In this document: one piece after another, positions 1-30,585 of the stretch
How positions within the stretch are numbered: the first letter of the stretch is position 1
Layout: every line of letters starts with the position of its first letter
Virus record (IMG/VR): IMGVR_UViG_2663763534_000001
Source: a virus
Lineage: Duplodnaviria; Heunggongvirae; Uroviricota; Caudoviricetes
Reading direction: 5' to 3' (one strand)
Length of the DNA stretch: 30,585 nt
The notes under the pieces: model-generated
Database searches by the model: none
What the model saw: the letters and a program-made list of their open reading frames with translations, nothing else
What the model was told of the DNA's origin: nothing
Made by a program: the position numbers and the translations under genes

Positions 1-28
1 CGTATAATGGGGAATTATGTGCTGATTT
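1..28. other. Telomere half-site: candidate hairpin end of a linear plasmid-prophage (half of the protelomerase target palindrome)
   Basis: Window begins cgtataatgg..tgtgctgat, which resembles from memory the right half of the N15 telRL palindrome (GCGTATAATGG....TGTGCTGATA). It lies 190 bp upstream of telN. The partner half is not in the window, as expected if the sequence starts at a hairpin apex. Confidence 0.5.
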
Positions 29-157
29 TTAGAACAAAGTCAAGGAACAAATTTTAACGTTCCGATATTGTGTTTTTGTTTATTATCCGTCATTATGTTC
101 TGTTAGTTTGTGGCTAAGTTAACGCGTTATTAGTTATCTTATTCTCAAATTGTGTTA

Positions 158-180
158 CGATAATCAGAGCTGATAATCAG
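158..180 (+). promoter_or_regulatory. Direct repeats GATAATCAG x2 (158..167, 171..180) just upstream of the telN RBS; candidate tos-type flanking repeat or operator
   Basis: Two 9-10 bp direct repeats 13 bp apart, ending 10 nt before the telN start. gctgat also occurs in the telomere half-site. Confidence 0.3.
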
Positions 181-190
181 GAGAGGAAAG

Positions 191-2104
191 ATGAGCAAAG
201 TAAAAATCGGTGAATTAATAAACTCACTTGTTAGCGATGTTGAGTCAATAGATAACTCTGACCGTCCTCAAGGGGAAAAAACAAAAAAAATAAAGGCTGT
301 TGCATTAAAATTTAAAAATGCATTATTTAATGATAAGCGAAAGTTTAGGGGGAAAGGATTAGAAAAAAGAATTACAGCCAACACATTCAATGCCTATATG
401 AGCAGGGCCAGAAAACGGTTTGATGATAAACTTCATCATAGCTTTGAAAAAAATATACATCGCCTATCTGAAAAGTATCCTTTATATAATGAGGAGCTAT
501 TGTCATGGCTTTCTCTACCTGCTGCCGATATTCGCCAGAGAATGTCAGCTTTACAGGCAAAATTAAAATTAATTCTCCCTTTATCAGAAGATTTATCTAA
601 TATCAGAATTGGTGATAACAAAAGTCATAATAAGTTATTAAAATTATCAAATAAATATAAAGAGTGGCAATTCGCCATATCTGATTTAACTAGCGATAAC
701 TGGAAAGATAAGCGCGATTATTTATATAAATTACTACAGCAAGGATCTGCCTTACTTGAAGAGTTGAATCAGCTAAAAGTTAACCATGAGATTCTCTATC
801 ATCTTCAACTAAGCCCTGCCGAACGCGCATCTATCCAGCAACGATGGGCGGACGTTCTGCACAATAAGAAACGTAACGTGGTGGTCATTGATTACCCTAA
901 ATATATGCAAGCTATTTACGATATTATAAATAGCCCTGCTACATTAAATAATCTAAACACTCGTTCAGGTATGGCTCCTTTGGCATTTGCACTTGCTGCA
1001 TTGTCAGGAAGACGAATGATTGAGATTATGTATCAAGGTACATTTACTGTTTCTGGTAAGTATACCGTTGATTTTTTAGGCCAAGCAAAAAAAAGAACTT
1101 CTGATGATATAACCAGAAAAATATATACATTATGCGAAGCAAAAACATTTGTTTATTTAATAAATGTACTTCGCTCATGCCCAGCAGCATCTGATTTTGA
1201 TGATGTCGTTAAAGGTTATGGAGATAACGACACACGCTCTGAAAACGGACGGATTAATGCCATATTAGCAAAGGCTTTTAACCCGTGGGTCAAATCATTT
1301 TTCAAAGATGACCGCCGTGTTTATAAAGATAGTCGTGCTATTTATGCCCGTATTGCGTATGAAATGTTTTTCCGCGTAGATCCTCGTTGGAAAAACGTAG
1401 ATGAGGATGTTTTCTTTATGGAAATTTTAGGCCATGACGATGAAAACACTCAATTACACTATAAGCAATTCAAGCTGGCCAACTTCTCAAAGACATGGAG
1501 GCCAAATACTGGAAACGAAAATACCAGGCTGGAAGCATTGCAGCAGCTTGATGACGAAATGCCAGGATTCGCCAGAGGAGATGCCGGGGTTCGTCTGCAT
1601 AACACAGTTAAGCAGCTGGTAGAGCATGACCCCTCTATAAAAATCACGAACAGCACTCTAAGAGCATTCAAATTTAGCCCTACAATGATTAGTCGATACC
1701 TGGAATTTGCTGCTGATGCTCTGGGGCAATTTGTTGGCGAAAATGGACAATGGCAGCTGAAAATAGATTCTCCAGAAATCGTTATGCCTGACGAAGAAGA
1801 GCTGGAAGCAATACCTGAACAGACGGATGAATTATCAGAGGATGACGATCTGGATGACGACGAAATTGAGATAGAGGAAGAGGAAGAGGAAGAGGAAGAG
1901 GAAGAGGAAGAGAGCGTAGAAGAACAGCAACCGCCCGCGCCTTCTTCACCTGTATCTAAGCCGGTATTTAAGCCTGTGAGAAATATTGGTGATGGCTCAT
2001 ACGTTGTTGAGTTTCATTATAATGGCCAGAATTATGCTTGGTCCGGCAGTGCAAACAGCCCTATATCAGCAATGCAGTTAGCATGGCTGACATATTTCGG
2101 ATAA
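191..2104 (+). CDS. telN: Protelomerase (telomere resolvase), TelN/TelK family
   Basis: 637-aa ORF with RBS aggagagg. Sequence is recognisably TelN-like along its length (MSKVKIGELIN..., RMIEIMYQG, ILGHDDENTQLHYKQFKLANF) with an acidic C-terminal linker. It sits next to the telomere half-site. Confidence 0.85.
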   Translation: MSKVKIGELINSLVSDVESIDNSDRPQGEKTKKIKAVALKFKNALFNDKRKFRGKGLEKRITANTFNAYMSRARKRFDDKLHHSFEKNIHRLSEKYPLYNEELLSWLSLPAADIRQRMSALQAKLKLILPLSEDLSNIRIGDNKSHNKLLKLSNKYKEWQFAISDLTSDNWKDKRDYLYKLLQQGSALLEELNQLKVNHEILYHLQLSPAERASIQQRWADVLHNKKRNVVVIDYPKYMQAIYDIINSPATLNNLNTRSGMAPLAFALAALSGRRMIEIMYQGTFTVSGKYTVDFLGQAKKRTSDDITRKIYTLCEAKTFVYLINVLRSCPAASDFDDVVKGYGDNDTRSENGRINAILAKAFNPWVKSFFKDDRRVYKDSRAIYARIAYEMFFRVDPRWKNVDEDVFFMEILGHDDENTQLHYKQFKLANFSKTWRPNTGNENTRLEALQQLDDEMPGFARGDAGVRLHNTVKQLVEHDPSIKITNSTLRAFKFSPTMISRYLEFAADALGQFVGENGQWQLKIDSPEIVMPDEEELEAIPEQTDELSEDDDLDDDEIEIEEEEEEEEEEEEESVEEQQPPAPSSPVSKPVFKPVRNIGDGSYVVEFHYNGQNYAWSGSANSPISAMQLAWLTYFG

Positions 2105-2115
2105 AGCATACGGTA

Positions 2116-2139
2116 AAGGCACCGAATTATCGGTGCCTT
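2116..2139. terminator. Hairpin between convergent telN and the minus-strand small-ORF operon; candidate bidirectional terminator
   Basis: 9-bp perfect stem aaggcaccg/cggtgcctt with 6-nt loop, directly after the telN stop. Confidence 0.45.
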
Positions 2140-2149
2140 GTTGTGTGGT

Positions 2150-2314
2150 CTACCTCGCCTGCCCCTTTTCGTCCTCATCCAACTTTCTGATGGCCGTAGA
2201 ATCAATACCCGCCGCCATACACACATCAGATGCAACAAACCACGGTTCGCCGTTAATCATCACTACACGAACCTGATGCTCTTCCTGAAAGGAAAAGACT
2301 GCTAACGCGCTCAT
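2150..2314 (-). CDS. Short Bro-N/antirepressor N-terminal-domain fragment (54 aa), possibly a truncated ant-like gene
   Basis: Strong RBS aggagg 5 nt before the ATG, and an ATGA overlap with the upstream ORF. Translation MSALAVFSFQEEHQVRVVMINGEPWFVASDVCMAAGIDS... matches the Bro-N hallmark (F.F....VR....GEPWFVA.DV) but stops after ~54 aa. Not in the ORF track (under 60 aa). Confidence 0.45.
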   Translation of the reverse strand: MSALAVFSFQEEHQVRVVMINGEPWFVASDVCMAAGIDSTAIRKLDEDEKGQAR

Positions 2315-2544
2315 TCAGCCTCCTTATCGTGCAGCAATTGCGACGAGAGCGATGCTGAATAACCCTGTGCTTCGTGTGTTAGCTCACACGCAATTTGAAG
2401 GAGTTTCCCTGCTTCTGAGAGATAAATCGACGCCTCACAACTGGAGATTGTCCGATGGGCTGATGATACGAGCGCATAGACCTGAGCCAGACGTTCATCC
2501 AACGATTCCAGCAGGCCAACAGTGTTCATTTTTACCTGATTCAT
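2311..2544 (-). CDS. Hypothetical small protein (77 aa)
   Basis: ORF with RBS gaggtgg. ATGA-coupled both to the upstream 54-aa ORF and to the downstream Bro-N fragment ORF. Confidence 0.4.
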   Translation of the reverse strand: MNQVKMNTVGLLESLDERLAQVYALVSSAHRTISSCEASIYLSEAGKLLQIACELTHEAQGYSASLSSQLLHDKEAE

Positions 2545-2705
2545 GCAGCCACCTCGCGCACCGGAATACGGGCAGACAATACCAGGACAAACCGGCTGGC
2601 GAACTGGCGACGAGCTTCCCGTTCAGATGACGCGATGGTGGAAAGATGATGGATGTGTGACTTTTTGTCTGTGCGAACGATTGCCGCAAATTTGAATTTG
2701 AACAT
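2541..2705 (-). CDS. Hypothetical small basic protein (54 aa), first gene of a three-ORF coupled mini-operon
   Basis: ATG at 2705 preceded by ggagtg. Reads MFKFKFAAIVRTDKK... and its stop overlaps the next ATG (ATGA). Not in the ORF track. Confidence 0.35.
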   Translation of the reverse strand: MFKFKFAAIVRTDKKSHIHHLSTIASSEREARRQFASRFVLVLSARIPVREVAA

Positions 2706-2866
2706 GGTATGCACTCCGTTTAATTGGTCGTGCTACCACCAGAGTTCCTACGCTCTATATGGCGGTAGCCCAGACGGGGGTAGGAATACCGGTAAACGAA
2801 GAAACCGGCCAGCTAAAAGCTGCCCCATCTGAGCCACCATAAATTTGGTGTACGCAGATTTTACAC

Positions 2867-2891
2867 ACAAAAAAACACGCTGGCGCGTGTT
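2867..2891 (-). terminator. Rho-independent terminator (minus strand)
   Basis: Hairpin aacacgc-tggc-gcgtgtt followed on the minus strand by a run of 7 T (plus-strand A7 at 2869..2875). Confidence 0.5.
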
Positions 2892-3000
2892 GTGCGCTTC
2901 ATTTACTCGGGTTCCTACGCCCGGCTACGGGATTTACCGTAGCGGAGTAAACTTTACCGTCAAAACGACGCGCACGTCAATAATTTGCAAAGACATTTTA

Positions 3001-3020
3001 CCCCGTGACCAGTCACGGGG
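3001..3020. repeat. Palindrome CCCCGTGAC-CA-GTCACGGGG, member of a dispersed GTGAC-N2-GTCAC family
   Basis: Perfect 9-2-9 inverted repeat. The same 12-bp core recurs at 7685..7698 and 12939..12950. A T-run starts 7 nt downstream, so it may also act as a terminator. Confidence 0.5.
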
Positions 3021-3081
3021 ACAGGTGTTTTTATAGTTTGCTTGAACGAGTGATCAGAAGTTGATCGTTAATCAAAGGCCA

Positions 3082-3369
3082 TTATTGATTAAGAGATTGG
3101 AAATACCTAACTAACTTACCGGCATCATCACATTTTTCTTTATCTTCGTCCTTAACATAGCCGCGACAAAAGGCTGAATAAAATTTTGCATTTTCAGAAG
3201 CAAAAGCAGCCGTCGAAAGGAGCAGCTCTTTGCATGACTCTTTTGATGCAGCATCGGGATTATTTTTACATGCAAGGTCCGCTGATGAGTTAATAACAGA
3301 AATGCTATCTTCCTGGGCATAAACCGCAGCAGAAAAGGCAAAACATAAAACAAAAATAAAACTCTTCAC
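3082..3369 (-). CDS. Small secreted cysteine-containing protein with signal peptide (95 aa)
   Basis: Likely GTG start after RBS aggaga. N-terminus MKSFIFVLCFAFSAAVYA-QE is a typical Sec signal with an AxA cleavage site. Mature part is rich in Cys, Asp and Lys. Confidence 0.5.
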   Translation of the reverse strand: MKSFIFVLCFAFSAAVYAQEDSISVINSSADLACKNNPDAASKESCKELLLSTAAFASENAKFYSAFCRGYVKDEDKEKCDDAGKLVRYFQSLNQ

Positions 3370-3396
3370 TTTATCTCCTGTAACAGTCATCACAAT

Positions 3397-3792
3397 TCAA
3401 TCAACTTTTTTAGCATCAGCCATACGATTCAACCAGAAATCAACAATCGGTTGCTCATCTACAGAATGTTTACCAGGTATAACTCGCCAGCTATCTTGCG
3501 AAAATCTGCCGTACTTACGCGGGAATAGGCCTTTCTTTATCTCCCGCCATGTACTAGGAAAACCATCCACAAAAGTACCAATTAACAGGAGAGGGACAAA
3601 AATCAGAGCTACAAACCATCGTGCAAGAAAGTGTTCAACAACAACATTTTCACCGTTGTAGTAATACGCATACGCATCCAATATGCGAATTTTCCTTACC
3701 TTAAAAATAGCCTTATGCTGATAACGACTTAACTTGATACGAATGTATCCCTTATCCAAAGGGGATTCGTATTTGTATGATTGAACAGCCAT
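3397..3792 (-). CDS. Hypothetical membrane protein (about 131 aa, one predicted TM helix)
   Basis: ATG directly after the upstream stop. Hydrophobic segment WFVALIFVPLLLIGTFV. Confidence 0.45.
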   Translation of the reverse strand: MAVQSYKYESPLDKGYIRIKLSRYQHKAIFKVRKIRILDAYAYYYNGENVVVEHFLARWFVALIFVPLLLIGTFVDGFPSTWREIKKGLFPRKYGRFSQDSWRVIPGKHSVDEQPIVDFWLNRMADAKKVD

Positions 3793-3794
3793 TT

Positions 3795-4121
3795 TTAACC
3801 CCACTCACCATCAGCAAACAAAGCGTTATACTCTGACAATGGTAGACGGTTGCCCTCGATGTAGAGATTCAGTTCATACTTCGTCTCCGGGTTTTCCTTG
3901 TCGGCTCGTTCCCAACGCTCAGCAGCCTTACGCGCCAATAATTCCACTGCTTTCAGATAATCCTCCGTACGGAACCAGCCAAAGATAAGGCCACGATCTG
4001 TTACAGCCCAGGCGACCTTTTTTTCTTCCTCCTGGATAGCCCTAATGCGTCGTTCGCATTCATCCCGGCAGAACTGCAGCTGACGGTAATCAAGTTTGTC
4101 CAAAAATGCAGTAGTAGACAT
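3795..4121 (-). CDS. Hypothetical protein (108 aa)
   Basis: ORF with strong RBS ggggag. Tightly packed with its neighbours in the operon downstream of repA. Confidence 0.5.
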   Translation of the reverse strand: MSTTAFLDKLDYRQLQFCRDECERRIRAIQEEEKKVAWAVTDRGLIFGWFRTEDYLKAVELLARKAAERWERADKENPETKYELNLYIEGNRLPLSEYNALFADGEWG

Positions 4122-4125
4122 ATTT

Positions 4126-4317
4126 TTACTCCCCGTTCACCGAAAATTCACGATAGAAACGTTTCCACATACGATAAGTCTGCGCAAATTGTTCACCACG
4201 AAACATCGCCTTCCTGGCCTTCATGTTTTCCTTGTGAGACTTTCGGTCTATGAACCAAAACCATTGCTGGAACACACAAAGCAAGAGACACAAAGATAAT
4301 ATCCACTCATTACCCAT
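4126..4317 (-). CDS. Hypothetical small membrane protein (63 aa)
   Basis: ATG 8 nt inside the repA 3 prime end. Hydrophobic N-terminus LSLCLLLCVFQQWFWF followed by a basic tail. Weak RBS. Confidence 0.3.
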   Translation of the reverse strand: MGNEWILSLCLLLCVFQQWFWFIDRKSHKENMKARKAMFRGEQFAQTYRMWKRFYREFSVNGE

Positions 4318-7300
4318 AGAAAGCGCCCTGCTCTTCGTAGCTGCATGAGCTATTCCCCGTAATGTATTCACGTAACCGCCGCAGCTCATTGCTGGAAAGG
4401 TGATCCATGAACTCTGTGAGGTACAGGGATGCAAACGTCATAGCTATGCTGGCTGATGACCATGATGACATAGTGGCCAACTCCTCACTGGAAAGCGCAC
4501 TCATCGCCCAGGACTCAGGTACAGCCACTGGCAACACGGCCAAAGCCTCAGAAATTACTGAATGAGGGGCGTTTTGAACCTGCTCGTTTGTGGATCGCGT
4601 TTTATCATCCATATATATATTGAGATCCAAATCGCGATCCATTTCGATGGCTGTCTTCTCGGCTTTACGCGTTTTTAGGGTTAGGCCATCTTTCTGACGC
4701 TGAACAAGAATATCCAGCATAAATGCCGCTGATTCAGGCTCAACAAAACGCAAGGTTGGACGCTTATCGCCGTCTCTGCCGCGACGTTTACCTGTTTTAA
4801 GGCCAAGAGAGTCGCAAATGTTTTTAAACAACGCTTCCGGCACTTTAGGCTTCCCTTTTGGCGTCATAAAACCACCAATGTGCAGAACGTTATTCAACAG
4901 GTCACGGCGTTCGGCTGTCATGAGGTTATCTCGAGCGAATTTGAGACGCTCCTGAGTCGCCTCGCCGGTCATAGTCTCAGGGTTGATACCGCAGTCGATA
5001 AAGTACTGCCGGAGAGTTGCTGATTTAAGCGCATAGAAACCGCGCGCCCCGACTTCAACAGTAGGAGTAGCTTTTACCTTGTGATCGATTATTCCAGGGA
5101 ATTTAGTTTTAAAGACATCATCAGCCTGCTCGCGAGTCATCGCGGTCACTACAAAATATTGCCACTGTCCCGCCTGACGGTATGCGTAGGTAAAATTGAT
5201 GGCTGCTTCTTCCCGGTCGTAACGACGAGCTGTTACCTCATCTAAAAGCATTGTTTCATAGCGGCGAACTTTGTCTCGAGCACCATCGAAATAGAATTTC
5301 AGCGTGCCTTCTTCAACCGGTAGTTTCAGTTCGTTTTCAATATCCCAGCGGACAAGTTTTGCCTGTTCTTCAAGCGTCAGCGCGCGTTTTTTTAGCAGTT
5401 CTTCACGCTCTGATTCTTGTGGAGTTTCTGTATTGAGGTGCAGATCCAGTGTCTGTTCCCACACAATATCCCGCGCTTCTTTACGCAGATCTTTACCGAT
5501 ATCATTCGCAGCATAATCGGTGGCCAGCGGTGATACCTTATAACCGTCGCTGTGCATGATGCAGATCATGTTGCTGGCGTAGTCGTTACGCGCAGTCGCT
5601 TCAATTGCGGCTGCTTTAATTTTCATCCTGGTAAAGTCGGTATTGGCCACCCCCATTGATATACGGTCGCCATCGAAAACGACATCCGTAAGTTCACCGT
5701 TCATACCTGCGGTAGCAAGCAATGCCTGGGCGAATGCTCGTTCTATTTTTTGCGGGTCAGTTTCACGTTTTGCACGAGCTTTATCAAAGCCGATAATAAA
5801 TTCTTTTGCTGTACGGTCGCGGCGTAGCATTTGCACTGCGTCGCTGGGTACAACTTCACCACAGAACATGCCGAAATGACGGTCAAAATGTTTTTGCTCA
5901 ATCGACACGCCGGATGAAATAGACGGGCTATAAATCAGGCCGTCGTATTTTTTGACCATCTTTTTCGGTTGATTGGTAAATGCTTCAACTTCTGGCTCTG
6001 GTTTGTTTTTCTGGTTTACACACAGAAATTTCTTACCAGGAAAATGCATTCTCAGGGTGGCTGTCACATCTTCTGCAAAGGTGGAGCTGTCGGTGGCCAA
6101 CATGATTTTTTCGCCATCCGATACAGCTTTCACCACCTCGGTCATGATGCGATCTTTTTCTGTATAAAAAACCCGGATTGGCTCACCTGTTTCGCGGTTG
6201 CGAACATCAACAGGTAATTCAATTACGTGGATCTGCAGCCATGCCGGTAAACCTAGTTCTTCACGGCGTTTCATAGCCAGTTCAGCCAGGTCAACCAGTA
6301 GATCGTTCGCATCAGCATCCACCATGATTGGGTGTTGTTCCGTTCTGGCCAGCGCGTCAATTAGCGTATTGAATACAGCAACCGGGTTTTCCATAGCCCG
6401 ACCGGAAAGAACGGCACGTAGCCCTTGTGTGGCCTCGTCAAAGCCAAAATAGTCGTGCTGGCGCATCAAAGGTTGCCAGCAGTTTTTAACAATCGAGTTT
6501 ATGCAGATGGTCAGTTTACTGGCGTATGGAGCCATTTCCTGATAGCCAGGGTCCTGATAGTGCAGGATATCGGCTTTTACACCTTTTCCTTCTGTCATCA
6601 TTTCCCACAGGCCACCAATAAGGGAGACACGGTGAGCAACAGAGATACCACGTTCTGAGCTATGCATTAACGGTCGTAACAATCCAGTAGATTTGCCGGA
6701 ACCCATACCAGCACGGACGATGACTATCCCCTGTAGTGATTGCACGTACTTCAGGACATCATCGGTCATTACCGAAGTTTCAAAACGCTTATAGGTGATA
6801 TGTTGAGGGCGTTTATTGGGATCAGTTATGCGTTCGCTGAAAGAGCGCGGAGCCTGGGCAATACGGCACTTTTTATTCAGGCGACGGGCAATGTGGTCTT
6901 TTACCGTAGCGCGATAGATATTTTCCAGTCCCATTTCACGCAGAACGATGCAGAACATGTTAAATAAATCTGACGGACTGTTAGGAACCGGACAGGTTAG
7001 CATGCCAATATCCACCGCTCTCAGCAGCTCTTTGGCAAAAGTACGACGGTTATCCCGCTTAATTGTCTTCAGGCGGTTGAGCGTCAGAGATAGCAAATCA
7101 GTACCGGTTTTCAGGCGGTTTGCTGTTGCAAATAGTTGACGTGCTGTTTCACGAAGTCCACGTAGTTTGTGCAGGTCGTTGAAGTCACTGCACTCCATTT
7201 GCGGATCGTCTTCAAAAGTTGGATAGACGCAGCGGACATCGTTGAATTTCGATAAGATTTCATAGCCAGTCCGCAGGCCGGTATTCCCTTTTCCTTCTGT

Positions 7301-8305
7301 GGCAGATTTCCGGTCATTATCCAGTGCGCAGGTGATTTTTGCCGCCGGGTACATGTTTACCAGTTGTTCCACAACATGAACCATGTTGTTAGCGGATACA
7401 GCGACAACCACAGCGTCAAAGCGTTTATCTTTTTTCGTGGCAAGCCAGATGGATGCACCAGTAGCAAAACCTTCTGTAACAGCGATGTTTTGCGCCCCTT
7501 TCAGCTCACCGATAACAAAGCAGGCACCGACGAAATCACCGCTGGTTACTGCGCTGGTCTGGTATTTCCCACCTTGTTTGTCGATTCGCTGCCAACCCAC
7601 AATACGACCATCATAACGACCGTCTAGGTGAGCCAGAGGGATAGCCATATATGTGGTTGGCCCCCGGCTCCATTTCGCACTGTCGTGACTGGTCACGCGA
7701 CGCACATCACATGAACTAAAAACGTCACGAATACCTTTTTTAATCGCATATGGCCATGAGCCGTCTTCAGCCTGAGCATGTTCCCACGCGCTGTGGAATG
7801 CCAGCCATCCCAGCAAACGTTCATGGTCCATTTGGTTGTTTTTCAGGTCATTAATTCGTTTTTGTTCTTCACGGCGACGACGTGCTTCGGCCTGACGTTC
7901 TATTCTTTCCCGTTCTTCTTCTGGTTGTGCGACCACGGTCGCATTATTCCGTTGTTGCTCACGGCGATATTCAGAAAACAGGAAGGAGAAACCGCTCCAT
8001 GAGCCAGCATCGCTGCCTTTATGGACGAAGTTAATGAACGGGTAATCAATCCCTTTGCTGTGTTCCAGCCTGGAGTAAATTTCTACGCGTCCTTTCAGGC
8101 TCTTTTCGAGAGCTTCTGGAGATGTTTTATTGTATGAAGAGTAACGCTCAACCCCCCCGCGAGGGTTGAGTTGGATGTTGTCGGAACAGGCAGGCCAGTT
8201 GATACCAGCCATCTGTGCCAGCTCGGTTAGTTCATCCCGTGCTGCTTCAATTAGCGAGAACGGATCGCTGCCAAAGCGATCCGCATAGAAATCGTTTAAT
8301 GTCAT
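4310..8305 (-). CDS. repA: Multifunctional replication protein RepA (primase plus helicase), N15 RepA-like
   Basis: 1331-aa ORF with a Walker A motif (VRAGMGSGKST). Size and position (between the telN side and cB) match N15 repA. Confidence 0.88.
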   Translation of the reverse strand: MTLNDFYADRFGSDPFSLIEAARDELTELAQMAGINWPACSDNIQLNPRGGVERYSSYNKTSPEALEKSLKGRVEIYSRLEHSKGIDYPFINFVHKGSDAGSWSGFSFLFSEYRREQQRNNATVVAQPEEERERIERQAEARRRREEQKRINDLKNNQMDHERLLGWLAFHSAWEHAQAEDGSWPYAIKKGIRDVFSSCDVRRVTSHDSAKWSRGPTTYMAIPLAHLDGRYDGRIVGWQRIDKQGGKYQTSAVTSGDFVGACFVIGELKGAQNIAVTEGFATGASIWLATKKDKRFDAVVVAVSANNMVHVVEQLVNMYPAAKITCALDNDRKSATEGKGNTGLRTGYEILSKFNDVRCVYPTFEDDPQMECSDFNDLHKLRGLRETARQLFATANRLKTGTDLLSLTLNRLKTIKRDNRRTFAKELLRAVDIGMLTCPVPNSPSDLFNMFCIVLREMGLENIYRATVKDHIARRLNKKCRIAQAPRSFSERITDPNKRPQHITYKRFETSVMTDDVLKYVQSLQGIVIVRAGMGSGKSTGLLRPLMHSSERGISVAHRVSLIGGLWEMMTEGKGVKADILHYQDPGYQEMAPYASKLTICINSIVKNCWQPLMRQHDYFGFDEATQGLRAVLSGRAMENPVAVFNTLIDALARTEQHPIMVDADANDLLVDLAELAMKRREELGLPAWLQIHVIELPVDVRNRETGEPIRVFYTEKDRIMTEVVKAVSDGEKIMLATDSSTFAEDVTATLRMHFPGKKFLCVNQKNKPEPEVEAFTNQPKKMVKKYDGLIYSPSISSGVSIEQKHFDRHFGMFCGEVVPSDAVQMLRRDRTAKEFIIGFDKARAKRETDPQKIERAFAQALLATAGMNGELTDVVFDGDRISMGVANTDFTRMKIKAAAIEATARNDYASNMICIMHSDGYKVSPLATDYAANDIGKDLRKEARDIVWEQTLDLHLNTETPQESEREELLKKRALTLEEQAKLVRWDIENELKLPVEEGTLKFYFDGARDKVRRYETMLLDEVTARRYDREEAAINFTYAYRQAGQWQYFVVTAMTREQADDVFKTKFPGIIDHKVKATPTVEVGARGFYALKSATLRQYFIDCGINPETMTGEATQERLKFARDNLMTAERRDLLNNVLHIGGFMTPKGKPKVPEALFKNICDSLGLKTGKRRGRDGDKRPTLRFVEPESAAFMLDILVQRQKDGLTLKTRKAEKTAIEMDRDLDLNIYMDDKTRSTNEQVQNAPHSVISEALAVLPVAVPESWAMSALSSEELATMSSWSSASIAMTFASLYLTEFMDHLSSNELRRLREYITGNSSCSYEEQGAFYG
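4591..4641. other. Candidate replication origin element inside the 3 prime end of repA
   Basis: 9-bp inverted repeat tggatcgcg / cgcgatcca flanking an AT-rich spacer containing (AT)5, with several GATC sites. N15 ori is reported to lie in the 3 prime part of repA. Confidence 0.3.
7685..7698. repeat. Palindrome CGTGAC-TG-GTCACG (GTGAC-N2-GTCAC family) inside repA
   Basis: Perfect 6-2-6 inverted repeat sharing its core with the sites at 3001 and 12939. Confidence 0.45.
7928..7943. other. sopC-like centromere palindrome TGCGACC-AC-GGTCGCA (copy 1, inside repA)
   Basis: Perfect 7-2-7 palindrome with the same architecture as the F sopC SopB-binding repeat (TGGGACC-AC-GGTCCCA). Five copies in the window. 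Confidence 0.6.
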
Positions 8306-8353
8306 TTTTTAGCCATTCCATGCGAATTATGTTTTTTCGGGTTGAAAAAATCC

Positions 8354-8421
8354 GCAGGAGCAGCCACAATAAACGCATCTTGAATTGACGGAATCCGTCG
8401 CGTTACTGTGGCTGCTTCCTG
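8354..8421 (-). terminator. Long imperfect hairpin followed (minus strand) by a T6 run in the repA leader; candidate attenuator
   Basis: Arms gcaggagcagccacaat / ttactgtggctgcttcctg with a ~32-nt loop. Plus-strand aaaaaa at 8345..8350 gives a U-run after the stem on the repA transcript. Lies ~40 nt upstream of the repA start. Confidence 0.35.
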
Positions 8422-8428
8422 AAAAGGA

Positions 8429-8456
8429 CCCGAGTTTGCCGACTCGGGTTTTTTTT
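8429..8456. terminator. Rho-independent terminator between cB and repA
   Basis: Stem cccgagt/actcggg with 6-nt loop, followed by T8 on the plus strand and tccttttc on the minus strand. Confidence 0.6.
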
Positions 8457-8550
8457 CGTCTTTTTTCTGCTGCTGTAACCTGAGTCAACCCACAGAACAT
8501 ATGCCCTGCATTAAACCAGATTTACAGCAAACAATAAACCCCGTATTAAG

Positions 8551-9147
8551 TCATCTACCCTCAACCATGAATGATTTGATCGTTCCGACTATTTGGTGAA
8601 CAAATTCAAGATCGCTTTTCCTGAAGATGGCGCGTTGTGAGTTTGTTCCATCCAGATAGTAATTTTCATCATCAAAACGGGCCAGGCGCTGGATAGTGAT
8701 ATTTCCTGCAGTATCACGAACCAGAACATCCTCGCCGGGGACCAGTTCCAGCGCAGAATCGACCAGGAGAAAATCGCCTGGCTGATAGTTTCCCTGCGTA
8801 AGATTGCTGATAGTTAACGCATACACAGTATTGCGCTGGCTGATGAATGGCAGGAATCGCTCAGTATTTGGAACCTGTCCCGGCTTCCACTCTTCATCCG
8901 GCCCACTTTCAGTTGTGCCAATAACAGGAATGCGATCAGGGTCATATTCTGTCCCATATAGCACCCAATGCACTGGCTTGCGTAAGCACTTAGCCAGGGC
9001 AATACCTATCTCCAGTGACGGCATTACGTCGCCACGTTCTAAGTTTTGGACGCCTGCTATAGAGATATCGACAGCCTCAGCAACTTCTCGCAACGTCAGC
9101 TTCATCTCTAAACGGCGTGCTTTCAGTCGTTCGCCTCGTGTTTTCAT
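8551..9147 (-). CDS. cB: Prophage repressor, CI/CB-like (HTH XRE N-domain plus LexA/CI-like C-domain)
   Basis: 198-aa ORF with N-terminal HTH (LTLREVAEAVDISIAGVQNLERG) and a CI-like C-terminal fold. Divergent from the cro-like gene across an operator-bearing intergenic region. Confidence 0.8.
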   Translation of the reverse strand: MKTRGERLKARRLEMKLTLREVAEAVDISIAGVQNLERGDVMPSLEIGIALAKCLRKPVHWVLYGTEYDPDRIPVIGTTESGPDEEWKPGQVPNTERFLPFISQRNTVYALTISNLTQGNYQPGDFLLVDSALELVPGEDVLVRDTAGNITIQRLARFDDENYYLDGTNSQRAIFRKSDLEFVHQIVGTIKSFMVEGR

Positions 9148-9169
9148 ACTGTAATCATAAATGATCTTC

Positions 9170-9185
9170 TTATAGCTGGCTATAA
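9170..9185. promoter_or_regulatory. Operator palindrome TTATAGC-TG-GCTATAA (candidate CB/Cro operator, OR site 1)
   Basis: Perfect 7-2-7 inverted repeat in the 91-bp cB-cro intergenic region. Confidence 0.6.
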
Positions 9186-9193
9186 AATTTATT

Positions 9194-9211
9194 TATTATA
9201 GCTGGCTTTAA
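9194..9211. promoter_or_regulatory. Second operator (imperfect copy: ttatagctggcttta) overlapping a TATAAT-like box
   Basis: Repeat of the ttatagctggc half-site 26 bp downstream of site 1. tataat hexamer at 9226..9231. Confidence 0.45.
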
Positions 9212-9238
9212 TTGTTGTTTATTGTTTATAATAACAAC

Positions 9239-9460
9239 ATGAAACCAGAAGAACTTATTCGCCATTTTGGCAGTGTAGAAAAAGCAGCGGCAGGGGTAGG
9301 TGTAACACCCGGAGCTGTTTACCAATGGTTAACCGCTGGAGAGATTCCTTCATTGCGGCAAAGCGATATTGAAGTTCGTACTGCTTATAAGCTGAAGAGT
9401 GACTTTACAACTCGGCGGGTAAAGCAGTCGATTAAGGAGAGTCGTAAGCGTGGAGCTTGA
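9239..9460 (+). CDS. cro: Cro-like HTH regulator
   Basis: 73-aa ORF divergent from cB with an HTH segment (GSVEKAAAGVGVTPGAVYQWLTAGE). ATG at 9239 preferred over the TTG at 9212 given in the ORF track; RBS is weak. Confidence 0.65.
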   Translation: MKPEELIRHFGSVEKAAAGVGVTPGAVYQWLTAGEIPSLRQSDIEVRTAYKLKSDFTTRRVKQSIKESRKRGA

Positions 9461-10160
9461 GTATATACGCAGCTGCGTCTCTACGGCATTGGCTGATGTT
9501 CATTATCGCCAGCGTGGCATTCTGGAGGTCCAGCTTGAGCAGATGCGTCTCGGTAGATCAGGACGGTTTAACAATAAACCAGTCCGGTCAATCAGTGTGG
9601 GGGATGATAACTCATACGAAGTGTCCGTTCCTGCTGAGCCGGTTAGATTCCATCAGGGGAAAACATTTAAACAATCATCAATGTTGCTCACTGATATTGA
9701 TTTTCAGAGCGCCAGCTGGCGCAGGGCTATTGGTCAGTTGAATAACGAGGAATCAGCCTGGCTTTATTATTGCTACGGATGCAAGCCTGATTACAACAAT
9801 GATGTGATTGTTTGTCAGTGGTTATGGCTTGATTTTCTGGTTGCTCATTCGGGGGGCGGCTTTAAAAAAATGAAGGCCTCCACGAAAAAAGCCATGCGGA
9901 AATTGATTTATTACGCGGCACAACAGGTTAAATCAGAACTTACGTGTGCTGAGGCAGTTGATGAGAGAGAACAGGACAGGCATCTGAGTTTTCTACTGAA
10001 TATATCTATTGATAGCTGGAGACAAGATTATAAAGAACGCTGGCTTTTAATTAAGTCGCGATGTCTGAGCTTAAATCGAACCGCATTATTAAATGCGGCG
10101 GAGAAGCGCAGTGAAATCATCAAACGCCATCGGGCAGGAAGTGCCATTCTGCCTTTGTAA
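9450..10160 (+). CDS. Putative late-gene regulator (Q-like antiterminator candidate by position)
   Basis: 236-aa ORF overlapping the cro stop, in the position of N15 Q (cB-cro-Q). No motif confidently recognised; call is by synteny. Confidence 0.35.
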   Translation: MELEYIRSCVSTALADVHYRQRGILEVQLEQMRLGRSGRFNNKPVRSISVGDDNSYEVSVPAEPVRFHQGKTFKQSSMLLTDIDFQSASWRRAIGQLNNEESAWLYYCYGCKPDYNNDVIVCQWLWLDFLVAHSGGGFKKMKASTKKAMRKLIYYAAQQVKSELTCAEAVDEREQDRHLSFLLNISIDSWRQDYKERWLLIKSRCLSLNRTALLNAAEKRSEIIKRHRAGSAILPL

Positions 10161-10413
10161 ACAAGTTATGTTCAGGAAACCGTCGAAGCCAGAATTAAGG
10201 TATTCGGGGGTAAGAAATGAATATGTTATTTGGTGTCCAACTTGTGGTTACAGGACACGACCAGATAGTAATAAGCAGTCTGTAATTGCCGATTGGTATT
10301 TATCAAATCAGCCAGGTAATAAGCATATAGAAAATCTTTGGATTAAGCGTTACTTGGAAATCAGAGGGGGTGCGACCGTGGTCGCACAAGAAAATGAAAA
10401 TAACGCCATTTAA
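10093..10413 (+). CDS. Zinc-ribbon protein, possibly Lar-family (restriction alleviation); start uncertain
   Basis: Contains C.C...WCPTCG Cys pairs typical of small phage zinc ribbons. 5 prime end overlaps the Q-like gene. A sopC-like site lies in its 3 prime end. Confidence 0.3.
   Translation: MRRRSAVKSSNAIGQEVPFCLCKQVMFRKPSKPELRYSGVRNEYVIWCPTCGYRTRPDSNKQSVIADWYLSNQPGNKHIENLWIKRYLEIRGGATVVAQENENNAI
10371..10386. other. sopC-like centromere palindrome TGCGACC-GT-GGTCGCA (copy 2)
   Basis: Perfect 7-2-7 palindrome identical to the other copies apart from centre orientation. Confidence 0.6.
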
Positions 10414-10423
10414 GCAGGGGCCG

Positions 10424-10597
10424 ATGACGCATGATGAAGCAGAGCGTCTTTCAGATACTTATCGGCGGCGTGGTAAGAAAGTTCTGGTTGTTCGTTCTGA
10501 TTTTTTAGGTGATGGATATTGCGTTTATGTTCATTTACCTGAATCAGAAAGAACGCCAAAACCATCCAGAACATATCAACAGAAAATTTGGGTATAG
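10424..10597 (+). CDS. Hypothetical small protein (57 aa)
   Basis: ORF following the zinc-ribbon gene. Start chosen at the ATG after the upstream stop; weak RBS. Confidence 0.25.
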   Translation: MTHDEAERLSDTYRRRGKKVLVVRSDFLGDGYCVYVHLPESERTPKPSRTYQQKIWV

Positions 10598-10620
10598 ATA
10601 AACGTTGAGGAGAATTATTC

Positions 10621-11220
10621 GTGACTAATCAGATTATTTACGACAGGAAACGGTCTGATGTAATGATTGACCTTGAAACAATGGGTACTAACACATGTGC
10701 TCCAATTGTTTCTATCGGGGCAGTGTTTTTTTCTCCAGAAAGTGAGGAATTAGGTCCTACTTTTTATGTGCCAGTGAATCTCAGAAGCTCGATGTTGAAT
10801 GGTGGTATCGCCGATGGTGATACCATTTTATGGTGGTTGAAACAGAGCAAGGAAGCCAGAGCCGCTATTTGTACTAATGATGCCCTTGATATTAAGGATG
10901 CACTTTTTGAATTATCACACTTTATTACTTGCCATGCATGTAATTTAAAAAAGTTGAAAGTATGGGGAAATGGAGCAACGTTCGATAATGTAATTTTACG
11001 CGGTGCTTATGAGCGCGTTGGCTTAGCCTGTCCGTGGGAATATTTTAATGATCAGGATGTTCGAACAATCGTTAATCTTGGTCAGTTTATTGGTTTTAAT
11101 CCTAAAAAAGATATGCCATTTGATGGCGAACGACACAATGCCCTGGCTGATGCTATTCATCAGGCTAAATATGTATCCGCAATTTTCTCCCGTCTTGTAA
11201 AAGGGCAAGGAGAATCGTAA
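10621..11220 (+). CDS. DnaQ-like (DEDD) 3 prime-5 prime exonuclease
   Basis: GTG start after RBS gaggag. N-terminal motif MIDLETMGT resembles the Exo I motif (D.E) of DnaQ/RNase T-like exonucleases, with a conserved HNALADA-like motif near the C-terminus. Confidence 0.6.
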   Translation: MTNQIIYDRKRSDVMIDLETMGTNTCAPIVSIGAVFFSPESEELGPTFYVPVNLRSSMLNGGIADGDTILWWLKQSKEARAAICTNDALDIKDALFELSHFITCHACNLKKLKVWGNGATFDNVILRGAYERVGLACPWEYFNDQDVRTIVNLGQFIGFNPKKDMPFDGERHNALADAIHQAKYVSAIFSRLVKGQGES

Positions 11221-11639
11221 TGGCAAAGGCTTTTACACCAGAACAGAGGGAAGAACTGAATAAACAAATTGTGGAACTCGTGCGCCTGAATGGACGAGGA
11301 ACGGTTAGGCAACTTGCGGATGAAACTGGTATTAGCCGGTGTGCTGTTAGTCGTTTATCAAGAGAGCTTGCTGCCAGTGGTGATTTGTATATCTCTGGCT
11401 CCGGGATATTTCTGTCTGCACAAGCACGCAAGGACTGGCAAAACGCCCGTAAAAAACTATCAAGAGTAAAGCCGAAGAAATCGGTAGTTGTTGATCCTGA
11501 CCTTATCTGGTCATTACCTGATGGAGAAATACGTCGTTATGACAGGCGCTTGAACATGATTTGTCACGATTGTCGGAAGAGCGAAGTTATGCAGCGTGTG
11601 TTGGCGTTTTATCAGGGAAATTTTCAGGAGGTGGCGTAG
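11220..11639 (+). CDS. Hypothetical HTH/winged-helix protein (139 aa)
   Basis: ATG overlaps the exonuclease stop. HTH-like segment VRQLADETGISRCAVSRLSREL. Confidence 0.5.
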   Translation: MAKAFTPEQREELNKQIVELVRLNGRGTVRQLADETGISRCAVSRLSRELAASGDLYISGSGIFLSAQARKDWQNARKKLSRVKPKKSVVVDPDLIWSLPDGEIRRYDRRLNMICHDCRKSEVMQRVLAFYQGNFQEVA

Positions 11640-11925
11640 TGAATATCGACACCACGATAACGATCGATACGGCCCTAAATACCGGTCTGGCACTTCTCGG
11701 TTGGTTTTACATCATGTTCAGTGCGGGGAAGTGAGCGGCCTCTGTTTTTCTAAAGCAGTGGGGAAAGCGCCGCAAACAGGAAAAACGCCAGAAAGCGTTG
11801 GAGGCGTTCTATGACGCATTTGAACTTAGCCGCATTGAGCCAGGCACAACAGCCAAGATAGCGACAAAAGGCGACCTGATGATAGTGATGTTCCGACAGG
11901 AGAGAGCAGAGAAAGGTGAATCAGC

Positions 11926-12600
11926 ATGAAATTTTCTAAATTTTCTGAGTTGGTGAATCGTATTTTGTTGAATCGTATTTTGTCCAACAACCACAGCGAT
12001 CGTCGCGATATGGATGTAACGATCGTTGTTCATTCGCCTGGCAGCATTGGTTCAACACCTTCAGTTGAGGTTCAGTCAATTCACGCTGGTTTTGATTGGG
12101 ATTCCGGGAAAGTGCTGATTTTCCCAGCACAGCCACTGACCACGCTAACACCAGAACAGATTACTGATATCACGGATAGTGTGCGCAAAGGTCAGTCTTG
12201 GCACGCATATCAGGAATACAAGAAGCATAAAGAGCAGTTGGAAAAATTGTCGATTGAGTTGGAATCAGCCAAAAATCACATAGCAGAACTGGAAGCCAAA
12301 CCTGTAAGCCAAACTTACAAGTTAACTTTTGAGCAATGGCTGGAACAGCAGCATGACAAAATTGATGTTGATTGTGGATGTGTAAGTACAGAAATGCTTA
12401 TGCACTGGATAAGGGTCGCGTATGAGGCTGGCAACTCTCCGGTAACTCCGGATGGTCATATTCAGTTTTCTGTTTCACTTCCTGCAGCATGTGGTGGAGA
12501 TAAATATTTTATTGATGGTGTATTTCAACCTTTGAGATATGAGCGTGACTGTGAAAAAGCGGTTGTGGCCGCTGGCGGTGTAGTTAATTGGGTTAAGTAA
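11926..12600 (+). CDS. Hypothetical protein (224 aa)
   Basis: ORF with RBS aaaggtg. Contains a coiled-coil-like segment (KHKEQLEKLSIELESAKNHIAELEA). Confidence 0.5.
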   Translation: MKFSKFSELVNRILLNRILSNNHSDRRDMDVTIVVHSPGSIGSTPSVEVQSIHAGFDWDSGKVLIFPAQPLTTLTPEQITDITDSVRKGQSWHAYQEYKKHKEQLEKLSIELESAKNHIAELEAKPVSQTYKLTFEQWLEQQHDKIDVDCGCVSTEMLMHWIRVAYEAGNSPVTPDGHIQFSVSLPAACGGDKYFIDGVFQPLRYERDCEKAVVAAGGVVNWVK

Positions 12601-12615
12601 TTTTCAGGAGGATTT

Positions 12616-12942
12616 ATGGCGCTGACAGCTGCAGAACGGCAAAGGAGACGCAGGGAACGGTTGAAGAAGGAAGGCACATCAAGACGGGACTGGATTCTGG
12701 AACCTGACGAGCTACGTATGTTGGGGGAAATTTGTGTATTGCGTAGACCGGGACGAGTTCCATATTCAGAGAATGAAGTCATCGGTCTGCTGATCAGGAA
12801 AAACTATAAGGAGCTGCAGAAGCAGCTATCTACTACTTGCCCGCGATGTGGTCAGAAAATGCCTGTTTCAGAATGTATTTTTGATGGTGAAGGCTCATGT
12901 CACCTTACAACTACGAGGCTGAAACTTGTGCTCAAAGTGTGA
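12616..12942 (+). CDS. Hypothetical basic protein with C-terminal CPRCG zinc-ribbon-like motif (108 aa)
   Basis: ORF with RBS caggagg 6 nt upstream. Arg-rich N-terminus (AERQRRRRERLKKEG). Confidence 0.45.
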   Translation: MALTAAERQRRRRERLKKEGTSRRDWILEPDELRMLGEICVLRRPGRVPYSENEVIGLLIRKNYKELQKQLSTTCPRCGQKMPVSECIFDGEGSCHLTTTRLKLVLKV

Positions 12943-12950
12943 CTGGTCAC
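12939..12950. repeat. Palindrome GTGAC-TG-GTCAC (third copy of the GTGAC-N2-GTCAC family)
   Basis: 12-bp perfect palindrome overlapping the stop codon of the 108-aa gene. Confidence 0.4.
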
Positions 12951-13118
12951 GGAATGATAAATAAACAAAAAGGCATAGTTTTTGAAATGATGAGAAAACG
13001 AAGCGAAAAGAGTTTTTCTTATGGTGATGATGGGCTTCTGTAGGTGGTTGAGTGAGGCGTAGGAAGAGAACATAAGTATCGGACTACAAAGCTATTAACC
13101 CTGTTAATCCATTGAAAG

Positions 13119-13133
13119 TTGGCTATAAAATTT
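13119..13133 (+). promoter_or_regulatory. Promoter/operator-like element sharing 14 nt (TGGCTATAAAATTT) with the cB-cro operator region
   Basis: Exact 14-mer match to 9177..9190, including the operator half-site GCTATAA and a TATAAAAT box. Lies ~50 bp upstream of the 13184 ORF. Confidence 0.35.
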
Positions 13134-13183
13134 GAGTTTTACCCTGTAATTTTATACAGTATCAAATAACCTTTTTTAATTAA

Positions 13184-13402
13184 ATGGTATTAGATTCAAT
13201 GACTGAAGCATCTGTATCAACTCTTGAAGAACTCGGATCAAACCTAAAAGACATCGACGCCGTTTTGGATCTGGTTAGCGTTGCTCTGGCTTCTCCCGAA
13301 GCTAGCTTGCATCTTGGCGAGATTTCACGGCTTGTTAGTATGTCGCGGGAGATTGCTCAGAATTGCCAACAAGCGATTGCTGTGGAGTGTTTACATCATT
13401 GA
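13184..13402 (+). CDS. Hypothetical small acidic protein (72 aa)
   Basis: ORF in an AT-rich region downstream of the promoter-like element. Confidence 0.35.
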   Translation: MVLDSMTEASVSTLEELGSNLKDIDAVLDLVSVALASPEASLHLGEISRLVSMSREIAQNCQQAIAVECLHH

Positions 13403-13406
13403 TACA

Positions 13407-13430
13407 CACCCCGCCCTTCTGGACGGGGTG
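13407..13430. terminator. Hairpin between convergent genes (candidate bidirectional terminator)
   Basis: 7-bp GC-rich stem caccccg/cggggtg with 10-nt loop. U-tracts are weak on both strands. Confidence 0.3.
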
Positions 13431-13445
13431 GTGAAAAGTGATTAA

Positions 13446-13733
13446 TCAATAGACGGCATTAATATTAATTGTTGCGCCACATGCTTGGGCATATTTTGAT
13501 AAAGTTTTCATGCTTGCCCCTAAAGGATTGCTTTCCAGGCGGCTGATGGCGGACGGGCGCAATCCCATTCGTTCTGCCAGAGCTGACTTCGTTAAACCTG
13601 CTCTTTCCCTCATTTCGTATAACATTTCGACCATCTCCAGTTCTTTATCGGCCTCTTCATATCCTTTGATAGCTTCTGGAGTGTTGAGTAGTTTTTCCTT
13701 TACTTCGTTAAACGGGATGCCTTTTGCTTTCAT
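13446..13733 (-). CDS. HTH XRE-family antitoxin (HigA-like)
   Basis: 95-aa ORF with HTH (LTKSALAERMGLRPSAISRLE). Start overlaps the toxin stop (ATGA) and it lies downstream of the toxin, i.e. HigBA-type order. Confidence 0.7.
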   Translation of the reverse strand: MKAKGIPFNEVKEKLLNTPEAIKGYEEADKELEMVEMLYEMRERAGLTKSALAERMGLRPSAISRLESNPLGASMKTLSKYAQACGATININAVY

Positions 13734-14044
13734 CAGTTCATCTCCTTCAGGCGAGTTCTGGCGATTTCTATAGCCTTTACTGGTGTTTTCTGTGTCTTTT
13801 TTACAAATGCATGCAATAGATAAATTTCGTTACCAGTCGCGTAGGCGTATAGCGTTCTTGCGATGTTTTTATCCCCTACTCTTAGTTCAAAGAGTCCTCC
13901 GCCTATTACACGGCTATGGGGCATCTTAAGTTTGTTTCCCTCTTTCTCCAGTCGTTCAATTAGCCTGGTCATGCGACCTCGCAGATCGTCTGGTAGTTCA
14001 AGCAGTTCATCCAGTGCTGCAGGGTGGGTTATCACGTTAAACAT
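13733..14044 (-). CDS. RelE/HigB-superfamily toxin of the phage Gp49-like family
   Basis: ATG at 14044 with RBS ggagg. 103-aa protein (MFNVITHPAALDEL...YLLHAFVKKTQKTP) typical of Gp49-like/HigB toxins. Coupled to the downstream HTH antitoxin. Confidence 0.7.
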   Translation of the reverse strand: MFNVITHPAALDELLELPDDLRGRMTRLIERLEKEGNKLKMPHSRVIGGGLFELRVGDKNIARTLYAYATGNEIYLLHAFVKKTQKTPVKAIEIARTRLKEMN

Positions 14045-14102
14045 ATTATAGCCTCCTAACGCGCAAAATACACCAAAACGAGAAAACAAAGCAAATATAA
14101 AA

Positions 14103-14120
14103 TTTCACTAAAAAGTGAAA
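14103..14120. promoter_or_regulatory. Inverted repeat TTTCAC-N6-GTGAAA in the toxin-antitoxin promoter region (candidate autoregulatory operator)
   Basis: 6-bp arms around taaaaa, ~60 bp upstream of the toxin start, in the divergent intergenic region. Confidence 0.4.
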
Positions 14121-14207
14121 ATAACACTGGATGTGTTCTTTTGGCAGAGTTACAGTTCGTGTTGTTGAGGGGGATAACCCACTAACTATATGAATTTCGA
14201 GGATATT

Positions 14208-14429
14208 ATGAATTATCAAGGTAACGAAAAAATGCGCGGCGACGTTGCGGAGATAGCTAACGAATTGTATGAGTTGTGGCAGAAGGTTGAACGTTTCGAA
14301 AAGGAATATGGTTTCAACAGTACCAACCTGACAGACCGACTGGCTGGCCGCTTAATTGGGACTATGGGGCCAAAACTGGCTGAGTTGAACCGCTTTATGG
14401 CTGATGTTGATTTCCAGTTTCAAGATTGA
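14208..14429 (+). CDS. Hypothetical protein (73 aa)
   Basis: ATG at 14208 with RBS gagg 5 nt upstream. The ORF track gives an earlier ATG at 14190. Confidence 0.4.
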   Translation: MNYQGNEKMRGDVAEIANELYELWQKVERFEKEYGFNSTNLTDRLAGRLIGTMGPKLAELNRFMADVDFQFQD

Positions 14430-14442
14430 TTAGAGAGGCGTT

Positions 14443-14670
14443 ATGAATATTAATGAAATTCGTGGAAATATGACCGAAGCGGCCCTGAGTGTGGAATGTG
14501 TTATGCGTGGATATCCACGCATTTCCTTGAAAGAGTTAAGCGAAGCCTGTTTTTTGAGTCAGGCTGCCGTTGAATTTATCATCGAACAGATGATCTGTTT
14601 TGGGGTTGCAAAGCGTAGCGGGTCTGGTCGATATTCTTTGACCGATGAATATAAGCAGGCAACTTTCTAA
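14443..14670 (+). CDS. Hypothetical protein (75 aa)
   Basis: ORF with RBS gagagg. Followed immediately by a sopC-like site and a terminator. Confidence 0.45.
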   Translation: MNINEIRGNMTEAALSVECVMRGYPRISLKELSEACFLSQAAVEFIIEQMICFGVAKRSGSGRYSLTDEYKQATF

Positions 14671-14673
14671 AAA

Positions 14674-14695
14674 CTGTGCGACCACGGTCGCACAG
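14674..14695. other. sopC-like centromere palindrome (copy 3), extended 22-bp form CTGTGCGACC-AC-GGTCGCACAG
   Basis: Perfect 10-2-10 palindrome; core TGCGACCACGGTCGCA at 14677..14692. Confidence 0.6.
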
Positions 14696-14779
14696 CACAA
14701 AAACGAAAAAGCTTGGCAAAATGACGGTTTTTAGTTATTGTTTTGTTAAGTTGGGTTTTTTGTACCCAATAGCCAACAA

Positions 14780-14802
14780 GCCGCCTTTATGGCGGTTTTT
14801 TT
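14780..14802 (+). terminator. Rho-independent terminator
   Basis: Stem gccgcc/ggcggt with loop tttat, followed by T7. Confidence 0.6.
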
Positions 14803-14937
14803 GTGCCTGAAAAGTGGGCGCAGGACAAGTTGCAGCTTGTCCTGCGGTCAACCCATGCCAGAGCTATAGGCTGAACCTAAAGCCCACCCGCGATGCGCAT
14901 CGCTGGGTTAGCTTACCCAGGCAAAAAAATAATAGCT

Positions 14938-16014
14938 ATGTTCAAAACCACTAATATTCATGGCGCACAACTCGTTTGCGCAGATTCTCTGCAATTTATC
15001 AAAACCATCCCTGATAACTCGGTCAATTTGATTGCAACAGACCCACCATACTTCGGCGTAAAGGCTAACGCATGGGATAACCAGTGGGATAGCGATGCTG
15101 ACTTTTTGGGGTGGATTGACGAATTTTTGGCAGAATTTTGGCGGATATTGGCCCCTAATGGCAGCCTGTATATGTTTACCGGCTCTCGCCTTGCGTCAAA
15201 AATTGAATTATTAACTCGCGACCGTTTCAATGTTCTGAACCATATCATTTGGGCTAAACCCAGTGGTATGTGGCGCGGTTGTCATAAAGAAAGTTTAAGG
15301 GCTTATTTTCCTGCTACTGAAAGAATATTATTTGCAGAGCATTACGGCGCGTCAGGTTATGCTAAAGGTCAGTCAGGTTATGCTTCAAAATGTGCAGATT
15401 TAAGAAAAAATATTTTTTCTCCACTAATTGATGCTTTTTCGCTGGCTCGCCGTCAGTTAGATATATCAGCCGCAGACATTAATTCAGCGACAGGAAAGCA
15501 GATGTGTTCACACTGGTTTTCTTATTCGCAGTGGCGGCTTCCATCATTAATTGATTTTAATAAAATATGCGAATTATTTCGCAGGAAGGCAGATTCACTC
15601 GGTGTCCCGTGTCCATATCCTTTTAATGTTGATTATTCAGAACATGAAAAGCGTTATAGCGATCTGAAATTGCATTATGAGGAAGTAAAGAAGCAGTATG
15701 ATGATTTGAAGGCTCAGTATGAAAGTTTACGCCGTCCATTTCATGTTACTGCTGATGTACCTTATACCGATGTATGGGAGTTTCCTCCTGTGCAATATTA
15801 TCCTGGCAAGCACCCATGTGAAAAACCTGCAGCGATGATGGAACATATTATAAAGAGTAGTTCACGCCCCGGAGATATCGTTGCCGATTTCTTTATGGGA
15901 TCAGGCTCAACTATTAAAGCTGCGCTGAAGTTAGGACGTCAGGCAATAGGTATTGAGATTGAGGGCGAGCGTTATCTTCAGACAGTTGATGAAGTGAAAA
16001 AGTTATTTGAGTAA
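14938..16014 (+). CDS. Orphan DNA methyltransferase (N6-adenine or N4-cytosine; DPPY motif IV before FxGxG motif I)
   Basis: Catalytic DPPY (IATDPPYFG) near the N-terminus and the SAM-binding motif FFMGSGST near the C-terminus. No restriction endonuclease gene is adjacent. Start could be 14893 or 14938. Confidence 0.7.
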   Translation: MFKTTNIHGAQLVCADSLQFIKTIPDNSVNLIATDPPYFGVKANAWDNQWDSDADFLGWIDEFLAEFWRILAPNGSLYMFTGSRLASKIELLTRDRFNVLNHIIWAKPSGMWRGCHKESLRAYFPATERILFAEHYGASGYAKGQSGYASKCADLRKNIFSPLIDAFSLARRQLDISAADINSATGKQMCSHWFSYSQWRLPSLIDFNKICELFRRKADSLGVPCPYPFNVDYSEHEKRYSDLKLHYEEVKKQYDDLKAQYESLRRPFHVTADVPYTDVWEFPPVQYYPGKHPCEKPAAMMEHIIKSSSRPGDIVADFFMGSGSTIKAALKLGRQAIGIEIEGERYLQTVDEVKKLFE

Positions 16015-16028
16015 CTGGAGAATATATT

Positions 16029-16057
16029 CCCCTGCCGTTTTTGGTAGGGGTTATTTT
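16029..16057 (+). terminator. Rho-independent terminator after the methyltransferase gene
   Basis: Stem cccctgcc/ggtagggg with loop gttttt, followed by ttatttt. Confidence 0.5.
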
Positions 16058-16109
16058 CACCATATAGTTTCCAAGCCGAAACCTCAGCAACTATTGCGAG
16101 GTAAGAGAT

Positions 16110-16382
16110 ATGAAGATGGATGAACGATACAGCAGTGCATCTTATGGTAGCGCTGGTCTTGCTGCGTTCTTTGCCAGCCTGTCATTGCAGGATTGGGGCT
16201 TCATTATCGGTGTCGCGTTCAGCATTATCCTCGGTGTGCTTACATACCGGCTCAATAAACGCGAGCAGATGAAGCGCACGAAGATATTGCAGGACATATT
16301 GGATAAAACTAATACCAATAATCTTTCTGCTACAGCGATGGTTATTGGAGAGCTGGGGAAGAGAGCACCGAAGGAAATATGA
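16110..16382 (+). CDS. Holin (class II / pinholin-like, dual-start motif)
   Basis: 90-aa protein starting MKM (dual-start motif), with two hydrophobic segments ([27 protein letters not shown]) and a charged C-terminus. Sits directly upstream of the endolysin with an ATGA overlap. Confidence 0.75.
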
Positions 16383-16879
16383 TGCAGTCATCATTACGCA
16401 AAGCTGTCACAGCTGCTATTGGTGGCGGGGCTATTGCCATAGCGTCTATGCTCATCACTGGCCCAAGTGGTAACGATGGTCTGGAAGGTGTCAGTTACAT
16501 ACCATACAAAGATATTGTTGGCGTATGGACTGTATGTTACGGGCACACTGGAAAAGACATCATGCTCGGTAAAACGTATACCGAAGCAGAATGCAAAGCT
16601 CTCCTGAATAAAGACCTTGCCACTGTTGCCAGACAAATTAATCCGTACATCAAAGTCGATATACCGGAAACAACGCGCGGCGCTCTTTACTCGTTCGTTT
16701 ACAACGTGGGCGCTGGTAATTTCAGAACATCGACGCTTCTTCGCAAAATAAACCAGGGCGATATCAAAGGCGCATGTGATCAGCTACGTCGCTGGATATA
16801 TGCTGGCGGTAAGCAATGGAAAGGCCTGATGACTCGTCGTGAGATTGAGCGTGAAGTCTGTTTGTGGGGTCAACAATGA
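16379..16879 (+). CDS. SAR endolysin (T4-type lysozyme, GH24) with N-terminal signal-anchor-release domain
   Basis: Gly/Ala-rich N-terminal SAR segment ([20 protein letters not shown]) and catalytic E-x8-D-x5-T triad ([17 protein letters not shown]). Confidence 0.8.
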
Positions 16880-17343
16880 GCAGGGTAACCGCGATTATCT
16901 CCGCTCTGGTTATCGGCATCATCGTCTGCTTGTCGTGGGCTGTTAATCATTACCGTGATAACGCCATCGCCTACAAAGAGCAGCGCGACAAAAACGCCAG
17001 AGAGCTGAAGCAGGCGACCGCCACCATTACTGACATGCAGCAGCGCCAGCGTGCTGCTGATGCACTCGATGCTAAATACACGAAGGAGTTAGCCAATGCG
17101 AAAGCTGAAAATGATGCTCTTCGGCGTAAGCTTGATAATGGTGGTCGGGTGCTCGTCAAAGGAAAATGCCCTGTGCCAGCCTCAGCCAAAACCTCCAGCG
17201 CCTCCGGCATGGGCAATGATGCCACCGTCGAACTCTCTTCAGTTGCTGGACGAAACGTTCTCGGTATCCGGGACGGAATTATCCGCGACCAAACAGCACT
17301 GAGAACGCTTCAGGAATACATCAATACGCAATGCCTGAATTAA
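16876..17343 (+). CDS. Rz: i-spanin Rz
   Basis: ATGA overlap with the endolysin. N-terminal TM segment, coiled-coil region, and an embedded Rz1 ORF. Confidence 0.75.
17096..17302 (+). CDS. Rz1: o-spanin Rz1 (lipoprotein), embedded in the +1 frame of Rz
   Basis: RBS ggag. Lipobox LIMVVGC-SS followed by a Pro-rich segment ([16 protein letters not shown]). Wholly inside Rz. Confidence 0.7.
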
Positions 17344-17384
17344 TCCCTCTGTATCAAAAACGAACTCAATTTGTTGGATAGTGA

Positions 17385-17696
17385 ATGAAAATTTATATTG
17401 CCGGGCCAATGACGGGATATGAGAACTTTAATCGTGACGCCTTTAATAAAGAGGCAGATCGTTTGTCACGACATGGTCACTCTGTCTTGAATCCAGCCAC
17501 TTTGCCTAATGGTCTGACACAACGTGAATACATGGATATTTGCTTTGCAATGCTTCGTTGTGCGGATGCTATTTTGATGCTTCCTGGCTGGAAAGCGTCT
17601 GCTGGAGCAACTGCTGAGTATCATTACGCATACAAGATGGAGATGCCGGTATTCACTACGCTGAATTACCCGCCAGCTTGTTCCTCTGCAGTATAA
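17385..17696 (+). CDS. Nucleoside 2-deoxyribosyltransferase-like / DUF4406-family protein
   Basis: 103-aa protein beginning MKIYIAGPMTG, a motif I associate with this family. Confidence 0.45.
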   Translation: MKIYIAGPMTGYENFNRDAFNKEADRLSRHGHSVLNPATLPNGLTQREYMDICFAMLRCADAILMLPGWKASAGATAEYHYAYKMEMPVFTTLNYPPACSSAV

Positions 17697-17743
17697 AAAT
17701 CTCTTTGTTTCTCGTGTGCGATCGTGGTCGCTCGCTAAATTCC

Positions 17744-17954
17744 GCGCTGCATCGTCGCCGTATTCCCGCATTAACTATGACCGTAGCCCGACGGGGAACT
17801 CCTCTGCGCGAGTGTGCGGAAATAATCAAAAACGATGCACACCGGGTTTTTACCGCGCTAATGATTCGCGGGTTTGTCCCTCATGCTCGCTAGTCCTGTG
17901 CGAGGGTGGAAGAAACAGGGCATGTATTCAGGAGCGTGCGACCGTGGTCGCACG
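17744..17954 (+). repeat. Direct repeat copy A (~211 bp, ~95 percent identical to copy B) ending in a sopC-like site
   Basis: Aligns base for base with 19528..19738 with about 10 substitutions. Contains a sopC-like palindrome at its 3 prime end. Confidence 0.8.
17937..17952. other. sopC-like centromere palindrome (copy 4)
   Basis: TGCGACC-GT-GGTCGCA within repeat copy A, 25 bp upstream of the cassette gene start. Confidence 0.6.
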
Positions 17955-17976
17955 GTATCTTTGTCAGGAGGTTTTG

Positions 17977-18837
17977 ATGAAAGAGTTGCAAAAAATTAAT
18001 TCAATAATGGAACGATTAATTGCTCTTGAGCTTAAGCTGGCCGATTGCGGAAAACTGTGTGCTGAAAAGCAAAATGAGCTTTACCGGGAATTTGTTACAA
18101 TCGTAAGTGAGCTGATGCCAATTGTTAATAACTGCCTAATGACATCCAGATTTTTTAATGTCGATGCTACTACATCCAGAAAATTTACTGTGAAAATTCA
18201 AGAAAGAGTTTCTGGTAGTGTGACAAGAGAGATGGCTGAACAGTTTGTGGCAATGAGTAATAAAACAAAAAGAAAAAAGGCATTGCTTGTAACAGTAAAT
18301 CAGCTTTCAGGGCGCGTTGACTTTCAGGTCAGACAGGGTGGGCGTGTACTGGTAAACGATGCGTTCGTTGGACGTTGCTTTAGTCCTTACTCGATGAAAT
18401 ATGATGTTGATGCAGATGATCAGGATATCAGCATTTCCTGGAAATCTGAGACAGCAGGGATTGTATTAACAGCAGAGTTGTTGAGTGATGATAAAAATGA
18501 TGGCCAGCATCATTTGGACGAAAAAAATCATATTTCTGAAATTTGTATGAAGCCACGTAGTGGAATGACTTTATTGTCGCGAACTCTTGCTGCTGGCTTT
18601 TCTGCAACGGAGAAACGTGTGCTTCTGGTAGTGCCTGAAGATGCAGATATTCGTCCACTGAATGGCTGTGATGTTATTAGTGCAAAAACATTGCATACCC
18701 GCATCATGCCTGTACCGGATGTGGTCATCATTGATGATATTGAGAAATGCAAGTCTGTTTCCTCAACTGCCACAATCAAACGAATTTTACGTTGTAGCAC
18801 GTCGGCTGTTGTATTCCAGAAGCAGTTACATAACTAA
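17977..18837 (+). CDS. Hypothetical protein (286 aa), first gene of a low-GC two-gene cassette; no family recognised
   Basis: ATG at 17977 with strong RBS caggagg. The longer ORF-track version (from 17716) runs through the repeat element and is unlikely. Coding sequence is AT-rich compared with the flanking lambda-like genes. Confidence 0.55.
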   Translation: MKELQKINSIMERLIALELKLADCGKLCAEKQNELYREFVTIVSELMPIVNNCLMTSRFFNVDATTSRKFTVKIQERVSGSVTREMAEQFVAMSNKTKRKKALLVTVNQLSGRVDFQVRQGGRVLVNDAFVGRCFSPYSMKYDVDADDQDISISWKSETAGIVLTAELLSDDKNDGQHHLDEKNHISEICMKPRSGMTLLSRTLAAGFSATEKRVLLVVPEDADIRPLNGCDVISAKTLHTRIMPVPDVVIIDDIEKCKSVSSTATIKRILRCSTSAVVFQKQLHN

Positions 18838-18961
18838 CCAGTTTTGTTTTGCAGAACATCCTCAACTAAAAGCTTATAGAAAGAGAGCCTGAGATATTTT
18901 TTTTCTGTCTCTCGTAGTTGTTTATTTTTTCGAACAGGCTTACAACTTACAGGATATATAC

Positions 18962-19411
18962 ATGCAAGAAGAAGCAAAGAAAATTCTTGTTGATTTATTG
19001 AACAATGCCAGCGATGGAATTGATTCCGCCATTGCATTCAGTCAGGCTCAGATTCCGGATGTTGTTCATCAGTTGCTGGTATGGAATATAGTTGATAGTC
19101 TGATTAAAACATTAATAGCCATTTCAACAATCCCGCTGGTTATTTGGTTTATGAAGAAACAGTGCAAAAAAGTTGAAATTGGTAAGTTCGATAATGACGG
19201 ACGCTCATGTGATAATGGACAGCCTAAATACAAACCGACTATGATTTGGGAAAGTGACGGTAGGTTAAGTGCTTTTGTCTTACCATTAGTAGCAGTTTTT
19301 ATTCTATGGTTAAGTTTTATTATTTCTATAGTAGCCAATATGACATGGTTAAAAATCTGGCTGGCACCTAAGTTATATCTAATCGAATACGCAGCATCAC
19401 TAATTAAATAG
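18962..19411 (+). CDS. Hypothetical integral membrane protein (149 aa, 2-3 predicted TM helices)
   Basis: Hydrophobic segments (LIKTLIAISTIPLVIWFM, AFVLPLVAVFILWLSFIISIVA). AT-rich. Weak RBS. Confidence 0.5.
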   Translation: MQEEAKKILVDLLNNASDGIDSAIAFSQAQIPDVVHQLLVWNIVDSLIKTLIAISTIPLVIWFMKKQCKKVEIGKFDNDGRSCDNGQPKYKPTMIWESDGRLSAFVLPLVAVFILWLSFIISIVANMTWLKIWLAPKLYLIEYAASLIK

Positions 19412-19527
19412 CCCATTACAAAAGCCATTCGCTACTGAGTGGCTTTGATAATGGCTTATACCCTACACGGGATAACTTAACTAATATCCCTTTTAACGGA
19501 TAAAGGTATTCAAGCCTGACACATTAT

Positions 19528-19738
19528 GCGCTGCATCGTCGCCGTATTTCCGCATTAACTATGACCGTAGCCTGACGGGGAACTCCTCTGCGCGAGTGTG
19601 TGGAAATAATCAAAAACGATGCATACCGGGTTTTTACAGCGCTAATGATTCGCGGGTTTGTCCCCCATGCTCGCCAGCTCTGTGCGGGGGTGGAAGAAAC
19701 AGGGCATGTATTCAGGAGCGTGCGACCGTGGTCGCACG
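19528..19738 (+). repeat. Direct repeat copy B (~211 bp) ending in a sopC-like site
   Basis: Partner of 17744..17954. Lies ~80 bp upstream of cos. Confidence 0.8.
19721..19736. other. sopC-like centromere palindrome (copy 5)
   Basis: TGCGACC-GT-GGTCGCA within repeat copy B. Confidence 0.6.
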
Positions 19739-19819
19739 ACGCTGGTCTGTCAGACATTGAATTCATTGCGAATAAACCAGAACGCCTGCGGGTCCTTTCC
19801 GGCGATCCGGCAGGCTACG

Positions 19820-19831
19820 GGGCGGAAGGCG
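19820..19831 (+). other. cosN-like cohesive-end site (variant of the lambda GGGCGGCGACCT)
   Basis: Flanks match the lambda cos region as I recall it (caggctacg | gggcggaaggcg | cgcgggttttcgctatttatgaaaattttccggtttaaggcg). The 12-nt core differs from canonical lambda at about 5 positions. Confidence 0.55.
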
Positions 19832-19928
19832 CGCGGGTTTTCGCTATTTATGAAAATTTTCCGGTTTAAGGCGTTTCCGTTCTTCTTCGCCGTAACTTAA
19901 TGTTTTTATTTAAAACACCCCCTGAAAA

Positions 19929-19983
19929 GAAAGGAAACGACAGATGCTGAAAACGGGCTTTTTGTCCTCTGTCGTTTCCTTTC
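19929..19983. other. cosB-like region with inverted Nu1-binding R elements
   Basis: Inverted repeat gaaaggaaacgacag ... ctgtcgtttcctttc as in lambda cosB (R3/R2), immediately upstream of Nu1. Confidence 0.55.
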
Positions 19984-20008
19984 TCTGTTTTTGTCCGTGG
20001 AATGAACA

Positions 20009-20528
20009 ATGGAAGTCAACAAAAAGCAGCTGGCTGATATTTTCGGTGCGAGTATCCGTACCATTCAGAACTGGCAGGAGCAGGGAATGCCCGTTCTGCG
20101 AGGCGGTGGCAAGGGTAATGAGGTGCTTTATGATTCTGCCGCCGTCATAAAATGGTATGCCGAAAGGGATGCTGAAATTGAGAACGAAAAGCTGCGCCGG
20201 GAGGTTGAAGAACTGCGGCTGGCCAGCGAGGCAGATCTTCACCCCGGAACACTTGAATTTGAGCGCCATCGCCTGACTCGTGCTCAGGCGACGGCGCAGG
20301 AACTGAAAAATGCCAAAGAATCGGCTGAAGTGGTGGAAACCGCATTCTGTACTTTCGTGCTGTCGCGTATAGCAAGGGAAATATCCAGTATTCTCGACGG
20401 TATTCCTCTGTCGGTGCAGCGACGTTTTCCTGAGCTGGATAACCGGCATATTGATTTCCTGAAACGGGATATCATCAAAGCCATGAACAAAGCAGCCGCG
20501 CTGGATGAACTGATACCGGGGTTGCTGA

Positions 20529-20554
<26 letters not shown>
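20009..20554 (+). CDS. Nu1: Terminase small subunit
   Basis: 181-aa protein (MEVNKKQLADIFGASIRTIQNWQEQGMPVLRGGGKGNEVLYDSAAVIKWY...) near-identical to lambda Nu1 as I recall it, with an N-terminal HTH. Confidence 0.9.
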
Positions 20555-24235
<3,681 letters not shown>

Positions 24236-24255
<20 letters not shown>

Positions 24256-25555
24256 TCTCCCGCATATTGCCAGCATGGCCTTTAATGAGCCGCTGATGCT
24301 TGAACCCGCCTATGCGCGGGTTTTCTTTTGTGCGCTTGCAGGCCAGCTTGGGATCAGCCGCCTGACGGATGCGGTGTCCGGTGACAGCCTGACTGCCGGA
24401 GAGGCACCCGCGACGCTGGCGTTATCCGTTGATGATGACGGACCACGACAGGCCCGCAGTTATCAGGTCATGAACGGCATCGCCGTGCTGCCGGTGTCCG
24501 GCACGCTGGTCAGCCGGACGCGGGCGCTGCAGCCGTATTCGGGGATGACCGGTTACAACGGCATTATCGCCCGTCTGCAACAGGCTGCCAGCGATCCGAT
24601 GGTGGACGGCATTCTGCTTGATATGGACACGCCCGGCGGGATGGTGGCGGGGGCATTTGACTGCGCTGACATCATCGCCCGTGTGCGTGACATAAAACCT
24701 GTGTGGGCGCTGGCCAACGACATGAACTGCAGTGCAGGTCAGCTGCTTGCCAGTGCCGCCTCCCGGCGCCTGGTCACGCAGACCGCCCGGACAGGCTCCA
24801 TCGGCGTCATGATGGCTCACAGTAATTACGGTGCTGCGCTGGAGAAACAGGGGGTGGAAATCACGCTGATTTACAGCGGCAGCCATAAGGTGGATGGCAA
24901 CCCCTACAGCCATCTACCGGATGACGTCCGGGAGACACTGCAGTCCAGGATGGATGCAACCCGCCGGATGTTTGCGCAGAAGGTGTCGGCATATACCGGC
25001 CTGTCCGTGCAGGCTGTTCTGGATACCGAGGCTGCAGTGTACAGCGGTCAGGAGGCCATTGATGCCGGACTGGCTGATGAACTTGTTAACAGCACCGATG
25101 CGATCACCGTCATGCGTGATGCACTGGATGCACGTAAATCCCGTCTCTCAGGAGGGCGAATGACCAAAGAGACCCAATCAACAACTGTTTCAGCCACTGC
25201 TTCGCAGGCTGACGTTACTGACGTGATGCCAGCGACGGAGGGCGAAAACGCCAGCGCGGCGCAGCCGGACGTGAACGCGCAGATCACCGCAGCGGTTGCG
25301 GCAGAAAACAGCCGCATTATGGGGATCCTCAACTGTGAGGAGGCTCACGGACGCGAAGAACAGGCACGCGTGCTGGCAGAAACCCCCGGAATGACCGTGG
25401 AAACGGCCCGCCGCATTCTGGCTGCAGCACCACAGAGTGCACAGGCGCGCAGTGACACTGCGCTGGATCGTCTGATGCAGGGTGCACCGGCACCGCTGGC
25501 TGCAGGTAACCCGGCATCTGATGCCGTTAACGATTTGCTGAACACACCAGTGTAA
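24236..25555 (+). CDS. C: Prohead protease / scaffold protein C (GTG start)
   Basis: GTG at 24236 after RBS gaggaggag gives (M)TAELRNLPHIASMAF..., 439 aa like lambda gpC. The ORF-track start at 24122 would overlap B extensively. Confidence 0.8.
24950..25555 (+). CDS. Nu3: Scaffold protein Nu3 (in-frame internal start within C)
   Basis: In-frame ATG at 24950 (MDATRRMFAQK...) gives a 201-aa product sharing the C terminus of C, as for lambda C/Nu3. Confidence 0.55.
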   Translation: MDATRRMFAQKVSAYTGLSVQAVLDTEAAVYSGQEAIDAGLADELVNSTDAITVMRDALDARKSRLSGGRMTKETQSTTVSATASQADVTDVMPATEGENASAAQPDVNAQITAAVAAENSRIMGILNCEEAHGREEQARVLAETPGMTVETARRILAAAPQSAQARSDTALDRLMQGAPAPLAAGNPASDAVNDLLNTPV

Positions 25556-25564
25556 GGGATGTTT

Positions 25565-25897
25565 ATGACGAGCAAAGAAACCTTTACCCATTACCAGCCG
25601 CTGGGCAACAGTGACCCGGCTCATACCGCAACCGCGCCCGGCGGATTGAGTGCGAAAGCGCCTGCAATGACCCCGCTGATGCTGGACACCGCCACCCGTA
25701 AGCTGGTTGCGTGGGATGGCACCACCGACGGTGCTGCCGTTGGCATTCTGGCGGTTGCAGCTGACCAGACCAGCACCACGCTGACGTTCTACAAGTCCGG
25801 CACGTTCCGTTATGAGGATGTGCTCTGGCCGAAGGCTGCCAGCGACGAGACGAAAAAACGGACCGCGTTTGCCGGAACGGCAATCAGCATCGTTTAA
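25565..25897 (+). CDS. D: Head decoration protein D
   Basis: 110-aa product from [12 protein letters not shown]..., lambda gpD-like. Confidence 0.85.
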
Positions 25898-25951
25898 CCT
25901 TAACCTTCATCACTAAAGGCCGCCTGTGCGGCTTTTTTACGGGATTTTTTT

Positions 25952-26977
25952 ATGTCGATGTACACAACCGCCCAGCTGCTGGCGGCAAATGAGAAGAAAT
26001 TTAAGTTTGATCCGCTGTTTCTGCGTCTCTTTTTCCGTGAGAGCTATCCCTTCACCACGGAGAAAGTCTATCTCTCACAAATTCCGGGACTGGTAAACAT
26101 GGCGCTGTACGTTTCGCCGATTGTTTCCGGTGAGGTTATCCGATCCCGTGGCGGCTCCACCTCTGAATTTACACCGGGATATGTCAAACCCAAGCATGAG
26201 GTGAATCCGCAGATGACCCTGCGTCGCCTGCCGGATGAAGATCCACAGAATCTGGCGGACCCGGCTTACCGCCGCCGTCGCATCATCATGCAGAACATGC
26301 GAGACGAAGAGCTGGCCATTGCTCAGGTCGAAGAGATGCAGGCAGTTTCTGCCGTGCTTAAGGGCAAATACACCATGACCGGTGAAGCCTTCGATCCGGT
26401 TGAAGTGGATATGGGCCGCAGTGCGGCGAACAACATCACACAGTCCGGTGGTACGGAGTGGAGCAAGCGTGACAAGTCCACGTATGACCCGACCGACGAT
26501 ATCGAAGCCTACGCGCTGAACGCCAGCGGCGTGGTGAATATCATCGTGTTTGATCCGAAAGGCTGGGCGCTGTTCCGTTCCTTCAAAGCCGTCAAGGAGA
26601 AGCTGGATACCCGTCGCGGCTCTAATTCCGAGCTGGAGACAGCGGTAAAAGACCTGGGCGAAGCGGTGTCCTATAAGGGGATGTATGGCGATACGGCGAT
26701 CGTCGTGTATTCCGGACAGTACGTGGAAAACGACGTCAAAAAGAACTTCCTGCCGGACAACACGATGGTGCTGGGGAACACTCAGGCACGCGGTCTGCGC
26801 ACCTATGGCTGCATTCAGGATGCGGACGCACAGCGCGAAGGTATTAACGCCTCTGCCCGCTACCCGAAAAACTGGGTGACCACCGGCGATCCGGCGCGTG
26901 AGTTCACCATGATTCAGTCAGCACCGCTGATGCTGCTGGCTGACCCTGATGCGTTCGTGTCCGTACAACTGGCGTAA
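25952..26977 (+). CDS. E: Major capsid protein E
   Basis: 341-aa protein (MSMYTTAQLLAANE..., ending SVQLA), lambda gpE-like. Confidence 0.9.
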   Translation: MSMYTTAQLLAANEKKFKFDPLFLRLFFRESYPFTTEKVYLSQIPGLVNMALYVSPIVSGEVIRSRGGSTSEFTPGYVKPKHEVNPQMTLRRLPDEDPQNLADPAYRRRRIIMQNMRDEELAIAQVEEMQAVSAVLKGKYTMTGEAFDPVEVDMGRSAANNITQSGGTEWSKRDKSTYDPTDDIEAYALNASGVVNIIVFDPKGWALFRSFKAVKEKLDTRRGSNSELETAVKDLGEAVSYKGMYGDTAIVVYSGQYVENDVKKNFLPDNTMVLGNTQARGLRTYGCIQDADAQREGINASARYPKNWVTTGDPAREFTMIQSAPLMLLADPDAFVSVQLA

Positions 26978-27018
26978 TCATGGCCCTTCGGGGCCATTTT
27001 CTCTCTGTGGAGGAGTCC

Positions 27019-27414
27019 ATGACGAAAGATGAACTGATTGCCCGTCTCCGCTCGCTGGGTGAACAACTGAACCGTGATATCAGCCTGACGGGGACGAAAG
27101 AAGAACTGGCGCTCCGTGTGGCAGAGCTGGAAGAAGAGCTTGATGACACGGGCGACACTGCCGGTCAGGATACCCCTCTCAGCCCGGAAAATGTGCTGAC
27201 CGGACATGAAAATGAGGTTGTATCAGCGCAGCCGGATACCGTGACTGATACGGCTGATCTGGTCACGGTTGTGGCACTGGTGACGCTGCATACTGATGCA
27301 CTTCACGCCACGCGGGATGAGGCTGTGGCATTTGTGCTGCCGGGAACGGCGTTCCGTGTCTCTGCCGGTGTGGCAGCTGAAATGACAGAGCGCGGCCTGG
27401 CCAGAATGCAATAA
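27019..27414 (+). CDS. FI: DNA-packaging protein FI
   Basis: Start at MTKDELIARLRSLGEQLN after RBS ggagg; lambda FI-like. Confidence 0.8.
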   Translation: MTKDELIARLRSLGEQLNRDISLTGTKEELALRVAELEEELDDTGDTAGQDTPLSPENVLTGHENEVVSAQPDTVTDTADLVTVVALVTLHTDALHATRDEAVAFVLPGTAFRVSAGVAAEMTERGLARMQ

Positions 27415-27425
27415 CGGGAGGCGCT

Positions 27426-27779
27426 GTGGCTGATTTCGATAACCTGTTCGATGCTGCCATTGCCTGCGCCGATGAAACGATACGCGGGTACATGGGAACG
27501 TCAGCCACCATGACATCCGGTGAGCAGTCCGGTGCTGTGATACGTGGTGTTTTTGATGACCCTGAAAATATCAGCTATGCCGGACAGGGCGTGCGCGTTG
27601 AAGGCTCCAGCCCGTCCCTGTTTGTCCGGACTGATGATGTGCGGCAGCTGCGGCGCGGCGACACGCTGATCATCGGTGAGGAAAACTTCTGGATAGACCG
27701 GATTTCGCCGGATGATGGCGGAAGCTGTCATCTCTGGCTTGGTCGGGGCGTACCGCCTGCCGTTAACCGTCGCCGCTGA
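27426..27779 (+). CDS. FII: Head completion protein FII
   Basis: 117-aa protein (MADFDNLFDAAIA...), lambda FII-like. Confidence 0.85.
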   Translation: MADFDNLFDAAIACADETIRGYMGTSATMTSGEQSGAVIRGVFDDPENISYAGQGVRVEGSSPSLFVRTDDVRQLRRGDTLIIGEENFWIDRISPDDGGSCHLWLGRGVPPAVNRRR

Positions 27780-27790
27780 AAGGGGGATGT

Positions 27791-28369
27791 ATGGCCATAA
27801 AAGGTCTTGAGCAGGCCGTTGAAAACCTCAGCCGTATCAGCAGAACGGCGGTGCCCGGTGCCGCCGCAATGGCCATTAACCGCGTTGCTTCATCCGCGAT
27901 ATCGCAGTCGGCGTCACAGGTTGCCCGTGAGACAAAGGTACGCCGGAAACTGGTAAAGGAAAGGGCCAGGCTGAAAAGGGCCACGGTCAAAAATCCGCAG
28001 GCCAGAATCAAGGTTAACCGGGGGGATTTGCCCGTAATAAAGCTGGGTAACGCGCGGGTTGTCCTGTCCCGACGCAGGCGTCGTAAAAAGGGGCAGCGTT
28101 CATCCCTGAAAGGTGGCGGCAGCGTGCTTGTGGTGGGAAACCGTCGTATTCCCGGCGCGTTTATTCAGCAACTGAAAAATGGCCGGTGGCATGTCATGCA
28201 GCGTGTGGCCGGGAAAAACCGTTACCCCATTGATGTGGTGAAAATCCCGATGGCGGTGCCGCTGACCACGGCGTTTAAACAGAATATTGAGCAGATACGG
28301 CGTGAACGTCTTCCGAAAGAGCTGGGCTATGCGCTGCAGCATCAACTTAGGATGGTAATAAAGCGATGA
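27791..28369 (+). CDS. Z: Tail completion protein Z
   Basis: 192-aa protein (MAIKGLEQAVENLSRIS...), lambda gpZ-like. Confidence 0.85.
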   Translation: MAIKGLEQAVENLSRISRTAVPGAAAMAINRVASSAISQSASQVARETKVRRKLVKERARLKRATVKNPQARIKVNRGDLPVIKLGNARVVLSRRRRRKKGQRSSLKGGGSVLVVGNRRIPGAFIQQLKNGRWHVMQRVAGKNRYPIDVVKIPMAVPLTTAFKQNIEQIRRERLPKELGYALQHQLRMVIKR

Positions 28370-28761
28370 AACATACTGATATCCGTGCAGCCGTACTGGA
28401 TGCACTGGAGAGGCATGACACCGGGGCGACGTTTTTTGATGGTCGCCCCGCTGTTTTTGATGAGGCGGATTTTCCGGCAGTTGCCGTTTATCTCACCGGC
28501 GCTGAATACACGGGCGAAGAGCTGGACAGCGATACCTGGCAGGCGGAGCTGCATATCGAAGTTTTCCTGCCTGCTCATGTGCCGGATTCAGAGCTGGATG
28601 CGTGGATGGAGTCCCGGATTTATCCGGTGATGAGCGATATCCCGGCACTGTCAGATTTGATCACCAGTATGGTGGCCAGTGGCTATGACTACCGGCGCGA
28701 CGATGATGCGGGCCTGTGGAGTTCAGCCGATCTGACTTATGTCATTACCTATGAAATGTGA
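28366..28761 (+). CDS. U: Tail terminator protein U
   Basis: 131-aa protein ([26 protein letters not shown]...), lambda gpU-like; ATGA overlap with Z. Confidence 0.85.
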
Positions 28762-28768
28762 GGACGAT

Positions 28769-29509
28769 ATGCCAACACCAAATCCTCTGGCACCGGTGAA
28801 AGGGGCCGGGACCACACTGTGGGTTTATAACGGGAGCGGCGACCCTTACGCAAACCCGCTTTCAGACGTTGACTGGTCGCGTCTGGCAAAGGTTAAAGAC
28901 CTGACGCCCGGCGAACTGACCGCTGAGTCCTATGACGACAGCTATCTCGATGATGAAGATGCGGACTGGACTGCGACCGGACAGGGGCAGAAATCAGCCG
29001 GAGATACCAGCTTCACGCTGGCGTGGATGCCCGGAGAGCAGGGGCAGCAGGCGCTGCTGGCGTGGTTTAATGAAGGTGATACCCGTGCCTATAAAATCCG
29101 CTTCCCGAACGGCACGGTCGATGTGTTCCGCGGCTGGGTCAGCAGCATCGGTAAGGCGGTGACAGCGAAGGAAGTGATCACCCGTACGGTGAAGGTCACC
29201 AATGTGGGCCGTCCGTCAATGGCAGAAGATCGCAGCACGGTAACAGCGGCAACCGGCATGACCGTGACGCCTGCCAGCACCTCGGTGGTTAAAGGGCAGA
29301 GCACGACGCTGACCGTGGCATTCCAGCCGGAAGGCGCAACCGACAAGAGCTTCCGTGCGGTGTCTGCGGATAAAACAAAAGCCACCGTGTCGGTCAGTGG
29401 TATGACCATCACCGTGAAAGGTGTTGCTGCAGGCAAGGTCAACATTCCGGTCGTATCCGGTAATGGTGAGTTTGCTGCGGTTGCAGAAATCAACGTCACC
29501 GCCAGTTAA
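28769..29509 (+). CDS. V: Major tail tube protein V (with C-terminal Ig-like domain)
   Basis: ATG at 28769 gives a 246-aa product ([20 protein letters not shown]...), lambda gpV-like. Confidence 0.85.
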
Positions 29510-29524
29510 TCCGGAGAATCAGCG

Positions 29525-29947
29525 ATGTTCCTGAAAACCGAATCATTTGAACATAACGGCGTGACCGTCACGCTTTCTGAACTGTCAGCCCTGCAGCGTA
29601 TTGAGCATCTCGCCCTGATGAAACGGCAGGCAGAACAGGCGGAGTCAGACAGCAACCGGAAGTTTACTGTGGAAGACGCCATCAGAACCGGTGCTTTTGT
29701 GGTGGCGATGTCCCTGTGGCATAACCATCCACAGAAGACAAAGCAGCCGTCCATGAATGAAGCCGTTAAACAGATTGAGCAGGAAGTGCTTACCACCTGG
29801 CCCGCGGAGGCAATTTCTCATGCTGAAAACGTGGTGTACCGGCTGTCCGGTATGTATGAGTTTGTGGTGAATGATACTCCTGAACAGGCAGATGACGCCG
29901 GGCCTGCAGAGCCTGTTTCTGCGGGAAAGTGTTCGACGGTGAGCTGA
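29525..29947 (+). CDS. G: Tail assembly chaperone G
   Basis: 140-aa protein (MFLKTESFEHNGVTVTLSELSALQRIEHL...), lambda gpG-like, ending just after the slippery heptamer. Confidence 0.85.
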   Translation: MFLKTESFEHNGVTVTLSELSALQRIEHLALMKRQAEQAESDSNRKFTVEDAIRTGAFVVAMSLWHNHPQKTKQPSMNEAVKQIEQEVLTTWPAEAISHAENVVYRLSGMYEFVVNDTPEQADDAGPAEPVSAGKCSTVS

Positions 29948-30259
29948 GTTTTGCCCTGAAACTGGCGCGTGAGATGGGGCGACCTGACTGGCGCGCCATG
30001 CTTGCCGGGATGTCATCCACAGAGTATGCCGACTGGCACCGCTTTTACAGTACCCATTATTTTCATGATGTTCTGCTGGATATGCACTTTTCCGGGCTGA
30101 CGTACACCGTGCTCAGCCTGTTTTTCAGCGATCCGGATATGCATCCGCTGGATTTCAGTCTGCTGAACCGGCGTGAGGCTGACGAAGAGCCTGAAGATGA
30201 TGTGCTGATGCAGAAAGCGGCAGGGCTTGCCGGAGGCGTCCGCTTTGCCCCGGACGGAA
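29525..30259 (+). CDS. T: Tail assembly chaperone GT, programmed -1 frameshift product (3 prime end lost in the N gap)
   Basis: Slippery heptamer GGGAAAG at 29923..29929 in the G frame. The -1 frame continues as ...VFDGELSFALKLAREMGRPDW... (lambda gpT-like) up to the N run. Confidence 0.65.
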
Positions 30260-30386
30260 ATGAAGTTANNNNNNNNNNNNNNNNNNNNNNNNNNNNNNNN
30301 NNNNNNNNNNNNNNNNNNNNNNNNNNNNNNNNNNNNNNNNNNNNNNNNNNNNNNNNNNNNNNNNNNNNNNNNNNNNNNNNNNNNNN
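30260..30386. other. Assembly gap (127 N)
   Basis: Run of n characters. Removes the T 3 prime end and the H 5 prime end. Confidence 0.99.
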
Positions 30387-30585
30387 CGGCAGTCGTTGAA
30401 CAGTCGATGAACCGGCAGGCGCTGGCTGCACAGAAAGCGGGGATTTCCGTCGGGCAGTATAAAGCCGCCATGCGTATGCTGCCTGCACAGTTCACCGACG
30501 TGGCCACGCAGCTTGCAGGCGGGCAAAGTCCGTGGCTGATCCTGCTGCAACAGGGGGGTCAGGTGAAGGACTCCTTCGGCGGGAT
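30387..30585 (+). CDS. H: Tail tape measure protein H, internal fragment (5 prime end in gap, 3 prime end beyond window)
   Basis: Frame from 30389 reads [65 protein letters not shown], matching the N-terminal region of lambda gpH. Confidence 0.8.

Follow-up and report, generated by a model that had tools for sequence, protein, structure and literature searches.

A 30.6-kb viral scaffold that very probably begins at the telL hairpin telomere of an N15-like linear plasmid prophage

Does IMG/VR record IMGVR_UViG_2663763534_000001 begin at the physical end of a linear replicon, or only where an assembly happened to stop? The window, by which we mean the whole 30,585-nt stretch of DNA analyzed, has a protelomerase gene close behind its first base, and the original prediction took this start for an N15-type hairpin telomere beside telN. 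Judged from its sequence, the window very probably covers the leftmost ~30.6 kb of an Escherichia/Shigella linear plasmid prophage that is N15-like (Ravinvirus-type) and ~42-47 kb long in all, and the first base of the window lies 1 nt inside the telL hairpin telomere. Every feature of a telL end and of an N15-like linear prophage that can be tested on sequence appears to be present, and the predicted telomere is upheld by a symmetry axis 1 nt away, an intact enzyme, the gene order, an internal cos and relatives that end or fold back at the same axis. By N15 nomenclature the end is telL, the telN-proximal end, because PhiR46_1, which is colinear with the window, is annotated telL...ParB, ParA...telR. 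We infer that this end of the molecule is covalently closed. The feature is correct but already known, as near-identical public sequences exist, one of them with explicit annotation of both telL and telR.

The first letters of the window carry half of a protelomerase target. Window 1-27 (CGTATAATGGGGAATTATGTGCTGATT) is identical at 22 of 27 positions to the telN-proximal arm of N15 telRL (positions 2-28), much as predicted for the first ~28 nt, and it keeps intact half of the TACGCGCGTA core, the remainder of the 22-bp telO arm and the outer GTGCTGAT block. The tel palindrome arm itself is CGTATAATGGGGAATTATGTGCTGAT (window 1-26), and its first base lies 1 nt past the dyad axis. Read from the axis, the N15 telRL arm is G|CGTATAATGGACTATTGTGTGCTGATA (AF064539). 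We took the position of the N15 axis from the GenBank annotation of AF064539, in which the prophage-forming cut falls at 24802/3; around it the 56-bp telRL of N15 reads ...CCCATTATACGC|GCGTATAATGGACTATTGTGTGCTGATA, where the bar marks that cut. Positions 1-10 of the window (CGTATAATGG), which have no strand of their own, are the axis-proximal half of a 22-bp telO-type palindrome and are identical to positions 2-11 of the N15 telO half. The outer arm block ATTATGTGCTGAT (14-26, + strand) is the equivalent of the outer inverted repeat in the 56-bp N15 telRL, where its counterpart, ATTGTGTGCTGAT, stands at the same offset with one base different, and all 17 distinct E. coli-clade sequences that cover the block have it unchanged. 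The axis base G, which would precede position 1, is missing from the window, and otherwise the arm is complete. The N15/window consensus CGTATAATGGNNNATTNTGTGCTGAT has a single occurrence in the window and none in 100 dinucleotide-preserving shuffles with 2 mismatches permitted. The telN ATG follows the axis at a distance of 191 nt in each of the 17 distinct clade sequences that reach the axis, and at 192 nt in N15. The tel core with its telO half, the outer arm block at the N15 offset and a terminus at the dyad axis are thus all found together at the start of the window.

The axis is fixed independently of N15, because two relatives, pAMSC3 and YDC107_1, fold back on it and a third, pPEC011-4, stops there. 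pPEC011-4 (NZ_JBRAXZ010000005; 99.6% identical) terminates exactly on the axis G, and pAMSC3 (NZ_CP031108; 99.5% identical over 1-2200) and YDC107_1 (CP025712; 98.1% identical) were assembled through the end as perfect fold-backs, each with two inverted telN copies around ...ATAATTCCCCATTATACGC|GCGTATAATGGGGAATTAT.... These three and PhiR46_1, relatives 98-99.6% identical to the window, all show ...CCCATTATACGC|GCGTATAATGGG... around the axis, that is, the full palindrome. Five IMG/VR contigs with the same arm run 21-51 nt past the axis as perfect palindromes, and such overshoots are the usual short-read behavior at a hairpin. The partner telR next to sopAB lies outside our window, the right end of which falls in tail genes after a scaffold gap, and it is seen in relatives. 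PhiR46_1 (PV340565) is annotated with a telL site at 1-22, then ParB and ParA, and a telR site at 46269-46290. An isolate genome (IMG 2734482591) has the two ends on separate contigs: the first closes with the sop region and a telR fold-back, and the second, 99.3% identical to window 1-4300, opens with a telL fold-back followed by telN.

The same start could have been produced by a mere assembly break at an unresolved telRL, the DNA being circular or virion-derived with sopA-telRL-telN continuous. De Bruijn graphs can break at palindromes, and MARGA_3 (L005) and three IMG/VR loci (L011-L013) are assembled straight across sopA|telRL|telN. Those same records, however, show that the junction can be traversed, as the true junction palindrome is only 42-54 bp long with unique flanks, and 'circular' junction records of this kind could have come from joining both ends through the shared telO. 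A hairpin end leads one to expect just such a stop, 1 nt from the axis, other ends in the clade overshoot as perfect fold-backs, and virion DNA would end at cos, yet in the window cos is joined and internal. We therefore consider an assembly break quite improbable and keep to the hairpin telomere, with the provision that the exact first base of the window was set by the assembler or a trimming step rather than by the physical end.

Public records of the clade bear the marks of the same ends. At least 10 further plasmid records begin or end 0-200 nt from the axis, and about a dozen contain the tel-telN region twice in inverted orientation, among them NZ_CP031108 (27,197 bp), NZ_LT906558 (61,544), NZ_CP019258 (75,007), CP088810 (81,175) and CP088430 (91,525). 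Most of these five are labelled circular, as are several unit-length records of 45-47 kb. The five look like assembly artefacts, fold-backs or dimers, of linear DNA with hairpin ends, and the circular label of the relatives may stem from false circularization through the shared palindrome. Comparing L005 (2470-2499), L007, L011, L012 and L015 with L013 and L037 (PhiR46_1 46240-46290), we also observed that the telR (sop-side) arm exists in two forms, the symmetric ...ATCAGCACATAATT... and ...AACGAAACATAATT..., the latter without the outer GTGCTGAT block, so that the telRL of many relatives is a perfect palindrome for only 42 bp and asymmetric further out. A scan of genome contigs for the tel arm returned only single chance matches in unrelated MAGs, and a TelN-based search of viral contigs for related loci was dominated by the poly-Glu pattern of the protein and gave only two distant loci.

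Immediately behind the arm, and where the prediction had placed it, lies telN (191-2104, + strand), which starts with ATG at 191 and encodes an intact protelomerase of 637 aa. Its product matches four protelomerase Pfam domains (TelK_N, muzzle, ResT/TelK catalytic and stirrup, E 1e-25 to 1e-50; PF22853, PF20849, PF16684 and PF20818) and the TelK-DNA structure (PDB 2V6E; E 8.6e-295 over residues 1-536), and is 79% identical to N15 TelN and 76% to TelK. The catalytic tyrosine is kept, since Y424, within the LHYKQF motif, stands opposite the residue changed in the N15 mutant TelN(Y425F) of PMC12624138, and R275 and K300 are among the invariant columns. An intact protelomerase gene with its catalytic tyrosine thus adjoins tel. 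A clade-conserved Shine-Dalgarno sequence, AGGAGAGG (179-186, + strand), stands 4 nt ahead of the ATG. A sigma-70 scan of 1-2400 returned no + strand promoter upstream of telN; a candidate picked by eye, TTGTGT(68-73)-17-CATTAT(91-96), which N15 keeps as TTGTGT-16-TATTAT, is under the scan threshold. An Rfam scan of the same 1-2400 gave nothing real, the one match being to a snoRNA at E 0.97.

The linker that precedes the C-terminal domain of the protein contains a poly-Glu run, encoded by a perfect (AGAGGA)x6.7 hexamer array at 1873-1912 in telN. Across relatives the telN CDS measures 1884 to 1926 nt, and the chief difference of PhiR46_1 from the window is that it has four Glu less; the array resembles a length polymorphism that is prone to slippage. 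The region of telN that holds it has been reported to be dispensable for telomere resolution and end protection (PMC12624138).

The rest of the map follows the order of an N15-like prophage. After telN come leftward small genes (BRO-N fragment, gp31-like and Icd-like) and then repA, cB and cro, followed by Q, exonuclease, methylase, lysis genes, a joined cos, Nu1/A terminase, portal, and head and tail genes. The repA-type replication gene (4310-8305, - strand; 1331 aa) is convergent with telN, has Toprim_3 and Herpes_ori_bp-type helicase matches, and is annotated as primase or CyRepA1 in relatives. A cB-like prophage repressor with an HTH_3 domain match (8551-9147, - strand) is followed by a cro-like gene (9212-9460), after which comes a Q-like gene (9450-10160). 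The criterion used in PMC10432266 asks that telN and repA converge within 10 kb and that a cI/cB-like repressor lie upstream of repA, and this is the arrangement found here.

Three smaller features of this arm deserve mention. All that stands downstream of telN is an ORF of 54 aa (165 nt; 2150-2314, - strand) encoding the BRO-N fragment; at this place YDC107_1 has a full BRO-family gene of 777 nt, and the 795-nt gene 30 occupies the equivalent place in N15, from which it follows that the window and its closest relatives carry a deletion downstream of telN. In the divergent cB-cro intergenic region (9170-9211), a 16-bp palindrome occurs twice, 26 nt apart (TTATAGCTGGCTATAA and TTATAGCTGGCTTTAA), and these are probably operators of the CB repressor. 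A 15-nt tandem repeat, TTGTTGAATCGTATT, is present in 2.3 copies with a 94% match at 11950-11983, at the start of an ORF (11926-12600) that belongs to PHROG families without an assigned function.

The position of cos tells which form of the genome was assembled. A joined lambda-type cos region (19815-20008, + strand) adjoins a Nu1-like ORF directly downstream (20009-20554), with the terminase large subunit next to it (20529-22454). An exact-type search of the window for lambda cosN gave no match, and cos was recognized by reading the sequence: the cosB/Nu1 side is nearly identical to lambda, and a cosN-like 12-mer reads GGGCGGAAGGCG where lambda has GGGCGGCGACCT. Because cos is joined at ~19.8 kb and the sequence stops at tel, the assembled molecule is the plasmid-prophage permutation, with cos closed and internal and tel terminal, and not the virion map, relative to which it is circularly permuted.

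The packaging and head module (16389-25000) shares ~96% identity with lambdoid E. coli phages that integrate (PhiR70_1, mEp332, Kati), and PhiR46_1, which among telomere phages is closest on the left arm, departs from the window beyond 19.7 kb, which suggests that structural modules are exchanged in mosaic fashion between telomere phages and lambdoid prophages. We considered whether the scaffold might be a chimera of an N15-like left part and lambdoid heads, given the 96% lambdoid identity at 16.4-25 kb, and rejected this, as several plasmid records are colinear across the junction. PhiR46_1 covers window 1-19.7 kb, and the Shigella sonnei plasmid NZ_CP061364, which starts at window nt 10, covers 14.0-30.3 kb at 98.5%, both colinearly, so the window is not chimeric; the same 14.0-30.3 kb are matched colinearly at 98.4% by CP088556, a plasmid of E. 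coli. A run of 118 N, a scaffold gap, lies at 30269-30386 within the tail genes, and the window stops 199 nt later in a tape-measure-like ORF. A gap of this kind and an end inside an ORF mean that the source is an uncurated draft scaffold.

This last point bears on a second alternative, in which the element would be an N15-like remnant, integrated or defective, and the start of the window would come from a curator's cutting or rotation, not from biology. Starts of that kind do occur, as the ends of PhiR46_1 were evidently set by annotators, with the full 22-bp telO written at both ends. The N run, however, marks our source as uncurated, and telN, repA and cB are all intact, which argues against a defective remnant. 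Integration with flanking host DNA, which the prediction had named among the findings that would overturn it, has no support in the sequence: the 30.6 kb hold no host DNA and no integrase was seen in them. The element is present in 17 of 5426 complete E. coli genomes, and all 23 matching places are on plasmid records (23/23, 0 chromosomal). An integrated or defective remnant is thus extremely unlikely, and an extrachromosomal linear prophage remains our reading.

The region between tel and telN also carries repeats of the kind expected around a protelomerase target. We identify the tos-like repeats as the ATTRTGTKYY/RGAACA motifs at 14-158, which by sequence comparison appear to be mirrored across the axis, and not as the GATAATCAG pair discussed below. 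On the telN side, ATTRTGTKYY is present in four direct copies on the + strand (14-23, 67-76, 92-101 and 149-158). The copy at 14-23 belongs to the tel arm, those at 67-76 (ATTGTGTTTT) and 92-101 (ATTATGTTCT) came from a repeat-family search, and the fourth, ATTGTGTTAC at 149-158, sits in the block best conserved between the clade and N15. That block, ATTGTGTTACGATA (149-162), is invariant in 20/20 distinct aligned sequences, including N15, MStein-2023a and L026, and is contained in tosROC-2, the right primer for amplifying the N15 telRL region (PMC2847241). Region 81-102 is a degenerate second copy (73%) of tel arm 3-24. The putative tos-like motif RGAACAAA occurs twice at 31-52 on the - strand (AGAACAAA at 31-38 and GGAACAAA at 44-51), inverted relative to the ATTRTGTKYY copies, and is conserved in N15 as GAGAACATAA / CAGAACAA. 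The pattern [AG]GAACA[ACT]A is found 2 times in 1-190 against 0.04 expected, and 4 of the 16 + strand occurrences of TT[AG]TGT in the window fall inside 1-190 against 0.10 expected (P ~4e-6, for a motif chosen post hoc). The same motif, as AGAACAYAA, forms many repeats on the sop side of the axis in relatives, and N15 carries it at corresponding positions.

What, then, are the GATAATCAG repeats that the prediction had noticed upstream of the telN RBS? They are exact at 159-167 and 172-180, the only two places in the window where this sequence occurs. Some exact 9-mer stands twice within 30 nt at about 10 other loci of the 30.6 kb too, and the duplication taken alone is weak evidence. The two copies (159-180, + strand) form an imperfect dyad, GATAATCA-GAGC-TGATAATC (159-178), that abuts the RBS. 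In most relatives (22/28 clade loci) the copies have only 7 nt (GATAATC) in common. The dyad exists in two variants: ATCAG..CTGAT (...GATAATCAGAGCTGATAATCAGG...) at 6 loci with 6 different upstream backgrounds, the window included, and ATCCG..CGGAT (...GATAATCCGAGCGGATAATCAGG...) at 22 loci with 17 backgrounds; mixed variants were not found among the 28 loci. The two variable bases are mirror-complementary (A..T or C..G), so the ATCnG-AG-Cn'GAT symmetry is kept and the direct repeat is reduced to 7 nt. As the paired base change preserves symmetry and not repeat identity, it is the dyad, not the direct repeat, that is conserved, and on these paired variants we rejected the direct-repeat reading of 159-180. 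The covariation amounts to one coupled event, and sites 5 nt apart are tightly linked regardless. As RNA, 159-178 folds into a weak hairpin of -3.6 kcal/mol in the window (z -0.4) and -5.8 kcal/mol when the variant is C..G (z -1.2), which does not surpass shuffled sequences, and a search for further copies of the dyad in the window found none.

Two other identities could be proposed for the GATAATCAG copies, namely tos-type direct-repeat protein-binding sites, the first of the roles that the prediction had offered, or a Fur-like box. An exact 9-mer repeat with 13-nt spacing beside the RBS invites the former, and TGATAATCA (171-179) is the center of the Fur-box consensus, of which the textbook form is GATAATGATAATCATTATC. 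The tos role does not hold up: no such dyad is present in N15, in Enterobacter phage MStein-2023a or in L026, whose telomeres are resolved without the GATAATCAG motif, the pair was not found on the sop side, and the motif that is mirrored across the axis is a different one. Because these three do without it, the dyad is not needed for telomere resolution. A Fur box at 159-180 was rejected, as the best alignment matches 10/19 positions in the window and 9/19 in most relatives, and both identities are opposed by the complementary covariation and by the lack of further copies in the window. We therefore regard them as unlikely and best read the pair as a short dyad, specific to the clade, that belongs to the leader or promoter region of telN and seemingly lies outside the TelN target. 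The dyad could act as an operator or as a weak leader hairpin, and it may be a regulatory site, the other role that the prediction had named. That GATAATCn-GAGC-n'GATAATC is a so far undescribed regulatory element of the PhiR46_1/YDC107_1-like E. coli clade is a tentative and rather doubtful proposal; if true, the dyad would be an operator or leader hairpin setting protelomerase dosage at a telomere-proximal promoter. A search on telN autoregulation found nothing usable in the literature consulted, and the Ravin laboratory is said to have treated telN expression in Russian-language work.

Taken with the biology of N15 and phiKO2, these features would fit the following course of events. After infection, the genome would circularize at cos, as is established for both phages. 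A TelN dimer would then bind the telRL palindrome, make staggered cuts around the axis (the stagger of TelK/TelN cuts is 6 bp) and rejoin each strand to its own complement, resolving telRL into two covalently closed hairpins, telL beside telN and telR beside sopAB. Replication would proceed bidirectionally from an internal origin in repA, the duplicated telL-telL and telR-telR palindromes would be resolved likewise, and TelN bound at the ends would also shield the hairpins from SbcCD. In the source assembly, the partner end would be expected as ...sopB-sopA-(~460 nt)-CATAATTCCCCATTATACGC. Cleavage-rejoining by TelN and resolution after replication are established for N15, phiKO2 and PY54 (PMC2847241, PMC10612081), and bound TelN protects hairpins from SbcCD/Mre11-Rad50 through its N-terminal and catalytic parts (PMC12624138).

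The value of this result lies in annotation, as the contig end is to be read as a genuine replicon terminus and the scaffold as part of a linear N15-like phage-plasmid, not of a broken or circular plasmid. The missing remainder should amount to ~12-16 kb, with tail genes, sopBA and telR. Many public records of the clade appear to be mislabelled as circular or to be fold-back dimers (27-92 kb), and this affects censuses of plasmids and phage-plasmids. Telomere phages are widespread (PMC12042878), and N15-like repA-telN loci are abundant in Enterobacteriaceae (210/271 loci; PMC10432266). For telomere-phage biology there is nothing new here except the small clade-specific dyad before telN.

Among known systems, N15 (AF064539) shares with the window the TACGCGCGTA core, the 22-bp telO half, the outer GTGCTGAT block and the GAACA/TGTGTT repeat field, as well as its neighbors, namely the antirepressor region, repA, cB and a cos with lambda-like heads. 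It differs at 5/27 arm positions (a GGA/ACT spacer, A/G at position 17 and T/A at position 27), its nucleotide identity over tel-telN is only 73%, it has another leader without the GATAATCnGAGCn'GATAATC dyad before the RBS, and its poly-Glu linker is shorter than that of the window. The closest relatives, PhiR46_1, YDC107_1, pAMSC3 and pPEC011-4, share the telL arm and are 98-99.6% identical over window 1-2200. PhiR46_1 and YDC107_1 nevertheless differ from the window by single bases in the arm, with GGGAAATT where the window has GGGGAATT, and carry the C..G variant of the dyad; YDC107_1 retains the full-length BRO gene (777 nt) after telN, whereas the window and PhiR46_1 have the 165-nt fragment, and PhiR46_1 has another head/tail module past 19.7 kb. 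Klebsiella phage phiKO2 (TelK/telRL; AY374448; 2V6E) has an enzyme of the same family (76% identity) and the same tel-telN layout, and the structure of TelK is the model for dimer binding and hairpin formation, but its host genus is different, its protelomerase has a divergent C-terminal region and its telRL is annotated as 50 bp. PY54 and vB_YenS_P840 (Tel/pal) share the 10-bp central TACGCGCGTA (PMC3540006), a hairpin-ended plasmid prophage and an adjacent protelomerase gene; they differ in having a 42-bp perfect palindrome with a separate flanking inverted repeat, and their nucleotide similarity to the window is patchy, reaching 67% over 290 nt of tel.

Follow-up and report, generated by a model that had tools for sequence, protein, structure and literature searches.

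Three copies of the palindrome GTGAC-NN-GTCAC in the 30,585-nucleotide stretch analysed here (the window), an N15-like linear phage-plasmid, are probably the cognate double-stranded DNA sites of a gp46-family protein that would act as a transcriptional regulator of the lytic programme. Taken separately, the most likely identity of the palindromes, as judged from sequence comparisons, is that of gp46 DNA-binding sites, and the most likely role would be transcriptional control at operon boundaries in lytic development.

A search of the whole window with GTGACNNGTCAC returned exactly three matches (3005-3016, 7685-7696 and 12939-12950), with the same 12-mer at all three sites and site 1 carrying it as the reverse complement. 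The sites, found by pattern search and assigned no strand, and the genes that contain or adjoin them are:

3005..3016: site 1, GTGACCAGTCAC, which is GTGACTGGTCAC on the minus strand
7685..7696: site 2, GTGACTGGTCAC, inside repA at codons 204-207 (VTSH)
12939..12950: site 3, GTGACTGGTCAC, over the TGA stop (12940-12942) of the gp46-family ORF
4310..8305, minus strand: repA, host gene of site 2, a primase-helicase replication protein of 1331 aa, annotated in relatives
12616..12942, plus strand: ORF for the candidate binding protein, 108 aa, N15 gp46 family (PHROG 536)

The three copies claimed in an earlier note on this DNA are confirmed, two of them at the positions it gave (3005..3016 and 12939..12950) and the third one base away (7685..7696 rather than 7686..7697). 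It had correctly described site 1 as lying within a 9-2-9 palindrome, site 2 as a 6-2-6 palindrome within repA and site 3 as overlapping a stop codon; here the 9-2-9 palindrome is CCCCGTGAC CA GTCACGGGG at 3001-3020, site 2 covers repA codons 204-207, and the stop is the TGA at 12940-12942 of ORF 12616..12942. Its statement that three copies are unexpected by chance holds for a fixed pattern, since shuffles predict 0.02 matches of the pre-specified GTGAC-NN-GTCAC against the three seen, but not for a count made post hoc: some palindrome family of the form 5-N(0-6)-5 with at least three copies arose in 12 of 120 first-order Markov simulations, so that for a pattern picked after the fact the count alone gives only p ~0.1. 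Consistent with this, the window also holds three copies of AGCAG-N3-CTGCT, clearly a chance family. That such a post-hoc search turns up a three-copy family in about 10% of equally long random sequences is what favours reading the sites as a chance recurrence of a 12-mer; a by-product of coding constraint or of restriction-modification pressure is a related reading. The real evidence that the sites are beyond chance is their conservation in compared sequences, the count being weak.

As the earlier note had proposed, the motif was counted across the full replicon and its orthologous positions were compared in related phage-plasmids. Exactly three sites, at orthologous positions, were found in N15, phiKO2, PhiR46_1, a 100% identical 42.4-kb replicon and 46 IMG/VR loci, the last falling into three RepA clades of 75-100% amino acid identity; all three are kept in each of these relatives, and no further copy was found in the N15-like relatives searched or in the full 42.4-kb replicon. 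The arms are invariant among these relatives and variation is confined to the central dinucleotide. Within repA, site 2 has the gene start ~610 nt away and a sopC-like site at a distance of 244 bp. Among 26 distinct repA sequences none of its four third-codon positions varies, whereas beyond the site 50 of 60 do; the longest stretch unchanged in the 26 sequences, 17 nt, coincides with site 2. By this comparison site 2 is under constraint at the DNA level. PY54, from Yersinia, has neither a gp46 gene nor GTGAC sites, and in its RepA both the VTSH residues and the site are missing.

The protein that accompanies the sites was sought by comparing phages outside the N15-like group. Among early-region proteins, gp46 is the sole one common to all ten site-bearing phage groups tested; site-bearing carriers of gp46 include epsilon15-like phages, ZF40, and Vibrio, Klebsiella, Yersinia, Rahnella and Paraglaciecola elements, and phiV10, TL-2011b, ZF40, Vibrio K303 and the Klebsiella ST512 phage have two to four sites each. 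In 37 further viral loci we counted 58 sites in 610 kb against 0.58 expected (~100-fold), and in 18 prophage loci (Yersinia, Serratia, Rahnella, Advenella, Paraglaciecola) 16 sites in 206 kb against 0.2 expected. A site stands at or just after the homologue's stop codon, mostly overlapping it, in 24 of the 37 viral loci, and dozens of unrelated phages have a site overlapping the stop codon of their own gp46 homologue. The arrangement of site 3, G + TGA + C..., recurs in N15 and phiKO2 and in most epsilon15-like, Klebsiella, Yersinia, Rahnella and Paraglaciecola homologues.

Chance and its related readings account poorly for these distributions: the sites keep orthologous positions at ~75% nucleotide identity with synonymous positions invariant, they are enriched ~100-fold in unrelated phages that have gp46 in common, the encoded VTSH is not kept in PY54 RepA, and PY54 has a DNA methyltransferase yet no sites. 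On this comparative evidence we regard such readings as effectively refuted.

The earlier note had tentatively placed the binder among HTH or zinc-ribbon ORFs at 11220..12942. The zinc-ribbon ORF at 12616..12942 is favoured by co-occurrence, by the site at its stop codon and by the covariation described below; the HTH candidates at 11220..12600 (DUF977 and neighbours) were excluded, N15 and phiKO2 keeping the sites without those genes. The gp46-family ORF has an N-terminal basic helix, AERQRRRRERLKK, models as a ribbon-helix-helix (RHH) protein (strand ~23-29, helices 30-42 and 52-70), and ends in a Cys4 zinc-ribbon-like region, C75-x2-C78-x8-C87-x7-C95. From the model, the DNA-binding module may tentatively, at low confidence, be called RHH and not HTH. 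Searches of 24 family members against Pfam, at E-values up to 10, gave weak zinc-ribbon noise and no RHH model, and the family had no NCBIfam match and no match among PDB sequences. Residues 23 and 25 of the predicted beta-strand covary with the centre of the palindrome (K/E with AT; R/D with CA/TG in two lineages; E/R with GC in two lineages), a relation resting on few independent lineages. N15-like phages of E. coli and phiV10 have different centres despite their common host; across the sequences compared, the central dinucleotide tracks the phage protein, not the host.

This bears on the possibility that a host factor binds the sites, chiefly MatP, through which the plasmid-prophage would hook into the organisation or positioning of the Ter macrodomain, with gp46 unrelated or a competitor. 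The matS site is a 13-bp sequence, GTGAC-RNY-GTCAC (PMC3116907), whose 5-bp arms are identical to those found here; its centre is of 3 bp (RNY), as opposed to 2 bp in GTGAC-NN-GTCAC, and GTGAC-N3-GTCAC, the 13-bp form, was absent from the window, N15, phiKO2 and the full replicon. The likeness extends to few dispersed sites, some intragenic and not obviously linked to promoters, to the same broad host taxa, and to a small protein in which an RHH (predicted in gp46) is preceded by a basic helix. MatP differs in carrying a four-helix bundle at its N-terminus and a coiled coil at its C-terminus; the tail of gp46 is Cys4 zinc-ribbon-like, and gp46 is encoded by the phage, on which its sites also lie. 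The gp46 family had no match to the MatP Pfam models (PF06303 / PF17414), and hhalign placed the RHH segments of gp46 and E. coli MatP in register without significance (probability 0.08%, E 0.62). Moreover, the sites track a phage gene, Yersinia PY54 lacking both; their centre varies among phages of the same host, in step with residues of the phage protein; and one of them keeps its place at the stop codon of gp46 in unrelated phages. Binding by a host factor, MatP included, is accordingly a quite improbable account of them.

Other known systems resemble the pair in part. The sopC-like sites, likewise found by pattern search, are:

7929, 10372, 14678, 17938 and 19722: sopC-like sites, GCGACC-NN-GGTCGC

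They share with the GTGAC sites a dispersed distribution, a 2-bp centre, the same replicon and one copy inside repA, and the phiKO2 annotation gives them as partition sites. The arms and the protein (SopB, of the ParB family) are different, the sopC-like family reaches the late region whereas the GTGAC family occupies only the early/plasmid half, and PY54 has the former without the latter. A SopB/sopC-type assignment (GCGACC-NN-GGTCGC, or F-like GGGACC-NN-GGTCCC) was rejected on the arms, and the earlier proposal of a second dispersed family, separate from these sites and with a putative dimeric binding protein of its own, is backed by the comparative evidence. CB/Cro operators are 16-bp, of the form TA-N10-TA, and lie between cB and cro and upstream of repA (PMC4997575); their sequence and locations differ from those of the GTGAC sites, and the other phages with GTGAC sites have no cB or cro. 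The SlmA binding site, GTGAGTACTCAC (PMC3116907), is a 12-bp palindrome with the same outer four base pairs, GTGA...TCAC, but differs at the inner four positions, and nothing ties SlmA, a TetR-family host protein, to the sites. Compared with RHH repressors (P22 Arc/Mnt, CopG, omega, ParG, toxin-antitoxin antitoxins), gp46 matches no RHH Pfam model and adds the N-terminal basic helix and a C-terminal putative zinc-binding region; its loci are single 12-bp palindromes, not arrays, and lie at gene 3' ends, within genes or next to terminators, not over its own promoter.

Site 1 is intergenic: on one side is the gene that ends the repA operon (3082..3393, minus strand), on the other Pa, the presumed promoter of the antirepressor operon. 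It is kept in 29 of 29 distinct contexts among relatives, with a GG/CC centre in some Klebsiella-type elements. Downstream of it, all on the minus strand, are:

2995..3000: -10-like hexamer TAAAAT, read from the sequence, 4 nt downstream of site 1
2951..2980: presumed Pa promoter of the anti-immunity (antirepressor) operon, TTGACG-18-TAAAGT, from a promoter scan
2758..2956: antirepressor-operon leader, from Rfam, in the transcription unit downstream of site 1
2956-2904: a1b1 target in the leader, Rfam match
2943-2870: isrK-like element with terminator, Rfam isrK, 62.5 bits, above gathering score
2891-2874: terminator in the leader, terminator scan
2844-2758: C4/CA antisense RNA, Rfam C4, 73.6 bits, above gathering score

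Pa lies directly upstream of the a1b1/isrK/C4 matches, and the centre of site 1 is ~67 bp upstream of its predicted start. The hexamer reads TAAAAT or TAAAGT in each of the 29 distinct relatives, and the sequence beyond it varies. We infer that it may be a promoter element, in which case the palindrome would occupy about -28 to -17; a consensus promoter scan did not call it because it has no -35. Among the window sites, site 1 alone has promoter-compatible spacing to a good -10-like hexamer. Site 3, directly upstream of the ribosome-binding region of the next gene, is too near the start codon for a conventional promoter, and none of the three window sites adjoins a terminator; site 2 and several sites in other phages (ZF40 5125 and 7622, Klebsiella 32023) are intragenic, so that the functional context is not uniform.

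Elsewhere terminators are frequent neighbours. In epsilon15-like phages the early genes end with the gp46 homologue; within ~22 nt after the site at its stop codon comes a strong intrinsic terminator, and the terminase genes come next. A terminator starts within 30 nt of 35% of distinct non-N15 sites, a figure inflated by many contexts related by descent, compared with 5% for random positions and 7% for the ends of ORFs. Together with the conserved block of site 1 and its -10-like hexamer, this adjacency points to a role in transcription. The position recalls that of a lambda-type Q antiterminator gene with its promoter-proximal DNA site, the site at the epsilon15-like homologue being followed at once by the terminator and then the terminase genes; gp46 has an unrelated fold, however, and the window sites have no following terminator. 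The Q-type layout of regulator upstream of late promoter, terminator and packaging genes was found in epsilon15-like phages and not in the window, where gene 47 and a toxin-antitoxin pair come after gene 46 and Q is a gene of its own at 9450..10160. Since N15-like phages and ZF40 have a bona fide Q antiterminator besides, gp46 is not simply a late regulator.

Terminator adjacency, in the direction of transcription, could also suggest that the palindromes work in hairpin form, as RNA or single strands, for instance as terminators, as processing sites or as nut-like sites for the arginine-rich N-terminus of gp46; AERQRRRRERLKK resembles arginine-rich RNA-binding motifs, and site 1 forms a G+C-rich 9-bp stem in the window. 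In N15 the 9-bp pairing is interrupted; the hairpin as such is therefore not the conserved feature at site 1. No hairpin of a 5-bp stem and a 2-nt loop can form; in repA mRNA, site 2 is read as the complementary loop; and no site matches an Rfam family. Even very distant phages have the same arms, compensatory changes are absent, and variation is limited to the centre; in these alignments this is the pattern that a dimer on duplex DNA, and not a stem, would leave; the predicted fold of gp46 is likewise a DNA-binding RHH. Intrinsic (Rho-independent) terminators in particular were rejected: scans call none at sites 1 or 3, no U-tract follows (the nearest run of T lies 7-8 nt from the stem of site 1), and the arms never covary. 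Hairpins of any kind are, on balance, very improbable indeed.

More serious, though still unlikely, is a reading in which gp46 binds the sites in an architectural capacity, bridging two to four dispersed sites through its zinc-ribbon tail (with loops of ~4.7 and 5.3 kb between the window sites) or forming a replication or transcription barrier that flanks the repA origin. The few dispersed sites per genome, several of them intragenic (site 2, ZF40, Klebsiella), would suit it, as would the matS/MatP analogy and a modelled C-terminal domain that could mediate higher-order association; the stretch between sites 1 and 2 includes the 3' part of repA, where we place the N15 origin. Oligomerisation of gp46 is without support, the spacing is not kept (4.5-6.9 kb in relatives from the repA start to site 1, 3.7-6.0 kb to site 3), and the strong tendency of sites in other phages to lie by terminators and gene ends speaks for transcription.

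In the regulatory reading that we prefer, a symmetric gp46 dimer, or a pair of dimers, would recognise the invariant GTGAC/GTCAC arms and read the two base pairs at the centre with the RHH beta-ribbon. Because gene 46 belongs to the CB-repressed early-right operon (cro-Q-...-46), gp46 would appear after derepression and, within the genome's plasmid/early half, act at three places: the 3' end of its own gene, adjoining the start of gene 47; the regulatory block upstream of the antirepressor operon (CA RNA-icd-ant), with TAAAAT 4 nt from the site; and a position 0.6 kb into repA. There it would work at transcription-unit boundaries through control of promoters, terminators or roadblocks, with positive control most likely at the site upstream of the antirepressor operon and the intragenic repA site serving as a roadblock or looping anchor.

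There is a slim chance that the gp46 family is a phage counterpart of MatP, an RHH protein on matS-type half-sites set 1 bp closer, with an architectural or condensin-directed function; as such it would bridge dispersed sites, keep MukBEF off the phage genome or disrupt MatP/matS in the host Ter during lytic growth. If true, this would imply that a phage regulator family either is evolutionarily linked to the enterobacterial/vibrio Ter organiser or mimics it at the molecular level. The literature searched makes no mention of the GTGAC-NN-GTCAC motif, and the probable pairing of gp46 with these sites would give the well-studied N15-like phages a candidate regulator-operator pair annotated by no one so far.

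The element is an N15-like linear phage-plasmid, most of which lies in the window. Closest to it are Escherichia phage PhiR46_1 (96%) and a 42.4-kb Shigella sonnei plasmid (100% identical); N15 and phiKO2 show ~75% identity to it across shared parts. Genes and palindromic sites are arranged as follows.

191..2104, plus strand: telN
2714..2150, minus strand: icd-/ant-like genes, downstream of the anti-immunity leader
2956-2758, minus strand: leader of a P4/P1-like anti-immunity operon, of the full P1/P4 type in Rfam (a1b1 target, isrK-like element with terminator, C4/CA antisense RNA)
3005..3016: site 1, GTGAC-NN-GTCAC
8305..4310, minus strand: repA, in an operon with four small genes
7685..7696: site 2, inside repA
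9147..8551, minus strand: cB
between cB and 12616: early-right operon (cro, Q, exonuclease, DUF977, DUF4752, Ea22-like gene)
12616..12942, plus strand: homologue of N15 gene 46, encoding gp46
12939..12950: site 3
downstream of the gene-46 homologue: gene-47-like ORF and a HigBA-like pair
beyond that pair: gp50-/gp51-like genes, methylase, lysis, terminase, head and tail genes

At the gene-47 position (12954-13043) a short ORF of ~29 codons resembles a truncated gene, with an intact counterpart in PhiR46_1 (12950..13192 in that genome); a second gene-47-like ORF at 13184-13402 has a weak PHROG 'anti-repressor' match. The minus-strand pair at 13446-14089, a Gp49/HigB-like toxin (13733..14089) and HTH-XRE antitoxin (13446..13733), corresponds to N15 genes 49 and 48.

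Matches to GTGACNNGTCAC occur in the window at 3005, 7685 and 12939, and a single 12-mer, GTGACTGGTCAC, is present at all three, inverted at site 1. The earlier note had placed the first and third correctly and the second one base too far; its descriptions of the sites as a 9-2-9 palindrome, a 6-2-6 palindrome within repA and an overlap with a stop codon were accurate. Its further statement that three copies are unexpected by chance holds for a pattern set in advance, for which shuffling predicts 0.02 copies, but not for copy number alone: the pattern was picked after the sequence had been read, 12 of 120 Markov simulations (run after removal of a stretch of masked or unresolved bases at 30269-30386, in the tail-gene region) yielded some three-copy 5-N-5 palindrome family, and the window itself contains one evident chance family, AGCAG-N3-CTGCT. 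Copy number is therefore weak evidence, and the case for these sites is carried by their conservation. A single GTGAC-C-GTCAC with a 1-bp centre, in a tail gene at 29561-29571, is probably due to chance.

N15 contains exactly three copies: one past the end of gene 33 and upstream of the cA region, one at repA codons ~205-208 and one overlapping the stop of gene 46. Exactly three are likewise present, in the same relative places, in phiKO2, PhiR46_1 and the identical full replicon. Among 46 IMG/VR loci fetched by RepA, which fall into three clades of ~100, 86 and 75% RepA identity, the sites are present wherever the DNA reaches (46/46), with no further positions save duplicates in inverted-repeat assemblies. 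The deposited record of Escherichia phage YDC107_1 (CP025712.1; locus L004) bears the telN-ant-repA-cB segment twice, in inverted orientation and with frameshifted gene fragments, an arrangement that suggests assembly across the replicated telomere junction and not a true genome. The arms are invariant among relatives and the centre alone varies, being GG/CC in some loci. Across 26 distinct repA sequences, none of the four third-codon positions inside site 2 is variable, versus 50 of 60 around it, and the longest invariant run, 17 nt, consists of the site and a few flanking bases. Since the residues encoded there, VTSH, are not conserved in the RepA of the related Yersinia telomere phage PY54, the constraint acts on DNA. 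In N15 the 9-bp extension of the site 1 stem is interrupted, so that a hairpin is not the conserved feature; site 1 also lacks an adjacent U-tract and gave negative scans, and was rejected as a terminator.

PY54 possesses RepA, TelN, CI, Cro, Q, a methylase and a sopC-like palindrome family of its own, yet has no GTGAC site; tblastn and profile searches found no homologue of ORF 12616..12942 in it, and a search of the orthologous repA position for a second, co-evolved palindrome family found none. Among 32 coding sequences compared, from telN to terL, gp46 is the sole protein common to all ten site-bearing groups. Candidates absent from site-bearing phages, or present in the site-less PY54, were excluded as the binding protein, which removed RepA, SopB, TelN, CB, Cro and Q, as well as the HigA-like antitoxin, DUF977 and other nearby HTH proteins; CB and Cro, moreover, recognize 16-bp operators different from the GTGAC sites (PMC4997575). 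The earlier note had proposed a dedicated binder, possibly one of the HTH or zinc-ribbon proteins encoded at 11220..12942. N15 and phiKO2 lack DUF977 and the remaining genes at 11220..12600, which removes the HTH candidates, while the phyletic pattern favors the zinc-ribbon ORF at 12616..12942; narrowed to that ORF, the proposal appears essentially right. The GTGAC family is also, as had been suggested, distinct from the sopC-like palindromes, GCGACC-NN-GGTCGC (extended TGCGACC..GGTCGCA), of which the window holds five copies (7929-7942, 10372-10385, 14678-14691, 17938-17951 and 19722-19735). Four copies are present in N15 and four in phiKO2, where the annotation calls them putative partition sites; PY54 has eight copies of an F-like variant, TGGGACC-NN-GGTCCCA.

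Interrogation with ORF 12616..12942 by tblastn retrieved ~35% identical homologues from unrelated phages, and the motif was present in every one examined: TL-2011b (one copy over the TGA stop of the homologue, one after ant), phiV10 (two exact copies and a one-mismatch copy spanning the record ends), ZF40 (three copies, one 2 nt past the stop), Vibrio phage K303 (three copies) and a Klebsiella ST512 phage (two copies, one over the stop). The 610 kb of a further 37 viral loci contained 58 sites where 0.58 would be expected; 24 of the 37 have a site at or just past the stop of the homologue, most of these beginning three bases before the end of the stop codon. In genomes of Yersinia, Serratia, Rahnella, Advenella and Paraglaciecola, 18 prophage loci totaling 206 kb yielded 16 sites (0.2 expected), often over the stop. 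We sought distant family members associated with other arms and found none, the Paraglaciecola and Yersinia homologues also being accompanied by GTGAC/GTCAC. In some Yersinia- or Rahnella-type prophages an extra half-site (GTGACGCG or GTGTCAC) soon follows a full palindrome, 21 nt downstream of the stop-codon site in loci L140 and L142 and 5 nt downstream in L152, a hint that binding in these lineages may be cooperative or extended. Epsilon15-like phages (phiV10, L054; TL-2011b, L055) carry in addition a larger palindrome family, TTACC-N5-GGTAA, in 8-10 copies (in L055, for example, at 5172, 5234, 5946, 8227, 8289, 11590, 14819, 33333, 34385 and 34478), clustered in the repressor/cro region and just upstream of terS; these are probably operators of the prophage repressor.

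The predicted gp46 product is 108 aa in length, with a basic N-terminal helix (AERQRRRRERLKK), a central region with invariant residues, and a C-terminus in which the family maintains four invariant cysteines (C75-x2-C78-x8-C87-x7-C95). It matches only PHROG 536, putatively labeled 'transcriptional regulator', and nothing among Pfam, NCBIfam or PDB sequences; an exhaustive profile search recovered no more than 217 clusters (50% identity), almost all of them 105-135 aa long. An AF2 model (pLDDT 69) depicts an extended segment followed by helices at 30-42 and 52-70, with a poorly defined tail. From this succession and the Cys4 tail we predict, with moderate confidence, an RHH protein with a zinc-ribbon-like tail.

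Residues 23 and 25, in the predicted strand, track the center of the site in the same genome, in an alignment of every family member found in the fetched loci:

K/E: center AT (60 of 68 sites); many independent lineages
R/D, rarely R/E: center CA/TG; two lineages (N15-like, and one podophage-type contig)
E/R: center GC (AC at two Vibrio sites); two lineages (a Yersinia group, and Vibrio K303)

Such covariation is the pattern expected if a beta-ribbon reads the middle of the palindrome, and is supportive but not decisive, because the independent lineages are few. Because Escherichia coli phages of two groups differ in center, it is the phage protein, not the host, that the center tracks.

The arms are identical to those of matS, the 13-bp E. 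coli Ter macrodomain site GTGAC-RNY-GTCAC, and the 12-bp SlmA site shares the outer four base pairs (PMC3116907 for both sites); two matS half-sites joined end to end give exactly the epsilon15-type site. MatP, the protein that binds matS, is an RHH protein with a basic helix preceding the RHH, as is predicted for gp46, although its domain architecture is unlike that of gp46. Alignment of the two by hhalign set the RHH segments in register with a non-significant score (probability 0.08%), the MatP-seeded search having yielded only near-identical sequences and so no diverse MatP profile. Given that score, the differing architectures and the lack of any 13-bp matS on the element, membership of gp46 and its sites in the matS/MatP system is not supported, and we regard the resemblance as a lead.

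The surroundings of the sites bear on function. The homologue is the final early gene of epsilon15-like phages, and ~22 nt beyond its stop-codon site comes a strong intrinsic terminator, with the terminase genes next; other sites in these phages lie 0-7 nt upstream of terminators at convergent junctions, some adjoining ant genes. A terminator begins within 30 nt of 28 of 80 distinct non-N15 sites, many of these contexts being related by descent, compared with 29 of 600 random positions and 42 of 574 ORF ends. Within the window, site 1 lies in a ~130-bp conserved block upstream of the antirepressor operon, its center ~67 bp upstream of the predicted start of Pa, the presumed promoter of that operon; a TAAAAT 4 nt after it on the minus strand is kept in all relatives while neighboring bases vary. 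Site 2 is intragenic, and site 3 adjoins the ribosome-binding region of gene 47. Rfam searches at the sites identified no known RNA family, only the C4, isrK and a1b1 elements adjoining site 1. Two conserved repeats containing Dam sites (TGATCAGAA-N-TGATC; AACTGATCAGAACCTGATCAGTT in relatives) occupy 3040-3075, past the final gene of the repA operon and immediately upstream of site 1.

From these contexts we take gp46 to be most likely a transcriptional regulator of the lytic program that works at the boundaries of transcription units; in the window, its most attractive specific role would be positive control of the antirepressor operon. The sign and mechanism of regulation, whether activation, antitermination or roadblock, could differ between phage groups. 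The main alternative is that gp46 is architectural, forming loops. A promoter model for every site was rejected: a TAnnnT hexamer 2-4 nt downstream is found only at some sites (site 1, TL-2011b and partly ZF40), and site 3 and the Vibrio sites are too near start codons. The model is retained only as a sub-hypothesis. Lpa-dependent late promoters of P1 combine a palindrome near -22 with a -10 element, an analogy we do not use as evidence.

N15 has been the model linear phage-plasmid for decades. Neither the set of three sites nor its probable binder is annotated in N15 or phiKO2, and the searchable literature returned no relevant paper on the 12-mers. Judged from sequence comparisons, what we describe is a putative, unannotated regulator-operator pair, and a new small family of proteins with predicted RHH-type sequence-specific DNA binding. 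If true, this would add a compact phage DNA-binding family of about 217 clusters at 50% identity, lacking a Pfam model, whose recognition sequence is universal and unusually rigid and whose code for the central base pairs can be read; a Cys4 protein of 105-135 aa with GTGAC-NN-GTCAC at its stop codon would then serve as an annotation signature. The identity of the arms with matS raises the question of interplay, or common origin, with the Ter-organizing system of the host. The proposed pair would also place a previously unknown regulator within the circuitry of lysis and lysogeny, with one site by the antirepressor operon and another inside the replication gene of N15-like elements, and a site at the early/late boundary in epsilon15-like phages.

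Follow-up and report, generated by a model that had tools for sequence, protein, structure and literature searches.

Dispersed palindromes in an N15-like linear plasmid-prophage are predicted SopB-binding partition sites

The 30.6-kb stretch of DNA analysed here (the window), which is an entire draft-assembly contig beginning at a hairpin telomere, carries exactly five matches to TGCGACCNNGGTCGCA. Judging from sequence comparisons, we consider it very probable that an N15-like partition system (type Ia, SopABC) uses these palindromes as its dispersed, parS-like centromere sites. This reading rests on their identity with the N15 inverted repeats, on synteny, on conservation of the arms, on covariation with SopB, and on the presence of cognate sopAB genes in relatives. 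SopB binding, partition activity and a regulatory effect in this element are what we infer from these comparisons.

Results

A recurrent palindrome in an N15-like element

The five matches are located at 7928-7943, 10371-10386, 14677-14692, 17937-17952 and 19721-19736; exact pattern matching returned the five copies described in an earlier note on this DNA, and no more. The view that such a sequence is not expected by chance was borne out, because the expected number of TGCGACCNNGGTCGCA matches was 0.00, with 0 of 100 dinucleotide-preserving shuffles of the window giving any. Furthermore, in a scan for all 7-2-7 palindromes, TGCGACC-NN-GGTCGCA was the only recurrent one in the window. Its description as a perfect 16-bp palindrome is right for the two 7-bp arms, which are perfect, but not for the spacer, which is not self-complementary: the central dinucleotide is AC at 7928 and 14677, and GT at 10371, 17937 and 19721. 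All five copies represent the same 16-mer, read on one strand or the other. Four of the five lengthen to a palindrome of 18-20 bp, (C)G-TGCGACC-NN-GGTCGCA-C(G), and a degenerate sixth copy with two mismatches is present at 17717. The relevant features are as follows (no strand is given for the palindromes).

1..2104, plus strand: hairpin telomere half-site, position 1 being the telRL symmetry axis, and telN (191-2104)
4310..8305, minus strand: repA, replication gene, 1331 aa, contains the IR1-type site
7928..7943: IR1-type predicted SopB site in repA, TGCGACCACGGTCGCA; pattern match, same codons as N15 IR1
10093..10413, plus strand: zinc-ribbon (Lar-like) ORF, C-x-C ... CPTC, overlapping the end of Q
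10371..10386: IR2-type palindrome in the 3' tail of the zinc-ribbon ORF, 211 nt downstream of the Q stop codon
14677..14692: IR3-type palindrome between the gp51 homologue, whose stop codon is 7 nt before it, and the late promoter, whose -35 is 20 nt downstream
14713-14741, plus strand: late promoter (TTGGCA, 17 nt, TATTGT), aligned to the annotated N15 -35 and -10
14778-14798, plus strand: terminator downstream of the late promoter, aligned to the annotated N15 terminator
17717..17732: degenerate palindrome, TGCGATCGTGGTCGCT, directly 3' of the DUF4406 gene
17739..17954, plus strand: 216-nt direct repeat, copy 1, duplicate of the cos-adjoining lambdoid segment
17937..17952: extra perfect palindrome, 3' end of repeat copy 1
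19523..19738, plus strand: 216-nt direct repeat, copy 2, native position beside cos
19721..19736: extra perfect palindrome, 3' end of repeat copy 2; the cohesive-end sequence follows 84 nt downstream
19820..19831, plus strand: cosN cohesive-end equivalent, GGGCGGAAGGCG, from alignment with the lambda genome ends

With its telN, repA, cB/cro/Q, lysis genes and cos, the element is a linear plasmid-prophage of the N15 type whose virion genes are lambda-like. At the DNA level these virion genes show about 96% identity to lambda, N15 not being among the near-identity matches, and pAH01-1 is 99.2% identical to the window. The element was found in 18 of 5426 complete E. coli genomes, on plasmid records only and never on chromosomes, and therefore needs active partition. 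Among viral sequences, 120 stretches carry the pattern: 37 are N15-like, with 70 sites in total and at least two sites in 19 of them, and the 83 unrelated stretches have one site each. The palindrome is absent from lambda, and from the structural-gene arms of all the replicons.

Correspondence with the partition sites of N15, phiKO2 and F

The centromere sites of N15, IR1-IR4, are SopB-binding inverted repeats, as Ravin and Lane are said to have described in 1999. The core of the palindrome in the window is identical to that of IR2, IR3 and IR4; with respect to IR1, it matches the published oligonucleotide (PMC7205306 Table 4) and differs by one mismatch from the N15 GenBank record. These repeats have been used as the N15 centromere by the Lane laboratory, and N15 SopB forms foci on an array of them (PMC7205306 Table 4 and text). 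As in N15, the sites in our element lie in repA, after Q, before the late promoter and left of cos, dispersed and not clustered (N15 coordinates: IR1 at 33480 in repA, IR2 at 35931, IR3 at 41125-41140, late-promoter -35 at 41162). The comparison with the dispersed sites of N15 made in the earlier note thus stands, since the gene-relative positions equal those of N15 and phiKO2. There are also differences: N15 has four sites, whereas the window has five perfect copies and one decayed copy, the fourth site being degenerate and two extra copies lying on a duplicated 216-nt lambdoid segment; and the central dinucleotides of N15 are AC, TC, AT and AC, whereas all five here are AC/GT.

The Klebsiella phage phiKO2 (GenBank NC_005857), reportedly described by Casjens and colleagues in 2004, has four sites, GTGCGACCACGGTCGCA(C/T), in the same four gene-relative positions, which its GenBank record labels 'putative plasmid partitioning site'. 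They are located at 37905-37922 (repA), 40345-40362 (IR2-type), 45384-45401, beside a 'putative late promoter' with its -35 at 45421, and 48618-48635, directly 3' of gp58, which is homologous to the DUF4406 gene of the window. Unlike our element, phiKO2 lacks the cos-adjoining duplicates, has HK97-like head genes and belongs to another host genus.

The likeness to F sopC put forward in the earlier note holds for the architecture and not for the sequence itself, which is N15-type. The sopC site, TGGGACCACGGTCCCA (PMC3597684), is likewise a 7-2-7 inverted repeat with an AC centre, shares 12 of the 14 arm bases and is served by a homologous type Ia ParB (SopB); however, it reads TGGGACC..GGTCCCA, with G/C instead of C/G at the symmetric positions 3 and 14, and it occurs as 12 tandem 43-bp repeats beside sopB rather than as dispersed sites. 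F SopB reportedly does not function with the N15 repeats, and N15 SopB can use sopC (PMC7205306). Chromosomal parS, tGTTNCACGTGNAACa, resembles the palindromes in being a 16-bp inverted repeat present in several dispersed copies and bound by a helix-turn-helix ParB (PMC3597684), but its sequence is unrelated, its ParB belongs to another subfamily, and its sites cluster around oriC.

Location of the individual sites

As had been proposed, one copy lies within repA and another within the zinc-ribbon ORF. On the repA coding strand, the 7928 site reads GCG ACC GTG GTC GCA, encoding A-T-V-V-A at about codons 121-126, some 370 nt from the repA start, and it is located alike in N15 and phiKO2. The IR2-type site encodes G-A-T-V-V-A-Q in the tail of the zinc-ribbon ORF. 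This ORF, which is present as a gene call on the source contig and annotated in some records only, is kept in N15 (35653-35973, unannotated) and in PY54 (ORF44, annotated as Lar-like); its match to Pfam Lar_restr_allev is sub-threshold (E = 3.6e-4, 21.2 bits versus a cut-off of 28.6). The 14677 site follows a gp51 homologue (14443-14670) that has sub-threshold winged-HTH matches and whose phiKO2 homologue is annotated as winged-helix; beyond the site, the late promoter and terminator (14713..14798) are presumably where Q antitermination acts. The decayed copy at 17717 is the ancestral fourth site, and is perfect in PhiR46_1 (17794), pEA26_5 (18942) and pZ1323HEC0355-3 (21073); those at 17937 and 19721 are lineage-specific extras.

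Conservation of the arms and covariation with SopB

The palindrome arms are 97.8-100% conserved, compared with 79-85% for the flanks (12-17 unique homologues). At the 7928 site, the values are 97.8% for the arms and 84.9% for the flanks, with codon-wobble variation in the repA flanks and none inside the site. At the 10371 site, 12 unique homologues show no change in the arms but differ in the central dinucleotide; at the 14677 site, the arms are likewise unchanged in 17 unique homologues. As judged from these alignments, the arms are under selection and the central dinucleotide is free to vary.

The Yersinia phage PY54, whose partition genes are SpyAB, also has dispersed multi-copy palindromes, two of which occupy the corresponding codons in repA and in the Lar-like ORF. 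The PY54 palindromes are of the F type, TGGGACC-NN-GGTCCCA, in eight perfect copies plus variants, some of which lie in the structural arm, and the encoded A-T-V-V-A has become G-T-T-V-P. The recognition helix of the PY54 SopB homologue is likewise F-type, S-R-K-I, like that of F SopB, whereas in N15, phiKO2 and the E. coli lineage the helix D-R-N-I goes together with TGCGACC sites. Residues 189-191, 195 and 219 of SopB define sopC recognition in F (PMC3597684), and the differences between D-R-N-I and S-R-K-I fall at these positions. The arm changes between N15-type and PY54-type sites are compensatory, which is expected of a conserved hairpin too.

The sopAB genes

In line with the earlier note, a tblastn search detected no SopA or SopB homologue encoded in the window. 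The expectation that the genes would be found on the other arm agrees with the complete relatives: pAH01-1, PhiR46_1 and E. fergusonii and E. albertii plasmids carry sopA and sopB beside the other telomere half, far from the sites, as in N15. Compared with N15, their SopA is 93% identical and their SopB 74-75%, with the same DNA-contact residues, and the lineage SopB matches PDB 3MKY (E = 5.8e-39). The closest complete-looking record, NZ_CP061364.1, in which sopAB were not seen, is uninformative on this point because it is a truncated assembly that ends inside a tail-fibre gene. The sopAB genes of this very strain are predicted from the complete relatives, the window being the whole of the draft contig.

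The direct repeats and other explanations for the palindromes

The palindromes at 17937 and 19721 lie in the 216-nt direct repeat, as had been noted, and terminate its two copies. The copies are 94% identical, and the segment is common to 424 lambdoid phage records. The ordinary lambdoid Lambda_4C10 has this segment too, but lacks the roughly 29 nt on which the 19721 palindrome sits. Phage 2B8, an integrating lambdoid without a ParB, keeps a symmetric variant of the palindrome beside cos; one copy can therefore be present where there is no partition function. Between the two repeats lies a variable cassette (two ORFs, about 1.57 kb), which relatives either lack or have in a different form.

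These observations raise the possibility that the palindromes are chiefly recombination junctions whose multiplicity results from mosaic evolution, which would be compatible with a centromere role. On its right, the repeat ends within 2 nt of the palindrome, copy 1 begins 7 nt past the degenerate 17717 copy, the repeats flank a variable cassette, and the cos-side palindrome sits on a stretch that ordinary lambdoids lack and 2B8 has in variant form. We nevertheless regard this as unlikely: it leaves unexplained both the covariation with SopB and the presence of the repA and Lar-like copies at identical codons in phages with otherwise about 55-75% protein identity, and no dedicated recombinase is tied to the sites.

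It is very doubtful that the palindromes are conserved for their structure, as transcription terminators or as other hairpins in RNA or DNA. The N15 record does annotate a 'putative rho-independent terminator' over IR4 (45560-45584), the 17937 site passes a simple terminator-like scan, and the arm changes seen in PY54 would keep pairing. However, a T-rich tail is present at only one of the five sites, a 7-bp stem with a 2-nt loop makes a poor terminator, one site is antisense inside repA and one is in an ORF tail, and both orientations occur. In addition, an Rfam search gave nothing at the sites, and a different hairpin, at 14778-14798, is the actual late terminator. Finally, each genome has a single sequence for all its copies, which change as a set from one lineage to another, together with the recognition helix of SopB; independent hairpins would not do so.

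Equally hard to sustain is the idea that the palindromes are operators of another dimeric phage regulator, serving gene regulation only. The gp51 homologue, encoded immediately upstream of 14677, would be a candidate on account of its winged-HTH matches, and two sites flank Q and the late-promoter control region. Against this, these very sequences are used as the N15 centromere, on which N15 SopB forms foci (PMC7205306), site type and SopB recognition helix change together among F, PY54, N15 and phiKO2, and the F SopB site has the same architecture and shares 12 of the 14 arm bases. That the palindrome is the target of a phage-carried restriction-modification or methyltransferase system can be practically dismissed: an N6/N4 DNA methyltransferase gene (14893-16014) is near one site, but a 14-base specific target is far beyond known type II site sizes, restriction sites tend to be avoided, not enriched, in phages, the enzymes differ among N15, phiKO2 and this element while the site is constant, and the site type tracks SopB.

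Discussion

An effect of SopB on late transcription has been reported for N15. By analogy, SopB bound at the partition sites near Q and the late promoter probably modulates late transcription too, because one site is just downstream of Q and one is 20 nt upstream of the late promoter. The earlier note had assigned such a placement to the direct-repeat copies (17937 and 19721); it is instead the 14677 site that is so placed.

Dispersed partition sites are already known from phage N15, and the phiKO2 GenBank record already labels its four. According to the partition-site reading of the palindromes in our element, a SopB dimer, encoded beside the opposite telomere of a linear prophage of about 46-48 kb, would bind each 16-bp inverted repeat through the recognition helix of its HTH (D-R-N-I..R) and the conserved arginine of its ELSAR motif. 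Bound dimers would nucleate partition complexes, which the Walker ATPase SopA would position on the nucleoid, and each daughter cell would thereby receive a copy of this low-copy plasmid-prophage.

Results

The element carrying the palindromes

The window is the entire contig LFXU01000035.1 (30,585 bp; assembly GCA_001182885.1) and corresponds to the telN-side arm in a linear plasmid-prophage of the N15 kind. The symmetry axis of the telRL palindrome falls on window position 1 (CCATTATACGCG before the axis and CGTATAATGG after it; also written, for window 1-30, as …CCATTATACGCG followed by CGTATAATGGGG…), and thus the window begins at the hairpin telomere. The closest record is a Shigella sonnei plasmid (99.5% identical), and E. 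coli pAH01-1 is 99.2% identical to the window; PhiR46_1, a phage record in which telL and telR are annotated, shows 96% identity across the maintenance arm. Of 5426 complete E. coli genomes, 18 contain the element, every time in plasmid records and never in the chromosome. The features relevant here are the following.

Features of the window
191-2104, telN
4310-8305, minus strand, repA
8551-9147, minus strand, cB repressor homologue
9450-10160, Q
10093-10413, zinc-ribbon ORF, with a sub-threshold Lar_restr_allev match (35653-35973 in N15)
14713-14798, late promoter and terminator
16110-17343, lysis genes
17385-17696, DUF4406 gene
17739-17954 and 19523-19738, the two copies of a 216-nt direct repeat, 94% identical
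17977-18837 and 18962-19411, two cassette ORFs, no Pfam match
near 19820, cos
also among the features: cro, a RelE/antitoxin pair, a methyltransferase gene, and terminase, head and tail genes about 96% identical to lambda

Three side observations were made. Close to where the tail-assembly and tape-measure genes meet, at 30269-30386, is a run of 118 N, either a scaffold gap or masked sequence. On the minus strand, 2758-2943 matches the Rfam families C4 antisense RNA (73.6 bits) and isrK (62.5 bits) next to icd-like and Bro/antirepressor genes, which is a secondary immunity (antirepressor control) region of the P1/N15 type. Finally, the metagenome contig k119_112912 (ENA) contains at 16202-20363 a head-to-head telN pair with mirrored flanks, reflecting either assembly across the hairpin telomere or the capture of a replicated telomere junction.

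Number and distribution of the copies

The earlier note had listed five copies of one palindrome, and an exact recount bears this out: TGCGACCNNGGTCGCA has exactly five matches in the window, starting at 7928, 10371, 14677, 17937 and 19721, and none in any of 100 dinucleotide-preserving shuffles. The central dinucleotide is either AC or GT, so the five copies are a single 16-mer in two orientations, and four of them lengthen to palindromes of 18-20 bp. In an unbiased 7-2-7 scan, TGCGACC-NN-GGTCGCA was the sole recurrent palindrome of that form in the window. When up to 3 mismatches were allowed, a decayed copy, TGCGATCGTGGTCGCT, was found at 17717, as well as a match at 8931 whose 3 mismatches place it at chance level.

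The sites lie between 7.9 and 19.7 kb from the telomere, within repA, after Q, before the late promoter and after the DUF4406 gene; they are dispersed over the replication and late-control arm, without tandem layout. Copies are separated by 1.8-4.3 kb, and the degenerate copy at 17717 lies 220 bp from its neighbour.

As controls for the density of the pattern we used, besides the shuffles, lambda, the structural arms of seven replicons and unrelated viral stretches. Lambda contains no copy at up to 2 mismatches, and the structural-gene arms of the seven N15-like replicons examined are all without it. When viral contigs were scanned, 120 stretches with the pattern were obtained, 37 of which are N15-like and together hold 70 sites, at least two in 19 of the 37; the other 83 have one copy each, the number expected by chance.

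Identity with the N15 and phiKO2 sites

The same core is present at four places in phage N15 (NC_001901), namely the centromere inverted repeats IR1-IR4. The window core matches N15 IR2-IR4 without a mismatch, and likewise the published oligonucleotides for IR1-IR4, whose sequences are printed as "N15 centromere" (PMC7205306, Table 4). N15 SopB foci form on an array of IR sites (PMC7205306). The GenBank record of phiKO2 annotates four "putative plasmid partitioning sites", all of them GTGCGACCACGGTCGCA(C/T), and window positions 7928, 10371, 14677 and 17717 correspond one-to-one with these.

Corresponding sites in the window, N15 and phiKO2
Window 7928; N15 IR1 at 33480, in repA, one mismatch in the GenBank record; phiKO2, in repA
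Window 10371; N15 IR2 at 35931, after Q; phiKO2, after Q
Window 14677; N15 IR3 at 41125, after gene 51 and 22 nt before the annotated late -35; phiKO2, between gp51 and the putative late promoter
Window 17717 (decayed); N15 IR4 at 45562, after gene 58; phiKO2, directly after the DUF4406-type gp58

The dispersed, N15-like centromere layout that had been proposed from the sequence thus recurs at the same gene-relative positions in both N15 and phiKO2. While these two have four sites each, the window element has five perfect ones plus the decayed copy, which occupies the ancestral fourth position. Alignment of the 14677 region to N15, from which two Enterobacter-phage rows (IR2-type region) were left out, shows a shared order of stop codon, IR, AAAACGAAAAAG, TTGGCA (-35), -10, TAAGTTGGG and terminator. 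As regards IR1, the N15 GenBank record reads AGCGACCACGGTCGCA at 33480, one mismatch from the perfect TGCGACCACGGTCGCA of the oligonucleotide in Table 4 of PMC7205306.

Selection on the sites

Several lines of evidence indicate that the palindromes are conserved as DNA. Firstly, among the 12-17 unique homologous segments aligned, conservation is 97.8-100% in the arms, versus 79-85% in the flanks. Secondly, the flanks in repA vary at every third base, as coding sequence does, and the site itself lacks such variation. Thirdly, at the post-Q site the central dinucleotide is variable and the arms are invariant. Two copies do lie in coding sequence, repA and the zinc-ribbon ORF, as had been stated from the sequence. 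The repA site encodes A-T-V-V-A in the window, and in PY54 the same codons read TGGGACCACGGTCCCA and encode G-T-T-V-P; the tail of the zinc-ribbon ORF contains G-A-T-V-V-A-Q in the window, G-A-T-S-V-A-R in N15 and, in ORF44 of PY54, G-T-T-V-P-Q. This switch between the PY54 and N15 types in both proteins implies that the palindrome is retained at the protein's cost, both arms shifting jointly. The zinc-ribbon ORF and repA read the centromere site in the same frame (A-T-V-V-A). This conserved ORF shares 68 nt, read in a different frame, with the 3' end of Q; PY54 has it annotated as Lar-like, and N15 and most RefSeq relatives leave it unannotated.

Type of the sites and of SopB

The F sopC site is TGGGACCACGGTCCCA (PMC3597684). 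Identity with the F type was considered and rejected: a search of the window with TGGGACCNNGGTCCCA gave nothing beyond these five sites, all of them at 2 mismatches, and hence they are not F sopC sites. All five copies differ from the F site symmetrically, at positions 3 and 14. Furthermore, F sopC consists of tandem 43-bp repeats directly downstream of sopB, whereas the window copies are kilobases apart, and the repeat search of the window reported no 43-bp periodic array. The palindromes, described as F sopC-like in the earlier note, are of the N15 type.

The type of site covaries with that of the protein. The recognition helix D-R-N-I...R, together with ELSAR, is present in SopB of N15, phiKO2 and five E. 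coli-lineage replicons, and the replicons encoding it carry TGCGACC sites; F SopB and its PY54 homologue have the helix S-R-K-I...R and TGGGACC sites. Positions 189-191, 195 and 219 of F SopB have been implicated in sopC recognition (PMC3597684), and among the aligned relatives these residues are D-R-N..R..R in pAH01-1, PhiR46_1, the E. fergusonii and E. albertii plasmids, phiKO2 and N15. F SopB has been reported to be non-functional with the N15 IRs and to use its own site only, N15 SopB being more relaxed (PMC7205306).

PY54 itself has eight perfect F-type TGGGACC-NN-GGTCCCA copies plus variants, some of them in the structural-gene arm (508, 6566), and one copy with a single mismatch inside spyB (22251). 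Its sites are thus distributed more widely than those of N15-type elements.

Location of sopAB

No sopA or sopB homologue is encoded in the window, in agreement with the earlier note, which expected both genes on the other arm; in all complete relatives examined, sopAB sits by the telomere half opposite telN. Compared with N15, SopA of this lineage is 93% identical and SopB 74-75%. The 99.5% identical NZ_CP061364.1 gave no SopA or SopB match, and was considered as a closest relative without sopAB. This was rejected: comparison with pAH01-1 shows that the record stops inside the tail-fibre gene, so that the lack is due to assembly truncation and not to a biological absence of sopAB. This record, a "circular, complete" Shigella sonnei plasmid in RefSeq, begins 10 nt from the telomere axis and breaks off within the side-tail-fibre gene; what it contains is a linear replicon truncated by about 4.5 kb, sopAB included.

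Direct repeats and turnover of copies

Both extra palindromes (17937 and 19721) stand at the ends of the 216-nt repeat copies, which flank a cassette of about 1.57 kb containing the two ORFs. Copy 1 starts 7 nt past the degenerate 17717 site, and the right boundary of the repeat coincides with the palindrome. Copy 2 is a native lambdoid segment adjoining cos that is common to 424 lambdoid phage records. The same segment in phage Lambda_4C10 (around 790) lacks a 29-nt stretch bearing the palindrome, and phage 2B8 (NC_049952; 48655-48670) has a single symmetric variant, TGCAACCGTGGTTGCA, at the same spot. Phage 2B8 is an integrating lambdoid with an integrase and O/P replication genes and no ParB; its changes mirror each other (G4>A, C13>T), as if the palindromic form were maintained or restored there with no role in partition. 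The cos-adjoining copy is present in four of six E. coli-lineage replicons. Turnover of centromere copies is shown by the extra copy by cos and by the decayed ancestral site, and the copies coincide with mosaic boundaries, which is a matter of observation and not of established mechanism.

Discussion

The palindromes are best explained as putative SopB-binding centromere sites of an N15-type SopABC partition system. The basis for this is their identity with the validated N15 sites, synteny, selective conservation, covariation with the SopB type, and the cognate genes in relatives. A SopB dimer would bind each site, the bound dimers would nucleate partition complexes, and SopA would segregate these on the nucleoid. 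Site binding by SopB, and stabilisation by a single site, with SopAB supplied, of a plasmid without a partition system of its own, have reportedly been demonstrated for N15 only, in 1999 work by Ravin and Lane. The earlier note was right in both observation and interpretation, apart from assigning the F instead of the N15 type and from its choice of the copy at the late promoter.

Other explanations were considered. The coincidence of repeat boundaries with palindromes points to junctions of recombination or duplication at the sites, and such a role is not exclusive of a centromere role. It is much less likely that the palindromes are terminators or other hairpins: in a scan for a GC-rich stem-loop plus T-run the 17937 copy does pass, with a weak tail, but the other four fail; the only Rfam matches above gathering score, C4 and isrK, are far from the sites; and independent hairpins would not change sequence in step with SopB. 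Operators for a different regulator, or a methylation or restriction target, are also much less likely than centromere sites.

With respect to late transcription, both the 14677 site, 20 nt upstream of the late -35, and the 10371 site, just after Q, are placed to influence it. Two copies do stand at the ends of direct repeats, as had been noted from the sequence in connection with late expression, but the copy at the late promoter is the one at 14677. A more far-reaching view, which we consider improbable, is that the dispersed sites are mobile, multifunctional organisers of the phage-plasmid genome, beyond partition. SopB complexes assembled at 10371 and 14677 could form a bridge between the Q gene and the late promoter, tuning antitermination; the lineage-specific copy, which lies upstream of cosN at a distance of 84 nt, could either couple the assembly of partition complexes to DNA packaging or set one against the other; and the palindromes could be preferred junctions for cassette capture and duplication. 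If true, this last role would explain the 216-nt repeats around the two-ORF cassette and the decayed ancestral IR4.

Dispersed centromeres have been known since the work on N15 and phiKO2, and our finding leaves the current understanding of partition unchanged. As a specific marker, the 16-mer can serve to annotate N15-like replicons and to join their fragmented contigs, and the pairs of site and helix (TGCGACC with D-R-N-I, TGGGACC with S-R-K-I) are a natural specificity switch that is open to mutagenesis. The N15 solution to partition, in which a few single SopB sites are scattered over the replication and late-control region in place of a centromere array, is conserved base for base in widespread linear phage-plasmids of E. 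coli and Shigella whose maintenance arm is of the N15 type and whose virion genes are of the lambda type.

What the first reader, a model, noticed from the sequence alone, without database searches (positions are those of the whole stretch)
17744..19738. Pair of ~211-bp direct repeats (about 95 percent identical), each ending in a centromere-like palindrome, bracketing the cassette
Copies at 17744..17954 and 19528..19738 differ at about 10 positions, so they are old enough to have diverged yet are conserved. Each ends with TGCGACCGTGGTCGCA. Copy A lies upstream of the cassette and copy B upstream of cos and the head genes. I recall a related sequence (..attaactatg.cc..ctgacggggaact.ctctgcg.gagtgt..) in the right arm of lambda. 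The element could be a structured regulatory RNA or leader of the C4/CI antisense-RNA type, a late promoter with SopB-responsive control, or simply a recombination substrate that can delete the cassette.
Basis: partly seen in the sequence, partly recalled or inferred. Interest (0 to 1): 0.75.

Follow-up and report, generated by a model that had tools for sequence, protein, structure and literature searches.

The report
Duplicated lambdoid junction element with centromere sites
Two 95%-identical copies of a non-coding element also found in phage lambda, each followed by an N15-type plasmid-partition (SopB) site, flank a two-gene accessory cassette in a linear plasmid-prophage; this looks like ordinary recombination-driven mosaicism, though the element may be an undescribed structured RNA.

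Summary
17744-17954 and 19528-19738 are 211 nt with 10 mismatches, and each ends in TGCGACCGTGGTCGCA.

The unit has two parts.
1. "X" is a ~185-nt non-coding element (17741-17925 and 19525-19709). It occurs in more than 420 E. coli/Shigella lambdoid phage records, including lambda (about 46.87-47.0 kb). In 121 surveyed loci it always lies in the late-operon sense, between the lysis genes and the packaging genes.
2. The palindrome matches the core of N15's SopB-binding centromere sites IR1/IR4.

The copies bracket a two-gene accessory cassette of unknown function. Relatives carry the same block, a deleted form, another small gene, or a single hybrid X with no cassette. That hybrid is what recombination between the two copies would produce. 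In lambda and in the Sakai prophages, other accessory genes sit right at X's 3' end. The repeat is therefore a product of, and substrate for, homologous recombination at a module junction.

X shows conserved hairpins with compensatory and G:U changes that favour a plus-strand RNA. It has no Rfam match, its folding energy is unremarkable, and its function is unknown.

The C4-type RNA and late-promoter readings are not supported. Interest is moderate to low.

The parts
17717..17732 (.). Degenerate SopB-type palindrome (TGCGATCGTGGTCGCT, 2 mismatches), the positional counterpart of N15 IR4
   Evidence: It is perfect in YDC107_1, RL465 plasmid III and pZ1323HEC0355-3. Its flanks resemble those of N15 IR4.
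17741..17925 (+). X copy A, the conserved lambdoid lysis/packaging junction element. Predicted hairpins: P1 17749-17755/17832-17838, P2 17761-17771/17814-17824, P5 17893-17899/17915-17921
   Evidence: Covariance model built here, 212.8 bits. Homology to lambda and 424 phage records. Structure and covariation.
17937..17952 (.). Perfect N15-type SopB-binding palindrome attached to copy A; it also scores as a terminator-like hairpin
17977..18837 (+). Cassette gene 1 (286 aa), phage family phrog_2571, function unknown
   Evidence: No Pfam or PADLOC hit.
18962..19411 (+). Cassette gene 2 (149 aa), phrog_3054, function unknown; hydrophobic stretches suggest a membrane protein (read from the sequence only)
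   Evidence: No Pfam or PADLOC hit. A 75%-identical homologue precedes a single X in L071.
19413..19522 (+). Conserved spacer upstream of copy B. It contains hairpin 19421-19446 and a 21-nt stretch (19499-19519) identical to the 3' end, with stop codon, of a Rha-family gene
   Evidence: The spacer is shared with Ayreon and L071. The 21-nt stretch matches the end of the Rha gene of the SC477 prophage.
19525..19709 (+). X copy B
   Evidence: Covariance model, 207.1 bits. 100% identical copies in plasmid pAH01-1 and in an integrated prophage of strain CUVM3.
19721..19736 (.). Perfect N15-type SopB-binding palindrome attached to copy B, 84 nt upstream of the cos cohesive end
   Evidence: The same X-palindrome-cos arrangement occurs in L144, L049, L119 and SC477.
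19820..19831 (+). cos cohesive-end sequence (GGGCGGAAGGCG), placed by alignment with the lambda-type GGGCGGCGACCT
7928..7943 (.). SopB palindrome inside repA; flanks match N15 IR1
10371..10386 (.). SopB palindrome about 210 nt downstream of the Q gene; flanks match N15 IR2
14677..14692 (.). SopB palindrome upstream of the methylase and lysis genes (IR3 by position only; the flanks are not alike)

Best explanation
The window is the prophage form of an N15-like linear plasmid-prophage with a lambda-like late region. Each repeat unit is a composite of two parts.

The first part, 'X', is a ~185-nt non-coding element that marks the boundary between the lysis module and the packaging module in E. 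coli/Shigella lambdoid phages, lambda included. The second part is an N15-type SopB-binding palindrome.

The two units bracket a two-gene accessory cassette. The arrangement arose by recombination between phage genomes that each carried X. The left side (DUF4406 gene, IR4, X, palindrome, gene 1) is of the plasmid-prophage type. The right side (gene 2, spacer, X, palindrome, cos) is also found in ordinary integrated lambdoid prophages.

Shown here:
- Both flanks of X are recurrent insertion points for accessory genes.
- Genomes with a single hybrid X and no cassette exist. Recombination between the two copies would produce exactly this.

Inferred:
- The palindromes bind SopB and act as extra partition sites. 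They may compensate for the decayed IR4 copy at 17717.
- X is transcribed only as part of the late operon. It folds into a long bipartite hairpin plus a 3' hairpin. It most likely acts in cis on the late mRNA, as a processing or 3'-end-stabilising boundary between the lysis and packaging messages, while its conservation also makes it a homology patch for module exchange.

On this reading the duplication of X is a by-product of recombination, not a requirement.
For: Genome type:
- Protelomerase, repA and C4/isrK RNAs are in the window.
- Plasmid pAH01-1, which carries an identical copy B and the same cassette, encodes protelomerase, sopA and a ParB/SopB homologue.

Palindrome:
- It has the same core as N15 IR1/IR4. 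There are 5 perfect copies against 0.33 matches expected.
- The flanks of the 7928 and 10371 sites match N15 IR1 and IR2.

X:
- 424 phage records match, including lambda 46868-46973.
- In 121 surveyed loci X is always in the sense orientation. In every locus that held a recognisable Rz or terminase gene, it lay downstream of Rz and upstream of terminase. The terminases are of at least two unrelated types.
- The covariance model finds exactly two copies in the window and none in the 3.9-kb lysis-to-cos segment of N15 that was fetched.
- Single-base indels and a 9-nt deletion inside the most conserved part rule out coding.

Recombination:
- PhiR46_1, L053, L124 and pCAVP367-48 have the same cassette between two X copies.
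- YDC107_1 has a deleted form.
- RL465 plasmid III has a short gene-1-like gene at the same place.
- pZ1323HEC0355-3 has one X with the copy-A left flank and a copy-B-type 3' half, joined directly to cos.
- Lambda's p78/p79 block is inserted exactly at X's 3' end, with a short GGAAGAA.C.GG duplication.
- The likely HnrS small-RNA gene sits immediately 3' of X in Sakai Sp9 and Sp10.

Structure:
- 98.6% of cells are paired, against 95.8% in shuffles. Six pairs have changes on both sides. The covariation score is 0.129 against 0.081, reached by 0 of 500 shuffles. Slid controls pair at 29-57%.
- G:U pairs occur on the plus strand at 17 pair positions, against C.A at 5.
- Sepvirinae variants lose the hairpin tip but keep the stems.
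- The two window copies themselves differ by a compensatory CCCTC/GAGGG versus CCCCC/GGGGG change.
Against: - The folding energies of both copies are no better than shuffled sequence (z = -0.30 and -0.19).
- Sequence diversity is low (effective number of sequences 1.64). The covariation therefore rests on roughly eight independent events, and about as many single disruptive changes are seen.
- X is not clearly more conserved than neighbouring coding genes where those are homologous: endolysin 91-96%, Nu1 about 93%, TerL about 99% amino-acid identity. Conservation alone does not show function.
- Perfect SopB-type palindromes next to X also occur in integrated lambdoid prophages whose annotated regions show no sop genes. 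The palindrome could therefore have a SopB-independent role, or be there only through recent exchange.
- No transcript, SopB-binding or stability data exist for this element.
- The direction of the event cannot be decided from sequence. The single-X hybrid may be the ancestral empty site rather than a deletion product.
Confidence: 0.65

Rival explanations
1. X has no molecular function. It is a neutral 'linker' that persists only because the late regions of E. coli lambdoid phages share recent ancestry and recombine constantly. The hairpins are incidental, and the repeat is purely a recombination scar.
For: - MFE z-scores are not significant.
- Effective sequence number is low.
- Neighbouring genes are equally conserved.
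- X is absent from N15 itself and from Salmonella lambdoid phages that share the lysis genes.
- The 5' half of X is missing in L155 and the 3' part in L113, and an insertion splits X in L147, so the element is tolerant of damage.
Against: - Compensatory changes occur at 6 consensus pairs, plus others in the variable middle region.
- There is a strong plus-strand G:U bias (17 versus 5 pair positions).
- Stems are retained when the hairpin tip is deleted.
- Orientation and position are invariant despite unrelated flanking genes.
Confidence: 0.25
2. X is a cis-acting RNA leader needed in front of each downstream expression unit: the cassette for copy A and the packaging genes for copy B. Examples would be an antitermination, anti-polarity or translation-enhancing element. 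On this view the duplication is selected.
For: - Copy A ends 24 nt before the ribosome-binding site and ATG of gene 1.
- Two full copies are kept in many independent plasmid prophages although they could recombine.
- X lies upstream of the terminase genes in all surveyed contexts that include them.
- In lambda CRISPRi, roadblocks upstream of X (orf64, R) were not polar on head genes, while one downstream (p79) was.
Against: - In lambda and many other phages, the genes right after X are on the opposite strand (p78) or are convergent small-RNA genes.
- The distance from X to terminase varies from about 0.4 to more than 2 kb.
- Single-X genomes with other accessory genes exist.
- The CRISPRi authors attribute the anomaly to variable roadblock efficiency.
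Confidence: 0.1
3. The unit is a late promoter or regulatory region under SopB control.
For: From my memory of the N15 literature (Ravin, Rech and Lane 2008, not retrievable here), Sop proteins and IR sites facilitate N15 late gene expression. A SopB palindrome is attached to each copy.
Against: - No sigma-70-type promoter lies in or beside either copy on either strand.
- The lambda bor promoter annotated inside X in HK630 is on the minus strand, and its -10 hexamer is not conserved here.
- The Q gene (9450-10160) and the IR2-type site just after it are 7 kb upstream, where a Q-dependent late promoter belongs.
- X occurs in hundreds of phage records, almost all of them ordinary lambdoid and Stx phages, a type in which no sop system is known.
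Confidence: 0.04
4. The unit is an antisense or immunity RNA of the C4/CI or isrK type.
For: None beyond the presence of hairpins.
Against: Rfam C4 (73.6 bits) and isrK (62.5 bits) match at 2758-2943 on the minus strand, not here. A permissive scan of 17300-20100 gives only chance-level hits.
Confidence: 0.01
5. X is a site-specific recombination site, like an integron attC site, through which cassettes are captured by a dedicated recombinase.
For: - Structured imperfect palindromes flank a gene cassette.
- Accessory genes are repeatedly inserted at X's edges.
- A short core-like duplication (GGAAGAA.C.GG) flanks lambda p78/p79.
Against: - Junction points differ between cases: after the palindrome in the window, at the end of P5 in lambda, and within the 5' half in the pZ1323 hybrid.
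- No integrase or recombinase other than protelomerase is annotated in pAH01-1.
- The single hybrid X in pZ1323, with a copy-A left flank and a copy-B-type 3' half, points to crossing-over within the shared homology.
Confidence: 0.03
6. X encodes a small protein. Several records annotate hypothetical proteins over it.
For: ORFs of 80 aa (19524-19766, minus strand) and 89 aa (19600-19869, plus strand) overlap copy B. RefSeq and GenBank annotate such ORFs.
Against: - Neither ORF is intact at copy A.
- Single-base indels fall in the most conserved stretch across homologues.
- The plus-strand ORF runs across the cos cleavage site.
Confidence: 0.02

Closest known systems
N15 centromere sites IR1-IR4 (dispersed SopB-binding inverted repeats of the linear plasmid-prophage N15)
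   Same: The palindrome core is identical (GTGCGACC-NN-GGTCGCAC). The sites are dispersed. The flanks of the 7928 and 10371 sites match N15 IR1 and IR2. One site (17717) lies where N15 IR4 lies, between the accessory genes that follow the lysis genes and the last gene before cos. sopA and a ParB/SopB homologue are present in a genome with an identical copy B and the same cassette.
   Different: This window has five perfect sites plus one decayed site, where N15 has four. Two of the perfect sites are attached to a lambda-derived element that the fetched lysis-to-cos segment of N15 lacks. The IR4 counterpart is degenerate. The same palindrome, with X, also occurs in integrated lambdoid prophages.
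Morons and mosaic module junctions of lambdoid phages (the Hendrix/Juhala model; 'linker' sequences in the Susskind-Botstein modular theory)
   Same: There is presence/absence polymorphism of accessory genes at a fixed slot between the lysis and packaging modules. Conserved short sequences sit at the junctions. Related genomes differ by clean replacements.
   Different: Here the whole junction element is duplicated on both sides of the insert (211 nt, 95%), instead of the usual sharp non-homologous junction. No cassette promoter of its own was found.
Lambda bor promoter region (lambda about 46.87-46.91 kb)
   Same: HK630's annotated minus-strand promoter lies inside the 5' part of X.
   Different: The -10 hexamer (TACAAT in the lambda type) reads TACGGC in the window and in most variants, and no bor gene is present here. 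The promoter therefore does not explain the element's conservation.
Phage intercistronic RNA processing or stabiliser hairpins (for example T7 RNase III sites); a resemblance from general knowledge, not tested
   Same: A long two-part hairpin with an internal loop sits between functional gene blocks of a long polycistronic late transcript.
   Different: No cleavage data exist. The hairpin here is larger (about 90 nt, with a branched tip). It is followed by a variable region and a second conserved hairpin.
Prophage small RNAs of pathogenic E. coli (AgvB, AsxR, Esr41, Pas RNAs, svsR, HnrS)
   Same: They are non-coding features of lambdoid prophages. The likely HnrS gene lies immediately next to X in Sakai Sp9 and Sp10.
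   Different: X matches none of the Rfam models for these RNAs. AgvB and AsxR lie at the PR' accessory-gene site, svsR lies in cI, and the likely HnrS gene is a separate convergent gene downstream of X.

Membership tests
N15-type SopB centromere site (IR) | Perfect 16-18-bp palindrome with the N15 core GTGCGACC NN GGTCGCAC | tested here: met
   17937-17952 and 19721-19736 are perfect. The core is identical to N15 IR1/IR4 read on the other strand.
N15-type SopB centromere site (IR) | Several dispersed copies on the same replicon at positions matching N15 IR1-IR4 | tested here: met
   Sites at 7928 (IR1 flanks), 10371 (IR2 flanks), 14677 and 17717 (IR4 position, degenerate).
N15-type SopB centromere site (IR) | Cognate sopA/sopB genes on the replicon | tested here: met
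   They are not inside the window. pAH01-1, which has a 100% identical copy B and the same cassette, carries sopA and a ParB/SopB gene next to the protelomerase gene.
N15-type SopB centromere site (IR) | SopB binding and contribution to plasmid stability | not testable with these tools
   Needs ChIP or gel-shift assays and stability assays.
Rfam C4 antisense RNA / isrK | Covariance-model match at or near the gathering score | tested here: not met
   No hit in 17300-20100 even at E <= 10. The true C4 and isrK hits are at 2758-2943 on the minus strand.
Q-dependent or sigma-70 late promoter | -35/-10 hexamers, located just downstream of the Q gene | tested here: not met
   No promoter-like site in either copy. 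Q is at 9450-10160.
Lambdoid lysis/packaging junction element 'X' (defined here) | Sequence and structure match to the lambda element at about 46.87-47.0 kb | tested here: met
   BLAST matches 424 records. The covariance model scores 212.8 and 207.1 bits for the window copies, and 152-176 bits for the Sakai Sp9/Sp10 and Sepvirinae copies. Lambda-type sequences were among those used to build the model.
Lambdoid lysis/packaging junction element 'X' (defined here) | Sense orientation between the last lysis gene and the terminase genes | tested here: met
   True for both window copies, and for every one of the 121 surveyed loci that held a recognisable Rz or terminase gene.
Lambdoid lysis/packaging junction element 'X' (defined here) | Functional RNA secondary structure | tested here: inconclusive
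   Covariation and plus-strand G:U bias support it. MFE z-scores of -0.3 and -0.2 and low sequence diversity do not.
Moron (accessory gene unit) | Extra genes present or absent between otherwise collinear genomes | tested here: met
   Full cassette, deleted form, alternative gene, or nothing at the same slot.
Moron (accessory gene unit) | Own promoter and terminator | tested here: not met
   No promoter-like site upstream of gene 1. The hairpin at 19421-19446 after gene 2 lacks a clear T-run.
Site-specific cassette recombination site (integron attC-like) | Fixed crossover point and an associated recombinase | tested here: not met
   Junctions vary. No integrase is annotated in pAH01-1.

The most novel reading that the evidence does not exclude
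X is an undescribed, conserved, cis-acting structured RNA of the late operon of lambda, Stx phages and E. coli N15-like phages. It sits at the 3' end of the lysis cassette. It consists of a bipartite ~90-nt hairpin, a variable hairpin region and a 3' hairpin with a GGAAGAAA loop. It would set mRNA processing, mRNA stability or transcription properties at the lysis/packaging boundary. Its conserved edges would act as the landing pads where accessory genes (bor, p78/p79, HnrS, this cassette) are gained and lost.
Probability: 0.3. Interest if true: 0.6.

Novelty: new member of a known kind. Interest (0 to 1): 0.35.

Why it matters
As found, this is a clear example of how accessory genes move in temperate phages. 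A conserved junction element supplies the homology, and the insert ends up flanked by direct repeats that can remove it again. It also shows lambda-type late regions, together with N15-type partition sites, passing between plasmid-borne and chromosomally integrated prophages.

If X proves to be a functional RNA, it would be a new element in the late operon of phage lambda itself, and of the Shiga-toxin phages. It would also explain why several accessory genes and small RNAs cluster at one spot.

The extra SopB sites are of some interest for understanding how dispersed centromeres are gained and lost.

Tried and rejected
- Rfam, at gathering thresholds and permissively: nothing at the repeat.
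- Promoter and terminator scan: no promoter. Only the copy-A palindrome looks terminator-like.
- Genome-contig scan for diverse homologues: of 34 hits, 30 sit in taxonomically unrelated, non-enteric genome assemblies. Many are contigs of about 3.5 or 48 kb, and those checked are identical or nearly identical to lambda, so they are most likely lambda control-DNA contamination. Only four are Escherichia. No diversity was gained.
- Known prophage small RNAs (AgvB/AsxR, Pas RNAs, svsR, HnrS): excluded by location or by Rfam.
- Complementarity between X's hairpin tip (19565-19578) and the cos region (19807-19820; 14 nt, 93%): judged to be chance. The same X sequence accompanies unrelated terminase and cos types.
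- A long-range helix between CACCGGGUUUU and GAAGAAACCGG: rejected, because P5 covaries instead.
- My early reading that YDC107_1 carries a different cassette was wrong. It carries a deleted version of the same one.
- Search for direct repeats around lambda p78/p79: none long enough to detect automatically. The short junction duplication was seen only by alignment.
- N15 papers by Ravin and Lane (1999) and Ravin et al. (2008), the lambda review by Casjens and Hendrix, and the lambda ribosome-profiling paper could not be retrieved.
- Pfam and PADLOC gave nothing for the cassette proteins.
Full report
**Observation.** The repeat is real and the coordinates are exact. The repeat finder reports 17739-17954 and 19523-19738 as a 216-nt direct repeat at 94% identity. 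Both copies end in TGCGACCGTGGTCGCA. This palindrome occurs five times perfectly in the window (7928, 10371, 14677, 17937, 19721) and once in degenerate form (17717). Shuffled sequence gives 0.33 matches on average.

**Genome context.** The window carries a protelomerase gene (191-2104), a large repA (4310-8305, minus strand), and C4 and isrK RNAs (2758-2943, minus strand). A Q gene and lysis genes follow. Then come the repeat region, cos, and lambda-type terminase and head genes. This is the prophage form of an N15-like (Ravinvirus) linear plasmid-prophage. Plasmid pAH01-1 has a 100% identical copy B and the same cassette. It encodes protelomerase, sopA, a ParB/SopB homologue and repA.

**The palindrome.** Published oligonucleotides for the four N15 centromere sites give:
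- IR1 and IR4: GTGCGACCACGGTCGCAC
- IR2: ...CCTCGG...
- IR3...CCATGG... (PMC7205306)

The window palindrome is the IR1/IR4 core read on the other strand. The flanks of the 7928 site match N15 IR1, and those of 10371 match IR2.

In N15 itself, IR4 lies between genes 58 and 59, about 800 bp before cos, and no X element is nearby. The degenerate site at 17717 sits in the equivalent place, just after the DUF4406 gene. It is perfect in the relatives YDC107_1, RL465 plasmid III and pZ1323HEC0355-3. The two palindromes of the repeat units are therefore additional N15-type SopB sites next to a decayed IR4. Whether they bind SopB could not be tested.

**The rest of the unit (X).** Without the palindrome, the unit matches 424 phage records. 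These include lambda (46868-46973 for the 5' half), phage 21, HK630, many Stx1 and Stx2 phages and Shigella phages. I collected about 120 loci from IMG/VR, plus reference phages.

In all 121 surveyed loci X has the same orientation as the late operon. Wherever an Rz or terminase gene was recognisable in the locus, X lay downstream of Rz and upstream of terminase. In Sakai Sp9 and Sp10, X starts 12 nt after the Rz stop codon. In other phages it follows bor, a Rha/Ant-family gene, a DUF4406 gene or a homologue of cassette gene 2. The terminase genes are of the lambda Nu1/A type or of an unrelated type with 24% TerL identity.

A covariance model built from 58 distinct copies finds exactly two copies in the window (212.8 and 207.1 bits). 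It finds none in the 3.9-kb lysis-to-cos segment of N15 that was fetched.

Single-base indels in the best-conserved stretch, and a 9-nt deletion in Sepvirinae phages, exclude protein coding. The hypothetical ORFs annotated over copy B are not intact at copy A.

**Is X a structured RNA?** RNAalifold predicts four main features:
- a 7-bp outer stem, P1
- an 11-bp stem, P2
- a small apical stem-loop
- a 7-bp 3' hairpin, P5, whose loop holds the invariant GGAAGAAA

On the 58 sequences, 98.6% of cells are paired, against 95.8% in shuffles. Six pairs change on both sides. The covariation score is 0.129 against 0.081, reached by 0 of 500 shuffles. Sliding the 3' partners drops pairing to 29-57%.

G:U pairs fall on the plus strand at 17 pair positions, against 5 positions where the wobble would be on the minus strand. 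This favours a plus-strand RNA over a DNA palindrome or a minus-strand RNA. The Sepvirinae variants delete the hairpin tip but keep all stems. The two window copies differ by a compensatory CCCTC/GAGGG versus CCCCC/GGGGG change in the variable middle region.

Three points count against this reading:
- The folding energies are ordinary (z = -0.30 and -0.19).
- The sequences are closely related (effective number 1.64).
- X is no better conserved than adjacent genes where those are homologous.

I rate a functional RNA fold as plausible but unproven.

Rfam has no matching family. No sigma-70 promoter is present on either strand. The minus-strand promoter annotated in HK630, which drives bor, lies in X's 5' part. 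Its -10 hexamer is specific to the lambda-type variant.

**The cassette and its junctions.** Gene 1 (17977-18837) and gene 2 (18962-19411) belong to phage protein families of unknown function. They have no Pfam or PADLOC match. The right-hand part of the arrangement is gene 2, a 110-nt conserved spacer, then X. The spacer has a hairpin and a 21-nt stretch identical to the 3' end of a Rha-family gene. This right-hand part also exists on its own in lambdoid phages (L071, Ayreon, SC477). The left-hand part (DUF4406 gene, IR4, X, palindrome, gene 1) is typical of E. coli N15-like plasmids.

Variants seen in relatives:
- PhiR46_1, L053, L124, pCAVP367-48 and others have the same two-copy arrangement. 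Their second X copy has a different 3' half and no palindrome.
- YDC107_1 has an internal deletion of the cassette.
- RL465 plasmid III has a short gene-1-like gene.
- pZ1323HEC0355-3 has a single X joined to cos. Its left flank is the copy-A flank, and its 3' half is of the type found in the second copy of PhiR46_1 and YDC107_1. This is the product expected from crossing-over between the two copies, or else the empty site.
- The window's copy B, with its palindrome and right junction, matches single-copy X-palindrome-cos phages such as L144 and the SC477 prophage. The two copies therefore come from different lineages, not from an old duplication in place.

**X's edges are general insertion points.**
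- In lambda-type phages the p78/p79 block is inserted exactly at the end of P5, with a short GGAAGAA.C.GG duplication.
- In Sakai Sp9 and Sp10 a convergent 66-nt gene with a terminator lies immediately 3' of X. After a 128-bp coordinate shift between genome versions, it coincides with the Hfq-bound RNAs EcOnc12 and EcOnc11, now named HnrS.
- bor, Rha/Ant-family genes, the DUF4406 gene and homologues of gene 2 occupy the 5' side.

**Exchange with integrated prophages.** The complete block (degenerate IR4, X, palindrome, cassette, X, palindrome, cos) is present in an ordinary integrated lambdoid prophage of strain CUVM3, where copy B is 100% identical. The SC477 prophage has X, a perfect palindrome and cos. 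In other lambdoid contexts the palindrome is degenerate (TGTGACTGTGGTCGCA) or missing; in L140 the surrounding sequence suggests loss between GGTCTGT repeats. This fits decay where SopB is absent, with recent transfer explaining the perfect copies. A SopB-independent role cannot be excluded.

**Conclusion.** The finding is a recombination-generated duplication of a composite unit: a lambdoid junction element plus an N15 centromere site. It flanks an accessory cassette and can delete it. The C4-type RNA and late-promoter ideas are rejected. The possible RNA function of X, which is present in lambda itself, is the one part that could be new.

Noticed in passing
window 2758-2943 (minus strand): Rfam C4 antisense RNA (73.6 bits) and isrK (62.5 bits) lie side by side between the protelomerase gene and repA. 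This is probably the antirepressor/immunity control region of the N15-like phage.
   Followed up: no
window 17717-17732: The SopB palindrome at the N15 IR4 position is degenerate here (2 mismatches) but perfect in close relatives. Two extra perfect sites lie within 2 kb.
   Followed up: partly
L160 18195-20214 (E. coli CUVM3 chromosome); L169 11998-12215 (E. coli SC477 chromosome): Integrated lambdoid prophages (cI/cro, O/P-type replication genes, nin region, Q) carry X followed by perfect N15-type SopB palindromes. The CUVM3 prophage has the whole cassette block, with copy B 100% identical. No sop genes appear in the annotated regions.
   Followed up: partly
L170 about 3150-3215 and L171 about 446-512 (E. 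coli O157 Sakai prophages Sp9 and Sp10), minus strand: A convergent small gene with a CUUCU motif and an intrinsic terminator lies immediately 3' of X. After a +128-bp shift between genome versions, it coincides with EcOnc12 and EcOnc11, renamed HnrS in PMC13502914. The identification is inferred from coordinates and sequence features.
   Followed up: partly
L001 1640-1660 and 2710-2740 (HK630, lambda-type): The lambda p78/p79 gene block sits exactly at X's 3' end and is bounded by an imperfect GGAAGAA.C.GG duplication. L046-type phages lack the block.
   Followed up: yes
L147 4156-4307 and 5588-5652: One IMG/VR contig has X split by an insertion of about 1.3 kb. From memory, its end resembles an IS3-family (IS629-like) terminal repeat. 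The covariance model hits both halves.
   Followed up: no
Loci L005-L038 (genome-contig scan): Thirty of the 34 exact-pattern hits are in unrelated taxa (Pseudomonas, Bacillus-group species, Flavobacterium, metagenome-assembled genomes). Many are contigs of about 3.5 or 48 kb, and those checked are identical or nearly identical to lambda. They are most likely sequencing-control lambda DNA left in public assemblies.
   Followed up: partly
Lambda late operon (literature, PMC10695390): In genome-wide CRISPRi of lambda, roadblocks in orf64 and R were not polar on the essential head genes, while a roadblock in the non-essential p79 (downstream of X) was. The authors could not explain this. It is compatible with, but no evidence for, transcription entering between R and p79.
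   Followed up: no
window 19524-19766 (minus strand) and 19600-19869 (plus strand): ORFs over copy B are annotated as hypothetical proteins in RefSeq and GenBank relatives. They are not conserved at copy A, and one crosses the cos cleavage site, so they are probably spurious.
   Followed up: partly
window 19820-19831: The cohesive-end sequence reads GGGCGGAAGGCG here, and likewise in YDC107_1, PhiR46_1, L119 and L049. Lambda-type relatives such as SC477, L144 and L140 have GGGCGGCGACCT, with otherwise near-identical flanks.
   Followed up: no
window 19928-19984: A 26-nt inverted repeat (85% complementary) lies just upstream of Nu1. From my knowledge of lambda, it corresponds to the inverted gpNu1-binding R elements of cosB. 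It caused the weak Rfam chance hits.
   Followed up: no
window 13446-14089 (minus strand): Two adjacent ORFs correspond by position to the RelE/ParE-family toxin and helix-turn-helix partner annotated in pAH01-1. This is probably a toxin-antitoxin pair on the plasmid-prophage.
   Followed up: no

Follow-up and report, generated by a model that had tools for sequence, protein, structure and literature searches.

Between its lysis genes and cos, an N15-like linear phage-plasmid carries two neighbouring genes, A for a soluble protein of 286 aa and B for a 149-aa protein with two transmembrane helices. They are best read, at a probability of roughly 0.55, as adjacent but mutually independent accessory modules and not as a dedicated two-component system. 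The window, i.e. the whole stretch of 30,585 nucleotides that was analysed, is the left part of this phage-plasmid. The cassette formed by the two genes is compositionally foreign accessory cargo within a variable slot, a known lambdoid/N15-like hot spot, and both genes come from catalogued but uncharacterised families (PHROG 2571 for A, PHROG 3054 for B). A sequence-only reading had ranked the cassette as the best candidate in the window for an undescribed defence system; conservation and homology do not bear this out, and the cassette is a weak candidate for such a system.

The slot between DUF4406 and cos and its carrier element

The region of interest is 99.9% identical to a Shigella sonnei plasmid (NZ_CP061364.1), the annotation of which comprises a telomere resolvase, a CyRepA1 replicase, CI/Cro/Q, lysis genes and lambda-like terminase, head and tail genes; its RefSeq record carries both A and B as CDS. 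The isolated phage PhiR46_1 (PV340565.1) possesses a matching gene order, the same cassette and annotated telL/telR ends, with ParA and ParB genes adjoining telR. PhiR46_1, for which ECOR13 serves as a plating host, probably originates from the work of Brenes and Laub 2025, to judge by the citation for a temperate-phage panel. The 30.6-kb window holds no partition genes, and genes of the ParA/ParB type were not found in the end of NZ_CP061364.1, which is incompletely annotated. An anti-immunity region with C4 antisense RNA and isrK was detected with Rfam at positions 2758-2943; the tRNA scan yielded no match.

The left border of the slot is a conserved DUF4406 gene (17385-17696, + strand), nucleoside 2-deoxyribosyltransferase-like (Pfam PF14359, 3.7e-34) and located to the right of the holin, lysozyme and Rz genes (16110-17343). 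It occupies the equivalent place in N15 (gp57) and in every relative examined. The right border is cosN, a 12-nt cohesive-end sequence GGGCGGAAGGCG on the + strand (19820-19831), identified by alignment with the N15 right end and HK630 cos; lambda-like phage records terminate at this site, and the gene for the terminase small subunit Nu1 follows (20009-20554, + strand; PF07471). The earlier placement of the cassette between lysis genes and cos is confirmed, with the DUF4406 gene as a further neighbour in between. Gene A (17977-18837, + strand) starts at an ATG within a longer GTG ORF, with AGGAGG 6 nt upstream, and a spacer of 124 nt separates it from gene B (18962-19411, + strand), which has AGGA upstream of its start. 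The 56 nt directly upstream of B (18906-18961, + strand) form a leader that travels with B where A is absent. Co-orientation, also claimed earlier, holds for both ORFs, which are found on the + strand and as the same CDS in RefSeq. The same applies to the AT-richness relative to the flanks: GC content is 40.1% in A, 35.8% in B and 38.4% in the entire cassette (17958-19522), compared with 48.5% in the window, 49.4% in the lysis genes and 54.3% in the terminase genes, i.e. 49-54% on either side. Just 1.2% of the segments of cassette size have a lower GC content, and these all fall inside telN, at the left end.

The content of the slot varies among relatives, in agreement with the earlier notion of an accessory cassette in a moron slot. 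N15 has different cargo, with gp56, the DUF4406 gene (gp57), a cytosine methylase (gp58) and gp59 between Rz and cos. The slot is empty in some relatives, filled otherwise or with a truncated A in others: L012 contains one repeat copy only and lacks the cassette, L013 possesses an unrelated 255-bp filler, A is truncated at codon about 195 and B deleted in L010, and A is truncated at codon about 117 in L011 and L027. The deletions take out B plus the 3' portion of A. Of 5,426 complete E. coli genomes, 66 contain the cassette at least in part and 28 as a whole; these copies are mostly chromosomal, within integrated lambdoid prophages. The pair of A and B is present in plasmid prophages and chromosomal prophages alike.

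Repeats, centromere palindromes and expression

Two direct repeats of 216 nt each, copy 1 at 17739-17954 and copy 2 at 19523-19738 (both + strand), flank the cassette. The near-identical 211-bp repeats described from the sequence alone correspond to 211 nt aligned by BLAST at about 95% identity, and reach 94% identity over the full extent of 216 nt. They bracket the cassette as described, without marking a mobile cassette: each represents a pre-cos segment conserved in lambdoid phages and is capped by an N15-type SopB palindrome. The repeat body matches 424 phage records between Rz and cos, the majority from lambdoid and Stx phages. Repeat positions 7-112 correspond to the bor upstream region of lambda and HK630, with the promoter that is annotated in HK630. 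Copy 2 is in the native position of this segment relative to cos.

The palindrome, GTGCGACC-NN-GGTCGCAC (18 bp), has six copies in the window, where 0.02 are expected. It is exact at 10370, 14676, 17936 and 19720, with one mismatch at 7927 and with two at 17716. On the reverse strand it equals the N15 centromere sites IR1/IR4 (Table 4, PMC7205306). The slot contains a degenerate N15-type SopB centromere palindrome directly left of repeat copy 1 (17716-17733), an exact site GTGCGACCGTGGTCGCAC at the left junction of the A module, recognised by motif match at the end of copy 1 (17936-17953), and a second exact site at the end of copy 2 (19720-19737). The palindrome at the site equivalent to 17716 is perfect in the relatives L010, L011, L028, L031, L062, L073 and L074. 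In N15, IR3 has the position that corresponds to 14676 and IR4 that of the present slot, and viral contigs carry the same palindrome at many different gene junctions. In L014, DUF4406 is joined to A via a single palindrome, copy 1 missing exactly between two palindromes; in L064 the palindrome is joined straight to B, and in PhiR46_1 the palindrome of copy 2 is absent.

From these comparisons we conclude that the repeats constitute a duplicated conserved pre-cos segment with a predicted SopB centromere site, and neither ends of a mobile cassette nor insertion scars. The recurrence of the palindromes at module junctions suggests a second role for partition sites, as recombination joints and perhaps also as transcriptional insulators for the accessory cargo of linear phage-plasmids. 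Repeats and palindromes would thereby serve as joints for module exchange and deletion via homologous recombination, which would explain the presence/absence and truncation variants among relatives. A structured RNA was also considered for the repeat and rejected, with folding z-scores of -1.7 and -1.6 on the two strands and no Rfam family at E up to 1. Among the differences between the repeat copies one is a compensatory change, too little to build on.

A crude consensus scan detected no promoter upstream of A or B, the regional count being equal to the shuffled expectation, and the sole terminator-like hairpin in the scan of the cassette is the palindrome upstream of A. The simplest reading is that A and B are co-transcribed with the Q-antiterminated late operon. 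Since a promoter of its own was not detected, B would be expressed here from this late transcript; given the crude promoter scan, expression of A and B in the prophage state is possible as well.

Gene families, distribution and anatomy

Gene A matches phrog_2571 with 4.3e-156 (residues 1-286 against 291 profile positions) and does not possess any hydrophobic segment. Exhaustive HMMER searches of 1.84 billion representatives recovered one cluster (50%) of full-length A, besides fragments and two weak relatives, and the named homologues are all from Escherichia. A median dN/dS of 0.32 over 11 distinct intact alleles argues for a real coding gene under purifying selection. Its AlphaFold2 model is poor (pLDDT 47) and suggests an N-terminal helical hairpin (1-56), a beta-rich middle part (about 99-192) and a C-terminal alpha/beta part (about 200-282). 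The middle domain (99-192) and P0144, in its N-terminal half, are homologous (hhalign probability 96.8%); P0144 is encoded between the Q and holin genes of another lambdoid prophage. Stx phages and L026 possess an ORF of 74-89 aa similar to the middle domain, which either overlaps the stop codon of Rz or comes after it. Because relatives of the middle domain occur in such places, A-like sequences appear to be rare cargo of late-operon accessory slots. No similarity was detected between A and N15 gp59, which has the same position after IR4. The C-terminal stretch 'KPRSGMT...RVLLVV...VVIIDD' was considered as a degenerate P-loop of the ParA/Wzc type and discarded, with only Wzc and P4 NTPase at E 0.6-0.9 and no match for the P-loop-like fragment searched alone. 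B is located directly downstream of intact A in 18 of the 18 loci with sequence available, and the 28 complete E. coli genomes all possess intact A followed by B. Functional dependence of A on B is possible, as each checked intact A has B downstream. A is best described as an optional soluble, cytoplasmic accessory protein.

According to the sequence-only reading neither protein belonged to a recognisable family. This is correct as far as Pfam and NCBIfam (above cut-offs), PADLOC and PDB sequences are concerned, where A and B have no match, and no PADLOC-DB family was found for either at E up to 1; it does not apply to PHROGs, in which the profile searches revealed full-length matches for both. 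Fold searches with the A and B models were uninformative. The literature contained no mention of PHROG 2571, PHROG 3054, the RefSeq protein accessions for A and B or phi92 gp220.

Gene B matches phrog_3054 with 7.6e-55 across residues 1-149. A word-indexed search recovered 481 clusters of homologues in Enterobacteriaceae (Escherichia, Salmonella, Cronobacter, Citrobacter, Klebsiella, Pantoea and others), and tblastn detected the family in 181 phage records, including phi92-like myoviruses, N4-like Salmonella and Vibrio podoviruses, and Pseudomonas and Ralstonia phages. Copies with 66-74% identity in prophages of Salmonella, E. coli and E. albertii are located in the early-left operon right after the N gene. 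They often adjoin sieB, and in P22-like phages sieB, ral and gene 17 are nearby; the genes following them are unrelated and encode a pentapeptide-repeat protein, an HNH nuclease, a P22_Y8K6 protein or cIII. The homologue in Sf6 is gene 34, between ral (just before) and tL2A. No function is assigned to the early-left homologue of B in the genome papers of Sf6, epsilon34 and phage L. In the virulent-phage loci inspected (n=4), B stands singly near genes for RNA polymerase, dUTPase, thymidylate synthase or an ATPase, in what looks like an early region. At every locus examined outside the present clade, it is unpaired and part of an early operon. B without A occurs in the slot itself, too. In L026 the order from Rz to terminase is an 89-aa ORF, an HNH remnant, B and a TonB-like gene, with no A, the 89-aa protein resembling the middle domain of A; in L064, DUF4406 and the palindrome are followed by B without A, with a similar leader straight after the palindrome. 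A BLAST match to L026 and about 30 E. coli chromosomes begins at window position 18906, 56 nt before B.

The hydrophobic segments of B comprise residues about 43-65 and 103-127. The earlier layout of a soluble protein followed by a small multi-TM protein stands for A and for the membrane type of B, the number of segments in B being two. Invariant residues of the B family are F26, P32, V34, Q37, L38 and W41 before helix 1, and A135-P136-K137, L140, E142 and L147 after helix 2. The termini are strongly conserved among distant phages, and the inter-helix loop is variable in length and sequence across the superfamily. Nine Lys/Arg residues are present in the loop and two in the N-terminal tail, and the homologue of Pseudomonas phage Bjorn possesses a signal-peptide-like hydrophobic extension before the conserved N-terminal helix. 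Both termini of B are therefore predicted to be periplasmic and the loop cytoplasmic, a topology based on the positive-inside rule and this one homologue.

Residues 79-127 of B exist in at least three allelic forms, common to late-slot and early-operon copies. In PhiR46_1 this segment is 98% identical to the early-operon (PL) copy of E. albertii and 63% identical to that of the window. Recombinational swapping of the segment accounts for the high pairwise dN/dS of B, with a median of 0.65 among close relatives; positive selection was considered from the pairwise ratios and rejected, as the signal stems from the swapped segment. The structure model of B is mediocre (pLDDT 62), and Foldseek against viral structures returned no match at E below 0.001. 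B shows no homology to Imm, SieA, SieB or PADLOC models. HK97 gp15 was tried as a relative of B and dismissed, being unrelated and just 62 aa long.

Possible functions and comparison with known systems

In the reading as two independent modules, the cassette was probably acquired horizontally by the phage-plasmid, into the variable slot between DUF4406 and cos. B belongs to a widespread phage family of small two-helix inner-membrane proteins normally encoded by a single early-operon gene, and would be inserted with its conserved helices, N-terminal and C-terminal, on the periplasmic side and with the basic loop in the cytoplasm. In the infected cell it may act at the inner membrane and exclude superinfecting phages at DNA entry, its specificity possibly being determined by the swapped segment 79-127. 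This role in superinfection exclusion is proposed, with low confidence and by analogy, from the membrane location, the helices predicted to be periplasmic, the early context, the neighbourhood of sieB, ral and gene 17, the presence in virulent phages and the swapped segment. A would be a lineage-specific soluble add-on to B, readily lost by phages.

The sequence-only reading favoured a two-gene defence or exclusion system, i.e. a new exclusion or abortive-infection system with A as a cytoplasmic sensor or regulator and B as a recruited membrane effector. The two genes are indeed adjacent and co-oriented in an accessory slot with a soluble-plus-membrane layout, B follows every intact A found, the pair is retained in plasmid as well as chromosomal prophages, A is under purifying selection, and even the slot of L026 holds a protein resembling the A middle domain alongside B. 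We nevertheless regard such a system as unlikely. B stands alone in hundreds of contexts, virulent phages and this very slot included, its alleles reassort independently of A, and it is set off by the 124-nt spacer and its own travelling leader; homology was not found in PADLOC, Pfam or PDB, and the promoter signal is not above chance. Conservation as a pair, the lack of which the sequence-only reading had listed beforehand among the findings against its proposal, is limited to one narrow Escherichia clade. The broader combination, in which B recruited by A forms a new two-component exclusion or abortive-infection system of Escherichia lambdoid/N15-like phages and PHROG 3054 as a whole represents an unrecognised, very widespread inner-membrane exclusion class with specificity set by residues 79-127, is quite improbable.

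A role as lysis accessories, antiholin-like or as regulators of lysis timing and expressed with the holin, endolysin and spanin genes, would suit the position of the cassette in the late operon directly downstream of the lysis genes, and likewise the ORFs similar to the A middle domain that overlap the Rz stop codon in Stx phages, P0144 just upstream of holin genes, and the small size and two transmembrane helices that B shares with many holins and antiholins. However, B is usually found far from lysis genes, in the early-left operon or in early regions of virulent phages, neither Pfam nor PHROGs gives a match of A or B to a holin or antiholin family, and relatives without the cassette retain the same lysis genes, which makes this role unlikely, too. 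It is very unlikely that the cassette is decaying cargo without current function, a hitch-hiking remnant of past recombination: both ORFs in the window are intact with good ribosome-binding sites, the 11 intact alleles of A have a dN/dS of about 0.3, and the B termini are conserved in distant phages. Repeated truncations and deletions among relatives, the very narrow distribution of A and the promoter not being detected would fit decay, as would the high dN/dS of B (median 0.65 between close relatives), a raised ratio that is explained by the swapping of residues 79-127.

The family of B is conserved across temperate lambdoid/P22-like and virulent N4-like/phi92-like phages, so that its function would be broadly useful, and PhiR46_1, an isolated phage with the cassette, makes the function of B testable. 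The B family and the centromere palindromes at module junctions are the parts worth follow-up.

Among known families, PHROG 3054, which comprises the Sf6 gene 34 protein, phi92 gp220 and an N4-like Vibrio 'TMhelix containing protein', shares with B the two-helix membrane architecture and the residues F26, P32, Q37, W41, A135-P136-K137 and E142. Its members are usually single early-operon genes, whereas B is located here in the late region next to A. T4 Imm, P22 SieA and HK97 gp15 are small phage inner-membrane superinfection-exclusion proteins. B resembles them in being small, predicted to reside in the inner membrane and early in most relatives, which is an analogy and not membership, as sequence homology to B was not detected. 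Exclusion of the RexAB type, with a cytoplasmic sensor and a membrane effector, has only the soluble-then-small-membrane layout in common with the cassette; homology is absent and the A/B pair is not conserved. The morons between Rz and cos, i.e. lambda bor and the N15 gp58 methylase and gp59, are similar in slot, foreign composition and presence/absence variation. In contrast to these morons, a promoter or terminator of the cassette's own was not detected in the crude consensus scan, and A and B are unrelated to Bor or N15 gp59. Compared with IR1-IR4 of N15, which has one site in the slot, the window possesses two exact copies and one degenerate copy there, the extra palindromes being due to the duplication of the segment.

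Repeat copies and the cassette genes

The initial ~106 nt of both direct repeat copies bracketing the two-gene cassette (17744-17850 in copy 1, 19528-19634 in copy 2) match the bor upstream region of lambda and HK630, a match that takes in a minus-strand promoter annotated in HK630. The putative HK630-type promoter in the window would be leftward, antisense to DUF4406 in copy 1 or to gene B in copy 2. Both copies also contain a hairpin, CCCTC...GAGGG in copy 1 (17879-17911) versus CCCCC...GGGGG in copy 2 (19663-19695). That both sides of the hairpin differ between the copies hints at conservation of the stem. Folding z-scores of the repeat are weak overall (-1.7), and an Rfam search of the repeat matched no family.

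Other lambdoid late-operon accessory slots harbour small ORFs with homology to gene A's middle domain. In Stx phages such an ORF overlaps the Rz stop codon (2998-3222 of L022, Stx2a phage EH1846), and in an E. coli prophage also carrying gene B it follows Rz (2945-3214 of locus L026). A homologue of 181 aa is located between Q and the holins in a further comparison locus (L091, 5001-5546). Gene B (18962-19411) possesses a central segment, codons 79-127, of at least three allelic types, which are swapped between late-slot and early-left-operon copies of different prophages. Its N-terminal 45 residues occur in two types, "late-slot" and "early-operon".

Other loci and the Shigella plasmid record

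Upstream of the icd-like and BRO/antirepressor genes, the minus strand carries C4 antisense RNA, scored at 73.6 bits, and isrK, at 62.5 bits, jointly at 2758-2844 and 2870-2943; this stretch is an anti-immunity region of P1/N15 type. Away from the cassette, a minus-strand ORF at ~3082-3393 is a possible superinfection-exclusion gene, its equivalent in the isolated phage PhiR46_1 (3086-3373) being annotated "Spackle exclusion protein". A gene pair at ~13446-14044 (minus strand), annotated in the near-identical Shigella plasmid NZ_CP061364.1 as a RelE/ParE-family toxin and an HTH antitoxin, is a predicted plasmid-addiction module adjoining the late region.

NZ_CP061364.1 is circular as deposited, and ParA/ParB ORFs were not found in its final 3 kb (plasmid positions 39358-42433, locus L093). 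In PhiR46_1, by contrast, ParA/ParB adjoin telR. The Shigella record may represent a linear replicon that was assembled incompletely or mis-closed.

Centromere-type palindromes

In other viral contigs, many different gene junctions are occupied by one and the same palindrome, the N15-type SopB motif GTGCGACC-NN-GGTCGCAC. Six copies, versus 0.02 expected, are scattered through the window, at 7927-7944, 10370-10387, 14676-14693, 17716-17733, 17936-17953 and 19720-19737. The IR4-type palindrome occurs in two to three copies, a result of the duplicated sequence on either side of the cassette. The palindromes of the window are the counterparts of IR1-IR4, the dispersed SopB-binding centromere palindromes of phage N15.
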